Shown in pieces: positions 1 to 64,000 of a stretch of 64,000 nucleotides of DNA. Numbering within the stretch: the stretch's first letter is position 1; the number at the start of each line of letters is the position of its first letter. The DNA lies in the NCBI GenBank assembly GCA_963716745.1, contig OY970320.1, forward strand, positions 3,072,001-3,136,000. Reading direction: 5' to 3'. Source of the stretch: an uncultured Gemmatimonadaceae bacterium. GTDB lineage: Bacteria > Gemmatimonadota > Gemmatimonadetes > Gemmatimonadales > Gemmatimonadaceae. The translations under genes and the position numbers were made by a program. Under the pieces are notes generated by a model. The model searched no databases. It was not told where the DNA came from and saw nothing but the letters and a program-made list of their open reading frames with translations.

Positions 1-278
1 ACGGGGAGCACGCCGTCCTCGTTCGAGAAATGGAGCGACACCTCGGCGATGTTCACCGGGCGCCGCGCCGACGAACCCTGGAAGATCACTTCCTCCATCT
101 TGAGTCCGCGCAGCAGCCGCGGGCGCTGCTCGCCGAGCACCCAGCGCACCGCATCCGACACGTTGGACTTGCCGCAGCCGTTCGGCCCGACGATCGCGGT
201 CACGCCCGCCTCGAAGTCGAGATGCGTGTGGTCCGCGAACGACTTGAATCCGTGGATCTCGAGCTTGGTCAGCCGCAC
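1..278 (-). CDS. smc: Chromosome segregation protein SMC, N-terminal part (runs off window)
   Basis: Manual translation from GTG at 278: MRLTKLEIHGFKSFAD...IVGPNGCGKSNVSDAVRWVLGEQ...LRG; Walker A and SMC N-terminal signature; start overlaps upstream TAG. Confidence 0.93.
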   Translation of the reverse strand, partial: MRLTKLEIHGFKSFADHTHLDFEAGVTAIVGPNGCGKSNVSDAVRWVLGEQRPRLLRGLKMEEVIFQGSSARRPVNIAEVSLHFSNEDGVLP

Positions 279-1738
279 TAGGGCAGTCTCCCCATCCGGT
301 AGGTTACGATCGGCCGCTCGCCATTCACGTGCAGCGCGCTCGCGAGCAGTGCCGCATCCTGCGCGCTCTCGAACGCGCCGGCGTACAGGCGCATCCGGCC
401 ATCATCCTGGAGCAGCGGGTACACGGCGAGCCCCTTCGAGCGGTACGCCGCCGCGTAGAAAGATGCCTCATCGCGCGTGACTTCGCTCTGTATCAACACG
501 GCGAAGGGGAGGCGCATCACGCTCCCTTGGCCCTTGATCACGGTACCGCTCGCGACGAGTGCCGCGAGCATCGAATCGGCGCCGTCGCGCAGGCGGAACG
601 CGCCGGCGATGATGTGATAACTCTTGTTCCCGTCGGGCTCGGCGAGCGGCGAGATCGTGAGCGCGGGGAGGACTCTCAGCATCTCATCCTCGAGCCGCGC
701 GTTGGCGCTGGTGGAATTGTTGGTGACCGCGATCGCGACGGCGAAGCTCGCGGCGCGCGCGTCGCTGTCGGCGGCCGCGGCGGCGGCGCGCTGAGCGAAC
801 GCCATCGCCGGCGTCACCGACGAGCCGGCGGGCACGGGGACGCTCGCGGGAGCAGCGGCCGGAGCGGACGTGACGCCACTCTCCGGGATAATCACCGAGT
901 CGATCGCGCCGGCGGTCGCTCCGACGAGCGCGGTGTCGGCCGGCGCCGGATCGGGGCGCGGCGCCGCGGCGCGTCCCAGGATGCCCGAGCGCCACAGTCC
1001 GGCGGCGAGCAGCGCGAGCACGGCGAGCGCGCCGATCCACGCCGGAGCGCTCGATCGGCGCGCGGGCGGTGCGGGCACCGCGCGCACGGTGGATGGGCGC
1101 TGGCGTGTAGCCGAGGTCTCCCGGTCTCCCTGCGGCTGCGTGAGCGCGCTGATCGCGCCGGTGACGCGCTCCATGTCGTGGCCGCCGGAGCCAGGGCCGC
1201 GCACGTAGAGCAAAACGCGCGCGCCCACGAGCGGCTGGACGCGCCCCAGCAGCACCACGCCGTCCACGAGCGGCAGCAACGCATCCACCGCCGGCTCGTC
1301 GTTCGGTACGACCACGAGCAGCAATGCCTCCGCCTCGCGGAATTCCGCCGACAAACCTTCCCAACGCGCGCTGCGGAGCACCGCACCATAGTCGAGCGTA
1401 CCCGTGCCGCTGGGCAGGACATGCAGATTTCCGGCCGCATCCACAGGGTGCGCCGCTTGCTCGAGCGGCAGTCCGCGCACGAACACGTCGGCGATGCCGT
1501 GCGCCGCGTTCATGGGCGCGAGATCCTCGATCGGGCCGAGTTCGCCCACGGCGTCCGCCACCGCCACGCGCCGGCGGCGTGCCTGGACGCGGCCGATGCC
1601 GAGCGCGAGTTCCGCAGCGGCGATCGGATCGCCGCCCACGACCAGCACGAAGCCGCAGCCGTCGAGCGCCGCCGCCTGGCGGCGCCCCTCTTCCTCCCAC
1701 GGAGAGAGCATCGGCTCGTCGTACGGGGGTGTGGTCAT
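278..1738 (-). CDS. Membrane-anchored hypothetical protein, probable C-terminal SPOR-like domains
   Basis: 486 aa ORF, single TM segment (WIGALAVLALLAAGLW), Pro/Ala linker, C-terminal RLYAGAF..A motif; in operon with smc. Confidence 0.6.
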   Translation of the reverse strand: MTTPPYDEPMLSPWEEEGRRQAAALDGCGFVLVVGGDPIAAAELALGIGRVQARRRRVAVADAVGELGPIEDLAPMNAAHGIADVFVRGLPLEQAAHPVDAAGNLHVLPSGTGTLDYGAVLRSARWEGLSAEFREAEALLLVVVPNDEPAVDALLPLVDGVVLLGRVQPLVGARVLLYVRGPGSGGHDMERVTGAISALTQPQGDRETSATRQRPSTVRAVPAPPARRSSAPAWIGALAVLALLAAGLWRSGILGRAAAPRPDPAPADTALVGATAGAIDSVIIPESGVTSAPAAAPASVPVPAGSSVTPAMAFAQRAAAAAADSDARAASFAVAIAVTNNSTSANARLEDEMLRVLPALTISPLAEPDGNKSYHIIAGAFRLRDGADSMLAALVASGTVIKGQGSVMRLPFAVLIQSEVTRDEASFYAAAYRSKGLAVYPLLQDDGRMRLYAGAFESAQDAALLASALHVNGERPIVTYRMGRLP

Positions 1739-1739
1739 C

Positions 1740-3242
1740 TCAGGGCGGCCCCGCGTAGATCCAGTAGGACATGCCGGCGGTGCGCGCGATGCGCTCGGCC
1801 TCTTCGCGCGTCGGGAATGGACCGATCACCACCCGGTACGTTACCACACCATCGTGCGAGTTGGGTACCACCCTCGGCGTCGCGCCGGTGACGTGGATCG
1901 CGCGCATCGCGACGCGCGCGGAGGAGTCGGTGCGCAGCGCCGCGAACTGGATCGTGAACTGCGGGCCTTTGGGCGTCGTGTCATGCGCCGGTGCGGGCGC
2001 CGGCGGCGGTGCGGGCGGCGCCGCGTGCAGCGCCGTGTCGACTCTCGGATGCAGACTGTCGTGCGCTGCTTCCGCGAGCGGGTTCATGCTGTCGTGCGGG
2101 ACGATCGTGTCCTCGGGGAACGTGACCGGTTCATCCAATCCCGCGGCGCGCGGCCGGAATCCGTTCCAGTGCAGGAACGTCCACAAGTCGTGCGCGCCTC
2201 CCGTGACGTGCGCGGCCTGCTTCAGCGACGAACCGTCGAAGAATTGCACGTCGTTGCCGGTGGCGACCGCGATCCACCCGTTGGGCGCGACGGCCGGAAG
2301 ATCGTAGCGCCACGTTCCCGCGATCACGCCGATCACCTTGTCGGTGCCGAGGGCGATCACCACCACGCTATCGCTCGCGAGGCGCGCCAGCAGCACGCGG
2401 CCGAACGGATCCATGCGCAGCGAAACCGCCGGCTCGGGCAGGGTGAGCTGCGACGTGGTCTTGCCGGTGTAGCGGTCGAGCACGAGGATCTGAGGCAGCG
2501 AATCGAGCGCGGCGAAGAGCCGGTCGCCGCTGGGCGTGGTCACGACGGCGCTCGCCGGGCGGGGCAGTTCGATCGCCGGAAGCGAATCGAGTCCGCGCAC
2601 GCGCAACGCGAGCAGCCAGCGGCCGCTCGTGAAGTACACGCGATCGCCGAGCGGCGTGCGCAGCGCCCGCGAGATCGGCGGGAGCACCGCGCTGTCGCCC
2701 ACGGTGGAATCGGGCGGCCGTACCGACCACAGCACCACGCCGGGGGGCCGGTCGGCCAGCACGAGGAGCTGGCCGTCGGGCTGTGGCAGCACATCGCGCG
2801 CGGGCGCGGGCGGCTTGAACGTCCACGTGCCGCTGGGCGTCGTGCGCAACACGCCGCCGCTGGCGACTACGCCGTACGCGCTGGAGCCGTCGGCCGTGGC
2901 GAGCGCGTGGAGCCTCGGCGTCTCGTCGGTGCTCACTGTGCCCAATCGCAGATCGATGCGCACCGGGAACCCTTTCGCCGACTCGGAGAGCACCGTGCCC
3001 GCCGCGTCATCGAAGCCGAGGATGCGCTCGAGCGCCGGCGCTTTCGCTGTGGAGGTCCACACGAGCGAGTCGAGCTGCGGGAAGGCGAAGACGCGAACGG
3101 GGCCGCCGGCGCGCGGAGCGCGGAGGACGAGCAGGTCGGGGCCATGCCCGGCGGTGGCCGGGACGCCGGCCGCAGGCGGAACGCGCTCCGTGCGGCCGCA
3201 CGCGGCCAGCGCGAGACCCAGCGCCATCAGCAACGTGCGCAC
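1740..3242 (-). CDS. Lipoprotein with beta-propeller-like region and C-terminal SPOR domain
   Basis: Lipobox LAAC; C-terminal FTIQFAAL...YRVVIGPFPTREEAE typical of SPOR. Confidence 0.75.
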   Translation of the reverse strand: MRTLLMALGLALAACGRTERVPPAAGVPATAGHGPDLLVLRAPRAGGPVRVFAFPQLDSLVWTSTAKAPALERILGFDDAAGTVLSESAKGFPVRIDLRLGTVSTDETPRLHALATADGSSAYGVVASGGVLRTTPSGTWTFKPPAPARDVLPQPDGQLLVLADRPPGVVLWSVRPPDSTVGDSAVLPPISRALRTPLGDRVYFTSGRWLLALRVRGLDSLPAIELPRPASAVVTTPSGDRLFAALDSLPQILVLDRYTGKTTSQLTLPEPAVSLRMDPFGRVLLARLASDSVVVIALGTDKVIGVIAGTWRYDLPAVAPNGWIAVATGNDVQFFDGSSLKQAAHVTGGAHDLWTFLHWNGFRPRAAGLDEPVTFPEDTIVPHDSMNPLAEAAHDSLHPRVDTALHAAPPAPPPAPAPAHDTTPKGPQFTIQFAALRTDSSARVAMRAIHVTGATPRVVPNSHDGVVTYRVVIGPFPTREEAERIARTAGMSYWIYAGPP

Positions 3243-3295
3243 GTGCCTAAGCTACCGGGAGCGCGCGCGCGGAACAAGCCGCGCACGCGCCGCGG

Positions 3296-6200
3296 CTAGA
3301 ACGGAGCGTACAGCGAGAACTGGATGTAGGGGCGCAACGCCAGGTCGTGCGGGATCACCCAGGCCCAGCTCATGATCGCCGCGCCGAACAGGTTGATGCG
3401 CGCGCCGAAACCGTTCGACCAGAGGAATCCGCGCGTGTAGAACGGATCGTAGAGCGTCTGATCGCGGAACACCACCGTCTGTCCCGTGAACCAGGTGCTG
3501 CCGAGGTCGACGAAGGCGAACAACTCGATGGGCGGGACCGGAACAACGCTGCCCGCGCCGCCGCGATAGAACGGAGCGCGGATCTCGAGGCTGCCATAGT
3601 ACGCGCTGCTGCCGATGCCGGGGTTGCAGTAGTCGGAGCTCTTCTGCGCTTGGCCGCATTCCGTGGGGTCGACCAGGAAATTGCTGCCGTCGTAGCCGCG
3701 CACCGACTGGCTGTACGCGATGTATTGGCGCGTGCTGTCCGCGTCGCGCCCGGTCTTGATGAAGGCCGCGAGGTGCGTGGCGATGATCAGTTTGTTGAAG
3801 ATGATGGGATCGTAGCGGCGATAGTCGGCGATGTAGGCGAGCCAGCGGAAGTCGCCGACCGCCGGCTGGATCTCGAAACGGTAGCGCCGCCCGGAGATCG
3901 GCGCGAAGTAGCCGAACAGAGTGTTGTCCGAGACGTAGGCGATGTCGGGCGTCGCGTAGTACCTCGTGCCGAAGTCGATCGTCTGCCGGCCCTGAATCTG
4001 CTGCACGTAATCCGTCGTGATGGCCACGATCTGTTCGTCGAGCGAGTTGAGGCCGAGCCCGACCTCCCAGCGATCGAAGCGGTTGAGCGGATAGATGCCG
4101 ACCCCGAAGACCGCGCGGTTCAAGTAGCGCGTGGTGTAGGTCGTGCAGACGCTTCCGTCGCCGTTGCACGAGTACCCGTTGGCGAAGTAGAACGGGACGT
4201 TCTCGACGCCCACCTGGTACTGGAAGCGCCCCGCGAGATACGCGTAGGCGGCGTAGAACTGGAAGTCGGCAAGGCGCCCATTCACCGCCAGCGCGATGGT
4301 CGCGCGAGTGGAGCCCACCATGTCGGTGAGCGTCACCGCGGTACCGCCGTAGATCCCGCTGCCGAAGTTGTCGTGCGAGTAACCGATGGTGGGCGTCGCG
4401 ACGAACTCAGGCGACAGGCGGAGCTTGTAGGGATACATGAAGAACGTGCTCGTATCCGGGAGCTTCACCGCGCCGGTGTCGAGGATCGCGGCGACACTGA
4501 TCGCGGGCTCGGTGGTGGAATCCTTCGCGCCCGGCACCGACTGCGCCGGCCGGAATCCGAGCGTGCCCTTGTAGTACGTCGCCACCGGATCGCCCGCCAC
4601 GGAGCCGAGCGACTTGGGCGGCGGCGCGACGGTCGCGGCGGTGTCGGCTTTCGGCGCGACCGCGAGCTGCGCCGTGACCGGCACGCGCTCGAGCTTGCGC
4701 GGATCATCCATCGTCCAAATGGAGTAGCCGTTGTTCTCGTAGTACACGAAGGCCAGGCGGTCGGCGCCATGCGCCCAGCTGAGCGCCGGGCTCACATCGG
4801 TAATTCCGGTGACGCCGCCCACGAAGTTCGTGATCCGGAACTGCTGCTTCGATTCCAGATCGAAGAGGAAGACGTTCGGCGACCCGCCGCGATCGGAGAC
4901 GAACGCGATCGTCTTGCCGTCGGGCGACCAGTTGGGATTGATGTTGAGCCCATCCTGGTCGGGCAGCACCTCGATCTCGTGTGTCGCCACGTGATAGAGC
5001 GTGATGCGCATCTTGGGGAAGACGAGATTGGCGATGTCGGTGCCCGCGCCGCGCTCGCTGGCGAACGCGATCGTCTGCCCGTCGGGCGACCACTGCGGCA
5101 TCGCGTCGCCGTTCCGGTCATGCGTGAGCTGCGTGAGATTCTTCCCGTCCGCGTCCACCGTGTAGATGTCGGTGATCCCGCCGCGCGCGCCGCTGAACAC
5201 GATCTTCGACTGATCGGGCGACCAGCTCGGATTCGTGAGGCCATCGAGCGGCAGCGAGATCGTAGCGATGCGCTTGCGACTCGCGACGTCGAGCAGGTAT
5301 AGCACTTCCTTGCCGCCGGACAGCGCGGAGAAGGCGAGCTTCTTCCCGTCGGGCGAGAACGCCGCCTGCGAGTAGAGCAGGCCGATCTCCTCATAGTTCG
5401 GATCGAGCGTGCTCTTCACCAGACGCTTGATGCGCTTGCCGGTGATGGCGTCCGCGAGCCAGAGATCGATGAATACTTCGCCCTTGTTGAAACTGCCGTT
5501 CGAGAGGAACGCGATGTATTTGCCATCGGGCGACAGCGCAGGATCCACGAAGATCTCGCCGCCCGTGCGATGGGTCGTGAGCGCCGGCTGCGCCATCGTG
5601 CGCGCGCGCGTGAGCTGCGAGATGGTAGGCAGGAACTGGTCCAGCAGCGCCTGCTTCCAGTCGGCGGCGATCTGCGCGGGATTCTTGTTCGTGGCGCGCT
5701 CGAATGCGCGGTCGATGCCCAGGTTCGGCGTTTCGAGCATGATCTGCCCCACCGCGTCATCGCCCCAGTGCAGGCCGACGTACGCGAAGTACGATTCGCC
5801 GAAACGGTACGGGAAGTACTGGCCCGGATCGTTGGTCATCTGCGCGAGCGATGGCACGTTGTTCTCCGCCACCGCGTCGCGCATCACGACGTTCGTGTGC
5901 GGGTCGCCCGGGCCCTTCGACAGATACTCCGCCATGCCTTCCATGAACCACAGCGGCGGGTTCACCGCCTCGAGCGCGTTCAGCCCACCGCCGGCCTTCC
6001 CGTGGCCGAAGATGTCGAACTGGAACTCGTGCACCATTTCGTGCGTGAGGACGTGCTCGGTGCTGCGATAGTTCCCGGTGAAGAAGAAGAGCATGCGATG
6101 CCGCAGCGGTTCCGTCACGCCGCCCGTGCCCTCGCCCAGATCGCCGGTCACGAGATTCTCGCCGAAGTCGGCACGCGACGCGAACAGCATGATCGGTTTC

Positions 6201-6451
6201 TTGTCGCGGAATTCCCATTGGAACACGCGCGCGAGGCGCTCGTACGCGCGCTCCGACATCCGCGCGACATCCATCGCCACCGTCGCTTCCGACGGATAGT
6301 AGTGGATGTAGAAATGCTGCGTCTCGATCACGTGCCACTCGAAGTGCGTGTATTCGACCTGGTTCTTGCCGAATTGCGCCGAGAGGCTGGATGCCGCCGC
6401 GAACAGCAGCGCGGCGGCGGCCGCGAGGCGTCCGATCGCGCGCGCGTTCAC
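3296..6451 (-). CDS. Omp85/BamA-family outer membrane protein with N-terminal zinc peptidase-like domain and TolB-like PD40 propeller
   Basis: GTG start overlapping rsfS stop; signal peptide; THEMVH...WFMEGMAEY; repeated P.WSPDG..IAF; barrel with SVRGYD and terminal Phe. Confidence 0.85.
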   Translation of the reverse strand: MNARAIGRLAAAAALLFAAASSLSAQFGKNQVEYTHFEWHVIETQHFYIHYYPSEATVAMDVARMSERAYERLARVFQWEFRDKKPIMLFASRADFGENLVTGDLGEGTGGVTEPLRHRMLFFFTGNYRSTEHVLTHEMVHEFQFDIFGHGKAGGGLNALEAVNPPLWFMEGMAEYLSKGPGDPHTNVVMRDAVAENNVPSLAQMTNDPGQYFPYRFGESYFAYVGLHWGDDAVGQIMLETPNLGIDRAFERATNKNPAQIAADWKQALLDQFLPTISQLTRARTMAQPALTTHRTGGEIFVDPALSPDGKYIAFLSNGSFNKGEVFIDLWLADAITGKRIKRLVKSTLDPNYEEIGLLYSQAAFSPDGKKLAFSALSGGKEVLYLLDVASRKRIATISLPLDGLTNPSWSPDQSKIVFSGARGGITDIYTVDADGKNLTQLTHDRNGDAMPQWSPDGQTIAFASERGAGTDIANLVFPKMRITLYHVATHEIEVLPDQDGLNINPNWSPDGKTIAFVSDRGGSPNVFLFDLESKQQFRITNFVGGVTGITDVSPALSWAHGADRLAFVYYENNGYSIWTMDDPRKLERVPVTAQLAVAPKADTAATVAPPPKSLGSVAGDPVATYYKGTLGFRPAQSVPGAKDSTTEPAISVAAILDTGAVKLPDTSTFFMYPYKLRLSPEFVATPTIGYSHDNFGSGIYGGTAVTLTDMVGSTRATIALAVNGRLADFQFYAAYAYLAGRFQYQVGVENVPFYFANGYSCNGDGSVCTTYTTRYLNRAVFGVGIYPLNRFDRWEVGLGLNSLDEQIVAITTDYVQQIQGRQTIDFGTRYYATPDIAYVSDNTLFGYFAPISGRRYRFEIQPAVGDFRWLAYIADYRRYDPIIFNKLIIATHLAAFIKTGRDADSTRQYIAYSQSVRGYDGSNFLVDPTECGQAQKSSDYCNPGIGSSAYYGSLEIRAPFYRGGAGSVVPVPPIELFAFVDLGSTWFTGQTVVFRDQTLYDPFYTRGFLWSNGFGARINLFGAAIMSWAWVIPHDLALRPYIQFSLYAPF

Positions 6452-6831
6452 TGCGCCGCTCCCTGCGCATCGAGGGCCACGCCCTGCGCGTCGCCCCACA
6501 GGCGCTCGAGTTGGTAGTACTGGCGCATCGCCGGATGGAACACGTGCACGACGAAGTCCACGTAGTCCACGAGCACCCAGCGGCCGGACTCGAGACCCTC
6601 CACGCCGTAGGGGCGGATGCCGAGCTCGCGCAGTTCGTCGATCACGTGGCCGGCGACCGCGCGCACGTGCGTGTCCGACGTCCCGCTGGCGATCAGGAAA
6701 TAATCGGTGGCGTCGGAGACGCGTCGCAGGTCGAGCAGCGCGACGTCATTCGCCTTGAGATCGAGGCAGAGCGCCGCGGCGCGCTGGACCTGCGCGAGCG
6801 AGGAACGATTGGCAGGCGGACTGATGGCCAT
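6448..6831 (-). CDS. rsfS: Ribosome silencing factor RsfS
   Basis: DYFLIASG.S..HV.A, WVLVDYVDFVVHVF, YYQLERLW. Confidence 0.95.
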   Translation of the reverse strand: MAISPPANRSSLAQVQRAAALCLDLKANDVALLDLRRVSDATDYFLIASGTSDTHVRAVAGHVIDELRELGIRPYGVEGLESGRWVLVDYVDFVVHVFHPAMRQYYQLERLWGDAQGVALDAQGAAQ

Positions 6832-6909
6832 TCGCCTTCAAGAGGTGAGAGGGACTCATTCGTGGAACCGTTCATCACGCTGAAAGTTCCACGCCGCTCG
6901 CCGTGTTAC

Positions 6910-7356
6910 TTACTGTTTCACCACCCACACACGGAGTTCCGGCTTCACATCGGCGTGCAACCGCACCGGCACCTTGAAGATGCCGAGCGCCTTGATCGGT
7001 TCGTGCAGATCGATCATGCGCTTCTCTACTTCGGTGAATCCCTGCGCGTGCAATTGCGACGCGATGTCGGCCGCCGTCACGGAACCGAACAGCTTCTCCT
7101 CTTCGCCGACGCGCGCGGAGAACGTGAGCGAGACCTGTTCGAGCCGCGCCGCCATCGCCTGCGCCGCGTCGCGCCGCGCGTTCTCGGCGAGTTCGAGCCG
7201 CGCCTTCTCCTGGCCGATGCGCTTGCGATTGCCCGGCGTCGCCTCGTACGCGAGTCCGCGCGGGAGGAGGAAATTGCGCGCGTAGCCGGCCGACACCTTC
7301 ACGACGTCGCCAGGCTGTCCGAGCTGATCGATGCTCTGCCGCAGGATCACTTCCAT
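6910..7356 (-). CDS. rplI: 50S ribosomal protein L9
   Basis: MEVIL...LG..GDVVKVSAGYARNFLLPRG; KLFGSVT. Confidence 0.98.
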   Translation of the reverse strand: MEVILRQSIDQLGQPGDVVKVSAGYARNFLLPRGLAYEATPGNRKRIGQEKARLELAENARRDAAQAMAARLEQVSLTFSARVGEEEKLFGSVTAADIASQLHAQGFTEVEKRMIDLHEPIKALGIFKVPVRLHADVKPELRVWVVKQ

Positions 7357-7379
7357 GGGAATGCTCCGGTAGGAACGAG

Positions 7380-8423
7380 TTAATCAGTTGAAGTGGGACC
7401 CGCGCCGGCCGCCGCCGGCCGCGCAAGTCCGCGCCAATCGAGCCAATTGTCCACCACACCCAATCCGACCGCCGCCGGCAGCGTCACCGGCGCGAGCGCC
7501 AGCGCCGCCACACACGACGCGAACTGTGCCGCCGTGCGACGCACCGGGATGAACCATGCCGCCACGCCGGCGCCGCGCAGCGCGAACAGCGCGCCGACCA
7601 GCACCACCATGTTCGCCCCCAGGATCGCCGCACCACTGCCGCGCAATGCCGGCACCGCCACCAGCGCTCCGCCCGCCACCAACGCCCACACCAGACCGTG
7701 ACCGAACGTGAACGACCGCAGCGACGCCAACGGCGGTCCGAGCCGCGTGCGGCTCAGCCGGTGATACAACGACCACGCCAATGCGCACGCCGCCAGCGCC
7801 TCCAGGATCAGCAGCGCCGGAACGAGCGGCGCCGCCAGAGCCGATGAGGCCTGGCTCAGCGCCATCGATCTCGTCGCCGCCCAATCACTCGCGCCGGGGA
7901 ACGCCGAGCCCATCGCCGCCAGCCACCGTGCCAGCGCGCTCGCCGTCGCCGCGTTGCGCAGCGCGAACTCCTGCGCGAACACTTGCTCCATCGACCCGAA
8001 CGTCAACGCCGCCGCGCCGGCGAACACCATCGCGCCCGCCAGTGCCAGCCCCGCCGCGGCCAGCGCGCGGCCGAAGAGCGACCCGCGTCCTCCGGCCACA
8101 CACACCACGCCGAACGCCCCGCCCACGAGCAGTCCCCACGCGCGCGCGAGGCCGTGATACGACTCGTTTCCGGGCGACGCCGGCAGCATGAACAAAACCG
8201 CCGTCATGAGCACCCACACGATCGCGAGCGATGCCGGTCCGCCCTCCACCCAACCCGCGACGAAGCACGCCGTGAGCACGGGGAACAGCAGGAGGAACGT
8301 GTCGACCACCGGCAGGAAGGCGCGGGCCCCGGGCGCACGCGCGAGCAGGAGGAAGGCGGCGGTGGCGATCACCACACGCATCCACCCCTGTTCCCGCAGC
8401 GCCGGCGCACTCACGCCGGACAT
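7380..8423 (-). CDS. DUF2232/YybS-like membrane protein
   Basis: Multi-TM protein between rpsR and rplI; C-terminal GLGVVDNWLDWR; start placed at ATG 8423. Confidence 0.7.
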   Translation of the reverse strand: MSGVSAPALREQGWMRVVIATAAFLLLARAPGARAFLPVVDTFLLLFPVLTACFVAGWVEGGPASLAIVWVLMTAVLFMLPASPGNESYHGLARAWGLLVGGAFGVVCVAGGRGSLFGRALAAAGLALAGAMVFAGAAALTFGSMEQVFAQEFALRNAATASALARWLAAMGSAFPGASDWAATRSMALSQASSALAAPLVPALLILEALAACALAWSLYHRLSRTRLGPPLASLRSFTFGHGLVWALVAGGALVAVPALRGSGAAILGANMVVLVGALFALRGAGVAAWFIPVRRTAAQFASCVAALALAPVTLPAAVGLGVVDNWLDWRGLARPAAAGAGPTSTD

Positions 8424-8425
8424 GA

Positions 8426-8650
8426 TTACGCCGAGAGACCCCGGATGTACGGGACCAGCGCCAGATACCGGGCGCGCTTGATCGCCGTGGACAGCTGCCG
8501 CTGGTGTCGCGCGCACGCGCCGCTCAGCCGGCTCGGCAGGATCTTGCCGGTGTCCGTGAGGAAGCGGCCGAGCGTCCGGTCATCCTTGTAGTCGATGAAG
8601 CGCACGCGGGTCTCGCAGAATGGGCACGTCTTTGCTGGGCGTCGCATCAT
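8426..8650 (-). CDS. rpsR: 30S ribosomal protein S18
   Basis: CPFC...IDYKD...[29 protein letters not shown]. Confidence 0.98.
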
Positions 8651-9016
8651 CTATTCCTCGTCGTCGTCATCGTCGCCGGCGCGAGCGCGCGCCGCGGCCA
8701 TCTCTTCTTCGGTGAGCACCGGGGCGCCCACTTCGTGCTCATGCAGCGTCACGAGGTAGCGCACCACGCCGTCGTCGAGCTTGAGCGCGCGCTCGTACTC
8801 GGGGAGCGTGGCGGGCTCGGCGTCGAACTTGGCGATTACGTAGTAGCCGTTCTCGCGGCGCCCGATCGGGTACGCGAGCTGGCGGCGTCCCCAATGCGTG
8901 ACGGCGATGTCGCCCTCGACGCTGAGGAGCGTGTGCAGCTTGGTGAGTTTTTCGGTAACGGCGGTGTCTGCGAGCGTGGAGTCGAAGATGTACACCGCCT
9001 CATAAGTGCGAGGCAT
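8651..9016 (-). CDS. rpsF: 30S ribosomal protein S6
   Basis: RTYEAVYIFD...WGRRQLAYPI...GYY; acidic tail. Confidence 0.97.
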   Translation of the reverse strand: MPRTYEAVYIFDSTLADTAVTEKLTKLHTLLSVEGDIAVTHWGRRQLAYPIGRRENGYYVIAKFDAEPATLPEYERALKLDDGVVRYLVTLHEHEVGAPVLTEEEMAAARARAGDDDDDEE

Positions 9017-9080
9017 GGATCTCTGATCCTCCCTGTGGTCGTGGCCGCCCCCGGATGATCAGGTTCCGGAGGAGGGGTTT
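9017..9080 (-). promoter_or_regulatory. Probable S6:S18 ribosomal protein leader (autogenous control of rpsF operon)
   Basis: Directly 5' of rpsF: hairpin CTCCGGA..TCCGGGG followed by CCAC..CCACAGGGAGG containing the SD; resembles the known S6:S18 leader layout (by eye, no covariance model run). Confidence 0.55.
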
Positions 9081-9170
9081 GTGAATCAATTGTAGGTGCA
9101 AAGCTAACTACGACCAGCAGTTATTGCGAGGGGGAACGGCTCAGAGAACGCACCGCCGAACCGCGTGTTA

Positions 9171-9249
9171 GTACCGCGAACGGCGCGTTAGCGTTGGCGT
9201 TGGATACGGTGCGTCCCTAACGCCAACGCTAACGCGCCGTTCGCGGTAC
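9171..9249. repeat. Perfect 31-bp-stem hairpin (17-nt loop), related to the IRs around the four-helix-bundle gene
   Basis: GTACCGCGAACGGCGCGTTAGCGTTGGCGTT (9171-9201) and exact reverse complement (9219-9249). Confidence 0.95.
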
Positions 9250-9276
9250 CAGCCACCGCCGTTGGCGATATCGCCG

Positions 9277-10377
9277 TCACACGTTGAACCGGAAGAGCAG
9301 TACATCCCCATCCGCCACGACGTACTCCTTTCCTTCCGATCTCACCGCCCCTTTCTCCTTCGCGCCTTTCCATCCGCCCATGGAAATGAAATCCGGATAC
9401 GCCACCGTCTCCGCCCGAATGAATCCATGCTCGAAATCGGTGTGGATCACTCCCGCCGCGGCCGGCGCGCGATCGCCTTTGTGGATGGTCCACGCGCGCA
9501 CTTCCTGCTCGCCGGCGGTGAAGTACGTCTGCAGGCCGAGCAGTTCGTAGCCGGCGCGGATCAAGCGGTCCAGTCCCGCGCTCGTGAGTCCCAGCGACGC
9601 GAGGAAATCCTCGCGGTCCGCCGGCGGAAGCTCCGCGAGCTCGGCCTCGATCTTCGCGGAGAAGGGCACCACCTGCGCGTGCTCGCCGCTCTTGGCCACG
9701 GCGGCGCGCAGCGCTTTCAAGTGCGCGCCTTCGTCGCCGGTCAATTCGTGGTCGGTCACATTCGCGGCGTACAGCACCGGCTTCGCGGTGAGCAGCGCCA
9801 GCGGCTTGAGCAGCGCGCGCTGCTCATCGGTGAGCTTCACTTCCCACAGCCCGCGCCCCGCGGACAGCGCCTCGAACGCGGCCTCGAGCGCGGGCAGCTC
9901 CGCCAGCGCCTCCTTCTCCATGGACTTCGCCGCGCGACGCGTGCGGTCGAGCCGCTTCTCCACCGCCGCGAGGTCGGCGAGCGCCAGCTCGAGCTCGATC
10001 ACCTCGCGGTCGCGCACGGGGTCCACGCCGCCCATGACGTGCGTCACGTCGGGATCCTCGAAGCACCGCACCACGTGCACGATCGCGTCGGTCTCGCGGA
10101 TGTTCGCGAGGAACTTGTTGCCGAGCCCCTCGCCGGCGGACGCGCCCTTCACGAGTCCGGCGATGTCCACGAACTCCACGGCGGCGGGCACGGTGCGCTT
10201 CGGCTGCACCAGCTCGGCGAGTTTAGCCAAGCGAGCGTCGGGCACTTCCACGATGCCGACGTTCGGCTCCACGGTGCAGAAGGGGTAGTTCGCCGCCTCC
10301 GCCTTGGCGCTCGTGAGCGCATTGAACAGCGTGGATTTTCCGACGTTGGGCAGTCCGACGATCGCAAGGCGCAGCAT
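9277..10377 (-). CDS. ychF: Redox-regulated ATPase YchF
   Basis: GLPNVGKSTLFN, ANYPFCT, DIAGLVKGAS.GEGLGNKFL, C-terminal FRFNV. Confidence 0.98.
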   Translation of the reverse strand: MLRLAIVGLPNVGKSTLFNALTSAKAEAANYPFCTVEPNVGIVEVPDARLAKLAELVQPKRTVPAAVEFVDIAGLVKGASAGEGLGNKFLANIRETDAIVHVVRCFEDPDVTHVMGGVDPVRDREVIELELALADLAAVEKRLDRTRRAAKSMEKEALAELPALEAAFEALSAGRGLWEVKLTDEQRALLKPLALLTAKPVLYAANVTDHELTGDEGAHLKALRAAVAKSGEHAQVVPFSAKIEAELAELPPADREDFLASLGLTSAGLDRLIRAGYELLGLQTYFTAGEQEVRAWTIHKGDRAPAAAGVIHTDFEHGFIRAETVAYPDFISMGGWKGAKEKGAVRSEGKEYVVADGDVLLFRFNV

Positions 10378-10384
10378 GAAGTCC

Positions 10385-10966
10385 CTATTGAGTAGTGCGA
10401 GTCTGCAAATGCATCGCCGCCGTCACGCCGTCATGCACCCAGCGCTCGGCGACTTCTACGAGCCGCGCGAAGAGCGCGAGCGTCGCCTCCCGTTCGGCCA
10501 CGGCGAACGGCGCGAGCACGAACGCGTCGAGCGGCGCGATCGGACGGTCGGTCTCCAGCGGTTTGATGCCGATGCGGAGCCGTGCGTACTCGCGCGACCC
10601 CACCTGCTTCTCGATGCTCTTGAGTCCGTTGTGCCCGCCGCTCGAGCCCTCCGCGCGCAGCCGCCACGTGCCCACCGGGATCGCGACGTCATCCACCACG
10701 GCGAGCAGATCTGTTGTCGCGCTCCACGCCGGCCGGCGCAGCCACGGCACCAATACCTCGCCGCTCAGATTCATGTACGTGAGCGGCTTCACCAGCCGAA
10801 CGTGCGCCGTGCCTACGCGCCCACCCGCCGTGAGCGCGTGGCCATCCTCCCGCCACTTCCCGAAATGCCAAACGTCGGCCAGGTGGTCCACCACCCACCA
10901 GCCGACGTTGTGGCGCGTTCTTTCGTACTGACGGCCGGGATTGCCGAGGCCGATGATGACCTTCAT
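10385..10966 (-). CDS. pth: Peptidyl-tRNA hydrolase
   Basis: GLGNPG..Y..TRHNVG, KPLTYMNLSG, GGHNGLKS, RLRIGI. Confidence 0.98.
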   Translation of the reverse strand: MKVIIGLGNPGRQYERTRHNVGWWVVDHLADVWHFGKWREDGHALTAGGRVGTAHVRLVKPLTYMNLSGEVLVPWLRRPAWSATTDLLAVVDDVAIPVGTWRLRAEGSSGGHNGLKSIEKQVGSREYARLRIGIKPLETDRPIAPLDAFVLAPFAVAEREATLALFARLVEVAERWVHDGVTAAMHLQTRTTQ

Positions 10967-11011
10967 GCGAACAGGGCGCAGCGGAGCGGGGCGACGTTCC
11001 GCCCCGTGCCG

Positions 11012-11698
11012 CTAGTCCTTCTCGTCCTCGTCGTCCTTCGCCTTCACCTTGCGGATCAGTTCGGGCTCGGCCGGCGCAGCACCCTCCACCGGAACCGCAC
11101 CCTCCGCGCCCTCCGCGACTACCGGCGTCGCCTCGACCTCGATGCGCGGCGGCACGACGACGCAGACCGTCGCGTCGATGTCCTCGAGCAGCTTGAGACC
11201 TGCGGGGATCGTGAGATCGCGCACATGCAGCGACTCATTCAGCTTGAGCACATCGACGTTCAGGTCGAAGTGGTTCGGGATGTTCGCCGGGTCCACTTCC
11301 ACGCTGATGGTGCGCATGATCTGGTCGAGCGTGCCCTGCTGATTGCGCACGCCGTCGGGCGAGCCGACCAGCACGATCGGGATGTCGACCGTCACCTTCT
11401 CACCCGCCACCAACTCCTGGAAGTCGATGTGCAGGATGTTGCGGCGGATCGGATGGCGCTGCACCTCGCGAATGAGCGAGCGCGCGACCTTGGTGCCGAT
11501 CGTGACGTCGAACACGGTGGTGTCGGCGGAGACGCGGCCGAGCATGCGGTCGAGTTCGCGCTCGTCGAGCGTGATCGCCTGCGGCTCCCGCGCGTGTCCG
11601 TAGATGATGCCGGGCACCTTCTTGTCGGCGCGCAGTTTGCGGGCCGTGCCCTTGCCGGTCGTCGCGCGGTTGTGCGCGATGAGGATCTCAGTGGCCAT
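11012..11698 (-). CDS. rplY: 50S ribosomal protein L25/Ctc
   Basis: GKG.ARKLR...VPGIIYG, HIDFQ, long Ctc form; prs-rplY-pth synteny. Confidence 0.96.
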   Translation of the reverse strand: MATEILIAHNRATTGKGTARKLRADKKVPGIIYGHAREPQAITLDERELDRMLGRVSADTTVFDVTIGTKVARSLIREVQRHPIRRNILHIDFQELVAGEKVTVDIPIVLVGSPDGVRNQQGTLDQIMRTISVEVDPANIPNHFDLNVDVLKLNESLHVRDLTIPAGLKLLEDIDATVCVVVPPRIEVEATPVVAEGAEGAVPVEGAAPAEPELIRKVKAKDDEDEKD

Positions 11699-11743
11699 GG
11701 TTCGATCTCGCTGACGGTTGCGGAAACAGTGGTGGAGCGGCGG

Positions 11744-12697
11744 TCACTCGAACAGCGAACTCACACTCTCGTCGCTGTGCGTATAGCGGATCGCTTTTGC
11801 CAGCAGCTCGCCGATCGAGAGGATGCGAAGCTTCTCGAAACGTTTGGACGGCGGCAGTGCGATCGTATCGGTCACGGTCACCTCGGCGATCGGCGCCGCG
11901 GTGAGACGCTCGACGGCGGGGCCGGAGAGCATCGCGTGCGTGGCGCAGACGTAGATATCGTTGGCGCCGAGCGCCTTGAGCGCGCGCGCCGCCTCCGAGA
12001 CCGTGCCGGCGGTGTCGATCATGTCATCGGGAATGAGACAATCCCGACCTTCCACTTCACCGACGACGTTCAGCACTTCGGCCACATTGGCCGCCGGCCG
12101 CCGTTTGTCGATGATCGCGAAGGTGCCGTTGAGCCTCTTCGCGAACCCTCTCGCCATCTTCGCACTCCCGACATCGGGCGCGACGACCACGAGATCCTTC
12201 AACGCCTTCTTCCGGTAGTGCGCGGTGAGGACCGGCGCGGCGTAGAGATGATCGACGGGAATGTCGAAGAACCCCTGCAGCGCGTGCTGGTGGAAATCGA
12301 TCCCCAGCACCCGGTCAGCCCCGGCCTTCACGATCAGGTTGGCGACGAGCTTGGCGCCGATCGCCACCCGCGGCTGGTCCTTGCGGTCCTGCCGCGAATA
12401 TCCGTAGTACGGCATCACACAGGTGATCCGGGCGGCCGAGGCCCGCCGTGCCGCGTCGATCATGAGCAACAGCTCCATGACGTTCTCGGCGGGCGGATTG
12501 GTCGGCTGCACGATGAACACATCGTGCCCGCGTACGTTCTCGTCGATGCGGACGAAGATCTCGCCGTCGGCGAATCGGCTCAGGGTGACCTTGCCGAGTT
12601 CGACGCCCAGGGTGCGGCTGATCTCCTCCGCGAGCCCCCGGTTCGCCGTGCCCGACAACAGTTTGAAGCCCCGTCGCGGAACGCTTAGATCATCCAT
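11744..12697 (-). CDS. prs: Ribose-phosphate pyrophosphokinase
   Basis: FADGEI, PYYGYSRQDRK, DDMIDTAGT. Confidence 0.98.
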   Translation of the reverse strand: MDDLSVPRRGFKLLSGTANRGLAEEISRTLGVELGKVTLSRFADGEIFVRIDENVRGHDVFIVQPTNPPAENVMELLLMIDAARRASAARITCVMPYYGYSRQDRKDQPRVAIGAKLVANLIVKAGADRVLGIDFHQHALQGFFDIPVDHLYAAPVLTAHYRKKALKDLVVVAPDVGSAKMARGFAKRLNGTFAIIDKRRPAANVAEVLNVVGEVEGRDCLIPDDMIDTAGTVSEAARALKALGANDIYVCATHAMLSGPAVERLTAAPIAEVTVTDTIALPPSKRFEKLRILSIGELLAKAIRYTHSDESVSSLFE

Positions 12698-12750
12698 GCG
12701 TCACAGCCATTAAAGTTAAGCGCGCAGAAGGGGTTATGCAACTCGTCCGA

Positions 12751-12863
12751 GACGTTAGACGTTGGACGTTAGCGATCGGCATGACAACGGATGATGTACG
12801 ACTCTCGGGCCTACTCGCGCATGACACAATTCGTTGTCATGCCTCCCACCAACGTCTAACGTC
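12751..12863. repeat. Nested inverted repeat with heptamer tandem units between tRNA-Gln and prs
   Basis: GACGTTAGACGTTGG (12751-65)/CCAACGTCTAACGTC (12849-63) enclosing GGCATGACAACG (12778-89)/CGTTGTCATGCC (12832-43). Confidence 0.85.
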
Positions 12864-12875
12864 CGTCGTGAACAG

Positions 12876-12946
12876 TTGCCCCCGGTGGATTCGAACCACC
12901 ATTACCGGATCCAAAGTCCGGAGTCCTGCCATTGGACGAGGGGGCA
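12876..12946 (-). tRNA. tRNA-Gln(TTG)
   Basis: Acceptor TGCCCCC/GGGGGCA, D arm, anticodon arm CCGGA-CTTTGGA-TCCGG, T arm GGTGG-TTCGAAT-CCACC; classic ispE-tRNA-Gln-prs position; CCA not encoded. Confidence 0.97.
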
Positions 12947-12994
12947 GCAGCCTGCGGAAGTTAGTGCCGCTGGTACAGCCACTCAAGCACGAAC

Positions 12995-13874
12995 TTACCC
13001 GAACGTCACCGGTTGCACGCTCGTTGCCGTGCGCGTGACGATCAACGAGCCCGGCAACGTGCTGTGCGAGCGCCGCGGCATCGGGCGGCAGCGCGAAGAT
13101 CCCGTAGATCGTAGAGCCCGACCCGGTCATGCGCGCGATCGACGCGCCGGAGCGGTGCAGCGCTTCTGTGATGCCCGCCAGCCCGGCGTGATGCGCCCCC
13201 ACGACCGCTTCGAAATCGTTCGCGGTGAGCGGCGCGAGCGTCTCCCACGTCGCGAAGCGGTCGAACGAAACGATCTCCGGCGCCGCGTGGAACCCGCTGC
13301 CGCGCGCGGCATCGAGCCACGCATACGCCTCCGCGGTGCTCACGCTGAAGCCGGGCTGCACCAGCGCGACGCTCCGCTCCGGGAGCGGCGGGAGCGCGAG
13401 CATTCGCTCGCCGCGGCCCGCGCCGAGCGCGAGCGGCGCGGTGCCCGTCAGGAAGGGCACATCCGCGCCCAACGGCGTTGCGATGCGCAGCAGCTCGGCT
13501 TCGCCCACCGGATGCGGCGCGAGCGCGTTCAACGCTCGCAGCACGGCACCCGCATCGGCGCTGCCACCGCCGAGGCCGGCGCCAACCGGGATCCGCTTCT
13601 CGATGCTGATCGCGAAGCCCGCGGGCCAACCCGTGGCCTCGTGCATCGCCAGCGCCGCGCGCCAGGCGAGATTCTTCTCCGGCGGACCCACGTCGGCGCC
13701 GCGCGCGTCGATCGTGCGCGCGCCCGTCGTGATGCGTACGGTCACGTCGTCGCCCAGCGCCAGCCGCTGGAACAGGGTGGCGATCTGGTGGTAGCCCGAC
13801 GCTTCGCGCGACAGCACGCGCAATCCGAGATTGATCTTCGCCTGCGCGAGCACCCGCGCGGCGCGCGTGGTCAT
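12995..13874 (-). CDS. ispE: 4-diphosphocytidyl-2-C-methyl-D-erythritol kinase (apparent +1 frameshift near 13063)
   Basis: AKINLGL, KRIPVGAGLGGGSADA, LGADVPF, NDFE, MTGSGS; shifted frame ends ...LIVTRTATSVQPVTFG-TAA before the tRNA. Confidence 0.93.
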
Positions 13875-14888
13875 GCCGCGGCGGTCTCGGCGCGCTGCAG
13901 ATCGCGCAACCGGAATCCGAGTTTCGTGAAGTAGTAGATGCCGATGAGCGTGATCGGGATGAAAGTGAGGACATGGAATCCGATCGCCCAGCTGGTAGCG
14001 AGCGACCGGTCAACGCCGTAGATGCACCGAGCCCCTGCTGGCCGACCCATCTCGAACACGCCGAAGAACCCCGGCACGCTCGGCACCGCCACGCCGATCG
14101 CGATCAATCCCTGCAGCAGCAGCGCCGCGCTGAAGGGCGCGGTGATGCCGACGGCCTTGAACGCGCAGGAGGAAGGCGACGCCGTTGAGCAGCCAGTGCG
14201 CCACCGTCCAGAGGAGTACACGGAAAAAGCGCGACGGATGGCGGAGCACGCCGAGCCCCGACGCGAAGGAGAGCAGGAGCTCGCGCCCCTGCGCCTCGTA
14301 GCTGCGGCGCGACCTTCCGCGCGAGCCATTCGTACACCGTGATCATCACCTTAGGAAAGAAGACGATCAGGTAGAGCGCTCCAAGCGCCGCCGTCGCGAC
14401 GAGCGCGCCTACCAGCACGATGTCGCCCACCTGCCAGCCTCGCCAATTGCACGTCCGGGAACGACGGCGACATCATCGCCACGAGCATGAGCATCAGCAC
14501 CACGAAGGCGTCGAACACGCGGTCCACCGCGAGCGACGCGAACGCTGCGGAGAACGTGACGCGCTCCGTTTCCTTCGAGAGCACGTACGCGCGCGCGAAC
14601 TCACCGGCGCGCGCGGGCAGCACGTTGTTCCCCGCCATGCCGATCGCCGTAGCGCGCCACAGATCCTTGAGCGGAATGCCCGGCGCGATCGGATCGAGGA
14701 TCACGCGCCAGCGGATGGCGCGCAGCGGGAAGATCAGCGTGCCGGTGACGGTCGCCGCGAGCAGATACCAGATGATTCGCGTCGCGCAGATTGCCCCAGA
14801 TCACCGCGGGATCCTGTCCGCGGAACGTCCACCAGAGCAGCCCGGCGCTGAGCGTGACGCCGAGCAGGGTGCGCCAGCGCGAGCTCAC
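13871..14888 (-). CDS. Lysylphosphatidylglycerol synthase TM domain (UPF0104 flippase-like) protein, several apparent frameshifts
   Basis: Pieces across frames: LRAIRWRVIL, GNNVLPARAGEFARAY, DRVFD, AVPSVPGFFGVFE, FHVLTFIP. Confidence 0.8.
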
Positions 14889-14894
14889 GCTGGC

Positions 14895-16649
14895 CTACTC
14901 GACGAGCGCGAGATCGAGCAGGTCGAACAGTTCGGCCACGTCTTCGGGCGTGGGCGGCGTTCCCGCGGCCTGCCACTCGTGGCGCAGTTCGGCGGCGCGC
15001 TCGAGCGCGGCGCGCCCGCGGTAGAGCAGCTGGTCGATCGGCACCGTGCCGTCGTCGTTCGGCACGATCGACGGCGCGCTCATCGGCTGGTCCTCGAGGC
15101 GGCGCAGCCCGGCGATGCCATCCTGCAGGAACGCGCGCAGCGATTCGCCGCTCGGTTCGGCGCCTGGCGCCCGGCGCGCGGCGCTCGGCGGCGCGGGCTC
15201 GGGCTCGACGCTCGGGGCCGAAGGCCATGCAGGGAAGGAGCCCGCGGGCGCCTGGGACATCGGAACGGCCGGCCGCTCGAGCGAGCGGCGCGGCGGAGGC
15301 GCGATCGGCGCGGCGGGCGGCGCCACGGGAGCCACGGGACGCACCGCCATCGGCGGCGTCGGCGTGCGCATGGGCGGGATGTCGCCGGCGAGCAGCGCCA
15401 CTGTGGAGCGGCCGGCGGTCTGCGCACTACGCGGCGCGGCGAGCTGCTCGAGCAAGCGCGCGAGCTGTTCGGGGCGCGTCTCGGGATCGGCGAGTTTCGT
15501 GGCGGCGGTGTCGAGCGCCGTGAGGCCCGCATCGTTCAGCGTCGCGACCTTCACGCTCCACTCGGCGGCGAAGCGCGCGACCTGCCGCTCACCGAAGCTG
15601 CTAGCCGCGCTGCCGAGCGCGCGCAGCGCGGTGCGGAGTTCGCGCGCCGTGTGATCGCGCGCGTCGGGCGCACGCGTGCCGCGCGCATCGCTCACCACGC
15701 GGCGCAGATGCTCGGCGAGGCTCACCACTTCCATGCGGAAGCGCTCGGCGGCGGTCGTGGGCGGCGCGCTCGCGGCGCTCACGACGTGCGGACCGGCGTC
15801 GTCGAAGAAGAGTTGTGCGATCGGGACGATGCGGTCGGCGCTGCCGCCTTCATCCGGGAGCGCCGCCATCGCGTTGTGGAAGGCGAGCACTTCGGGCGCG
15901 CCGGGGACGGGGCGGCCGCGCTGGCCAATGTCGCGCGACGCGCGGCGCAGCACCGCCGCGGCGGTCGCGAACAGCGATTTCTGTTTGGCGCTCGGCGTGG
16001 GGTGCGGCGCGCCGAGCTCGAGGCCCTTGAGCGCGCGCTCCACCGCGTCCACCACATCGGGCAGCGGCGGCATGTCCTTCAGATCGGCGACGCCGCGCAA
16101 CGCACGCACCCGCGCCGCGAGCGCGGCGATCACGCTCGTGTCCTCGGGCGATGCCACGAGCAATTCGAGCGAGCGCGCGAGGTCGGCCGTCTCGGCGGCG
16201 AGGAAATTCGCGCCGGTGAGCGGCTCGTTGTCGGCGACGGGCGTCGGGGGCGGCACGAATGGCGTTCCGCCGGGGCCGGGCGCGAGGCGATCGAGCTCGG
16301 CAGTGCGCGCCTGGGCGAGGCGGTCTTCCGCGGGCGTCCATTCGCGCACGGCGCGCACGAGGATGCGCAGATCGTCCACCGCGGCCACGACCGCGGCGCT
16401 CGCGGCGGGCGTCCAGCCCATCGCGCGATTGCGCAGCGCGCGCGCGACGCGCTCGAGGGCGCCGGCGATGTCGGCGATGCCGTACTGGCGGGACATCGTG
16501 GCGCTGCCGCGCAGGGCGCGCGCGTAGCGGCCAAACGAATCGGCGTTGGGGCCGGCCGGACCGGCGGATGTGAGCAGGTTGTCGAGGCGCTCGATGTACT
16601 CGCTCGCTTCGACGATGAAGAAGTCCAGCACTCCGGCCGATGCCGTCAT
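14895..16649 (-). CDS. Hpt-like (CheA P1-like) repeat protein
   Basis: LDFFIVEASEYIERLD...ARALRGSA; two further helical repeats; Pro-rich linker. Confidence 0.6.
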   Translation of the reverse strand: MTASAGVLDFFIVEASEYIERLDNLLTSAGPAGPNADSFGRYARALRGSATMSRQYGIADIAGALERVARALRNRAMGWTPAASAAVVAAVDDLRILVRAVREWTPAEDRLAQARTAELDRLAPGPGGTPFVPPPTPVADNEPLTGANFLAAETADLARSLELLVASPEDTSVIAALAARVRALRGVADLKDMPPLPDVVDAVERALKGLELGAPHPTPSAKQKSLFATAAAVLRRASRDIGQRGRPVPGAPEVLAFHNAMAALPDEGGSADRIVPIAQLFFDDAGPHVVSAASAPPTTAAERFRMEVVSLAEHLRRVVSDARGTRAPDARDHTARELRTALRALGSAASSFGERQVARFAAEWSVKVATLNDAGLTALDTAATKLADPETRPEQLARLLEQLAAPRSAQTAGRSTVALLAGDIPPMRTPTPPMAVRPVAPVAPPAAPIAPPPRRSLERPAVPMSQAPAGSFPAWPSAPSVEPEPAPPSAARRAPGAEPSGESLRAFLQDGIAGLRRLEDQPMSAPSIVPNDDGTVPIDQLLYRGRAALERAAELRHEWQAAGTPPTPEDVAELFDLLDLALVE

Positions 16650-16707
16650 CCGATCTCCGACAGATGGTGGTGGTACCCTGCGAAGCTATCCGGCGCCCGG
16701 CGGTGGG

Positions 16708-17446
16708 TCAACGAGAAATCCCGCGTGCCGCATCCATCGCCGCGCGCATCTCACGCACCGCCGCGGCGATCCCGATGAACACCGAGCGGCTCACAATGGA
16801 ATGACCGATGTTCAGCTCTTCGATCTCGGGGATCGCGGCCACCGGCGCGACGTTCCGCACCGTGAGCCCGTGTCCCGCATGCACCGCCAGTCCGAGCGCG
16901 GCACCCAACGATGAAGCCTCCGCAAGGGCGGCGAGCGTGGCGCTGTCGTGCGGGTGGTGCGCGTACGCGCCGGTGTGGAACTCCACCGCGTCCGCGCCCA
17001 GATCGCGCGAGCGCCGCACCGCGTCCTCCGCGGGGGCGATGAATAGACTCGTACGCACCCCCGCGCGTTTCAGGCGCGCGAGTCCGGCGGTGAGACGCGC
17101 GGGATCGCGGGCGACATCGAGTCCGCCTTCGGTCGTGACCTCCTCGCGCCGCTCGGGCACGAGCGTCACCTGGTGCGGCCGCAGGCGCTCGGCGATCGCG
17201 AGCATCTCGTCGGTGAGCGCCATCTCGAGGTTGAACTCGGTGCGGACGGCGCGCGCGAGGAGCTCGATGTCGTCGTCCTGCATGTGGCGCCGGTCCTCGC
17301 GCAGATGCGCGGTGATGCCGTCGGCGCCGGCTTGCTCGCAGAGTGCGGCCGCGGCGACGGGGTCGGGCTCGTCGGTGCGCGCGCGCCTGCCGGATCGTGG
17401 CGACGTGATCGACGTTGATATAGAGACGCTGCAGGGTTGCTCGCAT
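16708..17446 (-). CDS. pdxJ: Pyridoxine 5'-phosphate synthase (apparent frameshift near 17385)
   Basis: NVDHVATIRQAR in one frame joins EPDPV...GADGITAHLREDRRH...HAGHGL...ELNIGH in the next. Confidence 0.95.
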
Positions 17447-17494
17447 GTTGGCTGTCCGCTAGTTTCGCTCGTGTCTGCCAACCGGGCGAGCCGA

Positions 17495-17965
17495 ATGACA
17501 CGCACACTGCTCATGATGCTGATCCTGGCCGGCTGCGCGTCCACGCCGGCCTACAAGGGCAACCCGGCGAACGCACCGCCGACGACGGCGGGCGACCCCG
17601 GCGCCGCGACGCCCGATCTCGCGGTGAAGGCGTTCATGGCCGCGATCAATGCGCAGGACGTGGATGCGCTCGGCCTCATCTGGGGCTCCGAGAAGGGACC
17701 CGCCGTGGACCTCCCGGCGAAGGACCAGCTCCCGCAGCGCGCGATGATCATGCAGTGCTACCTCAAGCATGACAGTTATCAGATCGTGAACGATGTGGTG
17801 GCGAGCGAGAAGGTGCACGTCATGACGCTCTCGGTCACCAAGGGCACGTTCACGCGCCAGACCACTACGAAGGTGTTCCTCGGGCCGAACAACCGCTGGT
17901 TCGTCGGCGAGACCGATCTGCAGCCGCTCAAGGACCTGTGCTCGGGGCAGAGCACCACGAAGTGA
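17495..17965 (+). CDS. Hypothetical lipoprotein
   Basis: MTRTLLMMLILAGC lipobox; strong GC3 codon bias. Confidence 0.75.
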   Translation: MTRTLLMMLILAGCASTPAYKGNPANAPPTTAGDPGAATPDLAVKAFMAAINAQDVDALGLIWGSEKGPAVDLPAKDQLPQRAMIMQCYLKHDSYQIVNDVVASEKVHVMTLSVTKGTFTRQTTTKVFLGPNNRWFVGETDLQPLKDLCSGQSTTK

Positions 17966-18000
17966 GCGCAGGGGCCGGGAACTCATCGCCGCCTGGGTGA

Positions 18001-18411
18001 TTAATATTCGGTGAGTTCGATGAGCACGCCCGCCGTGGACGACGGGTGCAGGAAGGCGATGCGTTTGCCTTCGGCGCCCACGCGGGGGGTCTCGTCGATC
18101 AATCGCAGTCCGGCGGTCCGGCAGCGCGCAAGCGCCGCCTCGAGGTCGGGCACGGCGAAGCAGAGATGATGGATCCCGGGCCCGCGCTTTTCGATGAACT
18201 TGGCAATGGGCGAATCGGGGAGGGCGGGCTCGAGGAGTTCGACCAGCGTGTCACCGGCCGCGAGACCGGCGATGTGCGCGCCGTCGGCGTCATCCAGCGG
18301 TGCGTCCTCGAGGCCGAGGACGTCGCGGTATAAGGGCAAGATCGTCTCGAGCGAGCGGACGGCGATGCCGATGTGGGCAAGCGTCACGCCGCGGCGGGAT
18401 GCAGGTTTCAC
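18001..18411 (-). CDS. mce: Methylmalonyl-CoA epimerase
   Basis: HIGIAV, VELLEP, FIEKRGPGIHHLCFAV, AFLHP, GVLIEL. Confidence 0.92.
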   Translation of the reverse strand: MKPASRRGVTLAHIGIAVRSLETILPLYRDVLGLEDAPLDDADGAHIAGLAAGDTLVELLEPALPDSPIAKFIEKRGPGIHHLCFAVPDLEAALARCRTAGLRLIDETPRVGAEGKRIAFLHPSSTAGVLIELTEY

Positions 18412-18497
18412 GACGATCGCGCTCCGGGAACGGGGGGCGACAGGAATCTAACGAGAGATGCGCGGCGAGCGAGTCCGCGCCGGAGAGAGAGCACTCA

Positions 18498-18827
18498 ATG
18501 TCGAACACAGCAGCAGTGACGGATGCGGATTTCGAGACCGAGGTGGAGAAGCACGACGGGCTGACGCTCGTCGACTTCTGGGCGACGTGGTGCGGACCAT
18601 GCCGCATGGTGGGTCCGATCGTCGACCAGCTCGCGACCGAGTACGCGGGGAAGGCGAAGGTGATGAAGATGGATGTGGACGCGAACATCCGGACGTCGAC
18701 GCGCTACAACGTGCGGAGTATCCCGACGATCCTGTTCTTCAAGGGCGGGAAAGTGGTGGATATGGTCGTCGGCGCGATGCCGAAGGCGACGTACGAGGCG
18801 AAGATCCAGCAGCACACCGCTGCCTGA
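18498..18827 (+). CDS. trxA: Thioredoxin
   Basis: VDFWATWCGPCRMV, RSIPT. Confidence 0.97.
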   Translation: MSNTAAVTDADFETEVEKHDGLTLVDFWATWCGPCRMVGPIVDQLATEYAGKAKVMKMDVDANIRTSTRYNVRSIPTILFFKGGKVVDMVVGAMPKATYEAKIQQHTAA

Positions 18828-18835
18828 ACTGCAGG

Positions 18836-18882
18836 GGCGCGTCTAGCAACTGAGCGTGTGGCACGGCGAGGGCGCGTGTGGG
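18836..18882 (+). repeat. Degenerate copy of the four-helix-bundle inverted-repeat arm
   Basis: 40/47 identity by hand alignment to the reverse complement of 23516-23561, including CAACTGAGCGT. Confidence 0.8.
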
Positions 18883-18903
18883 AGATCCCACACGCGCCTT
18901 TTT
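18871..18903 (+). terminator. Rho-independent terminator after trxA
   Basis: GGCGCGTGTGGG-AGAT-CCCACACGCGCC followed by TTTTT. Confidence 0.85.
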
Positions 18904-18909
18904 CGCGCT

Positions 18910-19404
18910 CTAGAACGTGCGGCGCTCCTGGATCTGGTTGACGTCGATCCCGCCCGGCACCGTGTAGACGGCGGTGACGTCGAGTGAGTAGGAACTCTTG
19001 ATGATCACCATCCCCTCGAAGAAGGGATTGTTGTTGAGCTTGAGCCTGTTCTCGACGTCCTGGCAATCGGTCGCGAGGCCGAAATCGGGGGCGAGAGAGT
19101 CACTGGAGATCGGCTTGATGAATTGCGGCCTCTCCGCTCCCGGCGGGAGCGTGATGATGAGCCCTTTGGTGAAGTGGATCACTGAGTCGGTCTCGTTCGC
19201 GATGTTGATGGTGGTGGCGTAGCGCTGAGTCACGACCCCGGCGCTAACGGCCGCGGGCTTCGAGGTCGTCGCGATGCCGCACACCATCTTGACCGTGTAC
19301 TCATACCAGAATTGCCGCAGGGGCGGCGGTGCGGATGTGGCGCCCGTGAGCGCGACGGTGAAGGAGGCGAGGAACACGAGCGTGGCGGCGCGGGCACGTG
19401 ACAT
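18910..19404 (-). CDS. Secreted hypothetical protein
   Basis: Signal peptide; YTVKMVCG...YATTINIAN...DC motif pattern; good codon bias. Confidence 0.75.
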   Translation of the reverse strand: MSRARAATLVFLASFTVALTGATSAPPPLRQFWYEYTVKMVCGIATTSKPAAVSAGVVTQRYATTINIANETDSVIHFTKGLIITLPPGAERPQFIKPISSDSLAPDFGLATDCQDVENRLKLNNNPFFEGMVIIKSSYSLDVTAVYTVPGGIDVNQIQERRTF

Positions 19405-19555
19405 ATGATCCCCCTATGGCGATGAAAGCGAATTCACGCTACGGCGCTCGAACGATGACCGCAACTGCCGGTGATCGGCGCTTGTTGTGCTTCGTCCCAT
19501 TGCGTCCCGCTGGGCCGGAATGCACGCTAGATGCAACTTCTCACCGGAGCCCGTC

Positions 19556-20629
19556 ATGTCTGACAGTCCGTCCTCCCGCGACATCAGCGCGGTGCTTCAG
19601 AATGGCCGCGGCTCGCGCCGAGCGTTCCTGAAGACGAGCGCGGCCACGGCGCTGGCGAGTGCGGCGCTCGTGGCGTGCAAACCCACCGATCAGGCGCCGG
19701 CGGCCGCCGCCGCCGGCGACAGCGCGCACGCCGGCATGACCGACTCCGCCACGGCGCACGCGGCCGTGGAGCAGATGGACTCGATGCACGAGAAGGGCGT
19801 GAAGGCCTTCCCCGCCAAAACGGAAGGGAAGGGGAACATGCCGCTCGCGCCGACGATGGACGGCAAGGTGAAGGTCTTCCACCTCACGGCCGCTCCGGTG
19901 AAATGGGAAGTGACGCCGGGCACGCTCGTCGATGCGTTCGCATACAACGGGCAGGTGCCGGGGCCGCAGATCCGGATCAAGGAAGGCGACCGGGTGCGCA
20001 TCGTCCTGAAGAACGATCTGCCCGAGAGCACGGCGATCCATTGGCACGGCGTGGAAGTGCCCAACGATATGGACGGCGTGCCATACATCACGCAGCCGCC
20101 AGTGAAGCCGGGACAGTCGTTCACGTACGAGTTCACGTTGAAGAATTCCGGCTCGCACATGTACCACTCGCACCACAACTCCACGATGCAAGTGGGCAAA
20201 GGCCTGCTCGGCGCTTTCATCGTAGAACCGAAGGTGCCGCGCGCGATCGAGAGAGCCGACATTGACTACGTGATGATCATCAACGATTCCACCGGCGGCT
20301 TCACGCTCAACGGCAAGGGATTCCCCGCCACCGAGCCGATCGTGGCCAAGAAGGGACAGAAGGTGCGCATCCGCTTCATGAACGAAGGGCAGATGATCCA
20401 CCCGATGCATTTGCACGGCATGCCGATGCTCGTGATCGACAAGGACGGCTATCCGCAGCCGATGCCGTGGAAGTGCGACACGCTGAACGTCGCGCCCGGC
20501 GAGCGGTGGGACGTGATCGTGGATGCGCAGGCGGTGGGGACGTGGGCGTTCCATTGTCACATCCTTTCGCACGCGGAGAGTCAGATGGGAATGTTCGGGA
20601 TGGTCACGGCGCTGATCATCCAGGCGTGA
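19556..20629 (+). CDS. Two-domain multicopper oxidase, Tat-exported lipoprotein
   Basis: SRRAFLK plus ALVAC; HWHG, YHSH, HPMHLHG, HCHILSH...GM. Confidence 0.92.
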   Translation: MSDSPSSRDISAVLQNGRGSRRAFLKTSAATALASAALVACKPTDQAPAAAAAGDSAHAGMTDSATAHAAVEQMDSMHEKGVKAFPAKTEGKGNMPLAPTMDGKVKVFHLTAAPVKWEVTPGTLVDAFAYNGQVPGPQIRIKEGDRVRIVLKNDLPESTAIHWHGVEVPNDMDGVPYITQPPVKPGQSFTYEFTLKNSGSHMYHSHHNSTMQVGKGLLGAFIVEPKVPRAIERADIDYVMIINDSTGGFTLNGKGFPATEPIVAKKGQKVRIRFMNEGQMIHPMHLHGMPMLVIDKDGYPQPMPWKCDTLNVAPGERWDVIVDAQAVGTWAFHCHILSHAESQMGMFGMVTALIIQA

Positions 20630-20777
20630 CGGCGTGCCTTGACTGCCGATGGTCGGGAGCCGATCGTCGATGAAGCATGAAATCTGATTCCGTTACTGCT
20701 AGAGAAGGTTATGGAATTTGTTGTCATTCCTAAACGAATATCGGCAATCGAATATCGGCCGTCGGGGTTCAAGTGGT

Positions 20778-22945
20778 ATGACCGCCTACGTCAGAGATGA
20801 TTTCAACCGCGCCGACGGCCCCGTCGGCGCGGCACTCACAGGACAAACGTGGTCCGCGAGCGGCGGCGCGGCGATCGCGAACAACACGCTCGCGCTGCCA
20901 CCGAACGCGATGGCGAGCATTGACGTGGGCGCCGCGGCATACACCGTCTGCTTCACGCCCACCCCGGGCTCCAAGAACGTGGAGCAGAATTGCCGCTTCC
21001 GGTTCGCCATGAAGGATGACCGGAACTGGGCGCAGTTCTATAGCCTGAATGGCGTCTGGTGCTACGTCGAGATGATCGATGGCGCGCAGCGCGGATTCGT
21101 GCAGCTGGCGCGGACGAAGAAATGGTCGAGCGGAATGCCGATCCTGGTGACGATGGGCGGAGCATCGTGGTCCGCGCGGCTGATGGATGATGCGTTCGAG
21201 GGCGCCGTGAGCGCCGCGCTGAGAGCGAACACGCGGATCGCGTTCGCGGGCTCGACCGGGGCGGCGGAGACGGTGGACAACGTCATCGTGTGGAGTGCGG
21301 TGCCGAACCCGATGTTCGTTGGGCCAACGGGGAGTCCGGCGGGAGAAGGTTCCCGCGCCGTGCCGATGGATCTCCAGAGCGCGCTCAATTTCGCGCCGCC
21401 CGGCACGACGATCCGCATGCTCGACGGGATGTACACGCCTGCCGACGGGCGCGGCTTCGTCTTCCACGTCTCGGGCACGCCGACAGCGCGCATCCGCCTC
21501 ATGCAGGACTCGCCCGGACTCGGGCGCGCGATCATCGATGGCTACGTGCCCGGCAAGCCGATCGCGCCGAGTCAGGGGACGCTCAATCTGTTCGGCCAGC
21601 GCGGCGGGCATTACGTGGATCTGTACGGGTTCCGCGTCACGAATTCGGATCCGACGCGGAGTTTCGACGGCGTGAAACAGTGCAGCGACGGTGGCGTGCA
21701 GATCGTGGATGCCATCGCGACGAATCTCTATCACATCATCTCCGACAATCACGGCGTCAACAACTTCTCCCTGTTCGGTTCGAACGAGGGCGGCGTGATG
21801 TACTACGGGCTCCTGTCATTCAACAACGGGAATCCGCTCGGCTTTCCCGGCTTCAGCGGATACGGCATTTACGAGCAGTCCGATCCGCACGGACAGGACC
21901 GCAAGACCGTGCAGGCGTGCATCCTCTGGAACACGTACGGACAGGACGTGGCGCCGGGGAACGCGTACCTCATCCACTCATACGCGCATCACGGGAACCT
22001 CGAGAACCAGGATTTCCTCGACAACATCCTCCTGGCGTCGCCCGCGCGAGGCGGCGCGATCGCGGACTACACCGCGTGGGCACAGCCCATTCTCTGGGGC
22101 TCGTTCCGGAACCCGATCGTCGCGGGAACGTTCCAGCGGAACGTGACGATGAAGCCATTCTCCGTGCGCGTGCTGCACGGGCAATCGTCGATCGGCTACA
22201 GCGCGCACGACAACCATGACGTGCAGGTGCTGGACAATCATTTCATGGGCGGCTGCGCCGTGAACGCGTTCCGCTCGGCGGCGATGCGCGGGAACACGTT
22301 CGTCGCGACGGGCACCGTGAACGGCGGAAAGGGCGGCAAGCATCCCGACGGCGCCGGATGCTGGGAAGTGGTGCGGAACACCGGCGTGCCGAGCGATCTC
22401 ACCGATTGGACGTGGGGCGCGAACACGTACTACGACGACGTCGAGCGGCCGGACGGCGCGTTGCCGAAGTATGACACGCTGTTCTCGGTGGATGGCGAGA
22501 GCAGCATGGCGTTCGACCAGGTGGTGAACGACCACGGACCGTGGCGGAATCGCGTGGGCGACATGAAGTCCACGCTCAAGATGGGATTGCCGGCGGAGAA
22601 CGTGATCAAGGTGAATACATCGCCGTTCACCGATACCGGTATCCTCGCGACCGTGGGTGTAGTGAATTACACCAAGGCGGCGACGATCGATCTCGGGAAT
22701 TGCGGGATCGCGAATGGGACGAAGTACGAGGTGTACCACATCGCGGATCTGCTGTGGAGCGCGGAGGGGAAGTTCATTGGGGTGCCGACGGCTTCGGGCA
22801 CAATGAGGCCGGCGGAACGATCAAAGTGCTGGGAATGCCGAGCAAGACATTCCAGACGCCGGTGGGGACGGGAAGGTTCGCGCCGGCGAATGCGCAGGCC
22901 ACGATGCCAGGAGAGATCGCGGCGTATGTCATCGTTCGGGCGTGA
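20778..22945 (+). CDS. Large protein with N-terminal beta-sandwich-like domain and right-handed beta-helix (apparent frameshift near 22805)
   Basis: DDFNRADG N-terminus; FVGPTGS..G.GS...PMDLQSAL..APPGTTI.M..G.Y beta-helix cap; Asn/Gly-rich; shifted frame ends ...AAYVIVRA-TGA. Confidence 0.7.
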
Positions 22946-22952
22946 GTGGGCT

Positions 22953-23011
22953 TTAGTACCGCTGAAACAGCGCGTTTGGCAACTGAGCGTATGGTACGGC
23001 TCGGCGTGAGT
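22953..23011 (+). repeat. Left 59-bp inverted repeat flanking four-helix-bundle gene
   Basis: 56/59 match to reverse complement of 23519-23577. Confidence 0.95.
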
Positions 23012-23016
23012 AGGAA

Positions 23017-23430
23017 CTACGCCTTGGCGACGAGCTCTTCGCGGGCGCGGCGCACCAGTACGGTGAGGATCCGGGCGAGAGTGGTGTGTAGGGACATGCG
23101 CGAGTCGGTGTCGGCAGGGCCGAGGGCGTCGCGGGCTTTGTAGTACCAGTCGCGCGACTCGCGAGCGGAGCCGAGGGCGTACTCGTAGAATCGGCCGCGA
23201 TCCTTGCGGCCCAGGCGACTGTAGCCCTCCGCGATGTTCACGCTAATCGATGCGGTTGCCCGTGCCATTTGATCCGCGACGTGATCGTAGCCGCCGCGCT
23301 GCAAAAGGACCGCCGCATCCGTGCGCCCCAAATCGCCCGCGTAGAGCGCGGAGCGATATACCCGCAGCCCCCAAAGCGCATCCGCGCGAATATGCTCCGG
23401 CACCGCGGCTTCCCACTCGTCGTAAGTCAC
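23017..23430 (-). CDS. Four helix bundle protein (TIGR02436 / 23S rRNA IVP-like)
   Basis: DQM.RA..SI..NIAEGYSR...KDR.RFY..ALGSARE family motif. Confidence 0.9.
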   Translation of the reverse strand: MTYDEWEAAVPEHIRADALWGLRVYRSALYAGDLGRTDAAVLLQRGGYDHVADQMARATASISVNIAEGYSRLGRKDRGRFYEYALGSARESRDWYYKARDALGPADTDSRMSLHTTLARILTVLVRRAREELVAKA

Positions 23431-23518
23431 GAAGCACCTCAGTCAATCAGACCCCCGAGGATGTGCTGCGGCGGAATAGGGAGTGCCATCGAGCGATTGC
23501 GCGCCGAATCGTTCGCCC

Positions 23519-23577
23519 ACTCACGCCCTGCCGTACCATACGCTCAGTTGCCAAACGCGCCGTTTCAGCGGTACTAA
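23519..23577 (-). repeat. Right 59-bp inverted repeat flanking four-helix-bundle gene
   Basis: Reverse complement of 22953-23011 with 3 mismatches. Confidence 0.95.
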
Positions 23578-23610
23578 GGCCTTCACGCGCCAACAGCAGT
23601 TAGATTAAGA

Positions 23611-24450
23611 ATGCCCTCCGGCACGTTGTACGTGGTGAGTACTCCCATCGGCAACCTCGGCGATCTTTCGCCCCGCGCCGCCGAGACGCTCAAGTCCGTG
23701 TCGCTCGTGCTCGCCGAGGACACGCGGCATGCGCGTGTCCTTCTCGATCATGCCGGCGTGAAGACTCCCGTCGCGAGTCACCACGAGCACAACGAAGCCG
23801 CCTCCACGCCTGGTATCGTCGCGAAATTGTGTGCAGGCGAGAGCATCGCGCTCGTCTCCGATGCAGGCACGCCGCTGCTCTCCGATCCGGGCGCGCGCCT
23901 CGTGCGCGCCGCGATCGAGGCCAACGTGCCGGTGATCGCGGTGCCCGGCCCGTCGGCGCTGCTGGCCGCACTCGTGACATCCGGGCTCGACGCTTCGCGC
24001 TTCACGTTCTACGGATTCCTCGAACGCAAAGGCGCCGATCGAACCGCCGCGCTGGAGGAGATCATGCTCTTGCCGCACACGGCCGTGATCTACGAATCGC
24101 CCGCGCGCGTCGCCGCCACGCTCGCCGATCTCGCGGCGCGTGGCGGCGGTGAGCGCGCGGCCGCGGTCGCGCGCGAGCTCACGAAGAAATTCGAGGAGAC
24201 GCGGCGCGGAACGGTCGGTGAACTCGCGCGGTACTACGAGGAGACACCGCCGCGCGGCGAAGTCGTGCTCGTCATCGCCGGAGCAACGCCGCCGGCCGCC
24301 GCGGATGTCGAAGTGGCGGCGCGCGCGCGCGCCGATGCACTGCGCGGCGAAGGGCTGCCCTCGCGCGACATCGCGAAGCAGCTCGCCGCCGAGCTCGGGA
24401 TCGCGCGCAATCTGGCGTACCGGTTGGCGCACGAAGGGGAGGCAGAATGA
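23611..24450 (+). CDS. rsmI: 16S rRNA (cytidine1402-2'-O)-methyltransferase
   Basis: LYVVSTPIGNLGD, AEDTR, LVSDAGTPLLSDPG, YESP.R, RELTKKFEE. Confidence 0.97.
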   Translation: MPSGTLYVVSTPIGNLGDLSPRAAETLKSVSLVLAEDTRHARVLLDHAGVKTPVASHHEHNEAASTPGIVAKLCAGESIALVSDAGTPLLSDPGARLVRAAIEANVPVIAVPGPSALLAALVTSGLDASRFTFYGFLERKGADRTAALEEIMLLPHTAVIYESPARVAATLADLAARGGGERAAAVARELTKKFEETRRGTVGELARYYEETPPRGEVVLVIAGATPPAAADVEVAARARADALRGEGLPSRDIAKQLAAELGIARNLAYRLAHEGEAE

Positions 24451-25124
24451 TCCGTTGGCTGCGCGTGATCCCGCTCGCTGTCCTGCTCGCGCTGCATTCT
24501 GCGCCGGCCGCGGACGGCACGCGTCTCACGATCGCGCGCCTGCAATACGATGGCGGGGGCGATTGGTACGCGAATCCTTCGAGTCTGCCGAATCTCCTCG
24601 CGGCCATCGCTGAGCGCACGACGATCCCGGTGGAGCGCACCGAGGCGCGCGTCACGCTCATGGACGATCGCCTCTGGGATTTTCCCTTCCTGCACGTGAC
24701 CGGTCACGGGAACATCCATTTCAGCGACGCCGAGGTGATTCGGCTTCGCGAGTATCTCGAGCGCGGCGGCTTCCTGCATGTGGATGACAACTACGGCCTC
24801 GACCCGAGCTTCCGGCGCGAGATCGCGCGCGTCTTCCCCGACCGGCCGCTCGTCGACGTGCCGGAGTCGCATCCGATCTATCACATCGTCTACGATTTCC
24901 CCAAGGGGATTCCCAAGATCCACGAGCACGACGGGCTTCCCGCGCGCGGCTTCGGCATCTTCCTCGGTGATCGCCTCGCGGTCTACTACAGCTTCTCGAG
25001 CGATCTCGGCAACGGTTGGGAAGACGTGAAGACGTACAACGATCCGCCCGAACTGCACGAGGCGGCGTTGCGCATGGGTGTGAACCTCTTCGCCTACGCG
25101 GTGACGAGCCGCACGGTGCAATGA
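24447..25124 (+). CDS. DUF4159 domain protein
   Basis: GGGDWYANPSSL, LREYL..GGFLHVDDNYG, SDLGNGWED. Confidence 0.88.
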   Translation: MIRWLRVIPLAVLLALHSAPAADGTRLTIARLQYDGGGDWYANPSSLPNLLAAIAERTTIPVERTEARVTLMDDRLWDFPFLHVTGHGNIHFSDAEVIRLREYLERGGFLHVDDNYGLDPSFRREIARVFPDRPLVDVPESHPIYHIVYDFPKGIPKIHEHDGLPARGFGIFLGDRLAVYYSFSSDLGNGWEDVKTYNDPPELHEAALRMGVNLFAYAVTSRTVQ

Positions 25125-28100
25125 CGCTCGCGCGCATCGTCCAGCGCGAGCGCAGGCGGCTCGCGGAGACCCTCGGCAGCGCCGGCGTGCTCGCCGGGCT
25201 GGGCGCGGCGCTCGCGACGGTCGCGCTCGCGGCGGTGGCGTTGGGCGCGGGCCGCTGGATCACGCGCCCCGCCGCGCCCTTCATCGCATGGGCCGCAGTC
25301 GTCGCGATCCTCGCCGCGATCGCCGTGCTCACGCGCCGCGCGATGGAGCGCCGCGCGTCCGCGACGGAAACGGCGCGCGCGATCGAGCGCGAGCGCGGAT
25401 TGCGCGTGGGGGCGCTGCGCGCGGCGTCGGAGAGCGCGAACGACGGCGCGTTCGGCGCGCACGCGTCCGGACTCATGGCCGCGCGCCTGGACTCAATGGG
25501 CAATGTGCTCGCGCCCGCCGCACTCGGCGCGGCGCGGCGGCGCCTTGGTGCGGCAACGGCGATCGTGGCGGCCGCGTTCCTGGTCGCGGCGGCGGCGGCG
25601 CGCACCGCGCCGGATGGGTGGCGTGCGATGGAGCATCCCGCGCGCGCGTACGCCGGCACGCTACTGCCGCCGATCGCCATCGACGTTACGCGCCCCGCCG
25701 TGATGCGCGGAGATACGCTGCGGGTCGGCATCGCCGCACCTGGCCGGCGCGCGATCACGCTCTCCTCGCGTGCGACCGGCGCCGCGTGGCGAAGCGCTGC
25801 GCTCGCGGTGACCGACGGACGCGCCAGCGCGCTGCTCGGCCCGCTCGATGCCGACCTCACGCTCGTCGCGAGCGACGGCCGCGCGATCAGCGATACGGTG
25901 GTGATCCACGTGCGCGACCGCGCGTTCGTGGGCGATGTGGGCGTGCTCGCCGAGTATCCGGCGTATCTCCACCGCGCGAACGAGGCGCTCCCTGCGGGCG
26001 AGCCGATCCGCGTGCCACGCGGCACCGTGTTGCGCCTCGAGGCGCGCGCATCCACCGAACTTACGCGAGCGGGCCTCGCCCTCGATGGGACCCGCGACAC
26101 GCTGCGCCTCACGGCGCGCGGCAAACGCGCCACCGGCCGCCTCGACGCGGGTGCGGGCGGCACGTGGCGCTGGTTCGCCGTGGCGGTGGATGGTCCCGTG
26201 AACGACGTGCCGCCGCCACTCGAGGTCCAATCGGTGCCCGACGCGCCGCCGCACGCCGAGATCCTCGCGCCGGCGGCGGACACGCTCATCGCGTCGAGCG
26301 GCACCATCACGCTGCGCCTCGCGGCGAGCGATGATCACGGCGTGGCGCGCGTGGTGCTGCGTTTGCGCAGCGAGACCGACGGCCGCATGGGCGCGGAGTC
26401 GGAGCAACTGCTCGCGCAGCCCGGCGCACCGGCATGGGCGCAAGAGGTCCCGCTCGATCTGGCCTCGCGCTCGCTCGCGCCCGGCGATGCGGTGCACGTC
26501 GTGCTCGGCGTGATGGATGATTCGCCGTGGAAGCAGACGGCCGAGAGCCGCGAACTCGTGGTGCGCGTGCCGACACTCGCGGAGGCCCGCGCGATCGCAC
26601 GCGCGATGGGCGACAGTGCCGCGGCGCGCACCGCCAGTGCGGCGGAGGCGCAGAGAGACCTGACGCGCCGCACGCAGGAAGCATCGCGCACGCGCGCCGA
26701 CCGCAACACGGACATCAACGGCGTGCGCTCGGGCGAACGTCCCGATCCGCGCGGCATGAGCTACGAGACGGCGCAGCGCGCCGAGGCGCTCGCGAAGGAG
26801 CAGGAGCAGCTCACGCAGCGCGTGCAGAACGCGCAGCAGGACGCCAAGGCGCTCGAGCGCGCGCTCAAGGATGCGGGCGCGCTCGACTCCGCGCTCGCGC
26901 GCCAGCTGCAGGATGCGCAGAAGCTGCTCGCGGACGCGCTGACGCCGGAGATGGCGCGGCAGCTCGCGGCGGTGATGTCCTCATCGAAGAAACTCTCGCC
27001 CGAAGAGACGCGCCGTTCGCTCGAACAGCTTGCGCAGCAGCAAGAACGTCTGCGCGCCGAGCTGGAGCGCTCCGCCGAGATGCTCAAGCGCGCGGCGCTC
27101 GAAGGCGCAATGCAAACGCTGCGCGACGACGCGCGTGAACTCGCCGCGAGATCGCGCGTCGTGGCCGACTCGCTCGCGCGGCACGACACCGCGGCGCGCG
27201 CCGAGGCGAAGTCGCTCGGCGACCAGTCCAAGGCGCTCGCGGCGCAGGTGCAGCGACTCGCCGACCGCCTCGCGAAGGCGCAGGCCGATGCCGCCGCGGG
27301 AAAGATGCCTTCGGCCGCGCAGCACGCGCAGAGCTCGTCGGACCGCATGACGAGCGCTTCGGCACAACCGCAGGACGACCGCGCGGCGAGCGAAGGACGC
27401 GAGGGCGCATCGGAAATGGAGCGCACCGCCCAGGATCTCTCCGACGCGCGCCAGCAGCAGATCAGTGCATGGAAGAACGGGCTCACCTCCGAGCTCGACC
27501 GCGCCGCCGCCGAAGCGATGGAGCTGTCGAAGGCGGAGTCGGATCTCTCAGAGCGCGCCGCCGCGGGCAGCGACAGCTCGCTGCGCGGCGAGCAAAGTGC
27601 CGTGCAGCAAGGCGTGGACAAGTTGAACGCGCGGCTGGGCCGCGCGGCGGGACAGAGTGCGCACGTATCGCCGGAATCGCAGCGCGCGATGGCGGAAGCG
27701 AAGTCGAGCGTGTCGGAGGCGACGCGCGAGCTCGCCGAGTCGCGGCGCGGCGGGCGCGAGGCGGCGCCCGAGCTCGCGCAGGCGTCGCAGGCGCTCGCGC
27801 AAGCCGCGGCGAAGATGATGGGCGATCGCGCGCAGGCGGCGAGCGGCAAGAGCGCGTCGGGATTCGCCGAGATGCTGGACAAGCTCGCGCAGATCGCAAA
27901 GCAACAGGGCGGACTGAATGCGCAGGCGGCTGGACTGCTGCCGTCTCCGGGCGCGCCGATGGGCGACGCGGCGGCGAGCCAGGCGCGCGCGCTGGCGAAC
28001 CAGCAGCGCGCGCTCGCGAAAGCGCTCGAGGAATCGAACGCCGGCGGCGACGCGCGGGCCGCTCAGATGGCGCGCGAGATGCGCGACATCGCCGACCAAC

Positions 28101-28393
28101 TCGATCGCGGCCGCGTGGATCCGGAATTGCTCCGCCGGCAGGAGAAGCTCTTCCATCGCCTGCTCGATTCGGGGCTCGCCATGGAGAAGGACGAGCGCGA
28201 GGACACGGGCAAGCGCGAATCGCGCTCGGCGAGCGGCGAGGGCATGTTCACGCCGTCGAACAGCAACGTCGCCGGGCGAGCGGCCTCGCGCTACGGCGCG
28301 CCGTCATGGAACGAGCTTCGGACGCTCACGGCGGATGAACGCCAGGCGGTACTCGACTATTTCAACCGCCTCGAGCATGCAGCCACTCCGTAG
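25121..28393 (+). CDS. DUF4175-like membrane-anchored long coiled-coil protein
   Basis: N-terminal TMs, PAYL, ASDDHGV Ig-like region, long Q/E/A-rich coiled coil, C-terminal DYFNRL; ATGA overlap. Confidence 0.75.
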   Translation: MTLARIVQRERRRLAETLGSAGVLAGLGAALATVALAAVALGAGRWITRPAAPFIAWAAVVAILAAIAVLTRRAMERRASATETARAIERERGLRVGALRAASESANDGAFGAHASGLMAARLDSMGNVLAPAALGAARRRLGAATAIVAAAFLVAAAAARTAPDGWRAMEHPARAYAGTLLPPIAIDVTRPAVMRGDTLRVGIAAPGRRAITLSSRATGAAWRSAALAVTDGRASALLGPLDADLTLVASDGRAISDTVVIHVRDRAFVGDVGVLAEYPAYLHRANEALPAGEPIRVPRGTVLRLEARASTELTRAGLALDGTRDTLRLTARGKRATGRLDAGAGGTWRWFAVAVDGPVNDVPPPLEVQSVPDAPPHAEILAPAADTLIASSGTITLRLAASDDHGVARVVLRLRSETDGRMGAESEQLLAQPGAPAWAQEVPLDLASRSLAPGDAVHVVLGVMDDSPWKQTAESRELVVRVPTLAEARAIARAMGDSAAARTASAAEAQRDLTRRTQEASRTRADRNTDINGVRSGERPDPRGMSYETAQRAEALAKEQEQLTQRVQNAQQDAKALERALKDAGALDSALARQLQDAQKLLADALTPEMARQLAAVMSSSKKLSPEETRRSLEQLAQQQERLRAELERSAEMLKRAALEGAMQTLRDDARELAARSRVVADSLARHDTAARAEAKSLGDQSKALAAQVQRLADRLAKAQADAAAGKMPSAAQHAQSSSDRMTSASAQPQDDRAASEGREGASEMERTAQDLSDARQQQISAWKNGLTSELDRAAAEAMELSKAESDLSERAAAGSDSSLRGEQSAVQQGVDKLNARLGRAAGQSAHVSPESQRAMAEAKSSVSEATRELAESRRGGREAAPELAQASQALAQAAAKMMGDRAQAASGKSASGFAEMLDKLAQIAKQQGGLNAQAAGLLPSPGAPMGDAAASQARALANQQRALAKALEESNAGGDARAAQMAREMRDIADQLDRGRVDPELLRRQEKLFHRLLDSGLAMEKDEREDTGKRESRSASGEGMFTPSNSNVAGRAASRYGAPSWNELRTLTADERQAVLDYFNRLEHAATP

Positions 28394-30064
28394 CGCCGCA
28401 GTGGTGCTCGCGGTCGCGCTCTCGACGGTGGGGCTGCGCGCACAGAGCGCGGAGGCGCGCGCCCAAGGGTTCGAGGAACACGAACAGTGGAGCGAGGCCG
28501 CCGCGGCATATCGCGAAGCGCTCGCCGCGTCGCCCACATCGCTCGGGCGCGCTGCTGGGGCTCGAGCGGGTGTACGATCAGCTCGGCATGCGCGATTCCA
28601 TCCTGCCGGTGATCGCGCACGCTGTGGAGCAGTCACCGCGCGATCCGTCGCTGCGCGGGATCCAGTTGCGCGAGGTGCGCGCCACGCAGGGCCGCGCGGC
28701 TGCGCGCGACGTGTACGAGCAATGGCGCCTCGCCGCGCCCGGCGATCTCGCGCCCTTCCGTGCCTACGCGCGCATCCTCCTCGCCGACAACGATCCGCGC
28801 GCCGCCGACAGCGTGCTCAAGGACGCCGAGCGCGTGTCAGGCGGCGCGCGCGAACTCGCGTACGAGACGGCGATGCTCCGCGCATCGCTCGGTCTCTGGG
28901 AGAGCGCCGCCCAGGCATGGCACGATGCCGTGGGGGACCGCCCGTATTTCGCGCAGGCGGCGGCATTCTCCCTGCTTCCGACGCCCGCGGCGCAGCGCGC
29001 CGCGGTGATCGCCGCGCTTGCGGCGAAGCCGGTGACGGTGGGCTCGCGGTCGGTCATCGCGCAGATGCAGCTGGCGTGGGGCGAACCGCGGCTGGGGTGG
29101 GATGCGCTGCGCGATCTGCGCGCCGACAGCGATGCGGTGACCGCGTGGCGCGACTATGCCGACCGTGCGGAGGCCGCCGGCGCATGGCTGGTCGCGCGCG
29201 ATGCGCTCATTGCAGCGGCGCTGGCGCGGCATGACGGCGAGCTCATGGCGCGCGGCGCGCGCGCCGCATTGCGCGCCGGCGATGCGCGGGGCGCCGATAC
29301 ACTCGCGGCGCTCGCCGCCTCCGAGATGGACTCGGCGTTCGCCGCGGGCGTCGCGGTGCCCGTGCGCGTCGACGCGCTCAGTGTGCTCGGGCGCGGCGCG
29401 GAGGCGGAGCAAGTCGCGGCCGCGTACGCCAAATGGGTCACGCCCGATGAACGCGCGGCGATGGCGCGTCGCGTCGCGTGGGCGTGGCTGCGCGCGGGTG
29501 ACATTCCGCGGGCGCGTGCCGCGCTGAAGGCCGCCGGCCCCGATGCCGGCGATGCGTCCGGATGGCTCGCGCTGTACGACGGCGACCTCGCCGCGGCGCG
29601 CACGCTCATCCCGCCCGACCGCGCGCACCAGCCCGACGAACTCACGGCCGCGGCATTGCTCGGACGCACCACGCGCGAGCGCGCGCCCGTCACCGGCGCC
29701 GCGTTCCTCGCCCTCGCGCGCGGCGACAGCGCGAAGGCGGCGCGCGGCTTCGAGTCGGCCGCCGCCGAAGTCCCCGAAGCCGCGTCGCTGCTGCTCGATC
29801 TCTCGGCGCGTATCCGTGCTGCACAGGGCGATGACGCGGCGGCCATCGCGCTCTGGAGCCGCGTCGTGGCCGAGAGTCCGCAGTCGCCCGAGGCGCCGTC
29901 CAGCGATCTCGCGTGGGCGCGCGCGCTGCGCCGCGCGCATCGGGATAACGAGGCGATCGCGCGACTCGAGCATCTCGATCCTCACCTATCCGGAGAGCGC
30001 GCTCGTTCCGCAAGCGCGCCGCGAGCTGGACGCCGCGCATCAAGCGCTGCCGAGCACCTCGTGA
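28377..30064 (+). CDS. Tetratricopeptide-repeat protein (apparent frameshifts near 28545 and 29977)
   Basis: Signal peptide; ALLGLERVY; Ala-rich helical repeats; ends LEHL-ILTYPESALVPQARREL. Confidence 0.72.
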
Positions 30065-31321
30065 GACGCGCGCTGGTCCTCGCGGCGCTGCTCGCGTGGG
30101 CGCCGGCCTCCGCGCGCGCGCAACATCTGCTCGTGCCGATGGACGATGCGCAGTCGAACCATCTCAAGGCGTACGGCCTCACGTACAACGCGCTGCACGA
30201 CGGCGCGAAGGGTGAGTGGCTGCTCAATTATCGCGGCGGCAGTTTCCTCCTGCCCGACACGCCAGAGCTTCGCCGGCGCGCGGCGCTCGATGGGATCACC
30301 GTGTCGCCCACCGGCGACGCCGCGCTCGCGGCGATCCGCGCCGAGATGGCGGGCGGCAACATGGAGGCCGTACCACTCGAGCGCGCGCCCAAGATCGCGA
30401 TCTACACGGCGCCGTACTCCGCGCCGTGGGACGACGCGGTGACGCTCGCGCTGCGCTACGCCGGCATCCCGTATGACACCGTGTGGGACGGCAGCGTGCT
30501 GCACGGCGCACTTCAGAAGTACGACTGGCTGCATCTCTTCCACGAGGACTTCACCGGGCAGCTCGGGAAGTTCTACATCTCCGTATCGCGGCGCGCCGTG
30601 GTTCCAGGAGCAGGAGGAGGCGAATCTCGCCGAGGCGCGCGCGAACGGATTCCCGAACGTTCCCGCGCTCAAGAAGGCAGTGGCCGAGCGTATCCGCCAG
30701 TACGTGGAGAACGGTGGCTTCCTGTTCGCGATGTGCGGCGCCACGGAGACGCTCGAGCTCGCGATCGCCGGCGCGAACGTGGACATCGCGGCATCCTACG
30801 CCGATGGCACGCCCGTCGCGCCCGACGCCGATGCGCGCATGCAGTGGGACCGGAGCTTCGCCTTCCGCGATGCGCACGTGGAGACGGCCGAGTTCGTGAA
30901 TTCGATGAGCGACATCGACGGCCACCAGGCCAACGTGCCCAGCCGCCGCCAGCCGCTCGGCTCATTCACGCTCTTCGCGTTCAGCGCCAAGTTCGATCCG
31001 GTGGCGAGCATGCTCGTGCAGGATCACCGCAGCGTGATCCCGGATTTTTATGGTGTCACGACCAGTTTCTTGAGGAGAACGCTGAAGCCCGGCGTCACGA
31101 TCCTCGCGGAAGAACCCGGCGCGCCATGGGTGAAGTACATCCACGGTGACTATGGGAAGGGAAGCTGGACCTTCCTGGGCGGCCACGACCCCGAGGATCC
31201 GCAGCATGCGATCGGCAATCCGCCCACCGATCTGTCACTGCACCCGAATTCTCCGGGCTACCGCTTGATCCTGAATAACGTGCTGTTCCCGGCGGCGAAG
31301 CGGAAACCGCTCAAGACGTGA
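30061..31321 (+). CDS. Conserved exported protein (family often labelled 'asparagine synthetase B'; GATase-like fold), apparent frameshift near 30582
   Basis: LLVPMD..Q.NHLKAYG, WLLNYRGGSF, WDDAVTLAL.YA.IPY, GGFLFAMC, GGHDPED, NSPGYRLILNNVLFPAA. Confidence 0.75.
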
Positions 31322-33846
31322 CGCCCGCGCGCGCGCCGGCTGCACCGCCGGGCGAAGAGACGCGGATCCGTCCCGCCGCGGCCGCCGCGATGCGTGCCGC
31401 GATCGCACTCGCCGGGGGCCGCGAGGTCTGTTTCGTGGGAACGATCGGCGATGATGGCGCCATCGCGACCGCGCGCGTAGTGGCGCGCGGCGACGTGAGC
31501 AGCGTGCTCGCGCTGCCGGGCTTCGCATCGCGCGGCGAGATGCTCGTGCACAACCATCCGAGCGGCGAACTCACGCCGAGCGATGCCGATCTCTCGGTCG
31601 CTTCGCGAATCCACGACGATGGCGTGGGCTTCGCGATCATCGACAACGCGGCCAAGCGCATGTACGTCGTGGTCGAGGTGCCGCGTGACCGGGCCGTCGC
31701 GCGTCTCGATCCGCGCGCCGTGGGCGATGCGCTCGGCGCTGGCGGTCCGATCGCCGCGCACCTCGCGATGTGGGAGGACCGTCCGAGCCAGCGAGCGATG
31801 GCAGAGCGCATCGCCAAGCTCTACAACGGCGGCGGCATTGCGCTCTTCGAAGCCGGCACCGGGGTGGGGAAGTCCCTCGGCTATCTCGTGCCGGCGCTGC
31901 GCTGGTCGGCCGCCAACGGCGAACGCACGATCGTGAGCACGAACACGATCAACTTGCAGGAGCAGCTGGTGGGGAAGGACCTGCCGTTCTTGCGCGACGC
32001 GCTCGGCGACCAGCCGGTGCGGTTCGCGCTGCTCAAGGGCTGGCACAACTACCTGTGCCTGCAGCGGCTGGAGCAGGCGGTGGCCGCGCCCGCGGGGATG
32101 TTCGACGACGGCCGCCGCGACGAGATCGACGGGCTGCGCGCATGGGCCGAGCGCACCGCCGATGGCTCGCTCAGCGATCTGCCGGTGGCGCCGCGCCCCG
32201 AGGCGTGGGATGAGGTGGCGGCGGAATCCGATCTCTGCGGGCGGCTCAAGTGCCCGCACTTCGAGAAGTGCTTCCTGTTCAAGGCGCGCAGAGTCGCCGC
32301 GCAGGCGGATGTGGTGGTGGTGAACCATCACCTGTTGCTCGCGGATCTCGCCGTGCGGCGCGCGCAGCAGAATTGGGGCGACGCGGCGGTGCTTCCCGCA
32401 TACACGCGACTCGTGATCGACGAAGGGCATCATCTCGAGGACGCAGCGGTCTCGCATCTCGGGAGCACCGTCACGCGCCGCGCGCTCGAGCGGCTCCTCG
32501 CGCGCCTCGAGCGGCGAGGCAAGGGCCTGCTCTCCGCGCTCACCCAGCGGCTCAGCGCACACGACGATCTCTTGAGCACCGCCAGCCTCGATCTCGTTCA
32601 CGCGCGCCTCGCACCCGCGGTGCACGCCGCGCGCGATAAAGGCGCGCTGCTCTTCGATCTTCTCGCGACGGTGCTCGCCGAGAGCGGCCAGTCGCCGCTA
32701 CGGCTCACGGCGGATTTCGCGTCGCATCCCGCGTGGCGCGCGGGGCTCGACGTGGCGCTCACCGATCTCCTGGGCGAGATCGCGCTGCTCCGCGAGGGCC
32801 TTCGCCTCGTGCGTGAACGTCTCGAGACCGACGAGCGCCGCGCGGAAGCGGTCGCGCCGCTGCTCGCCGAGATGCGCGCGGTCACGCGCCGCCTCGAAGG
32901 GATCGGCGACGGCCTCACGCGCGCACTGCGCCCGCCTCCCGACGCCGACCGCGGCACGGTGCGCTGGCTCGAGGCGCGAGGCAAGGAGAAGAACGTCGCG
33001 GCCGTCGCCGTTCCGCTCGACGTCGCGCCGATCCTGCGCGAGGATCTCTTCCTGAAAGTGGAGACCACGATCATCACGAGTGCGACGCTCACGAGCGAAG
33101 GCGAATTCGGATTCCTTCGCCAGCGGCTCGGGCTCGACCAACCCGAGGTCGAGCCCGAGACGGCGATCTTCCCATCGCCCTTCGATTATGCCGAGCAGTC
33201 CGTGCTCGTGGTGCCGTCCGATGTTCCCGCACCGAATGTGGACGGTCCCGCGCACCGCGCGACTGTCGCCACGATCGTGCGCGAACTCGCCGAAGCGAGC
33301 GATGGCGGCTTGTTCGCGCTCTTCACGAGCCACGCCGAAGTGCGCGCCGTCGCGGCGCTGCTCCGCGCCACGGGCGCGGACGCGCGATGGCCGCTGCTTG
33401 TGCACGGCGACGAATCGCGCGATACCCTCCTGCGCCGATTCCGCGAATCGGGGCGTGCGATGCTGCTCGGCACGTCGAGCTTCTGGGAAGGCGTGGATGT
33501 TGCCGGCGAAGCGCTGCGCGCTCTGCTCATCGCGAAGCTGCCCTTCCGCGTGCCGAGCGAGCCGCTCACCGCCGCGCACTGCGAAGCGATCTCCCTCGCG
33601 GGCGGCGATCCGTTCGCCGAATACATGTTGCCGCACGCGACGCTGAGACTCAAGCAGGGCTTCGGCCGTCTCATTCGCAGCACGACCGACCGCGGTGCCA
33701 TCGTTCTCGCCGATCCACGCGTACTGTCCAAGAGCTACGGCGCGGCACTGCTCGATGCGCTGCCGCCCGCGCGCCGGATCGTGGCATCGTGGGCCGAGTC
33801 GCGCACCGCACTCCAGCGCTTCTACCTCGAGGGACGCCGCACATGA
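31318..33846 (+). CDS. DinG/YoaA-family helicase with N-terminal JAB/MPN domain
   Basis: GREV...HNHPSG.LTPSDAD; EAGTGVGKS; four Fe-S Cys; IDEGH; SATL; SFWEGVD; KQGFGRLIR. Confidence 0.92.
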   Translation: MTPARAPAAPPGEETRIRPAAAAAMRAAIALAGGREVCFVGTIGDDGAIATARVVARGDVSSVLALPGFASRGEMLVHNHPSGELTPSDADLSVASRIHDDGVGFAIIDNAAKRMYVVVEVPRDRAVARLDPRAVGDALGAGGPIAAHLAMWEDRPSQRAMAERIAKLYNGGGIALFEAGTGVGKSLGYLVPALRWSAANGERTIVSTNTINLQEQLVGKDLPFLRDALGDQPVRFALLKGWHNYLCLQRLEQAVAAPAGMFDDGRRDEIDGLRAWAERTADGSLSDLPVAPRPEAWDEVAAESDLCGRLKCPHFEKCFLFKARRVAAQADVVVVNHHLLLADLAVRRAQQNWGDAAVLPAYTRLVIDEGHHLEDAAVSHLGSTVTRRALERLLARLERRGKGLLSALTQRLSAHDDLLSTASLDLVHARLAPAVHAARDKGALLFDLLATVLAESGQSPLRLTADFASHPAWRAGLDVALTDLLGEIALLREGLRLVRERLETDERRAEAVAPLLAEMRAVTRRLEGIGDGLTRALRPPPDADRGTVRWLEARGKEKNVAAVAVPLDVAPILREDLFLKVETTIITSATLTSEGEFGFLRQRLGLDQPEVEPETAIFPSPFDYAEQSVLVVPSDVPAPNVDGPAHRATVATIVRELAEASDGGLFALFTSHAEVRAVAALLRATGADARWPLLVHGDESRDTLLRRFRESGRAMLLGTSSFWEGVDVAGEALRALLIAKLPFRVPSEPLTAAHCEAISLAGGDPFAEYMLPHATLRLKQGFGRLIRSTTDRGAIVLADPRVLSKSYGAALLDALPPARRIVASWAESRTALQRFYLEGRRT

Positions 33847-34457
33847 AGAGACCCGGCAAGATCGTCTGCGTGGGACGCAACTACCTGGCGCACGCGCAGG
33901 AGCTGGGCAACACGATGCCGAAGGAGCCGCTGCTCTTCCTCAAGCCGCCGTCGAGCGTGATCGGGAACGGCGGCACGATCCTCCTGCCGCCGCAGTCGCA
34001 GCAAGTGGAGTACGAAGGGGAGATCGGCATCGTGATCGGCCGCGCGCTGCATCACGCGAAGGAGAGCGAGGTGGCGCAGGCGATCGGGGGCATCATTGCG
34101 GTGAACGACGTCACGGCGCGCGACCTGCAGAACAAGGACGGGCAGTGGACCCGCGCGAAGGGCTTCGACACGTTCTGCGCGCTGGGCGAGCCGAAAGCGC
34201 CGCCCGCCGACCTGTCCCAAATCGAGGTCGTCACGCGCGTGAATGGCGGCGAGCGCCAGAGGGCCAAAGCGGGCGAAATGGCCTTCGCGATTCCCGTGCT
34301 GCTCGCGTACATTTCAAGTGTCATGACCCTCGAGCCGGGGGATGTCGTTGCCACGGGCACTCCGGAAGGAGTGGGACCACTCCAGCCGGGCGACCTGGTG
34401 GAAGTGAGCATCACTGGCCTGAGCGTCGTGAAGAACCCGGTGGCGCGCGCGCCCTAG
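33843..34457 (+). CDS. Fumarylacetoacetate hydrolase family protein
   Basis: KIVCVGRNY..HA.E, FLKPPS, YEGE, NDVTARD, RAKGFDTF, TGTPEGVG. Confidence 0.95.
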   Translation: MKRPGKIVCVGRNYLAHAQELGNTMPKEPLLFLKPPSSVIGNGGTILLPPQSQQVEYEGEIGIVIGRALHHAKESEVAQAIGGIIAVNDVTARDLQNKDGQWTRAKGFDTFCALGEPKAPPADLSQIEVVTRVNGGERQRAKAGEMAFAIPVLLAYISSVMTLEPGDVVATGTPEGVGPLQPGDLVEVSITGLSVVKNPVARAP

Positions 34458-34490
34458 GGTCGCCCGCCCACCACATCCAAGCTGGTCCGC

Positions 34491-35676
34491 ATGCCGAGAC
34501 TGTCCGCGCGTTTCAAGTCGCTGCCCGAGTATCCGCTCGCGGGGATCCCGCAGAAGAAGCGGGAATTGCTCGCGCGCGGCGTGGACGTGATCGATCTCGG
34601 CGCGGGCGATGCGGACCTCGCGCCGCCGCCCGCCGCGGTCGCGGCGCTCGCGCGCGCGGGGAGCACACCCGCGATGAGCCGCTACGGATTCGGACTCGGC
34701 CTCCCGGCGTATCGCGAAGCCGTCGCAGCGTGGATGTCGAAGCGATTCCAGCTGCGCTTCGATCCGATGAGCGAGATCGTGCCGCTCATCGGCAGCAAGG
34801 AAGGGCTCGCGCATCTCGGCGTTCGGCTACCTCGAGCGCGGCGACGTCGCGGTGATCCCCGAGCCCGGCTACCTCGCGTATCTCGGCGGCACGCTGCTCG
34901 CGGAGGCGACGCCGCATCTCGTGCCGCTGCGGCCGCACTCGGATTTCCTCATCGAGCTGGACGAGATCCCGCGCGACGTGCTGAAAAGAACGCGCATGCT
35001 CTACTTGAACTATCCGAACAATCCGACGGCCGCCGTCGCGCCGCGCGATTATCTCGAGCGCACCGTCGCGCGCTGCCGGGAACTCGACATCCTCCTGGTG
35101 TATGACAACGCGTACAGCGAGCTCGCGTTCGACGGCTACGTGCCGCCGAGCATCTTCGAGATCGAGGGCGCGGGCGAGATCGCGATCGAATTCCACTCCC
35201 TCTCGAAGACGTACAACATGACGGGCTGGCGCTGCGGCTGGGCGGCCGCGCGCGCCCCGCTCGCCGCGACGCTCGCGAAGATCAAGACCTTCGTCGACAC
35301 GGGAGCGTTCATGGCGGTGCAGTCGGCGGGCGTGGCGGCGCTCGAGAGCTGGGAGAGTTTCCTCCCGGGGAACCTCGCAGTGTTCCGTGAGCGGCGCGAC
35401 GCCGCGGTCGCGGCCTTCCGCGCCGCGGGTTTCGCCTGCGAGACGCCGCGCGCCACGATGTACCTGTGGATCCCGCTGCCCGAGGGCCTGCCGAGCGCCG
35501 CGTTCGCGGACCGGCTGCTGAATGACGAAGGCGTCGTTGTGATGCCCGGCTCGGCGTTCGGTGCGGGCGGAGAAGGATTCTTCCGCGTGTCGTTCATCGT
35601 GCCGCCGGCGCGGTTGAGCGAGGCCGCGGCGCGCGCGGGCCGCGTGCTCGCGTCGCTCGGAGCGGGCGTCGGGTGA
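34491..35676 (+). CDS. Class I/II PLP aminotransferase, LL-diaminopimelate aminotransferase-like (apparent frameshift near 34818)
   Basis: LIGSKEGLAHL, LNYPNNPT, DNAY, SLSKTYNMTGWRCG. Confidence 0.88.
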
Positions 35677-36549
35677 AGCAGAACGAGAAGGAACGCGACG
35701 CGGCGTGGTTCGCGTCCGTCGCCCTGCACATCGTGCTGGGCTTGGCGATCCTGTGGGTATTGTCGCTGCCCATGCCGCTCGAGCAATGGCTGGTGCAGCA
35801 TCACGTTGGCCCGCAGCAGGAGAGCGTCCGCTACATCGCCACCGCGCAGCAGACCACCGCCGCGCCGCACGCGGGCGGGAACGGCAAGACGCACGTCGGC
35901 CCGGTCATTCCGCCGAAGAAGCTCGTCGCGCCGATCACGATCCCGGTGGGCATTCCCGACACGAAGCCGGGGGCGAAGCCTGTGCCCGAGGCAGCGACGG
36001 GGCCGGTGATCAGCGCGGGCGGCGCGGGACCGGGGATCATGCCGATGCTCACCGACGCGCGCATTCGGCTGCCGCCCGGCGCCGTGAACGTCGCGCCGCT
36101 CAGCGACAGCGCGCGATTCGACAGCGCGTTCCACGAATCCGTGCAGCATTTGCAGGATCTCGCGAAGAAGCAGGCGGGCGCGATCAACGGCGTGTTCAGT
36201 GCCGGCGGCAAGAAGTACGGGCTCGACTCGAACAACATCTGACATTGCCGACTACAAGATCCCCGCGGCGCTGCTCGCGCTATTGCCGATCCATCCGAGC
36301 GGACCGGCGTCGCAGGAGTACACGACGTCGGGCCGTCAGATCGCGGACGTGAATTATCAGGCGGGGCGCGCGCTGGATGCGGAAGATTTCAAGACTGCCG
36401 TGAAGCGCATCCGGCAGCGGAAGGAGCGCGAGAAGCGCGACAAGGAGATCGCGGCGGGCAAGACGCCGACGACCGCGGTGGATGCGCCCGTGGAGACGCC
36501 GGTGCACAAGAAGCCGATGGTGGATCCGATCGCGCTGACGCCTCCTTAA
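35673..36549 (+). CDS. Hypothetical membrane-anchored protein (apparent frameshift near 36240)
   Basis: SVALHIV N-terminal TM (TonB-like anchor); continues KYGLDSNNI-x-IADYKIPAALLALLP in the next frame. Confidence 0.6.
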
Positions 36550-36577
36550 CTACGCGGGAAGCGGGAAGCGGGACGCG

Positions 36578-38026
36578 CTACTGCAAGAACTTTACGGCGG
36601 CGTCCAGGCGGGACAGGCTCAAATCGCGGCCCATGGCCATCAAGACTTCGAAGATCCCCGGACTCACCGACGTGCCCGTGAGGGCCACGCGCAGCGGCTG
36701 GAAGATCTTGCCGCCCGCGACGCCGCGCTGCTCGGCGAGGGCGCGCAGACTCTCCTCCATAGACTCGGCAGTCCAGTTGGGGAGCGCGGCGAGTGAAGCG
36801 CGCACCGCGGCGAGCAACTCCGCCGAGGAGGGCCGGTCCTTCCACTGCTTTGCCACGGCGTCCTCTTCGTAGGCGATCGTGCCCGCGAAGTAGGGAAGGG
36901 CTTGGCGCACCACGTCGTGCAGCAGTCGCGCGCGCACCTTCAGGAGGTCGAGGAGCGCGAGATACCAATCGCGGCGCGCGGCGAGCTCGGCGGCCGTCGT
37001 GACGCCTGCGGCGATGAGCGCCGGCGAAATGCGCGGCTCCAGGTCTGCGGCGCTCGTGCGGCTCAAGTGCTGTCCGTTCATCCACTCGAGCTTCTTCGTG
37101 TCGAACACGGCGGCCTTCTTCTGCAGGCCGTCGAGATCGAACAGCTGGACCATCTCGTCGAGCGACATCACCTCGCGGTCGCCGCCCGGGCTCCAGCCCA
37201 TGAGCGCGAGGAAATTCACCATCGCGCTCGCGAGGATGCCTTCGTTCTGATAGTCGCCCACCGCGGTGGCGCCATGGCGCTTGCTGAGTTTCTTGCCGTC
37301 CATGCCGTGGATCATCGGCACGTGCGCGAAGCGCGGCGGCTCGTGGCCGAGTGCGCGATAGAGCAGGATCTGCTTCGGCGTGTTCGAGATGTGATCGTCG
37401 CCGCGCATGACGAGCGTGATCCTCATCTCGATGTCATCGCTCACCACGGCCAGGTTGTAGATCGGCGTCCCGTCGGAGCGCAGGATGACGAAATCCTCGA
37501 TGTCCTTGTTCGGGAAGGTGATCGTCTCGTGCACCGCGTCGTTCCACGACGTTTCGCCGTGCACATCGGGGATCTTGAAGCGGATCACGAACGGCATGTT
37601 CGCCGCGACGCGCTTGGCGACCTCGGCGGCGTCGAGCTTGAGGCAGCGCCGGTCGTACTTGAACGCCTCGGCGCCCGAGTGCGCCGCTTTGCGCATTGCC
37701 TCGAGCTCGGCGGCGGTGCAAAAGCAGCGGTACGCCGCGCCGGAGGCGAGCATCGCGTTCGCATCGCGCTGATGGCGCGCGAGACCGAGGCCCTGATACA
37801 CGGGCTCTTCGTCCCAGTTGAGGCCGAGCCAGTTGAGCCCATCGAAGATCGCGCGCGTGCTCTCGTCGGTGGAGCGCGCCTTGTCGGTGTCCTCGATGCG
37901 CAGCAGGAACGTGCCGCCCATCTTGCGCGCGTAGAGCCAATTGAACAGCGCCGTTCGCGCGCCCCCGACATGCAGGTAGCCCGTGGGCGAGGGGGCGAAT
38001 CGAACTCGCAAGTTTGGATCGGTCAC
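36578..38026 (-). CDS. gltX: Glutamate--tRNA ligase
   Basis: RVRFAPSPTGYLHVGG, LRIEDTD, KKLSKRHG; GTG start at 38026. Confidence 0.97.
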   Translation of the reverse strand: MTDPNLRVRFAPSPTGYLHVGGARTALFNWLYARKMGGTFLLRIEDTDKARSTDESTRAIFDGLNWLGLNWDEEPVYQGLGLARHQRDANAMLASGAAYRCFCTAAELEAMRKAAHSGAEAFKYDRRCLKLDAAEVAKRVAANMPFVIRFKIPDVHGETSWNDAVHETITFPNKDIEDFVILRSDGTPIYNLAVVSDDIEMRITLVMRGDDHISNTPKQILLYRALGHEPPRFAHVPMIHGMDGKKLSKRHGATAVGDYQNEGILASAMVNFLALMGWSPGGDREVMSLDEMVQLFDLDGLQKKAAVFDTKKLEWMNGQHLSRTSAADLEPRISPALIAAGVTTAAELAARRDWYLALLDLLKVRARLLHDVVRQALPYFAGTIAYEEDAVAKQWKDRPSSAELLAAVRASLAALPNWTAESMEESLRALAEQRGVAGGKIFQPLRVALTGTSVSPGIFEVLMAMGRDLSLSRLDAAVKFLQ

Positions 38027-38090
38027 TGTCTCATCGTGGCTTGGAGTGAGCCAACAACTTAACGCGTGCGTGGGCTCAGCGCGCAGGGCC

Positions 38091-38218
38091 GGCGGGCGGC
38101 GGGCTCCGCGCCGGCGGCGGACAGCTCGAACCGCTTCGAGCCTCGCGCACACTGCGCGCGAGTCTCTCGCTTCTCGCTGACGCCGCCTCTGCGGAGCCCG
38201 CCGCCCGCCTTGGGATCG
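38091..38218 (-). repeat. Structured intergenic repeat copy A (divergent)
   Basis: Core AGCGAGAGACTCGCG..CGCGAGGCTCGAAGCGG on minus strand; perfect 19-bp outer stem 38091-38109/38191-38209. Confidence 0.9.
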
Positions 38219-38371
38219 CCGCGCTCTGAATGCGCGCGGTCGATGCGCTCGCGCTGCCGGCGGCGTGCGCCGTGACCGATCCATGCGCGCTCGCTGCCCC
38301 CGTCGCCGCGACGGGCTCGCCGCTCACTTCCCGCACGGGCATGATGCGGTCGGGCCGCGGGTGGTCGAACG

Positions 38372-38506
38372 CGATCGACGTCAAGGAGCGGGGTGCCGGG
38401 GGCGTAGCCGCGATAGCGAAAAGCGAGAGACTCGCGGCAGTATCGCGAGGCTCGAAGCGGTTTGAGCGAAAGCGGCCAAGCCCCCGGCGGCCCCGCGACC
38501 GGCGGC
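38372..38506 (+). repeat. Structured intergenic repeat copy B
   Basis: GCCGCGATAGCGAAAAGCGAGAGACTCGCG..CGCGAGGCTCGAAGCGGTTTGAGCGAAAGCGGC. Confidence 0.95.
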
Positions 38507-38603
38507 ACAACGATCTCGGCCTTGAACGCCGAATGACCCAACCCGCATTCTTATAGCGCGGGCGCGCTATCGCGCGTCCGCGAACTCATGGCGGAGCGAC
38601 CGC

Positions 38604-40557
38604 ATGGCTCAGTACGTGCGACTCACGAAACCAATGGTGCGCGTGAACGGGGAACTACGCGAAGCCACGTGGGACGAGGCGCTCGACCGCGCCGCGAACG
38701 GCTTCCGCACTATCCGCGACCGCGACGGCGGCGATGCGCTCGGGATCTTCTCGTGCTCCAAGGCGAGCAACGAGATGAATTTCGTCGCGCAGAAACTCGC
38801 CCGCATCGCGTTCGGCACGCACAACATCGACAGCTGCAACCGAACGTGACACGCACCTAGCGTCGTCGGTCTGGCGACGGTGTTCGGGGCAGGCGGAGGC
38901 ACGAGCTCCTACCGCGAGGCGGAGGAGACGGACGTGATCTTCCTCTGGGGCGCGAATCCCCGGGAGAATCACCCCATCTTCTTCCACCACGTGCTGAAGG
39001 GCGTGCACAATGGCGCGCGCCTGTACGCCATGGATCCGCGCCGCACCTCTACCGCCGCGTGGGCGCACCGCTGGCTCGGCCTGAACGTGGGCAGCGATGT
39101 CGCGCTCGCCAACGCCATGGGTCGCGTGATCATCCACGAGGGACTCGCGAACACCAAGTTCATCGAGCACGCCACTTCCGGCTTCGAGGCGTATCGCAAG
39201 CGCGTCGAGTCGTACACGCTGGAGCGCGCCGAGAAGCTCACGGGCGTTCCGGCCGTCGACATCCGCGACGCCGCGCTCGCCTACGCGCGCGCCGACCGCG
39301 CGATGATCTGCTGGACGCTCGGCATCACGGAGCACCACAATGCCGTCGACAACGTGCGCTCGCTCATCAACCTCGCGCTGCTCACCGGTCATGTCGGCCG
39401 CTACGGCTCTGGGCTCAATCCGCTGCGCGGGCAGAACAACGTGCAGGGCGGGGGCGACATGGGCGCGATCCCAAACCGCCTGCCGGGCTTCCAGGACATC
39501 CTCGATCCCGCGGTGCGCGAGCGGATCGACAAGATGTGGAACATCAAGATGAAGCCCACGATCGGCATGCACATGACGCAGATGTTCGAGGCGATGCACA
39601 AGAAGAAGCTCAAAGGCCTTTATGTGATCGGCGAGAATCCCGCGCAGAGCGAGGCCGATCAGCATCTCGCGCATGAATGTCTCGAGGGACTCGAGTTGCT
39701 GGTCGCCCAGGACATCTTCCTCACGCGCACCGCGCAGATGGCGCACGTGGTGTTCCCCGCGGCGTCCAGCTGGTGCGAGTCGGAAGGCACGGTCACGAAC
39801 TCCGAGCGCCGCGTGCAGCGCGTGCGCAAAGCGCTCGAGCCGCCCGGCGATGCGCGCGACGACATGTGGATCATCGCGCAGATCGCCAAACGGCTCGGCC
39901 ACGATTGGGGCAGCCGACGGGCGAGGGCGTGTGGAACGAAGTGCGGGCGGTGGCGCCCGAGATGTTCGGCGGCATGTCCTACGCGCGCCTGGAGGCGGAG
40001 CACGGACTGCAGTGGCCGTGCGCGAGCGAATCGGATCCCGGCGCGCAGTTCCTGCATGCGCGGCTGTGGGCCGAGCCGATGACCACGGCGCGCGCTCCCT
40101 TCGCCGCGCTGGACGACGAGCCGCCGGTGGAGATGCCCGACGACGAGTATCCGTTCCAGCTCACAACGGGGCGCCGCCTCGAGTCGTATAACACCGGCGT
40201 GCAGACGGGCGGCTACGATTCACCGCTCCATCGCGGAGAATCGCTCGATCTCTCGCCCGAGGATGCGAAACGGCTTCGTCTCGGAGACGGCGATGCCGTG
40301 CGCATCACCTCGCGGCGCGGCAGCGTCGTGGCGCCGGCGCGCATCTCGCCGGCGATGCGCCCCGGTCTCGTCTTCATGACACTGCATTTCCAGGACGACG
40401 TCCGCGTGAACCTGCTCACGATCGATGCGACGGATCCGCAGTCCGGCACCGCCGAGTTCAAGGCATGCGCGGTGAAGCTGGAACCGGTGAGGAAGAAGAG
40501 CGCTGCGAAGGCATCCGCCAAGGCGAAGAAGGAAGAAGAGCCACCACCCGCCGCTAG
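38604..40557 (+). CDS. Selenocysteine-containing formate dehydrogenase catalytic (Mo/W-bisPGD) subunit lacking the N-terminal Fe-S domain; apparent frameshifts near 39910 and 40540
   Basis: NIDSCNRT-TGA-HAPSVVGL in frame; LRGQNNVQG; GTVTNSERRVQ; LTTGR; AEFKACAV. Confidence 0.9.
38847..38883 (+). promoter_or_regulatory. In-frame UGA (Sec) and bacterial SECIS element
   Basis: TGA 38847-49; 11 nt later stem CGTCGTC/GGCGACG with loop GGTCT, as in the E. coli fdhF SECIS. Confidence 0.88.
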
Positions 40558-40568
40558 AGGAGCACGCA

Positions 40569-42461
40569 TTGGATCTGCATTTCGGCACGGCGGAGGCGAC
40601 GCTCGAGGAGCGCGAGCGCGGTGGATGCGTTGCTCGGACCGCCGCAGAGCGGATGGGACGGAGGTGAACGCGTCGCCGCACGCGACACCCGCGTGGCCGA
40701 CGGCGGACTCTCCTATCACGGCGAGCGTACGCAATTGCTCCCGGCGCTGCGCGCGGTGCAATCGCGCTGCGGTTGGATCAGCGAGGGCGCGCTCACGTAC
40801 ATCTGCCATGCGTCTGAACGTGCCGCCCGCCGAAGCGTACGGCGTGGCGACGTTCTACGCGCTGCTGTCCACCACGCCGCGGCCCAAACGCATGCTGCAC
40901 GTGTGCGACGACATCGCGTGCAAGACGCGCGGCGCCGACGCGCTCATCGCCGCGCTCGAGAAGAAGGCGGGGCCCGCGGCGCATCACTCGCCGAACGGCG
41001 ATCACGCGCATGTGAATGCGAGCGGCGCCTCGTGGCTGCGCAGTCCGTGCCTCGGACTTTGCGATCGCGCGCCGGCGGCGTTCTTGCAGGTGGCCGGCGC
41101 GAAGCCGCAGGAGACGCTCGCGGGCGATGTGACGGAGAAAGAATTGATCGCGATGCTCGGCGGCACGCACAAGGCCAAGCCCCTCGCGATGCCCGCGATC
41201 CCGCAGCGAGGACAGAAGGATCTCCGCCTCCTCGCTCGAGTCGGCGTCGTGGACCCGTCGAGCCTGGACGACTACCGCGCGAGCGGCGGCTACGGCGCGC
41301 TGCGCCGCGCCTTCGAGATGGGCGCGGAGGCCGTCATCCGCGAGGTCACCGAGTCCAAGCTCGCGGGCCGCGGCGGCGCCGCGTTCCCCACCGGCCGCAA
41401 ATGGGATGCGGTGTCGAAGCAAACGGCGCGCCCGCACTATCTCATCTGCAACGCCGACGAATCCGAGCCCGGCACCTTCAAGGACCGCGTGCTCATGGAG
41501 GGCGATCCGTTCGCGATCATCGAATCGATGACGATCGCCGCTTTCGCCACCGGCTGCGAGCGCGCGTTCATCTACATCCGCGGCGAATATCCGCTCGCCA
41601 CCGCGCGACTGCAGCACGCGATCGACACCGCGCGCGCACACGGCATGCTTGGGCCCAACGTCATGGGCCACGGCTTCGCGCTCGAGATCGAGATCCGCCG
41701 CGGCGGCGGCGCGTACATCTGCGGCGAAGAGACCGCCATCTTCAATTCCATCGAAGGCTATCGCGGCGAGCCGCGCAACAAGCCGCCCTTCCCGGCGGAG
41801 AGCGGCGTGTTCCGCAAGCCGACGTGTGTGAACAACGTCGAGACGCTCGCGAACATCCCCTTCATCGTGCTGAACGGCGGCGCCGCCTTCGCGGCCACGG
41901 GAACCAAGGAGTCCACCGGCACGAGGCTTTTCTGCCTCTCCGGCGCCGTCGAGCGGCCCGGCGTGTATGAAGTGCCCTTCGGCGCCACGCTGCGCGATCT
42001 CCTCGCGCTCGCCGGCGGCCCGCGCGGCAAGCGTCCGCTCAAAGCCATTCTGCTCGGCGGCGCGGCCGGAGTGTTCGTGCGTCCCGACGAGCTCGACATC
42101 CCGCTCACCTTCGAAGGCGCGCGCGAAGCCAAGGTGACGCTCGGCTCCGGCGTGATCATGGCGTTCGACGACAGCACCGATATCACGCAGGTCATCCGGC
42201 GCATCGCGTCGTTCTTCCGCGACGAATCGTGCGGCCAGTGCGTGCCGTGCCGCGTGGGCACCGTGCGCCAGGAGGAGGCGTTGCACCGCCTCGCCTCCAA
42301 GCGCACGCGCGGTGGCGTCGCGGCCGAGCTCGCGCTGCTCGACGAGATCGGCACGGCCATGAAGGATGCGTCGATCTGCGGACTCGGCCAAACGGCGTAC
42401 AGCGCGGTGGAGTCGGCGATGAAGCGACTCGAATCTCTACAGCGCGGAGGGCGCCGTATGA
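40569..42461 (+). CDS. Fused NuoE-NuoF-like NAD(H)/FMN-binding subunit of FDH (apparent frameshifts near 40615, 40808, 42430)
   Basis: GAGGAG RBS and TTG start MDLHFG; YGVATFY, CDDIAC, CLGLC; GRGGAAFPTG.KW, NADESEPGTFKDR, YICGEET, ESCGQCVPCRVG, SICGLG. Confidence 0.88.
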
Positions 42462-43405
42462 CCGCGCTCGTCCAGCTGCGCACGCCCAAGCGCACCGTCG
42501 CGCTCACGATCGACGGCGAGCAGGTGTCCGTGCCGGAGGGTTCGACGATCCTCGACGCGGCGGCCGCGATGGGCAAGTCGCTGCCCACGCTCTGCTATCT
42601 CGAAACACTGCACCCGGTGAACGCGTGCCGAGTGTGCGTGGTGGAGCTCGAGGGCTCACGCGTGCTCGTGCCCAGTTGCTCGCGCAAGGTGGAAGCGGGA
42701 ATGGTTGTGCGTACCAACAGCGAACGCGTGAAGCACAGCCGCAAGATGGTGCTCGAGTTCCTCGCGTCGAGCGTGGACCTCTCCACCACGCCGCACGTCT
42801 CCGAGTGGCTCGATGAGTACGACTGCCGGCCCGCGCGCTACGGTCCGCCGGCGCCCGCGGCCCAGGACGGCGCACGCGACGAGGTGCACACCGGCCATCA
42901 CGATGCGCCCGATCCCGCGTTCGCGGCCACCGTGCGTCAGCCGCTCAAGAACGACAACGAGCTCTACGTGCGCGATTACGGCAAGTGCATCCTGTGCTAC
43001 AAGTGCGTGGAAGCGTGCGGCACCGATTTCCAGAACACCTTCGCCATCGCCGTCGCGGGCCGTGGATTCGACGCGCGCATCTCCACCGAGTTCGCCACCC
43101 CGCTGCCGGGCTCGGCGTGCGTGTACTGCGGGAATTGCATCGCCGTGTGCCCCACGGGTGCGCTGATGTTCACGAGCGAACACACCAAGCGCGCCGACGG
43201 CACATGGGACGAATCGAAGCAGGCACAGGTGGACACGATCTGTCCGTACTGCGGTGTGGGCTGCACGCTCACGCTGCACGTGCAGGACAACGAGATCGTG
43301 AAAGTGACATCGCCCTTCGACGTGTCGATCACCGAGGGGAATCTCTGCATCAAGGGACGGTTCGGCTGGCGCTACGTGCAGTCGCGCGGCGACGCGCGCG
43401 CATGA
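42458..43405 (+). CDS. 2Fe-2S/4Fe-4S subunit equivalent to the N-terminal part of FdsA/NuoG-type alpha subunits
   Basis: PTLCY..NACRVC..C; CILCYKCVEAC; CVYCGNCIAVCP; C-terminal TICPYCGVGC...NLCIKGRFG; GGAGG RBS and ATGA overlap. Confidence 0.92.
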   Translation: MTALVQLRTPKRTVALTIDGEQVSVPEGSTILDAAAAMGKSLPTLCYLETLHPVNACRVCVVELEGSRVLVPSCSRKVEAGMVVRTNSERVKHSRKMVLEFLASSVDLSTTPHVSEWLDEYDCRPARYGPPAPAAQDGARDEVHTGHHDAPDPAFAATVRQPLKNDNELYVRDYGKCILCYKCVEACGTDFQNTFAIAVAGRGFDARISTEFATPLPGSACVYCGNCIAVCPTGALMFTSEHTKRADGTWDESKQAQVDTICPYCGVGCTLTLHVQDNEIVKVTSPFDVSITEGNLCIKGRFGWRYVQSRGDARA

Positions 43406-44254
43406 CGCTGCCCCCCGAGCTCACGCCGGGGCACCCGCTCTTCGGACTCGGCTACGCCAAGCCGCAACTCGAGCGCGAATTCGTGCGGCTCGATGAGGAC
43501 GGCGCGACGAAGGAGCATTCGAGCGTCGCGGAGGAAGTCCCCGTCGCGCTCGTGTACAACCAGCGTCCGCACGTCGTGATGATGGCGACGCCGGCCGACC
43601 TCGAAGATTTCGCGACGGGCTTCACCCTCTCCGAGGAGATCGTCGCGCGCGCGAGCGACATCGCGAGCGTGCGCGTGCAGCCATACAGCCAGGGCGTGGA
43701 GATCCAGATCACCATTCCTGCGAGCGCGGCGGCGGCGCTCGAGCAGCGCGGCCGCCAGCTCGTGGGACAAACGGGCTGTGGACTCTGCGGCGTGCAGACC
43801 ATCGCCGATGCACTCCGCCCCACGCGCGCCGTGACCGCCAAGTGGACGCTCCACGCGAGCGCAGTCTGGCGCGCCGAGGGCGCGCTGGCCGCGCGACAGG
43901 AACTGAACCAGAGCACCGGCGCCGTGCACGCCGCCGCGTGGGCCACGCGCGAGCGGCGAACTCACTGTCGTGCGCGAAGACGTCGGCCGCCACAACGCGC
44001 TCGACAAGGTGACCGGCGCCCTCGCGCGCGCCGGCACCGACGCGAGCGCGGGCTTCCTGGTGCTCACGAGTCGCGCGAGCTACGAATTGGTTCAGAAAGC
44101 CAGCGTCGCCGGCGTTCCCATTCTCGCGACGGTCTCGCGACCCACGGGTCTCGCGATCAGACTGGCCGAGGCTGCAGGGATCACGCTCATATCGTTGTTG
44201 CGCGGTTCCAGCGCGAACGTATACTCGCACCCCGAACGCGTGAGTAGTGCGTAG
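43402..44254 (+). CDS. fdhD: Formate dehydrogenase accessory sulfurtransferase (apparent frameshift near 43952)
   Basis: VAEEVPV, MMATPADLEDFA.GF, CGLCG, TGAVHAAA, REDVGRHNALDK, SRASYELVQK. Confidence 0.95.
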
Positions 44255-44285
44255 GTCGCGCGCGCGTTGGTCATCGCGCGAAGAC

Positions 44286-44417
44286 GGCGGGCGGCGGTTC
44301 CCGGCTAGGCCGCTTTCGCTCGAACCGCTTCGAGCCTCGCGGCTGGACCGCGCCGCGAGTCTCTCGCTTCTCGCTGCCGCGGCTGCGCCGGGATCCGCCC
44401 CCCGCCTCTGGATCGCG
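44286..44417 (-). repeat. Structured intergenic repeat copy C
   Basis: Reverse complement of consensus, with TTCGAGC variant. Confidence 0.93.
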
Positions 44418-44493
44418 AACCGCGCGCAGCCCGCGAATGCGAGACCGGATCGCCGCGCTCTCCCGCTCGTTATGCGGCCATTTGGCGATTCAA

Positions 44494-44633
44494 GATCATC
44501 GCAGGGAGCGCCGCTGGCGTCGGCGCAGCCGCGGCAGCGAAAAGCGAGAGACTCGCGCGTAGTATGCGCGAGGCTCGAAGCGGTTTGAGCGAAAGCGGCC
44601 TAGCCGACGCCGGCGGCGCGACCGCGGCGCGAT
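44494..44633 (+). repeat. Structured intergenic repeat copy D
   Basis: Consensus core; outer stem GCGCCGCTGGCGTCGGC/GCCGACGCCGGCGGCGC. Confidence 0.95.
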
Positions 44634-44643
44634 GTTCTAGGCC

Positions 44644-45744
44644 CTATGACAGCATCGCCGAGCCGAGATAAACAGCGAAGATCACGATGAGCACCGTGCC
44701 TTGGAGGATCGTCGTCTTCCCCGTGCGCAGCGCGAGTGCGGTCACGAAGAGCGAGAGGACGAGCAGCACCGTGCTCTTGCCGTCGATGCCGAGCGTGAGC
44801 GTGAGTCCGGTCGCGAGCGACACGATCGCGACTGCGGGGATCGTCAGCCCGATACTCGCGAGCGCGCTGCCGAGCGCGAGGTTGAGACTCGTCTGCAAGC
44901 GGTTCTGGCGCGCGGCGCGCACCGCGGCGATCCCCTCCGGCATGAGCACGACGCCAGCAATGATCACGCCGACCAGCGCCGGCGGCGCGCCCGCGCGCGC
45001 GACCGCGTCCTCGAGCGTGGGCGCGATCTTCTTCGCGAGCAGCACCACGGCCGCGAGACACACGAGCAGCAATGTCGCGCTGAGCGCGGTCGCGCGGTTC
45101 GACGGCGGCGGCGCGTCCACCGCGACGCCGCTCGGCGATGCCTCGAGGAAATAGCCGCGGTGGCGCACCGTCTGCACCAGCACGAAGGTCCCGTACAGCA
45201 CCAGCGAGACCAGCGCGATGAACGCGAGCTGTCCCGGCCCATACACCGGACCGGCCACGTGCGTGTCGTAATTGGGAAGGATGAGCGTGAGCACCGCGAT
45301 CGTCGCGAGCGTCGTGAGCGCGCCCGTGACGCCATCGATGCCGAACGTCTGCTCGCGATGCCGCATGGCGCCCACGAGCAGGCACATCCCGACCATGCCG
45401 GTGAGGATGATCATGAGCGTCGCGAACACCGTGTCGCGTGCGAGCGCGGCGGTGGCCGCGCCGCCCGCGATCATGAGCGACACGATGAGCGCGACCTCGA
45501 TGAGCGTCACCGCGATCGCGAGCACGAGCGTCCCGAAGGGCTCGCCCACGCGATGCGCTACCGCCTCGGCATGGTGCACCGCGGCGAGCACCGCTCCCAC
45601 GAGCGCGAGCGCGAGCACCACTACGAACCACGCGCCCGTGATCGCCAGCGCCGCCACTATCATCCCCCACGCCACCACCGGCGCCGCGATCGTCCACTTC
45701 GGCAAATGCGCGACACCGGGCGTCGTCTCTTGGTCTTCAGCCAT
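44644..45744 (-). CDS. chaA: Ca2+/H+ antiporter (ChaA/CaCA family)
   Basis: AVHHAE.VAHRVGEPFGTLVLA.AVT.IEV, PEG.AAV.AA, NLALGSALASIGLTIP. Confidence 0.9.
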   Translation of the reverse strand: MAEDQETTPGVAHLPKWTIAAPVVAWGMIVAALAITGAWFVVVLALALVGAVLAAVHHAEAVAHRVGEPFGTLVLAIAVTLIEVALIVSLMIAGGAATAALARDTVFATLMIILTGMVGMCLLVGAMRHREQTFGIDGVTGALTTLATIAVLTLILPNYDTHVAGPVYGPGQLAFIALVSLVLYGTFVLVQTVRHRGYFLEASPSGVAVDAPPPSNRATALSATLLLVCLAAVVLLAKKIAPTLEDAVARAGAPPALVGVIIAGVVLMPEGIAAVRAARQNRLQTSLNLALGSALASIGLTIPAVAIVSLATGLTLTLGIDGKSTVLLVLSLFVTALALRTGKTTILQGTVLIVIFAVYLGSAMLS

Positions 45745-45863
45745 GCGAGATAACCTAGCGCGTCAGGTGGATCATTGCAGTCAGCGCGCGCGAAGCGACC
45801 AGACCGCCGATCGCGCCTCATCGCATGGGTTGCGGCAATAGCACCCCGCCGAAACCATTGACG

Positions 45864-46004
45864 CGATCACGATCAGGGAGCGAGCGAGCGGTCGGCGCAG
45901 CCGCGATAGCGAAAAGCGAGAGACTCGCGGCGGTATCGCGAGGCTCGAAGCGGTTTGAGCGAAAGCGGCCTAGCCGACCGCTCGCTCGCGACCGGCCGCG
46001 CGAT
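45864..46004 (+). repeat. Structured intergenic repeat copy E
   Basis: Consensus core; perfect outer stem GCGAGCGAGCGGTCGGC/GCCGACCGCTCGCTCGC. Confidence 0.95.
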
Positions 46005-46196
46005 GACCCCGAACCTTGCAAGCAATTCGGGGTTATACTAGATACAAGAAGAATCGGACCGGTGCGGTCGACCGGTCCCCCGGACGTGCGAGGCTTGTCT
46101 CGCAAGTCGAGGGCGCAGGCGAGGCTCCCAGCGATGGGGCCGGCCGGCGCCCTTTTTCATTCGTGCACCTTCACCTCTCAACGAGGCGATCGATAC

Positions 46197-47975
46197 ATGC
46201 GAGTCTTCACCAAGGAACTCACCGCGATCGCGCTGGCGGCCGCCGTCCAGATGACGCTGCCGCCGTCGCTCTACGCCGATCCGCCGGCGCGCGTGGCGCG
46301 CATCAGCTTCGTTACGGGCGACGCATCGCTCCGCCATGGTACGTCGGGCGACTGGATGGCGTTCATGATGAACTATCCAGTGACCACCGGCGACGAACTC
46401 TGGGTCGACGCCGGCGGACGCTCGGAACTCCACTTCGGCTCGTCCGCGCTCCGGCTCGGCGAGCGTACGGCACTGTCATTCGTGCTGCTCGAGGACGATC
46501 GCGTCGTGCTGCGCCTCACGCAGGGCGAGATCTCGCTGCGCGTGCGCTCGCTCGATGAGAGCGATCACATGGAGATCGAGACGCCGACATCCACCGTGTC
46601 CGTCATGCGCCCCGGGGACTATCGGCTCACCGTGGACTCGTTGGGACTGAGTACGCTGGTCGCCGTGCGCGTCGGCGATGCGCAGGTCGCATCGTCCGGG
46701 GGAACCTATGAAGTGCTCGCGGGTCACGTGGGCCTCGCGTCGAGCGATCCGAATACGCCGTTCGATGTCCGGCCGCTGCCGGTGGAGCCGGCCGATGAAT
46801 TCGACGCCTGGGCGCAGTCGCGGGCGCGCGCCGAGGATGCGTCACCATCGGGCCGCTATGTGTCGATGGAGATGACGGGGTACGAAGCGCTCGACGCATA
46901 CGGACATTGGGAGGAGACGCCCGATTACGGCGAGGTGTGGGTCCCGTCGAACGTCGGCGACGATTGGGCGCCGTATCGCGTGGGCCGCTGGGTGTGGGTG
47001 GATCCGTGGGGATGGACGTGGATCGATGCGGAGCCGTGGGGCTTTGCGCCGTTCCACTATGGACGATGGGCGCGCTACGGCGGCGTATGGGTCTGGGCGC
47101 CGGGCGTGCGCGTCGCGCGGCCGGTGTACGCGCCCGCGCTGGTGGCCTTTGTTGGGGGAGGGACGTGGAGCGTGTCGGCCCGGTTCGGCCCGGCGGGAGG
47201 CGTCGCGTGGTTCCCGCTGGCGCCCGGCGAACCGTGGGTGCCGTCATATCACGCGAGCACGACGTACGTGAGGAACGTGAACATCACGAACGTGCACGTC
47301 ACGAACATCAACGTGACGAACGTGAACGTGCAGAACATCCACTATAAGAACGTGCAGGTCGCCGGCGCCGTGACGGCGGTGCCGCGCGAGACCTTCGTCT
47401 CCGCGAAGCCGGTGCGCGCTGCGGCGGTGCCGCTGCAGCCGCAGGACGTACGGCAGATCCAGGTGGTGGCGCACGCGCCGCCGGTGACCCCGAGCCCGGC
47501 GAGCCGGATCACTCCGGTCTCCGCGCATCCCGCCGCGCCGCCGCCACGCGTTGCGACGCACATCACGGAGTTGCACGCGGAGCCTCCACCGCACCCGGCG
47601 CCGGCAGCCGCACCGGCCGTTCCGCCAACACGAATGAACGGCCCGGGCACCGCCGTACGCGTGCCCGTGGATCCGCGTCCGCGCGCCGACATCATCGCGC
47701 AGCAGCGCGCGGTGCAATCACGCCAGGTACTCGAACACGCGCAGCTGCAGGACAAACATCTCCAGGAAAAAGCGAGCGCGCCGAAGGGCCAAGTGCCGCC
47801 CCAGATGCAGTCGCGCCAGCAGAAGGAGACCCAGACGATGGAAGCGCGCCACGCCACTGAGAACGCGCCCAAGCACCCGGTGTCGCCCGCGAAGGTAGCG
47901 CCGCCACCGAAACCCGTGCCGGCGCACGCGCCGCCGCCCAAACCGAAGGAGGAGCCGAAGCCGCCGACGCGTTAG
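46197..47975 (+). CDS. FecR-like/DUF6600 domain exported protein with Pro-rich tail
   Basis: Signal peptide then DPPARVAR; WAPY..GRWVWVDPWGWTWID.EPWGFAPFHYGRW; YAPALVAF; WFPLAPGE. Confidence 0.88.
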   Translation: MRVFTKELTAIALAAAVQMTLPPSLYADPPARVARISFVTGDASLRHGTSGDWMAFMMNYPVTTGDELWVDAGGRSELHFGSSALRLGERTALSFVLLEDDRVVLRLTQGEISLRVRSLDESDHMEIETPTSTVSVMRPGDYRLTVDSLGLSTLVAVRVGDAQVASSGGTYEVLAGHVGLASSDPNTPFDVRPLPVEPADEFDAWAQSRARAEDASPSGRYVSMEMTGYEALDAYGHWEETPDYGEVWVPSNVGDDWAPYRVGRWVWVDPWGWTWIDAEPWGFAPFHYGRWARYGGVWVWAPGVRVARPVYAPALVAFVGGGTWSVSARFGPAGGVAWFPLAPGEPWVPSYHASTTYVRNVNITNVHVTNINVTNVNVQNIHYKNVQVAGAVTAVPRETFVSAKPVRAAAVPLQPQDVRQIQVVAHAPPVTPSPASRITPVSAHPAAPPPRVATHITELHAEPPPHPAPAAAPAVPPTRMNGPGTAVRVPVDPRPRADIIAQQRAVQSRQVLEHAQLQDKHLQEKASAPKGQVPPQMQSRQQKETQTMEARHATENAPKHPVSPAKVAPPPKPVPAHAPPPKPKEEPKPPTR

Positions 47976-48072
47976 CTCAACCGGCCGTCAGCTTCGTGTT
48001 CGAGAAAGCCGGCCGGCCGCGCACCCAGTGAGTTGCGCGGCCGGCCGCCTTCGCGGTCAGCCGAGCAGGCGA

Positions 48073-48212
48073 GATCGACGGCAGGGAGCGCCGCCGCCTC
48101 CGGCGCAGCCGCGATAGCGAAAGCGAGAGCCTCGCGCGCAGTGTGCGCGAGGCTCGAAGCGGTTTGAGCGAAAGCGGCCTAGCCGGAGACGGCGTCGCGA
48201 CCGAGCGCGCGA
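48073..48212 (+). repeat. Structured intergenic repeat copy F
   Basis: Consensus core between convergent genes. Confidence 0.95.
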
Positions 48213-48220
48213 CCGAAGTT

Positions 48221-48991
48221 CTACTCGCGTGGCTCCGATCGATAGATGGGCCCGAGCTTCTCAACGGCCGACGTGCGCAGGAGCCGGAAGAACAGCGCGC
48301 GCAATTCGAAATGCAGGTTCTCGATCATGTCCTCGCGCTCCTTCCAGAAATCGTCGTCGATGCCGAGCTGGCGGCGGCACTCGATCGAGAGCGTGAGCCC
48401 GTTCACATCGGGATCCGGATCGATGAACGCGCCCATCGGGTTCGGCTGGATCTCCACCACGCGCGAATACGTCTCGTCGTTCAGCTCGACGCGCAGGTGC
48501 ATGCCGCGCTCGGGCACCGGCTCGCCGTTCATGCGCACATCCACGCGCAGTCCTTCCAGCTGCCGCTCCGGCATCTCGCGCAGCACGTTCACGAACTTCA
48601 GCGAGATGCGCTCCACCGCGCCCACCATCTTGCTCGCCCGCAGCGCGTCGGTGAGCGCCTCGATGCGGTCGCGCACTTCGTCCCACCCGGGATACGGCGC
48701 CACGAGCCGCAGCCACACCGCCTGATCGCCCACCATGACCGCCGCGAGGGGACTGAACTGACGGATCCGCGGCTGGTATCGCATCTCTTCCTGCGTCTTC
48801 CGGAATTGCGCGGGCGCTGCCGACACCGGGATCGACTCCGAGCGCGGATACGCCTCGGTGAGCACGGTGCGGAAATACGCCGGCAAACCCTCGGCTTTGT
48901 CGCCGCTCAGCGGCTTGAAGCGCAGCTCGAACGTGGCCTCCTCGATCGGCGGCCGCGCGAGTTCCTGCGGGAGAAGATATTTGTTGGACAC
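48221..48991 (-). CDS. TIGR04255-like protein
   Basis: N-terminal L.RPPIEEA.FELRF; YPGW..; RISLKFVN. Confidence 0.75.
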
Positions 48992-49041
48992 GCCAAGAAC
49001 CTATCCCGCGCCCGCGGGTCGTGCCAGCCGCGCGGCTGCGT

Positions 49042-49725
49042 TCAGCGGGGCCCGAGCCGCGCGCGCAGTGCCCGCTCGCCGGCGGGGGAGACCATGACCG
49101 CGCGCGAGCCGCGATGCGGCCGCGCCCACCCGAGGGCGTAGAGGCGCCGGAGCATCGCGGCGCCGAGCGCGCCGGCGAGATGATGGCGGCGCGCACTCCA
49201 GTCGAGACACGCGAGACACAGCGGCCGCCGGCTCCGCTCGAGCGCCGCGAGGTCGATCCCCAGTTCGAGAAATGCTCTCGCGCCGGATTCGGTGAGTCTC
49301 ACGGTGGTGCCCGCGGACCGCAGCCATCCACGCTGGTGCATGCCGTCGTACACGAGCACGCCGAACTCTCCCGCCAGATGGTCGTAGCACACGCGCGCGC
49401 GGCGGAGCGCCGGGTCGGTCGGGCCGGAGTCCACGCGTACGGCACCCGCGCGATGTGCGAGCGTGCCGAGGCGTTCGATCACGGACGCGACGTCGTGCGA
49501 CGCGACGCGGAAATAGCGGTAGCGGCCGGCGTTCTCCACGGCCACGAGGTGCGCGCGCTCCAGCTTCCCGAGATGCGAGCTGGCCGTCGGCTTGGAAACG
49601 CGCGCGGCGCGCGCGAGTTCGGTGGCGGTGAGCGCGCGGCCGGACATGAGGGCGAGCAGGATCGTGGCGCGCGCGCGGTCGCCGATGAGCGCGGCGATCG
49701 CCGCGATGTCCGGGGTGTCGTCCAT
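49042..49725 (-). CDS. ArsR-family winged-helix transcriptional regulator
   Basis: [51 protein letters not shown]. Confidence 0.92.
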
Positions 49726-49747
49726 GGTTCCATTGTAGTCGAACCAT
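49724..49747. promoter_or_regulatory. Palindromic operator between ArsR regulator and NIPSNAP gene
   Basis: ATGGTTC-N10-GAACCAT overlapping the regulator start codon. Confidence 0.6.
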
Positions 49748-49776
49748 TAGCGAGAGGCAATGCGCCATCATCCGGC

Positions 49777-50200
49777 ATGGACCCACTCGACCCGATCGTT
49801 CCCCGCCGCGGGTTCCTCGGCCGACTCGCCGCCGGCGCGGCCGCGCTGGCCGGCATGCCTCTCTCTTCGCGCGGAGCCGCCATGCAAGTCACCTGCTTCA
49901 TCCGCTATGAGATCGACCCCGTGCAGCGCGACGCGTTCGCCGAGTATGCCGACCGGTGGGCGAAGATCATCCCGCGCTGCGGCGGCGATCTCATCGGGTA
50001 TTTCCTGCCGTACGAGGGGACGAACTACGTAGGCTTCGCGCTCATTTCGTTCAACTCTCTCGCGGCATACGAGCAATACCGCGCGCGGCTGCGCGGCGAT
50101 GCCGATGCGCAAGCGAACTTCGGTTTCGCTCAGTCGAAGCGGTTCATCCTGAAGGAGGAACAGGACGTTCCTGCAGGGAGTGCCGAGCACGATGAAGTGA
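49777..50200 (+). CDS. NIPSNAP family protein (alternative start 49882; apparent frameshift at ~50161)
   Basis: [47 protein letters not shown]; shifted frame ends [17 protein letters not shown]. Confidence 0.88.
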
Positions 50201-50214
50201 CTTACCTTTCGCCA

Positions 50215-50703
50215 ATGGCCGAGGAAACTCCGGACTATCGCGCGCTGCCCAAGCGCGCCGCGTATGATGCGCTCGCCGCGAACGTGCGCGCCGTGCTCGA
50301 TGGCGTGCGCGATCCCATCACCGCGATGGCGACGGTGAGCGCGCTCGCGCACCACGGCTTCGGATTCCTGTGGACGGGTTTCTATCGCGTGGTCGAGCCC
50401 GGTCGGCTGCTGCAGGTCGGCCCGTACCAAGGCACGCTCGGCTGCATCGATATCACATTCGGGCGTGGCGTGTGCGGCACCGCGGCCGCCGAGCGACGCA
50501 CCGTGATCGTGCCCGACGTGAACGCGTTCCCGGGTCACATCGCGTGCGACGCCCGCGCGCGTTCGGAGATCGTGGTTCCCGTATTCGATGCATCGCGCGC
50601 ACTGATCGCGGTGCTCGACGTGGACAGCGATCGCGTGGGCGCCTTCGACGATGACGATCGCGCGGGATTGGAGCGCGTGGTCGAGTGGTTCGCGCAGCCA
50701 TGA
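50215..50703 (+). CDS. msrC: GAF domain protein, free methionine-(R)-sulfoxide reductase-like
   Basis: [40 protein letters not shown]. Confidence 0.85.
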
Positions 50704-51518
50704 GCCTCATCTCACCGCGCGCGCAGCGTTTTCGCGAACTCCACGCGTCGGGCTGCTTCGTGATGCCCAACCCATGGGACCCGGGCAGCGCGCGCCTCCT
50801 CGCGCAACTCGGATTCCCGGCGATCGCCACCACGAGCTCCGGATTCGCGTGGAGCCGAGGCCGCTCGGACAATCACGTGCCGCTGCGCGAGATGCTCGAT
50901 CATCTCCGGTCCATCGCGGCTGCGGTGGATATTCCCGTGAACGCCGATTTCGAGGGCGGCTTCGCCGTGGGGCCGGTGGAGGTCGCGCGGAACGTTGGGT
51001 TGGCCGCCGTGACGGGCGTCGCCGGCCTTTCGATCGAGGATTCCACCGGCGATCCGGCGGACCCGCTCTTCGATTTCGCGCTCTCGGTGGATCGCATGCG
51101 TGCGGCGCGCCGCGCGATCGACGACGTGGGCACCGGCGTCGTGCTCACGGGGCGCTCCGAGGGATTCATCGTCGGCCGGCCCGATCTCGACGAGACCATT
51201 CGGCGCCTCGTCGCGTACGCCGGCGCCGGCGCGGATTGTCTCTACGCGCCCGGCATCAAGACGAAGGCGGAGATCGCCGCGGTCGTGAAGGCCGTCGCGC
51301 CGAAGCCGGTGAATGTCCTCGTCGGCGGCGATTTCACCACCGTCGCCGACCTCGCCGCGCTCGGCGTGCGCCGCATCAGCACCGGCGGCGCGCTCGCGCG
51401 CGCGGCGTGGGGCGCGTTCCTCGCGGCCGCGCGCGAGATCGAAGGGCAGGGGACGTTCGGCGCACTCACGCGCGGCGTGCCCTTTGACGAGATCGATCGG
51501 TCGTTCGCAGATTCGTGA
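50700..51518 (+). CDS. Isocitrate lyase/PEP mutase family protein
   Basis: [37 protein letters not shown]. Confidence 0.92.
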
Positions 51519-51519
51519 C

Positions 51520-52134
51520 ATGATGCACGCCTACAGTTTCAGCGAGAACGTGCGCCGCGTGTTGGCGGAGGCTCGCGACGTGGCGTCGAGCCGGCGCCAG
51601 GAGTTCGTGATGCCGGATGACATGTTCGTGGCGCTGTCGCGCGCAACGAAATGCAGCGCGGTCCGGGTTCTCCAGGAGATGGGCGTCGATGTGCTCGGGA
51701 TCGCGGGGAAAGTGGAGGCTCGGAAGACGGTCGGTATTGCGTCACGGCCGACCGGACCCGATTTGCCCTACACGACGCGCGCGAAGACGGCGCTCGAGCT
51801 CGCGATGAAGGAGGCGGGCGAGTTGCAGCATAGCTTCGTCGGCACCGAGCATCTCCTGCTCGGCTTGATCAGCGAGGGGCAGAGCGATGCGGCAAAGGCT
51901 CTCCTTGCTGCGGGGGCGACGCTTGAGCGCACGCGCGCCGCCGTCGCGGACGCAGCGCTGCGGCGTGAGCCTGATGCACCCGGCATCGAGATCGGCGTTG
52001 GCCGGACCAGCACGGCCTCGCCGCTCAGGAGTGTCACGATCCTCGTGGAGCACGCCGATGGCCGTCTCGAGGCGGTACGCTTCGACCGCATCCAGGATGC
52101 GCTGCAGTTCTTGTTGAAGAACGCTGGATCCTGA
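51520..52134 (+). CDS. Clp protease N-terminal domain protein
   Basis: FSENVRRVL..A; LPYTTRAK.ALELAM.EA..L.HSFVGTEHLLLGL; no ATPase domain. Confidence 0.85.
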   Translation: MMHAYSFSENVRRVLAEARDVASSRRQEFVMPDDMFVALSRATKCSAVRVLQEMGVDVLGIAGKVEARKTVGIASRPTGPDLPYTTRAKTALELAMKEAGELQHSFVGTEHLLLGLISEGQSDAAKALLAAGATLERTRAAVADAALRREPDAPGIEIGVGRTSTASPLRSVTILVEHADGRLEAVRFDRIQDALQFLLKNAGS

Positions 52135-52139
52135 ATGAC

Positions 52140-52601
52140 ATGCTCCGTCTAACGCTCGCGGTACTCCACCTGCTCGCCCTCGCGATCGGGTTCCGCGCGG
52201 TGATCGCGCGGGGGGTCGCGCTCCGTGAGCGCGTGACCGCCGATTCGCTCAAACGCGCCTTCCGCGCCGACAGCGAGTGGGGGATCGCCGCGCTGCTCTG
52301 GATCTCCACCGGCCTCTGGCGCTATCTGGCCGGCACCGAAAAGATGACGAACTACTATAACAAGAACGAGCTGTTCCGTACCAAGATGGCACTGCTCGTG
52401 CTCATCCTCGCGCTCGAGATGTGGCCGATGATCACGCTCATCCGCTGGCGCATTGCGCTCGGCCGCGGCGGGGCGCCCGCCAACGTCGTTTCCGAGAGCC
52501 GGGCACGCCGGATCGGGGCGATCAGCTTCATCCAGGCGGCGCTCGTGGTGCTCATGGTGTGCGCGGCCGTAGGCATGGCGCGCGGCTTCGGAACGCACTG
52601 A
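52140..52601 (+). CDS. DUF2214 family membrane protein
   Basis: LHLLAL, AD..WGIAA, EK...YY..N..F..KM, MARGFG. Confidence 0.85.
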   Translation: MLRLTLAVLHLLALAIGFRAVIARGVALRERVTADSLKRAFRADSEWGIAALLWISTGLWRYLAGTEKMTNYYNKNELFRTKMALLVLILALEMWPMITLIRWRIALGRGGAPANVVSESRARRIGAISFIQAALVVLMVCAAVGMARGFGTH

Positions 52602-52663
52602 TGCTTGACGGAGCGGCCGCTCCGCATAACACTGCAGGCGTCCTCGCTCCCGGGAGCGCCCCC

Positions 52664-53317
52664 ATGTCCGGCCGCCTCACGATCGGTTCCACCCTGCTCA
52701 TTGCCGCAGCATCTGCCGCGTTCGCGCAAACGCCCCCCGTCACGCGCGCGCCGACCGCGTCCGCTCCGGCGACCGTGCACACGCCTCCGTCGCCGGCGTC
52801 CATCGCGCCCGCGCCTTCCGCGGTACAGCGCCAGAAGTTGCCGGATCTCACGTTCGCGTCGGTGAATGTGAACAACATGAATCACGAAGTGAGCGTGCGC
52901 ATGACGACGCCGCTGATCGTCGTCGACCACGTCTTTCCGCCTCAGTCGACCTCCGGCGCGAGGCAGCCGGCGGGCAGCCCGTGCAATCGCTCTTTCACCT
53001 TTCCCGTCGTGCTCTCGGTGCGGAACATCGGCAATGCCGACTTCGTGCCGCTCAGCTCGGCGCAGGCCGTGGGCCTGGACATTGGCACGTTCAATGCCGC
53101 GAAGGATCTCATCAAGCTCACGCCCAATCAGGCCCAGACGATGAGTTGGAGCGTGACCCTGCCGCCGGGGAACTACACGCTCAGCGCCTTCATCGACACG
53201 CACGGCCAGGTCGCGGAATCGAACGTGAACAACAACAAGCTGTCGTGGCCGCTCAAGGTGAGCTGCGAAGTCCGCTCCAGCGCGGCCGCCGCGCCGGCGC
53301 CGATCAAAAAGCCCTAG
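52664..53317 (+). CDS. Secreted CARDB-like domain protein
   Basis: Signal peptide; LPDL; VRNIGNA; PGNYTL.A.ID...QVAESN.NNN. Confidence 0.8.
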   Translation: MSGRLTIGSTLLIAAASAAFAQTPPVTRAPTASAPATVHTPPSPASIAPAPSAVQRQKLPDLTFASVNVNNMNHEVSVRMTTPLIVVDHVFPPQSTSGARQPAGSPCNRSFTFPVVLSVRNIGNADFVPLSSAQAVGLDIGTFNAAKDLIKLTPNQAQTMSWSVTLPPGNYTLSAFIDTHGQVAESNVNNNKLSWPLKVSCEVRSSAAAAPAPIKKP

Positions 53318-53378
53318 GCGCTCGGCGCTAGGCGCTAGCGGGCGCTGACGGAGTTGCCCGGACAGCTCGCGCGCCCCT

Positions 53379-53519
53379 CGATCGATGGCAGGGAGCGGCG
53401 AGGCCTCCGGCGCAGCCGCGATAGCGAAAAGCGAGAGACTCGCGGCAGTATCGCGAGGCTCGAAGCGGTTTGAGCGAAAGCGGCCTAGCCGGAGGCGTCG
53501 CCGCGACCGGCCGCGCGAT
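53379..53519 (+). repeat. Structured intergenic repeat copy G
   Basis: Consensus core between convergent genes. Confidence 0.95.
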
Positions 53520-53522
53520 AGG

Positions 53523-55054
53523 TCATCGCGCGCTCGCCGTAGAACGCGGACGAGATCCTTCTTGAGCTGCGCGAGCACCGGTTGGTGCAGATACATCATG
53601 TGCCCACTCTCGTAGTACCCGTACGTGATGTTCTTCTCGAGCGACGCGTCGATGCCCATGTGCTGCAGCGTGTACTCGGTCTCGAAAAACGGCGTCGCGA
53701 AATCGTAGTAGCCATTCGCTGAGAAGATGCGCAGGTACGGATTCTGGCTCATCACCTCGCGCAGATCCTCGCTCACGTTCGGGATCGGCCAACGATCGCC
53801 GGCCACGCGGTGGCGGTTGTCCCAGTCGTCGCCCACCTCCTTGCTCCCCTCGGGGAGATAGGGGATCCCGGGATCCCAGCGCAGGTCGCTCTTGATGTAC
53901 GACATGAACGCGGCGACGAATGCCCCCGACGTCGCCGCGTCGGCGGCGTCGTACTCAGTCGTCTCGCCGGCCGCGTCGTGATCGATGCCCATGAAGCGCG
54001 CGTCGAGCCTGCCCACGGTGCGCTCGTCGGCGCGCAGCAGCTCCTTCTGGAAGCGCTCGGGCGTGACGCGCAGGTGAGCCTTCTTGATGAACTCCACCGA
54101 CAACCCGGTGAAGTGGTGCAACTGCTCCGCCACACTATCGCGCTCGGCCGCACTCAGGTGATTGCCTTGCACGAGCGCGTGCTGGTACGCACCGATCGCG
54201 AAGGCGCGGGCTTCCACGAGGAACGGCGCCAATTCCGCCGGCTGCTGCGGCAGCTTCTTGTGGTACCACGCCGTCGCGGCCATGGTCGGGATGTTCAGCT
54301 GGTACGTGATGTCGAGGCTGTTCGGCGGGCCGCCGAAATCGACGTATGAGTTGAGCCACGACGAGATGAGCACCAAGCCGTTGAGCGTCACGCCGCGCTC
54401 CTGAAGGTGGTTCGCCAGGCCGGCCGCGCGCGTCGTGCCGTACGATTCGCCCATGAGATACTTGGGCGAGTTCCAGCGATTGAACACTGTCATGTAGCGA
54501 ATGATGAAGTCGCCGAAGGATCTAATGTCGGCGTCGGTGCCGTAGAAATCCTTGCCCGTGCCTTTGCCCACGATGCGACTGTAGCCGGTTCCCATCGCGT
54601 CGATGAACACGAGATCGCTCTTGTCGATCAGGCTCGAGCCGTTGTCGGCCAATGAGTACGGCGCGGGCGGCGTGAATTGCGGCTCGTTCGTCGCGACGCG
54701 CACCGGCGCGAACGATCCCATGTGCAGCCAGATCGTCGCCGAGCCGGGACCGCCGTTGAAGATGAACGTCACGGGCCGCGTGCGCGGATCGGCGCCGTCC
54801 TTCGTGTACGCCACGTAGAACATGCTGCCGATCGCCTGGTTCGAATCGTTCTTGATGAGCAGCGTGCCCGGACGCGCGGAGTACTTGATCACCTGGCCGT
54901 CGATGGTGATCGATCGCGGCGTGACCACGCTCGACTCGGCGGGAATCGGCTTCGCGGCGGAGTCCGCGGCGGGCTTGGCGGGGGCTTGAGCGGAAACGCT
55001 GCAGACGAACGCGGCGCTGAGAGCGCAGAGTGCGCCGAGGGAACGATGCGACAT
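53523..55054 (-). CDS. Peptidase S10 family serine carboxypeptidase (apparent indels in last ~10 codons)
   Basis: Signal peptide; FNGGPGS, GTGYS, GESYG, GYYDFATP, YESGHMMY. Confidence 0.93.
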
Positions 55055-55126
55055 GAATGAGGCTCCAGGTGACCGAGTGACTTGCAGAGTGCGTGGTAAT
55101 ATCCGCCCGGCGCACGTGCGGTCAAC

Positions 55127-55262
55127 CGCGCCGCCGGTCGCGGCGACGGGTCCGGCTAGGCCGCTTTCGCTCAAACCGCTTCGAGCCTCGCGATGGTGCC
55201 GCGAGTCTCTCGCTTTTCGCTGCCGCGGCTGCGCCGGACCCGTCGCCGCTCCCTGTCGTCGC
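55127..55262 (-). repeat. Structured intergenic repeat copy H
   Basis: Reverse complement of consensus; perfect outer stem GCGGCGACGGGTCCGGC/GCCGGACCCGTCGCCGC. Confidence 0.95.
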
Positions 55263-55361
55263 ACCAGCGTCGCGCGAAGTCGTTCAGTTTGCGTAGCGAG
55301 TCGCCGCCGAGGTGCCCGCTGTTATTTCGATGAGCGTGAAGATCAATAGTTCGCGGCCCCA

Positions 55362-55504
55362 CGATCGATGTCAGGGAGCGGTGCCGTCCCGGCAGAGGCG
55401 CCCCCGCGCGTAGCGAGAGACTCGCGCGCAGCATGCGCGAGGCTCGAAGCGTGTAAGCGCGAGGGCGCCGGCGCCGGGATGGCGCCGCGACCGGCGGCGA
55501 GATG
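55362..55504 (+). repeat. Structured intergenic repeat copy I (divergent)
   Basis: CGATCGATGTCAGGGAGCG...AGCGAGAGACTCGCG..CGCGAGGCTCGAAGCG...CGCGACCGGCGGCG. Confidence 0.88.
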
Positions 55505-55506
55505 AC

Positions 55507-57873
55507 CTACTCACCACGAAGCACGGTCATTGGATCAACGCGGCTCGACCGCCATGCGGGCACGTATGCAGCCACGAGCGCCGTGCCCATGGCGATCACC
55601 GCGCCGGCGGCGTACACGGTTGGATCCAGATGTGACACACCGTACAGGAGCGACTCGAGATAGCGCGTCGCGAAGAGCGCGCCCGCGACGCCCGCCGCGA
55701 TCCCGCCGGCGGCGGTGAGCGCGGCGCCGCGCATCACGTCGAGTCGCACGGTGTGCGCGCTGGCGCCAAGCGCCATGCGGATCCCGATCTCCTGCGTGCG
55801 CGTGGTGACGATGTAGGAGATCACGCCGTAGATGCCGATCGCGGCGAGCAGCAGCGCGATCGCGCCGAATCCGGTGAGCGCGAGCATTGCGAAGCGGCGG
55901 TCGGCGGCGCTGCGGGCGATGCGCTCCTCCAGCCGGCCGTAGAGCGCCGGCGTTCCGGGCAGGATCGTGCGCATGAGCGCGCGAATGGGCGCGACGATCG
56001 AGCCTTCCGCGTTCGAGATGCGGACCATCGCCACGACCGGCCCTTCGGCCTGCTTCGCATGCTGCGCCAGCGGCACATAGATCTCGTTCTGCGCGCCGCG
56101 CGGCGCCGTCCAGATCGACGCTTCGCTCACAACGCCCACCACGGTGAGCCACTGGTCGAACATGATGTTGCTCGAGATCGACTTGCCCACCGGATCCTCG
56201 CCGGGCCATAGCTTGGCCGCGATGCCGGGTGTGATGATCGCCACCGGGATGCTCCCCTCTCGATCCGCGTCGGTGAACGCCCGCCCGCGCAGCACCGGCT
56301 GCCGCAGCACGGAGAAGTATTCCGGACTGATGACGCGGAATCCCGCCATCGCCGGCCAATCGTGATCCGGCGGATCGCCGGGGCGCCGAACAGGTGACGA
56401 CATGGTCTCCCACGCGAGCGGAGCCCGCGTCGTATACGCGGCGCCGGTCACGCCGGGCAGCGCGCGGATGCCGGCGAGCAAGCGATCGTACTGCGCTTGC
56501 TCCCCGCTCTTCAGCGTCGCCGTGACGGTGAGAATGCCGTTCGGATCGAAGCCGCTGTCGGCCGTCATGATGTTGTGGAACGTCTCGATGAGCATCGCGG
56601 ATGCCGTGACGAGCACGATCGCGAGCGCGACTTCGAATCCGATGAGCACGCGCCACACCGGCGCACGCACCGCGAGCGAACTTGTGCGACTCCCGCGCAG
56701 CACGAGACCGGCATCCCGGTTCGCTAGGCGGAGCGCCGGATACACGCCCACGGCGAGCGTCGCCACTGCCGCCACCACGATCGCGAACGCGAGAACGCGC
56801 GTGTCCATCTCCAGCGATGCCAGGCGCGGCATGATCGCCGCTCCCTCGGCCGCGATCGCGCGAATGGCGAACGCCGACACCAGCGAGGCCAGCGCGGCGC
56901 CTGACGTCGCGATCACGAGACTCTCGGTGAGCAGCTGCCGGATCAACCGTGACCGCGACGCGCCCAGTGCCGCTCGCACTACCACCTCGCGCTCGCGCAC
57001 CCGGCCGCGGGCAAGCTGCGCGCTCACGAGATTCGTGCACGCGATGAGCAGCACGAGCGCCGCCGCACCGAACACGATCGGCGGCATCGTCCGGTAGTTC
57101 GCCACCAGATAGTCGCGCAGCGGCACGACGTCGGCGTCCACCGCCTGCGTCCCGTTGCCGAACTCGGCGAGCAGCGACTTCGAGAGCGCTGTCATGTTCG
57201 CGCGCGCGGCCCCGAGCGAAACGCCCGGGGTGAGCCGCGCGATCACGGTGTAGTTCGACGCGTTGCGCTGGTTGTCCGGGTAATGCTCGTGCGGATAGAA
57301 CACGTCCGCCGGCTGCATGAACTGGAATCCCGGCGGCATCACGCCCACCACCGGATATCGCTCTCCCGCGCCGAGCGTTCCGAGCGGGAGTCGCCCGCCC
57401 ATCTGCGTGCGCCAGAACTCGTACGACACCATGAGCGCCTGCGGCCCGCCGGGCGATTCTTCGTCGTCGGTGAATTCGCGGCCGATGGACGGCGAAACGC
57501 CGAGCGTCGCGAGGAAATGGCGCGAGATGCCGAGCATGGTGGCGTGCACCGGCTCACCATCGTTCGCGTCGGGCCACACGAATCGCGCACCGAGTCTCGT
57601 AGCGGAGGCCACGCTCTCGAAGGAGCGCGCGTTCTCTCTCCAGCTCACGAAGTTCGGATAGGACGGCGCAATGAGCTCCTGTTTCGCCGTGCGCTCGCGA
57701 ATGAACACAAGCCGGCCGGCGTCGCGATAGGGCAGGGGGCGGAGCAGCGTCGCATCGAGCACGGCGAACGCGACGGTAGCGGCCGCGATCCCGATTGTGA
57801 GCGTGCCCACGGCGAGCGCCGTGAAGCCCGGACTCTTGCGCAGCGAACGGAGTGCCCAGCGCAGGTCTTGCAT
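55507..57873 (-). CDS. ADOP-type duplicated MacB/FtsX ABC permease
   Basis: MQDLRWALRSLRKSPGF, LLIACTNL, EIGIRMALGA, RVDPM..LR.E. Confidence 0.92.
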   Translation of the reverse strand: MQDLRWALRSLRKSPGFTALAVGTLTIGIAAATVAFAVLDATLLRPLPYRDAGRLVFIRERTAKQELIAPSYPNFVSWRENARSFESVASATRLGARFVWPDANDGEPVHATMLGISRHFLATLGVSPSIGREFTDDEESPGGPQALMVSYEFWRTQMGGRLPLGTLGAGERYPVVGVMPPGFQFMQPADVFYPHEHYPDNQRNASNYTVIARLTPGVSLGAARANMTALSKSLLAEFGNGTQAVDADVVPLRDYLVANYRTMPPIVFGAAALVLLIACTNLVSAQLARGRVREREVVVRAALGASRSRLIRQLLTESLVIATSGAALASLVSAFAIRAIAAEGAAIMPRLASLEMDTRVLAFAIVVAAVATLAVGVYPALRLANRDAGLVLRGSRTSSLAVRAPVWRVLIGFEVALAIVLVTASAMLIETFHNIMTADSGFDPNGILTVTATLKSGEQAQYDRLLAGIRALPGVTGAAYTTRAPLAWETMSSPVRRPGDPPDHDWPAMAGFRVISPEYFSVLRQPVLRGRAFTDADREGSIPVAIITPGIAAKLWPGEDPVGKSISSNIMFDQWLTVVGVVSEASIWTAPRGAQNEIYVPLAQHAKQAEGPVVAMVRISNAEGSIVAPIRALMRTILPGTPALYGRLEERIARSAADRRFAMLALTGFGAIALLLAAIGIYGVISYIVTTRTQEIGIRMALGASAHTVRLDVMRGAALTAAGGIAAGVAGALFATRYLESLLYGVSHLDPTVYAAGAVIAMGTALVAAYVPAWRSSRVDPMTVLRGE

Positions 57874-57945
57874 TCGGATCTCCTGGGGAATCGTGCTCCT
57901 AGCTAGACATCGGCGCGACACACATGGTTGCCGCCGGCCCGCGGT

Positions 57946-58686
57946 TCAATCTTCCAGCGACGGCAGCGTCTTCAGCACCTCACGCGCTTCCAGCCGCGCA
58001 CCCACGACGTCATCCTTCCGCACCTTGCCGTCGCGGAACACGATCACGCGCTTCGCGAACTGCGCGATATCCTGCTCATGCGTCACCATCACGATGGTGA
58101 GCCCGGCGTCGTTCAGCCGCTGGAAGATCTCCATGATCTCCACCGACGTGTGACTGTCGAGGTTACCCGTGGGCTCGTCGGCCAGCAAGATGGACGGTTG
58201 ATTCACCAGCGCGCGCGCGATCGCAACGCGCTGTTGTTGGCCGCCCGAGAGCTGCGACGGAAAATGGTCCGAGCGGTCGGCGAGGCCCACCAACGCCAGC
58301 GCATCCGTGGCGCGTCGCTGCGCTTCCTCCTTCGGGATGGTGGAGTAGAGCGTCGGCAGCGCCGTGTTCTCGAGCGCGGTGGTGCGCGCGATCAGGTTGA
58401 ATCCCTGGAACACGAACCCCAGCTTCTGGTTCCGGATCACCGCGAGCTGGCGCTTCTCCAGGCTCGCGACGTCGGTGCCATCCAGATGGTACGTGCCGGA
58501 CGTGGGCGTATCGAGGCAGCCGAGGATGTTCATGAACGTACTCTTCCCGCTGCCGCTCGCGCCCATGATCGCGACGAAGCCGCCCGCCGCGACCTCCACG
58601 CTCACGCCGCGCAGCGCGTGCACGCGTGTTTCGCCGAGCTGATAGTACTTATGCGCGTCCTGGACGCGGATCACCGACGCCGTCAT
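57946..58686 (-). CDS. ABC transporter ATP-binding protein (MacB/LolD-like)
   Basis: [35 protein letters not shown]. Confidence 0.95.
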
Positions 58687-58702
58687 GCCGCCCCCGCGCG
58701 CG

Positions 58703-59995
58703 TCAGCGGCGGATGACAGGAACGGCCGCGCCCTTCCCGGCGAGCGAACCGGTGACGACATCGTCACCCAGCTTGAGTTCGCCGTGCAGCACGCTCTTCA
58801 CCTCGGTGAACGCGTGGTCTGTGATGCCGAGGCTCACGCGGACGGGCTCCAGCGTGTTGTCGGCGCGGAGCTTCCAGACGATCCCCGTGTCGGTGCGCCC
58901 GTGTGCCGCCTTCGCGCTGTCGGCGGCCGTCGCGTCGGCGGGGAGTTCGCTGTCCTGCATCCCGTACTTCGCGTAGAGTGCGTGCACCTGCTCAGGAGGA
59001 TACGGCGGCTTGTAGCGGAGCGCCGCGTTCGGGAGCTTCATCGCGCCCTCGACGGTCGCGACGGGGATGTTCACGTAGGCCGTCATCCCGGGATAGAGCT
59101 TGAGCTGCGGATTCGCGAAGGCGATGATCGCATCGTAGGTCACGACGTTCTGCACGGTGGTCGCATCCATGCGCACCTGGCTCACGATGCCTTCGAAGGT
59201 AGCCTCGGGGTACGCGTCCACTTTGAACGTGACACGGTGACCGATCTGGATGCGCCCCACATCGGACTCATCGATCTTCGCATACACGAGCATCTTCGTG
59301 AGATCCTGCGCGATCGAGAAGATCGTGGGCGCCTGCAGCGACGCCGCCACGGTCTGGCCCACGTCCACGTTCCGCGCGAGCACCACGCCGTCGATCGGCG
59401 AGCGGATCACGGTGTACGCGAGGTTCGCCTTCGCAATGGTGAGCGCGGCCTGCTTCTGGTCCACCTGCGCGTTCGCCTGTGTCACCGCCGCGCGCGATGC
59501 CGAGACGGATGCCGAAGCCGCGTCCGCGTTGGAACGTGCCACCTCGACATTCTCCTTCGTGTCGAAGCCTTGTCTCTCGAGCACCACGAGCCGCTCGTAC
59601 GCCGCCTTGGTCTGCACTTGCGCCGCGGTCGCCTTCTCGACGTTCGCCTCCGCGGCGGCCACGTTCGCCTGCGCGCTCGCGAGGTCCGCGCTCGCTTGCA
59701 GCACCGCGCCCTGCAGCAGCGCGGGATCGATGATCGCGATCACGTCACCGCGCTTCACCTTGGAATTGAAATCGGCGTTGAGCTTCGCGATCGTGCCCGA
59801 CACTTGCGATCCGACTTGCACGGTGATCACGGCGCTCACGGTGCCGGTCGCATCCACGGCATCATTGATCTCGCCGCGCTCCACGCGCACGGTGAAGTAT
59901 TGCAGCGAATCGCCTCGGCGGAATGCCAGCGCGGCGATCACACCGGCCGCGACCACGACGGCCGCGCCGGTGATCCATTTGTTCCGAACGGTCAT
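58703..59995 (-). CDS. MacA-like efflux periplasmic adaptor subunit
   Basis: VQVGSQVSG.I, IRSPIDGVV..RNVDVGQTVAASLQAP, LYPGMTA. Confidence 0.92.
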   Translation of the reverse strand: MTVRNKWITGAAVVVAAGVIAALAFRRGDSLQYFTVRVERGEINDAVDATGTVSAVITVQVGSQVSGTIAKLNADFNSKVKRGDVIAIIDPALLQGAVLQASADLASAQANVAAAEANVEKATAAQVQTKAAYERLVVLERQGFDTKENVEVARSNADAASASVSASRAAVTQANAQVDQKQAALTIAKANLAYTVIRSPIDGVVLARNVDVGQTVAASLQAPTIFSIAQDLTKMLVYAKIDESDVGRIQIGHRVTFKVDAYPEATFEGIVSQVRMDATTVQNVVTYDAIIAFANPQLKLYPGMTAYVNIPVATVEGAMKLPNAALRYKPPYPPEQVHALYAKYGMQDSELPADATAADSAKAAHGRTDTGIVWKLRADNTLEPVRVSLGITDHAFTEVKSVLHGELKLGDDVVTGSLAGKGAAVPVIRR

Positions 59996-60027
59996 GACGA
60001 GTCTGTCTCCCTAGTTGCGAATATGTC

Positions 60028-61245
60028 TCATTCGAAGCGAAGCGCTTCGATCGGATCGAGCAACGACGCTTTGCGCGCCGGATAGTAGCCGAAGAACACG
60101 CCCACGCCCACCGAGAACAGCGCCGCCAGCACCACGGCTTTGAGGGACATCTGCATCGGCCAGCCGAGGGTGCTGCCGATCACGAGCGACGCCACGACGC
60201 CCAGCAGCACGCCGGCGCCGCCGCCCACAAGGCTCAGCATCACGGATTCGCCGAGGAATTGCACCTGGATCGCTTCCTCGGTCGCGCCCACGGCCACGCG
60301 CACGCCGATCTCGCGCGTGCGCTCGGTGACGGACACGAGCATCACGTTCATGATCCCGATCCCGCCCACCAGCAGCGAGATCGACGCGATCGCCACGAGC
60401 AGGATGGTCATCGTGCGGCTCGCTTCGAGCTGGGCCTGGATGATGTCCTCGGGATTCCGGATGTTGAAATCATCGGGCGAGTCCGGCCGCAGGTGGTGCC
60501 GGTCGCGCAGCAGCGCCCCCGCCTGTTTGCCCGCCAGCTTCACCGCGTCCGGTGACACCGCGGAGCAGAGGATGTCATCGAGCCACGGCGCGCCCTTGAT
60601 CTTCTTCATGACGGTCGTGTACGGCATGATGATCGTGTCATCCTGGTCCTGCCCCGAAACGGACAGCCCTTTCGGATGCAGCACGCCGATGATGCGGCAG
60701 GGCAGCCCCTTCACGCGTGCGATCTGCCCGATCGGATTGTCGGGGCCGAACAACTGCTCGCGCACGGTGCGCCCGATCACGCACACATCCGCGGCGTGGT
60801 CGACATCATCCTGCGTGAACATCGTGCCTTCATCGATGGTCCAGCGCTTGATGTCGAAGTATTCCGGCGAAACGCCCCGGTACCCGGTGTACCAGTTCTG
60901 ATTGGCGTAGATGATCTGCGTGGAGCCGTCCACGTTGGGCGAGACGCTCTTGATGAGAGGAACCTGGTCCTTGATCGCGAGCATGTCGCCGAGCGTGAGC
61001 GTGGGCGTCGCGTGCGTGCCGGTGCGCACGCCGTTCACGGCGCGGCCGCCTGCCTCGATCCACACGAGGTTGTCGCCCAGGTTGTTCATCTGCTGCTCGA
61101 CCCGCACCTGTCCGGCGTTGCCGATCGCGACGACGCAGATCACCGCTGCGATGCCGATCATGATGCCCAGCACGGTGAGCAGGCTCCGCATCTTGTTCCG
61201 CAGCAGCGCCCAGACGGACGACGCGAGCAGTGCGCGATGATTCAT
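60028..61245 (-). CDS. MacB-like ABC permease
   Basis: RNKMRSLLT.LGI.IG, GGIGIMNVMLVSVTERTREIG, DPIEALRFE. Confidence 0.95.
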   Translation of the reverse strand: MNHRALLASSVWALLRNKMRSLLTVLGIMIGIAAVICVVAIGNAGQVRVEQQMNNLGDNLVWIEAGGRAVNGVRTGTHATPTLTLGDMLAIKDQVPLIKSVSPNVDGSTQIIYANQNWYTGYRGVSPEYFDIKRWTIDEGTMFTQDDVDHAADVCVIGRTVREQLFGPDNPIGQIARVKGLPCRIIGVLHPKGLSVSGQDQDDTIIMPYTTVMKKIKGAPWLDDILCSAVSPDAVKLAGKQAGALLRDRHHLRPDSPDDFNIRNPEDIIQAQLEASRTMTILLVAIASISLLVGGIGIMNVMLVSVTERTREIGVRVAVGATEEAIQVQFLGESVMLSLVGGGAGVLLGVVASLVIGSTLGWPMQMSLKAVVLAALFSVGVGVFFGYYPARKASLLDPIEALRFE

Positions 61246-61348
61246 TGGGCTTCCACTGAGAGAATGCCGCCCACGGGCGACGCGACCTCATCATACGCGA
61301 TCGACATTCGTTTCGCTGGCTGCATTCCCGCGACGATCCCTTGCCGCA

Positions 61349-62329
61349 TCATGACATCTTTGTCATTCGCATCCCGCGCTGCACACTGTCCGCCATCTCG
61401 TCGAGCATCGCATATCTCCGCACGTACTGGCTTCGTTTGTTCGAACTGATCTCGCTCATCGGCCGCCGCGAGGCGCGCAGCGGCAGATCGTACCAGCCAT
61501 CGGCGGCCAAGGCGCCCCCCGCCTCGTTCCAGCAGGCGTCATAGCTGGCGGAGAGGTTGTGAAGGAACGGGATATCGATGAGGTGCTTGCGGTGGTGCAC
61601 CTGGATGCGGTCGCTCGCTCCCCGAAGATTCGTGCAGCCCGTCGCTCGTGCAATCGCCTGCACGGACGCGACCATCAAGGCACGAGGACGCACGCCGTGC
61701 ATCTCTTTCGTAGCCGCCTTGATGTCCGCAGCGGCGCCGCCTCGCCCTTGCACGCACCCGACGTAGCAGATCCGCCGCCCCGCGGATCCATCTTCCATCG
61801 AGAAGGCGAGGGACATGAGCACTCCGCCGAGCGCGTCACTGCGTGCGGTGAGGGTAATCTCTCCCTCCTTTCGGAACCGCTCGTCCCTGCCGAGGAAGAG
61901 TTCCGCGTCGCCGGCATCGCGCAGCGCGAATCGGCCAATGCGAACCGGAGCGGGCCGCAGCAGCGCTTCGCGCAACGCGCCGCCCTCGCGCTCAGAGACG
62001 CGGTACGTGCCCAGAATGACCTCCATGCGCCGCGCGATCGTCCAGCGCGTGGACATGTACGGCCGGAGCGGCCGGAAGGCGAGTCGCGGATTGGCGTCGC
62101 GATACTTGGCGAATTCGGGCGTGTCGAGCACATCGAACCAATTCCGGGCCCGATCAGCGTGCGCGGCCGCGAGAACGCTCCATCGCAAGTTCTGCTTGAT
62201 CTGTTGCGATACACGCTCGACGCCGAATGCCGCCGCACTGAGCATCCATGCTCGGCGGCCAATGGAGCGCGGGGGGTCCGGGTCGTTGTCTGTCACGGTA
62301 GCGTCTCCGAGCATAACAATAGCGGCCAC
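61349..62329 (-). CDS. VirK/YbjX (DUF535) family protein; start uncertain
   Basis: RPYM...W, KEGE, YVGCVQG, IK.ATK.MHG.RP, SYD.CW.E.GG, R..SEI.S.KRSQY.RRY. Confidence 0.85.
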   Translation of the reverse strand: MAAIVMLGDATVTDNDPDPPRSIGRRAWMLSAAAFGVERVSQQIKQNLRWSVLAAAHADRARNWFDVLDTPEFAKYRDANPRLAFRPLRPYMSTRWTIARRMEVILGTYRVSEREGGALREALLRPAPVRIGRFALRDAGDAELFLGRDERFRKEGEITLTARSDALGGVLMSLAFSMEDGSAGRRICYVGCVQGRGGAAADIKAATKEMHGVRPRALMVASVQAIARATGCTNLRGASDRIQVHHRKHLIDIPFLHNLSASYDACWNEAGGALAADGWYDLPLRASRRPMSEISSNKRSQYVRRYAMLDEMADSVQRGMRMTKMS

Positions 62330-62558
62330 ACGCGCGCCGAAGGCGCTCCGAATTATGACAACTTTGCAATCTTCGACCGGCGTGCAGCTCCCAATTCACA
62401 CACGACGGACGGCTCAAGGCGCGGATAAAACCCCTCGCACACGATGCAGATCCGTCGCCGTGACGTTACACGATCACCGCTTAACCGATACCACAATGTC
62501 TGACACCGGGCAGTAGCGTGCGGCTCCTGAAGTCCTCACTTGCTGCCCGGAGAAGCGT

Positions 62559-64000
62559 ATGCGCTCATCTCGCGTGTTCCCTTCCAGCATTTCGTGTCGC
62601 GTTGCCTCCGTTGCCGCACTCGTTGTCTTGTTGCCGTCCCTCACGCTGTCATTGCATGCACAGGTTCCGGTCGGCGTGATCGCTGGCCGCGTCGCCGATT
62701 CGTCCGGTAAGGGCATCGACGGCGCGCTCATCCACGTTGTCGGCACGCGGCTCGGCAGCCAGAGCGACTCCACCGGCGCGTTCCGCGTCATCATGATCCC
62801 GCCCGGCACGTATCGGGTGACGGTCGTGAGCCTCCTCGGGTTCGCGCCCGACACGTTCTCGGCGACCGTCGCCGCGAATGAGACCCTGCGCCACGATGTA
62901 CAGCTCAGGTTCACGGGCGCGACCACTGCCAAGTTGGCCACGGTGTTCGTGACCGCGGAGCGTTTGGGCCAGACCATGGCCGAAGCGCTGAACGAACAGA
63001 AGAACGCGACGAACATCATCAACGTGATGTCCGGCGATGAGATCCGCGCGCTCCCCAACTACAATGCCGCCGAGGCGGCTGGGCGGATCTCCGGCGTGTC
63101 CCTCGAGCGCGACGAAGGGGAGGGGAAGTACGTGCAGGTGCGCGGCACCGAACCGCGCCTCACGAATGTGACCGTGAATGGTGCGCAGGTGCCGGGCACG
63201 TCCACCGACCGCGTCGTCAAGCTGGATGATGTCCCGTCGGACATCCTGGGCGCGATCAAGGTGTCCAAGACGCTCACTGCCGACATGAATGCCGACGCGA
63301 TCGGCGGCTCGGTGGACCTCGTCACCAAGACGCCGGAGGATGCGCCGCAGGGCTACGTCTCGGGGCAATTCGGCGACATCGATCTGCTGAACCGCACGAG
63401 CGGCCAGGCCGGCTTCACGTACGGCGGTCGCTATGGAGATGCGAAACAGACGGGCTTCTTGATCGGCGCGTCCTGGGACCGGTCGTACCGCGCGATCAAC
63501 GACGTGGAACCCGCGTGGGCGTACAATGGCGATGGGACCTCGCATCCGGTGGAGTGGAGTCAGCGCGACTATCTGTACGATCGCACGCGCATCGGCGCCG
63601 GCGGCGATCTCGACTATCGCTTCGACGAGCACAACACGATCTACCTCAAGGGTATGTACAGTCACTTCGAGAATTTCGGGACGCGCTACGTGTACGATGT
63701 GGCGTCGAGCGATGACTCGGCAGCTTCGGGAACGACTGGATTCGGCACTGGCGTGGGCGCAACGCGTGAGGTGGAGTTCCGCACGCCCACGGAGCAGCTG
63801 TGGGGCGGAAGCGCCGGCGGTCTGCACGAGTTCTCGAAGTGGACGCTGAACTATCAGGTGAACTACACCGGCACGTCGCAGATCGACAATAACTACCGCT
63901 CCAGCACCTACGTCGCGAATGGCAGCGGCAACATGACGCTCGCCTACAACTACGCCAACCGCACGTACCCGACGTTCAACTTTCCCGATCCCTCGCAGGC
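62559..64000 (+). CDS. TonB-dependent receptor, N-terminal part (runs off window)
   Basis: Manual translation from ATG 62559: signal peptide, carboxypeptidase-regulatory-like domain, plug LPNYNAAEA.GRISGVSLERDEGEGKYVQVRG, DAIGGSVDL. Confidence 0.93.
   Translation, partial: MRSSRVFPSSISCRVASVAALVVLLPSLTLSLHAQVPVGVIAGRVADSSGKGIDGALIHVVGTRLGSQSDSTGAFRVIMIPPGTYRVTVVSLLGFAPDTFSATVAANETLRHDVQLRFTGATTAKLATVFVTAERLGQTMAEALNEQKNATNIINVMSGDEIRALPNYNAAEAAGRISGVSLERDEGEGKYVQVRGTEPRLTNVTVNGAQVPGTSTDRVVKLDDVPSDILGAIKVSKTLTADMNADAIGGSVDLVTKTPEDAPQGYVSGQFGDIDLLNRTSGQAGFTYGGRYGDAKQTGFLIGASWDRSYRAINDVEPAWAYNGDGTSHPVEWSQRDYLYDRTRIGAGGDLDYRFDEHNTIYLKGMYSHFENFGTRYVYDVASSDDSAASGTTGFGTGVGATREVEFRTPTEQLWGGSAGGLHEFSKWTLNYQVNYTGTSQIDNNYRSSTYVANGSGNMTLAYNYANRTYPTFNFPDPSQ

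Follow-up and report, generated by a model that had tools for sequence, protein, structure and literature searches.

A rod-shaped intergenic repeat with covarying stems and an invariant core in Gemmatimonadaceae, a candidate transcript-boundary module

What is the intergenic repeat that recurs nine times between positions 38,091 and 55,504 of a 64,000-nucleotide stretch of DNA from an uncultured Gemmatimonadaceae bacterium (the window), and what acts on the structure that its copies can form? A first-pass annotation had described the nine as copies of one structured element, either a single-stranded DNA substrate for an enzyme of the HUH/RAYT type or a structured RNA. All nine were found where it had placed them and on the strands that it had assigned (Table 1), and they are true copies of an uncatalogued element of about 142 nt.

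Table 1. Copies of the element in the window, with the parts of reference copy G
Feature	Position	Strand	Type and arrangement	3' side
Copy A	38076..38221	-	type 3; left half of head-to-head A/B doublet	towards gltX start
Copy B	38373..38513	+	type 1; right half of A/B doublet	towards formate-dehydrogenase-like genes
Copy C	44271..44417	-	type 1/3 hybrid; left half of C/D doublet	16 nt from stop of called ORF 43970-44254(+); FdhD-like ORF 42985-44247 ends 23 nt from the copy
Copy D	44494..44635	+	type 1; right half of C/D doublet	8 nt from stop of Na/Ca-exchanger gene
Copy E	45865..46006	+	type 1; single; divergent genes either side
Copy F	48073..48215	+	type 1; single; convergent genes either side	5 nt from stop codon
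Copy G	53380..53521	+	type 1; single; reference copy for the fold
Copy G, P1 5' arm	53395..53411	+	pairs with 53488-53504
Copy G, P1 3' arm	53488..53504	+	partner of 53395-53411
Copy G, conserved core, 5' half	53430..53444	+	AGCGAGAGACTCGCG
Copy G, conserved core, 3' half	53452..53467	+	CGCGAGGCTCGAAGCG
Copy H	55123..55264	-	type 1; left half of H/I doublet	3' end overlapped by -35-like TTGACC
Copy I	55363..55505	+	type 2; right half of H/I doublet	1 nt from stop of MacB/FtsX permease gene

Copy number, subtypes and taxonomic range

The genome (3.29 Mb, one contig) holds 30 full and two partial copies at 20 sites, and at 10 of the 20 the copy is single. The element was found by BLAST in 5/5 genomes of the genus and, with a covariance model, in 15 of 151 Gemmatimonadaceae genomes, belonging to 10 of 77 genera; the model scores copies at 75–158 bits on the sense strand and at 31–58 bits on the opposite strand. 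Eleven other families of the phylum, sampled with 119 genomes, yielded no copy. The metagenome contigs that carry it, more than 124 of them, are of soil type. Within the genomes and metagenomes searched, the element is restricted to Gemmatimonadaceae.

Comparison with Rfam 15 returned only tRNA for the whole window at the gathering score and nothing for seven loci of the genome at E values up to 1. Nine loci from other genera and metagenomes gave one match on an element, to a long hairpin and far below threshold (MIR1437, 36.9 against 168 bits). The expectation that the repeat belongs to no described Rfam family was borne out across these comparisons. Its length, first put at about 130–140 bp, is corrected to about 142 nt, from GATCGA to GCGCGATGA in this genus, and the consensus proposed for it is that of type 1, the most frequent subtype. 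Copy I represents type 2, a form shared with other genera; copy A, and in part copy C, belong to a third subtype.

Fold, covariation and strand

The alignment is folded by RNAalifold into one long imperfect rod with conserved internal loops, and single-sequence folds give rods for 29 of 30 copies and a three-way alternative for the remaining one. The multi-branch fold suggested earlier is therefore not borne out, and GCGAAAGC and GCGAAAAGC, which had been taken for mini-hairpins, are cross-strand GC pairs flanking internal loops in the supported fold. The folding energy of copy G is −87.4 kcal/mol (z = −7.7), which none of 200 shuffles matched; for copy I, z = −7.2.

When the 30 full copies of the genome are aligned with MAFFT, 87.2% of cells are paired, as against 76.9% after shuffling and 32–44% when partners were slid. 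Both sides have changed in 27 of 49 pairs, and the covariation score of 0.254, against 0.094, was reached by none of 500 shuffles. Among 35 copies from other genera the paired cells amount to 88.9% (61.1% shuffled, 31–50% slid), with both-side changes in 39 of 48 pairs, P1 contributing 17/17 and P2 5/5; these figures, the strongest for covariation, come from an alignment fitted to the structure of the model, and those of the unfitted MAFFT alignment are weaker yet clear. Covariation is seen in P0, P1, P2 and the apical stem, and across genera the stem sequences are wholly replaced while pairing is retained. Among the copies of the genome, P1 (16–19 bp) varies in sequence and keeps its pairing just as had been noted, and the switch of P2 in copy A, to GGCGGCG/CGCCGCC, was confirmed.

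The invariant part is a purine-rich core, GCGUAGC(G/A)AGAGAC ... GGCUCG(A/C)NGCGUGUAAGC, common to genera whose stems are entirely different. The GCGAGAG and CTCG parts of its 5' half are identical in 30/30 aligned genomic copies, and every position of its 3' half is at least 90% conserved in the genome. The end of the element is closed by pairing of 5'-GGGAG with CGACC-3'.

The sense strand, which is that of the first-pass annotation, is the more stable one in 29/30 and 30/33 copies. The asymmetry holds equally with DNA energy parameters (29/30) and so does not prove that the folded strand is RNA. P1 contains 25 G-T/T-G cells against 5 A-C/C-A cells in the genome, the corresponding figures for other genera being 32 and 9. 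On the sense strand the conserved loops are rich in purines, and one of them shows non-Watson-Crick covariation.

Turnover of sites and the search for a mobilising enzyme

Within the genus, orthologous copies are 95.5% identical, as against 74.4% for the 100 nt of non-coding DNA on their 5' side, in 13 comparisons with two species whose DNA is about 90–95% identical to the window over long aligned blocks; P1 sequences specific to a locus are retained between species. Together with the covariation and the strand asymmetry, this conservation above the flanks upholds the earlier proposal of selection on the fold of one strand.

The sites themselves differ between genera. For genes that neighbour the element in other genera, the best match in this genome is separated from the nearest copy by 3 to 424 kb, a distance that exceeds 10 kb in 38 of 42 cases. 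Copies are also clustered, 7 of the 20 sites falling within 35 kb, which 0 of 5000 random placements reached. Different sites in different genera and local clustering together indicate that the element spreads. Copy F is largely lost by deletion in the relative G002, a doublet-bearing stretch of 445 nt in G005 compares with 29 nt in this genome, and a different hairpin family here fills a post-stop site at which G002 has the element. One filled-versus-empty site, with flanks only 81–85% identical, was examined and showed no clear target duplication. Between species, gene cassettes have been gained and lost at places marked by copies.

The element has thus changed sites, yet each placed copy has stayed nearly unchanged, its one-strand fold being held by purifying selection.

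The search for a nuclease, transposase or reverse-transcriptase gene flanked by copies yielded none: the one-contig genome has no gene for a RAYT, TnpB, reverse transcriptase, IS110 or DDE_Tnp_1 protein and no match to PF01797, PF07282, PF02371 or PF01609, and no mobility gene was seen among the 39 and 44 ORFs flanking copies. Four tyrosine-recombinase loci, at about 0.30, 0.51, 1.44 and 2.78 Mb, do not adjoin any copy, the nearest being about 40 kb away. PF01797 (Y1 HUH) occurs in 3 of 15 element-bearing genomes of the family and in 34 of 136 others, a tally of 37 genomes that includes the unpublished G054. With no PF01797 in this genome and no enrichment in element-bearing genomes, the idea of a RAYT/HUH substrate was not supported.

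REP elements, their doublets (REPINs) and the RAYT (TnpA-REP) form a known system (PMC3116915, PMC3337134, PMC8266576). Such repeats are gene-less intergenic palindromes in tens of copies, occur as inverted pairs around a spacer, persist for long in lineages and are probably recognised as a folded single strand. The present element resembles them in being a gene-less intergenic palindrome with tens of copies and long persistence. Head-to-head pairing, the rule here for adjacent copies, recalls the inverted doublets typical of REPINs only in part, as 10 of the 20 sites hold a single copy. The unit of the element, however, is a 142-nt rod, as against a REP palindrome of 20–40 nt, its genome is without a RAYT and the family sample without a RAYT association, its doublet partners and spacers are unrelated, and its invariant part is an internal purine-rich core. 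RAYT genes are usually flanked by REPs, and the REP is a short palindrome (~20–40 nt) whose 5' side carries a conserved tetranucleotide of the GTAG type. GTAG is found here only inside the core of the form shared with other genera, type 1 having ATAG or GCAG, and assignment to the short GTAG-type palindromes was rejected for a 142-nt rod with GTAG confined to its core.

Three other systems were compared. ERIC/IRU is a 127-bp intergenic imperfect palindrome that forms one long hairpin and probably acts in transcripts. The element is similarly long, intergenic and a single long hairpin, but it belongs to another phylum with another sequence, covaries across genera around a fixed core, and always has its adjacent copies head-to-head; we know of no such rule for ERIC. 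Correia/NEMIS repeats of Neisseria are hairpin-forming, 100–150 bp long and located at gene boundaries, may have promoter-like ends, and act on transcripts; their terminal inverted repeats are conserved and they duplicate a TA target. Size, hairpin formation and position at gene boundaries are alike in the element, whereas its outer stems vary and no duplication was seen at the one site examined. Integron attC sites carry conserved R/L boxes at the base of the stem and form arrays of one orientation with an integrase nearby. An attC identity was rejected, as the stem base varies, the centre is fixed, orientations are mixed and no recombinase lies beside copies (the R-box was judged by eye only).

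A selfish origin of the REPIN kind is doubtful. The element would be a rod of single-stranded DNA, recognised strand-specifically and copied to intergenic sites by a trans-acting nuclease or transposase, of HUH type or other; its conserved loops would be the recognition points of the enzyme, and its stems would need only to pair. This agrees with a strand-specific fold of covarying stems and fixed unpaired bases, with an asymmetry that holds under DNA parameters, with local clustering, a patchy distribution among genera and different sites in each, and with the presence in this genome of another hairpin family at a site where G002 has the element. Inverted doublets are likewise a feature of REPINs (PMC3116915, PMC3337134). 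Against it stand the missing Y1 HUH, TnpB, IS110, DDE_Tnp_1 and reverse-transcriptase matches, a Y1 family that is no commoner in element-bearing genomes, and flanks with no mobility gene. Partners in a doublet resemble each other no more than non-partners do, and selection for replication alone is insufficient for orthologous copies conserved so far above their flanks.

Gene boundaries and the role of the element

Convergent genes flank 10 of the 20 sites, whereas 14.5% of intergenic regions overall lie between such genes. For 20 of 30 copies the gene on the 3' side is convergent, with its stop at most 17 nt from the 3' end of the element in 14 of 17 readable cases, as called by a codon-usage caller with which three sites were unreadable; the other 10 of 30 copies face a gene start instead. 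For 3'-side genes that point away, the interval between element and gene was judged by eye to hold conserved promoter-like sequence, with one consensus match. The flanking genes are of every kind, so that no pathway points to a function.

Non-overlapping adjacent pairs are head-to-head without exception (10/10, 26/26 and 13/13). Their heads are 56–199 nt apart (151 nt in A/B, 76 nt in C/D and 98 nt in H/I), the spacer sequences are unrelated, and partners are no more similar to each other than to non-partners. Such pairs also occur between divergent and co-directional genes; one metagenome doublet without a spacer is a fused and truncated pair. Beside single copies there is a little more space 5' of the element than 3' of it.

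The close stop codons and the enrichment of convergent sites would also be expected of an ordinary 3'-end hairpin in RNA of the opposite strand, acting after the abutting stop as a terminator without a U-tract or as an exonuclease block; head-to-head pairs would then simply mark convergent genes that each end in a hairpin. The opposite strand is itself well folded (z = −4.4 and −4.9), opposite type-1 copies it has a 5-bp inner GC hairpin followed by UUUU, and the same post-stop site is filled in this genome by a different hairpin. We nevertheless regard this explanation as unlikely: the strand that it invokes is the less stable one in nearly all copies, G-U cells favour the sense strand, the loops would be pyrimidine-rich, a third of the copies (10/30) face a gene start and not a stop, head-to-head pairs are not limited to convergent genes, and the UUUU is missing from the form common to other genera. 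On the sense strand no U-tract was read after the rod. Classification as an intrinsic terminator was rejected, with only the 5-bp inner hairpin and its UUUU opposite the type-1 strand.

It is distinctly improbable that the copies are independent small RNA genes, each transcribed from a promoter of its own immediately 5' of its head, and with doublets as divergent pairs sharing a promoter region. The sense strand as the favoured fold, heads that always face each other across 56–199 nt, the extra 5' room of single copies and the closed 5'-GGGAG/CGACC-3' end would suit such genes. No conserved −35/−10 was found upstream of the element, however, and information there is near zero beyond a GATCGATG.CA box that is absent in other genera. 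The 5' flanks are the fastest-changing part between species, a simple promoter scan gave two sites in 19 kb, neither upstream of a head, and one doublet, though fused and truncated, has no spacer at all.

Two conserved boxes around a variable centre, in copies clustered on the chromosome, could recall a cruciform or a double-stranded binding site for a nucleoid or regulatory protein; this is very improbable, as 17 covarying P1 pairs and a strand bias of G-T over A-C are not required of a duplex site, and in a cruciform both strands would weigh alike. A decaying MITE, whose arms would pair only from their origin as terminal inverted repeats, would account for a gene-less, palindromic intergenic repeat, but it is hardly credible and was rejected: variation is greatest in the outer stems, whose pairing is nevertheless kept through changes on both sides, conservation of orthologous copies exceeds that of their flanks, the core is common to genera with wholly different stems, no transposase of the four families tested is present, and the one site examined has no clear target duplication.

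The explanation that we favour, tentatively and at a probability of roughly 45%, is that these rod-shaped repeats of about 142 nt, a Gemmatimonadaceae counterpart in kind to REP/REPIN, ERIC and Correia repeats, act as a folded single strand, presumably of RNA, that would serve as a directional transcript-boundary module, that is, as a barrier or as a processing or stability signal. Its invariant loops would probably be recognised by a protein, and its target would be transcription passing through the element from the 5' head to the 3' end. We propose that, with this direction of action, a gene or promoter flush with the 3' end would be shielded, and a head-to-head pair would shield both neighbours of an intergenic region. 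Several points count against a transcript-boundary module. The mRNA of the abutting gene would hold the opposite strand of the element, and the arrangement of abutting genes fits an ordinary opposite-strand 3'-end hairpin at least as naturally as the shielding of neighbours. Given no upstream −35/−10 and no U-tract, transcription of the element and termination by it are both putative.

A narrower form of the transcript-boundary reading, which we put forward only as a doubtful possibility, is a domesticated polar RNA read by a protein: a portable one-way barrier or processing signal that would stop or trim transcripts before the next gene or promoter. A polar barrier of this sort would explain both the copies flush with gene boundaries and the head-to-head arrangement without exception. 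If true, such a polar RNA would be a new class of transcript boundary, and the GUAGCRAGAGAC and GGCUCGNNGCGUGUAAG loops would contain a new RNA motif.

Gemmatimonadaceae abound in soil, and to our knowledge hardly any non-coding elements have been described from them. The element combines textbook covariation around an invariant core with turnover of sites between genera and strong conservation at each site, a combination that suits neither a selfish repeat nor a host RNA gene well. Any mechanism has to account for the head-to-head rule, which is without exception and offers a concrete, testable constraint. Should the element act as a polar boundary signal for transcripts, it would help to annotate transcript ends in high-GC genomes without U-tract terminators; should it be moved by an unknown enzyme, it would point to a new mobilisation system.

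Copies, subtypes and distribution

Mechanical repeat finding recovered all nine copies of the intergenic element (A to I), with coordinates and strands as in the first-pass annotation. A profile built from these nine gave 35 rows in the window's own genome (3,292,296 bp, one contig, 66.9% G+C), from which 30 full and 2 partial copies (909990 and 2490372) were left after removal of opposite-strand echoes. A covariance model returned the same 30 full copies and the partial one at 2490372, and no others. The two partial copies were excluded from the alignment of genomic copies. Three subtypes were distinguished: type 1 corresponds to the consensus of the first-pass annotation, type 2 is exemplified by copy I and type 3 by copy A. 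Type 2 is the form common to other genera and type 1 a genus-specific derivative. The copies are clustered, with 7 of the 20 sites lying within 35 kb, and none of 5000 random placements was as tight. The 10 full-length single copies share the + strand of the assembly, yet they are found to either side of the GC-skew extremes (~0.28 and 1.88 Mb), and a link to replication direction was rejected on this ground.

Copy G was compared by BLAST with 41 related genomes. All five genomes of the genus gave a match, with 25–29 matches in each of the three better assemblies; outside the genus only chance-like pieces of 24–36 nt were found. Prokaryotes, represented by one genome per species, were scanned for an exact pattern, which returned 58 loci; 56 come from records whose titles name uncultured Gemmatimonadaceae or Gemmatimonas MAGs, and the remaining two are single actinobacterial matches that probably arose by chance. 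With a covariance model (R1), 15 of the 151 family genomes, spread over 10 of 77 genera, were found to carry the element. A second model (R2), built from copies of other genera, detected it in 4 of 31 Gemmatimonadaceae genomes and in none of 119 genomes from 11 other families of the phylum. The core pattern occurs in more than 124 metagenome contigs among the matches listed; in 61 of the 80 contigs fetched, a protein matches the window's genome over 80 residues or more (median identity 60%). No viral contig matched the core pattern and a phage origin was therefore rejected. Nothing resembling the element was found in Rfam, and a literature search on repetitive extragenic palindromic sequences in Gemmatimonadetes returned nothing relevant. 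In the collections searched, the element is restricted to the family, and it is uncatalogued.

A rod-shaped fold under selection on one strand

RNAalifold predicts one long imperfect hairpin, a rod, for the aligned copies, and single-sequence folding gives the same rod in 29 of 30 copies and a three-way alternative in one. The weak outer pairs of the rod are followed inwards by GG/CC pairs beside tandem G-A/A-G, then by the 16–19 bp outer stem P1, a 3x3 internal loop and the inner stem P2; further in lie purine-rich internal loops, kept apart by GC/GC and GAG/CUC pairs, and a variable apical hairpin forms the tip. Fold energies are −87.4 kcal/mol (z = −7.7) for copy G and −99.3 kcal/mol (z = −7.2) for copy I, compared with z = −4.4 and −4.9 for the respective opposite strands. 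With a rod in the alignment fold and in all but one of the single-sequence folds, the multi-branch fold and the DNA mini-hairpins (GCGAAAGC) proposed in the first-pass annotation are unsupported.

Covariation was assessed within the genome on a MAFFT alignment of the 30 copies that had not been fitted to the structure. Paired cells amounted to 87.2%, against 76.9% after shuffling and 32–44% when the partners were slid; 27 of 49 pairs showed changes on both sides and the covariation score was 0.254 against 0.094 (0/500 shuffles reaching it). Thirty-five copies from other genera were aligned by fitting to the model, with opposite-strand echo hits excluded; in this alignment, which is biased towards the structure, paired cells reached 88.9% (61.1% shuffled, 31–50% slid). 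The same model-fitted alignment showed both-sided changes in 39 of 48 pairs, including 17/17 in P1 and 5/5 in P2, and a score of 0.558 against 0.128 (0/500 shuffles). The stem sequences have nothing in common between genera. The core is essentially invariant, reading GCGUAGC(G/A)AGAGAC on the 5′ side of the apical hairpin and GGCUCG(A/C)NGCGUGUAAGC on its 3′ side. Both the sequence and the length of this hairpin vary, with insertions of up to ~45 nt. One internal loop shows non-Watson-Crick covariation, with G facing A in some copies and A facing C in others. Guide-like targeting by P1 was considered and rejected, as its 5′ arms (17 of 30 copies) match other places in the genome with at most one mismatch on average 1.82 times, against 1.63 for shuffles. 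Stop codons in three frames were likewise discarded as a feature of the element, their excess over shuffles being absent.

Selection acts on the fold of one strand. Folded as RNA, the sense strand, i.e. that of the first-pass consensus, is more stable in 29 of 30 genomic copies (summed −2770 versus −2497 kcal/mol), as well as in 30 of the 33 other-genus copies. P1 holds 25 G-T/T-G versus 5 A-C/C-A cells in the window's genome and 32 versus 9 in other genera, counts in which some cells are common by descent, so that they represent fewer independent events. The stability asymmetry is identical under DNA parameters (29/30 copies); thus it demonstrates that one strand folds, from which the RNA identity of that strand does not follow.

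A REPIN-like single-stranded DNA parasite, served by an enzyme of unknown kind, is a main rival. No match to Y1 HUH/RAYT, TnpB, RVT_1, IS110 (Transposase_20) or DDE_Tnp_1 was obtained in the window's one-contig genome, and each of its four tyrosine-recombinase loci lies at least ~40 kb from any copy. In the sampled genomes of the family, Y1 is present in 3 of 15 element-bearing versus 34 of 136 other genomes (a tally including an unpublished genome, G054). Because the conserved loops are purine-rich, tandem G-A pairs and non-canonical covariation are present and no mobilising enzyme was found, we infer that the folded strand is RNA.

Pairing of copies and turnover of sites

The ten two-copy sites in the window's genome always show a minus copy followed by a plus copy, their heads (5′ ends) facing each other across 56–199 nt. 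This head-to-head pairing of adjacent copies is strict: it was seen in 23/23 two-match loci of the pattern scan, in 26/26 non-overlapping adjacent pairs in the pattern-scan loci, many of them orthologous, in 13/13 pairs on metagenome contigs and likewise in the pairs of other genera. Doublet partners are no more alike than non-partners (similarity 0.714 versus 0.695; 1270 of 5000 random sets were as high) and often belong to different subtypes. The spacers of the ten doublets are unrelated, with only two short spacer-spacer similarities (88% over 25 nt; 13 nt). The doublet is therefore not a copied unit, and the orientation rule must stem from function or from the manner of insertion. Five further pairs in MAG loci, overlapping and on the same strand, resemble partial tandem duplications of the kind seen at 909990; such overlapping pairs occur in the relatives' loci L034, L048, L057 and L080. 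On metagenome contig L156, a fused palindrome (see table) apparently arose by deletion between two doublet members.

Conservation within sites goes together with turnover of sites between genera. In 13 comparisons with two species that share ~90–95% DNA identity with the window in long aligned blocks, orthologous copies were 95.5% identical versus 74.4% for the 100 nt on their 5′ side, and locus-specific P1 sequences were kept between species. Element sites are not conserved between genera. Best matches of the neighbours of other-genus sites lie 3 to 424 kb from the nearest copy in the window's genome, and for 38 of the 42 the distance exceeds 10 kb; a seven-copy cluster in genome G129 falls in a region syntenic with 589–613 kb of the window's genome, which is copy-free there.

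Element copies also mark structural variation between species. In the relative G005, a doublet-bearing stretch of 445 nt corresponds to 29 nt in the window's genome; exact ends and target duplication are unreadable there because the flanks are only 81–85% identical. Copy F is mostly deleted in the relative G002, where the element's 3′ end is left, and a clean empty site was rejected in favour of an internal deletion. A 1.6-kb insert lies between the A and B orthologues of G002 and is absent from the window's genome and from the relative G004. By-eye reading of its translations suggests genes for an ECF sigma factor, a candidate anti-sigma factor and a periplasmic protein, and copy B looks like a recombinant of the two copies flanking this insert. 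In G004, a long reading frame, which by eye may be a multi-GAF histidine kinase gene, takes the place of the C/D doublet of the window's genome and G002. In G005, G003 and G001, divergence was too high for a search for the C/D site to be informative. Finally, a different hairpin beyond the window's end occupies the exact site of a type-1 element of G002 (locus L030), both abutting the stop codon of the right-hand gene in a by-eye reading.

Coordinates of features in the window, in its own genome (G000:C1) and at related loci
Sequence	Position	Strand	Feature
Window	12876-12946	-	tRNA gene, sole Rfam match in the window
Window	38604-43405		formate-dehydrogenase-like gene with fused molybdopterin, NuoE/F-like and Fe-S domains
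Window	38880-40082 and 39677-43405		overlapping frames over which this gene is split
Window	43800-48400		region matched in small shares by soil and rhizosphere DNA metagenomes, and by no RNA run among those listed
Window	46197-47975		DUF6600-family gene
Window	47251-47366		15-nt periodic repeats (six, overlapping) within the DUF6600-family gene
Window	52355-55264	-	S10-peptidase-like open frame, continuing through copy G and over the opposite-strand CARDB gene
Window	55098-55125	-	promoter-like TTGACC-16-GATATT
G000:C1	909839-909981		full copy
G000:C1	909990-910052		partial tandem duplicate of the element's 3′ half, directly after the full copy
G000:C1	3144383-3144534		near-perfect hairpin (~150 nt, −120 kcal/mol) of short repeated units, 8 kb past the window's end
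L026 (G004)	~11368-14487		1039-codon reading frame between FdhD and Na/Ca-exchanger genes
L028 (G002)	~4600-6200		1.6-kb insert between two direct element copies
L156	2127-2313		large palindrome formed by head-to-head fusion of two half-elements

Gene context and possible function

Genes were called with our own codon-usage caller (3092 ORFs, 85.7% of the genome). Ten of the 20 element sites lie between convergent genes, against 14.5% of intergenic regions genome-wide; four are divergent, five co-directional and one unreadable. A convergent gene is present on the 3′ side of 20 of the 30 copies, its stop codon at most 17 nt away in 14 of 17 readable cases, and for 10 of the 30 a gene start lies 0–190 nt beyond the 3′ end. 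Neighbouring genes are diverse; gltX, a formate-dehydrogenase-like gene, G6PD, purA and lipB are among them. No recurrent neighbour family emerged among the 39 of 73 window ORFs and 44 of 66 flanking ORFs examined, which are housekeeping and assorted genes. The split of the formate-dehydrogenase-like gene could stem from a frameshift, from recoding of a stop or from an error in the assembly, and the periodic repeats of the DUF6600-family gene probably encode a five-residue protein repeat. The usual 3′ end of the element, GATGACC, resembles a −35 box; the promoter-like sequence in the table, which is kept in G002 and G004, has its −35 overlapping the 3′ end of copy H.

An ordinary post-stop hairpin, acting on the opposite strand, is the second main rival; the nearby convergent stop codons are what it would predict, and the greater stability lies with the sense strand. 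Independent small RNA genes are the third, for which a conserved promoter upstream of the element was not found; no U-tract was seen after the rod. We favour a polar boundary module that would act on transcripts running from head to tail of the element and may shield whatever abuts its 3′ end. The element family presents an unusually clear set of constraints.
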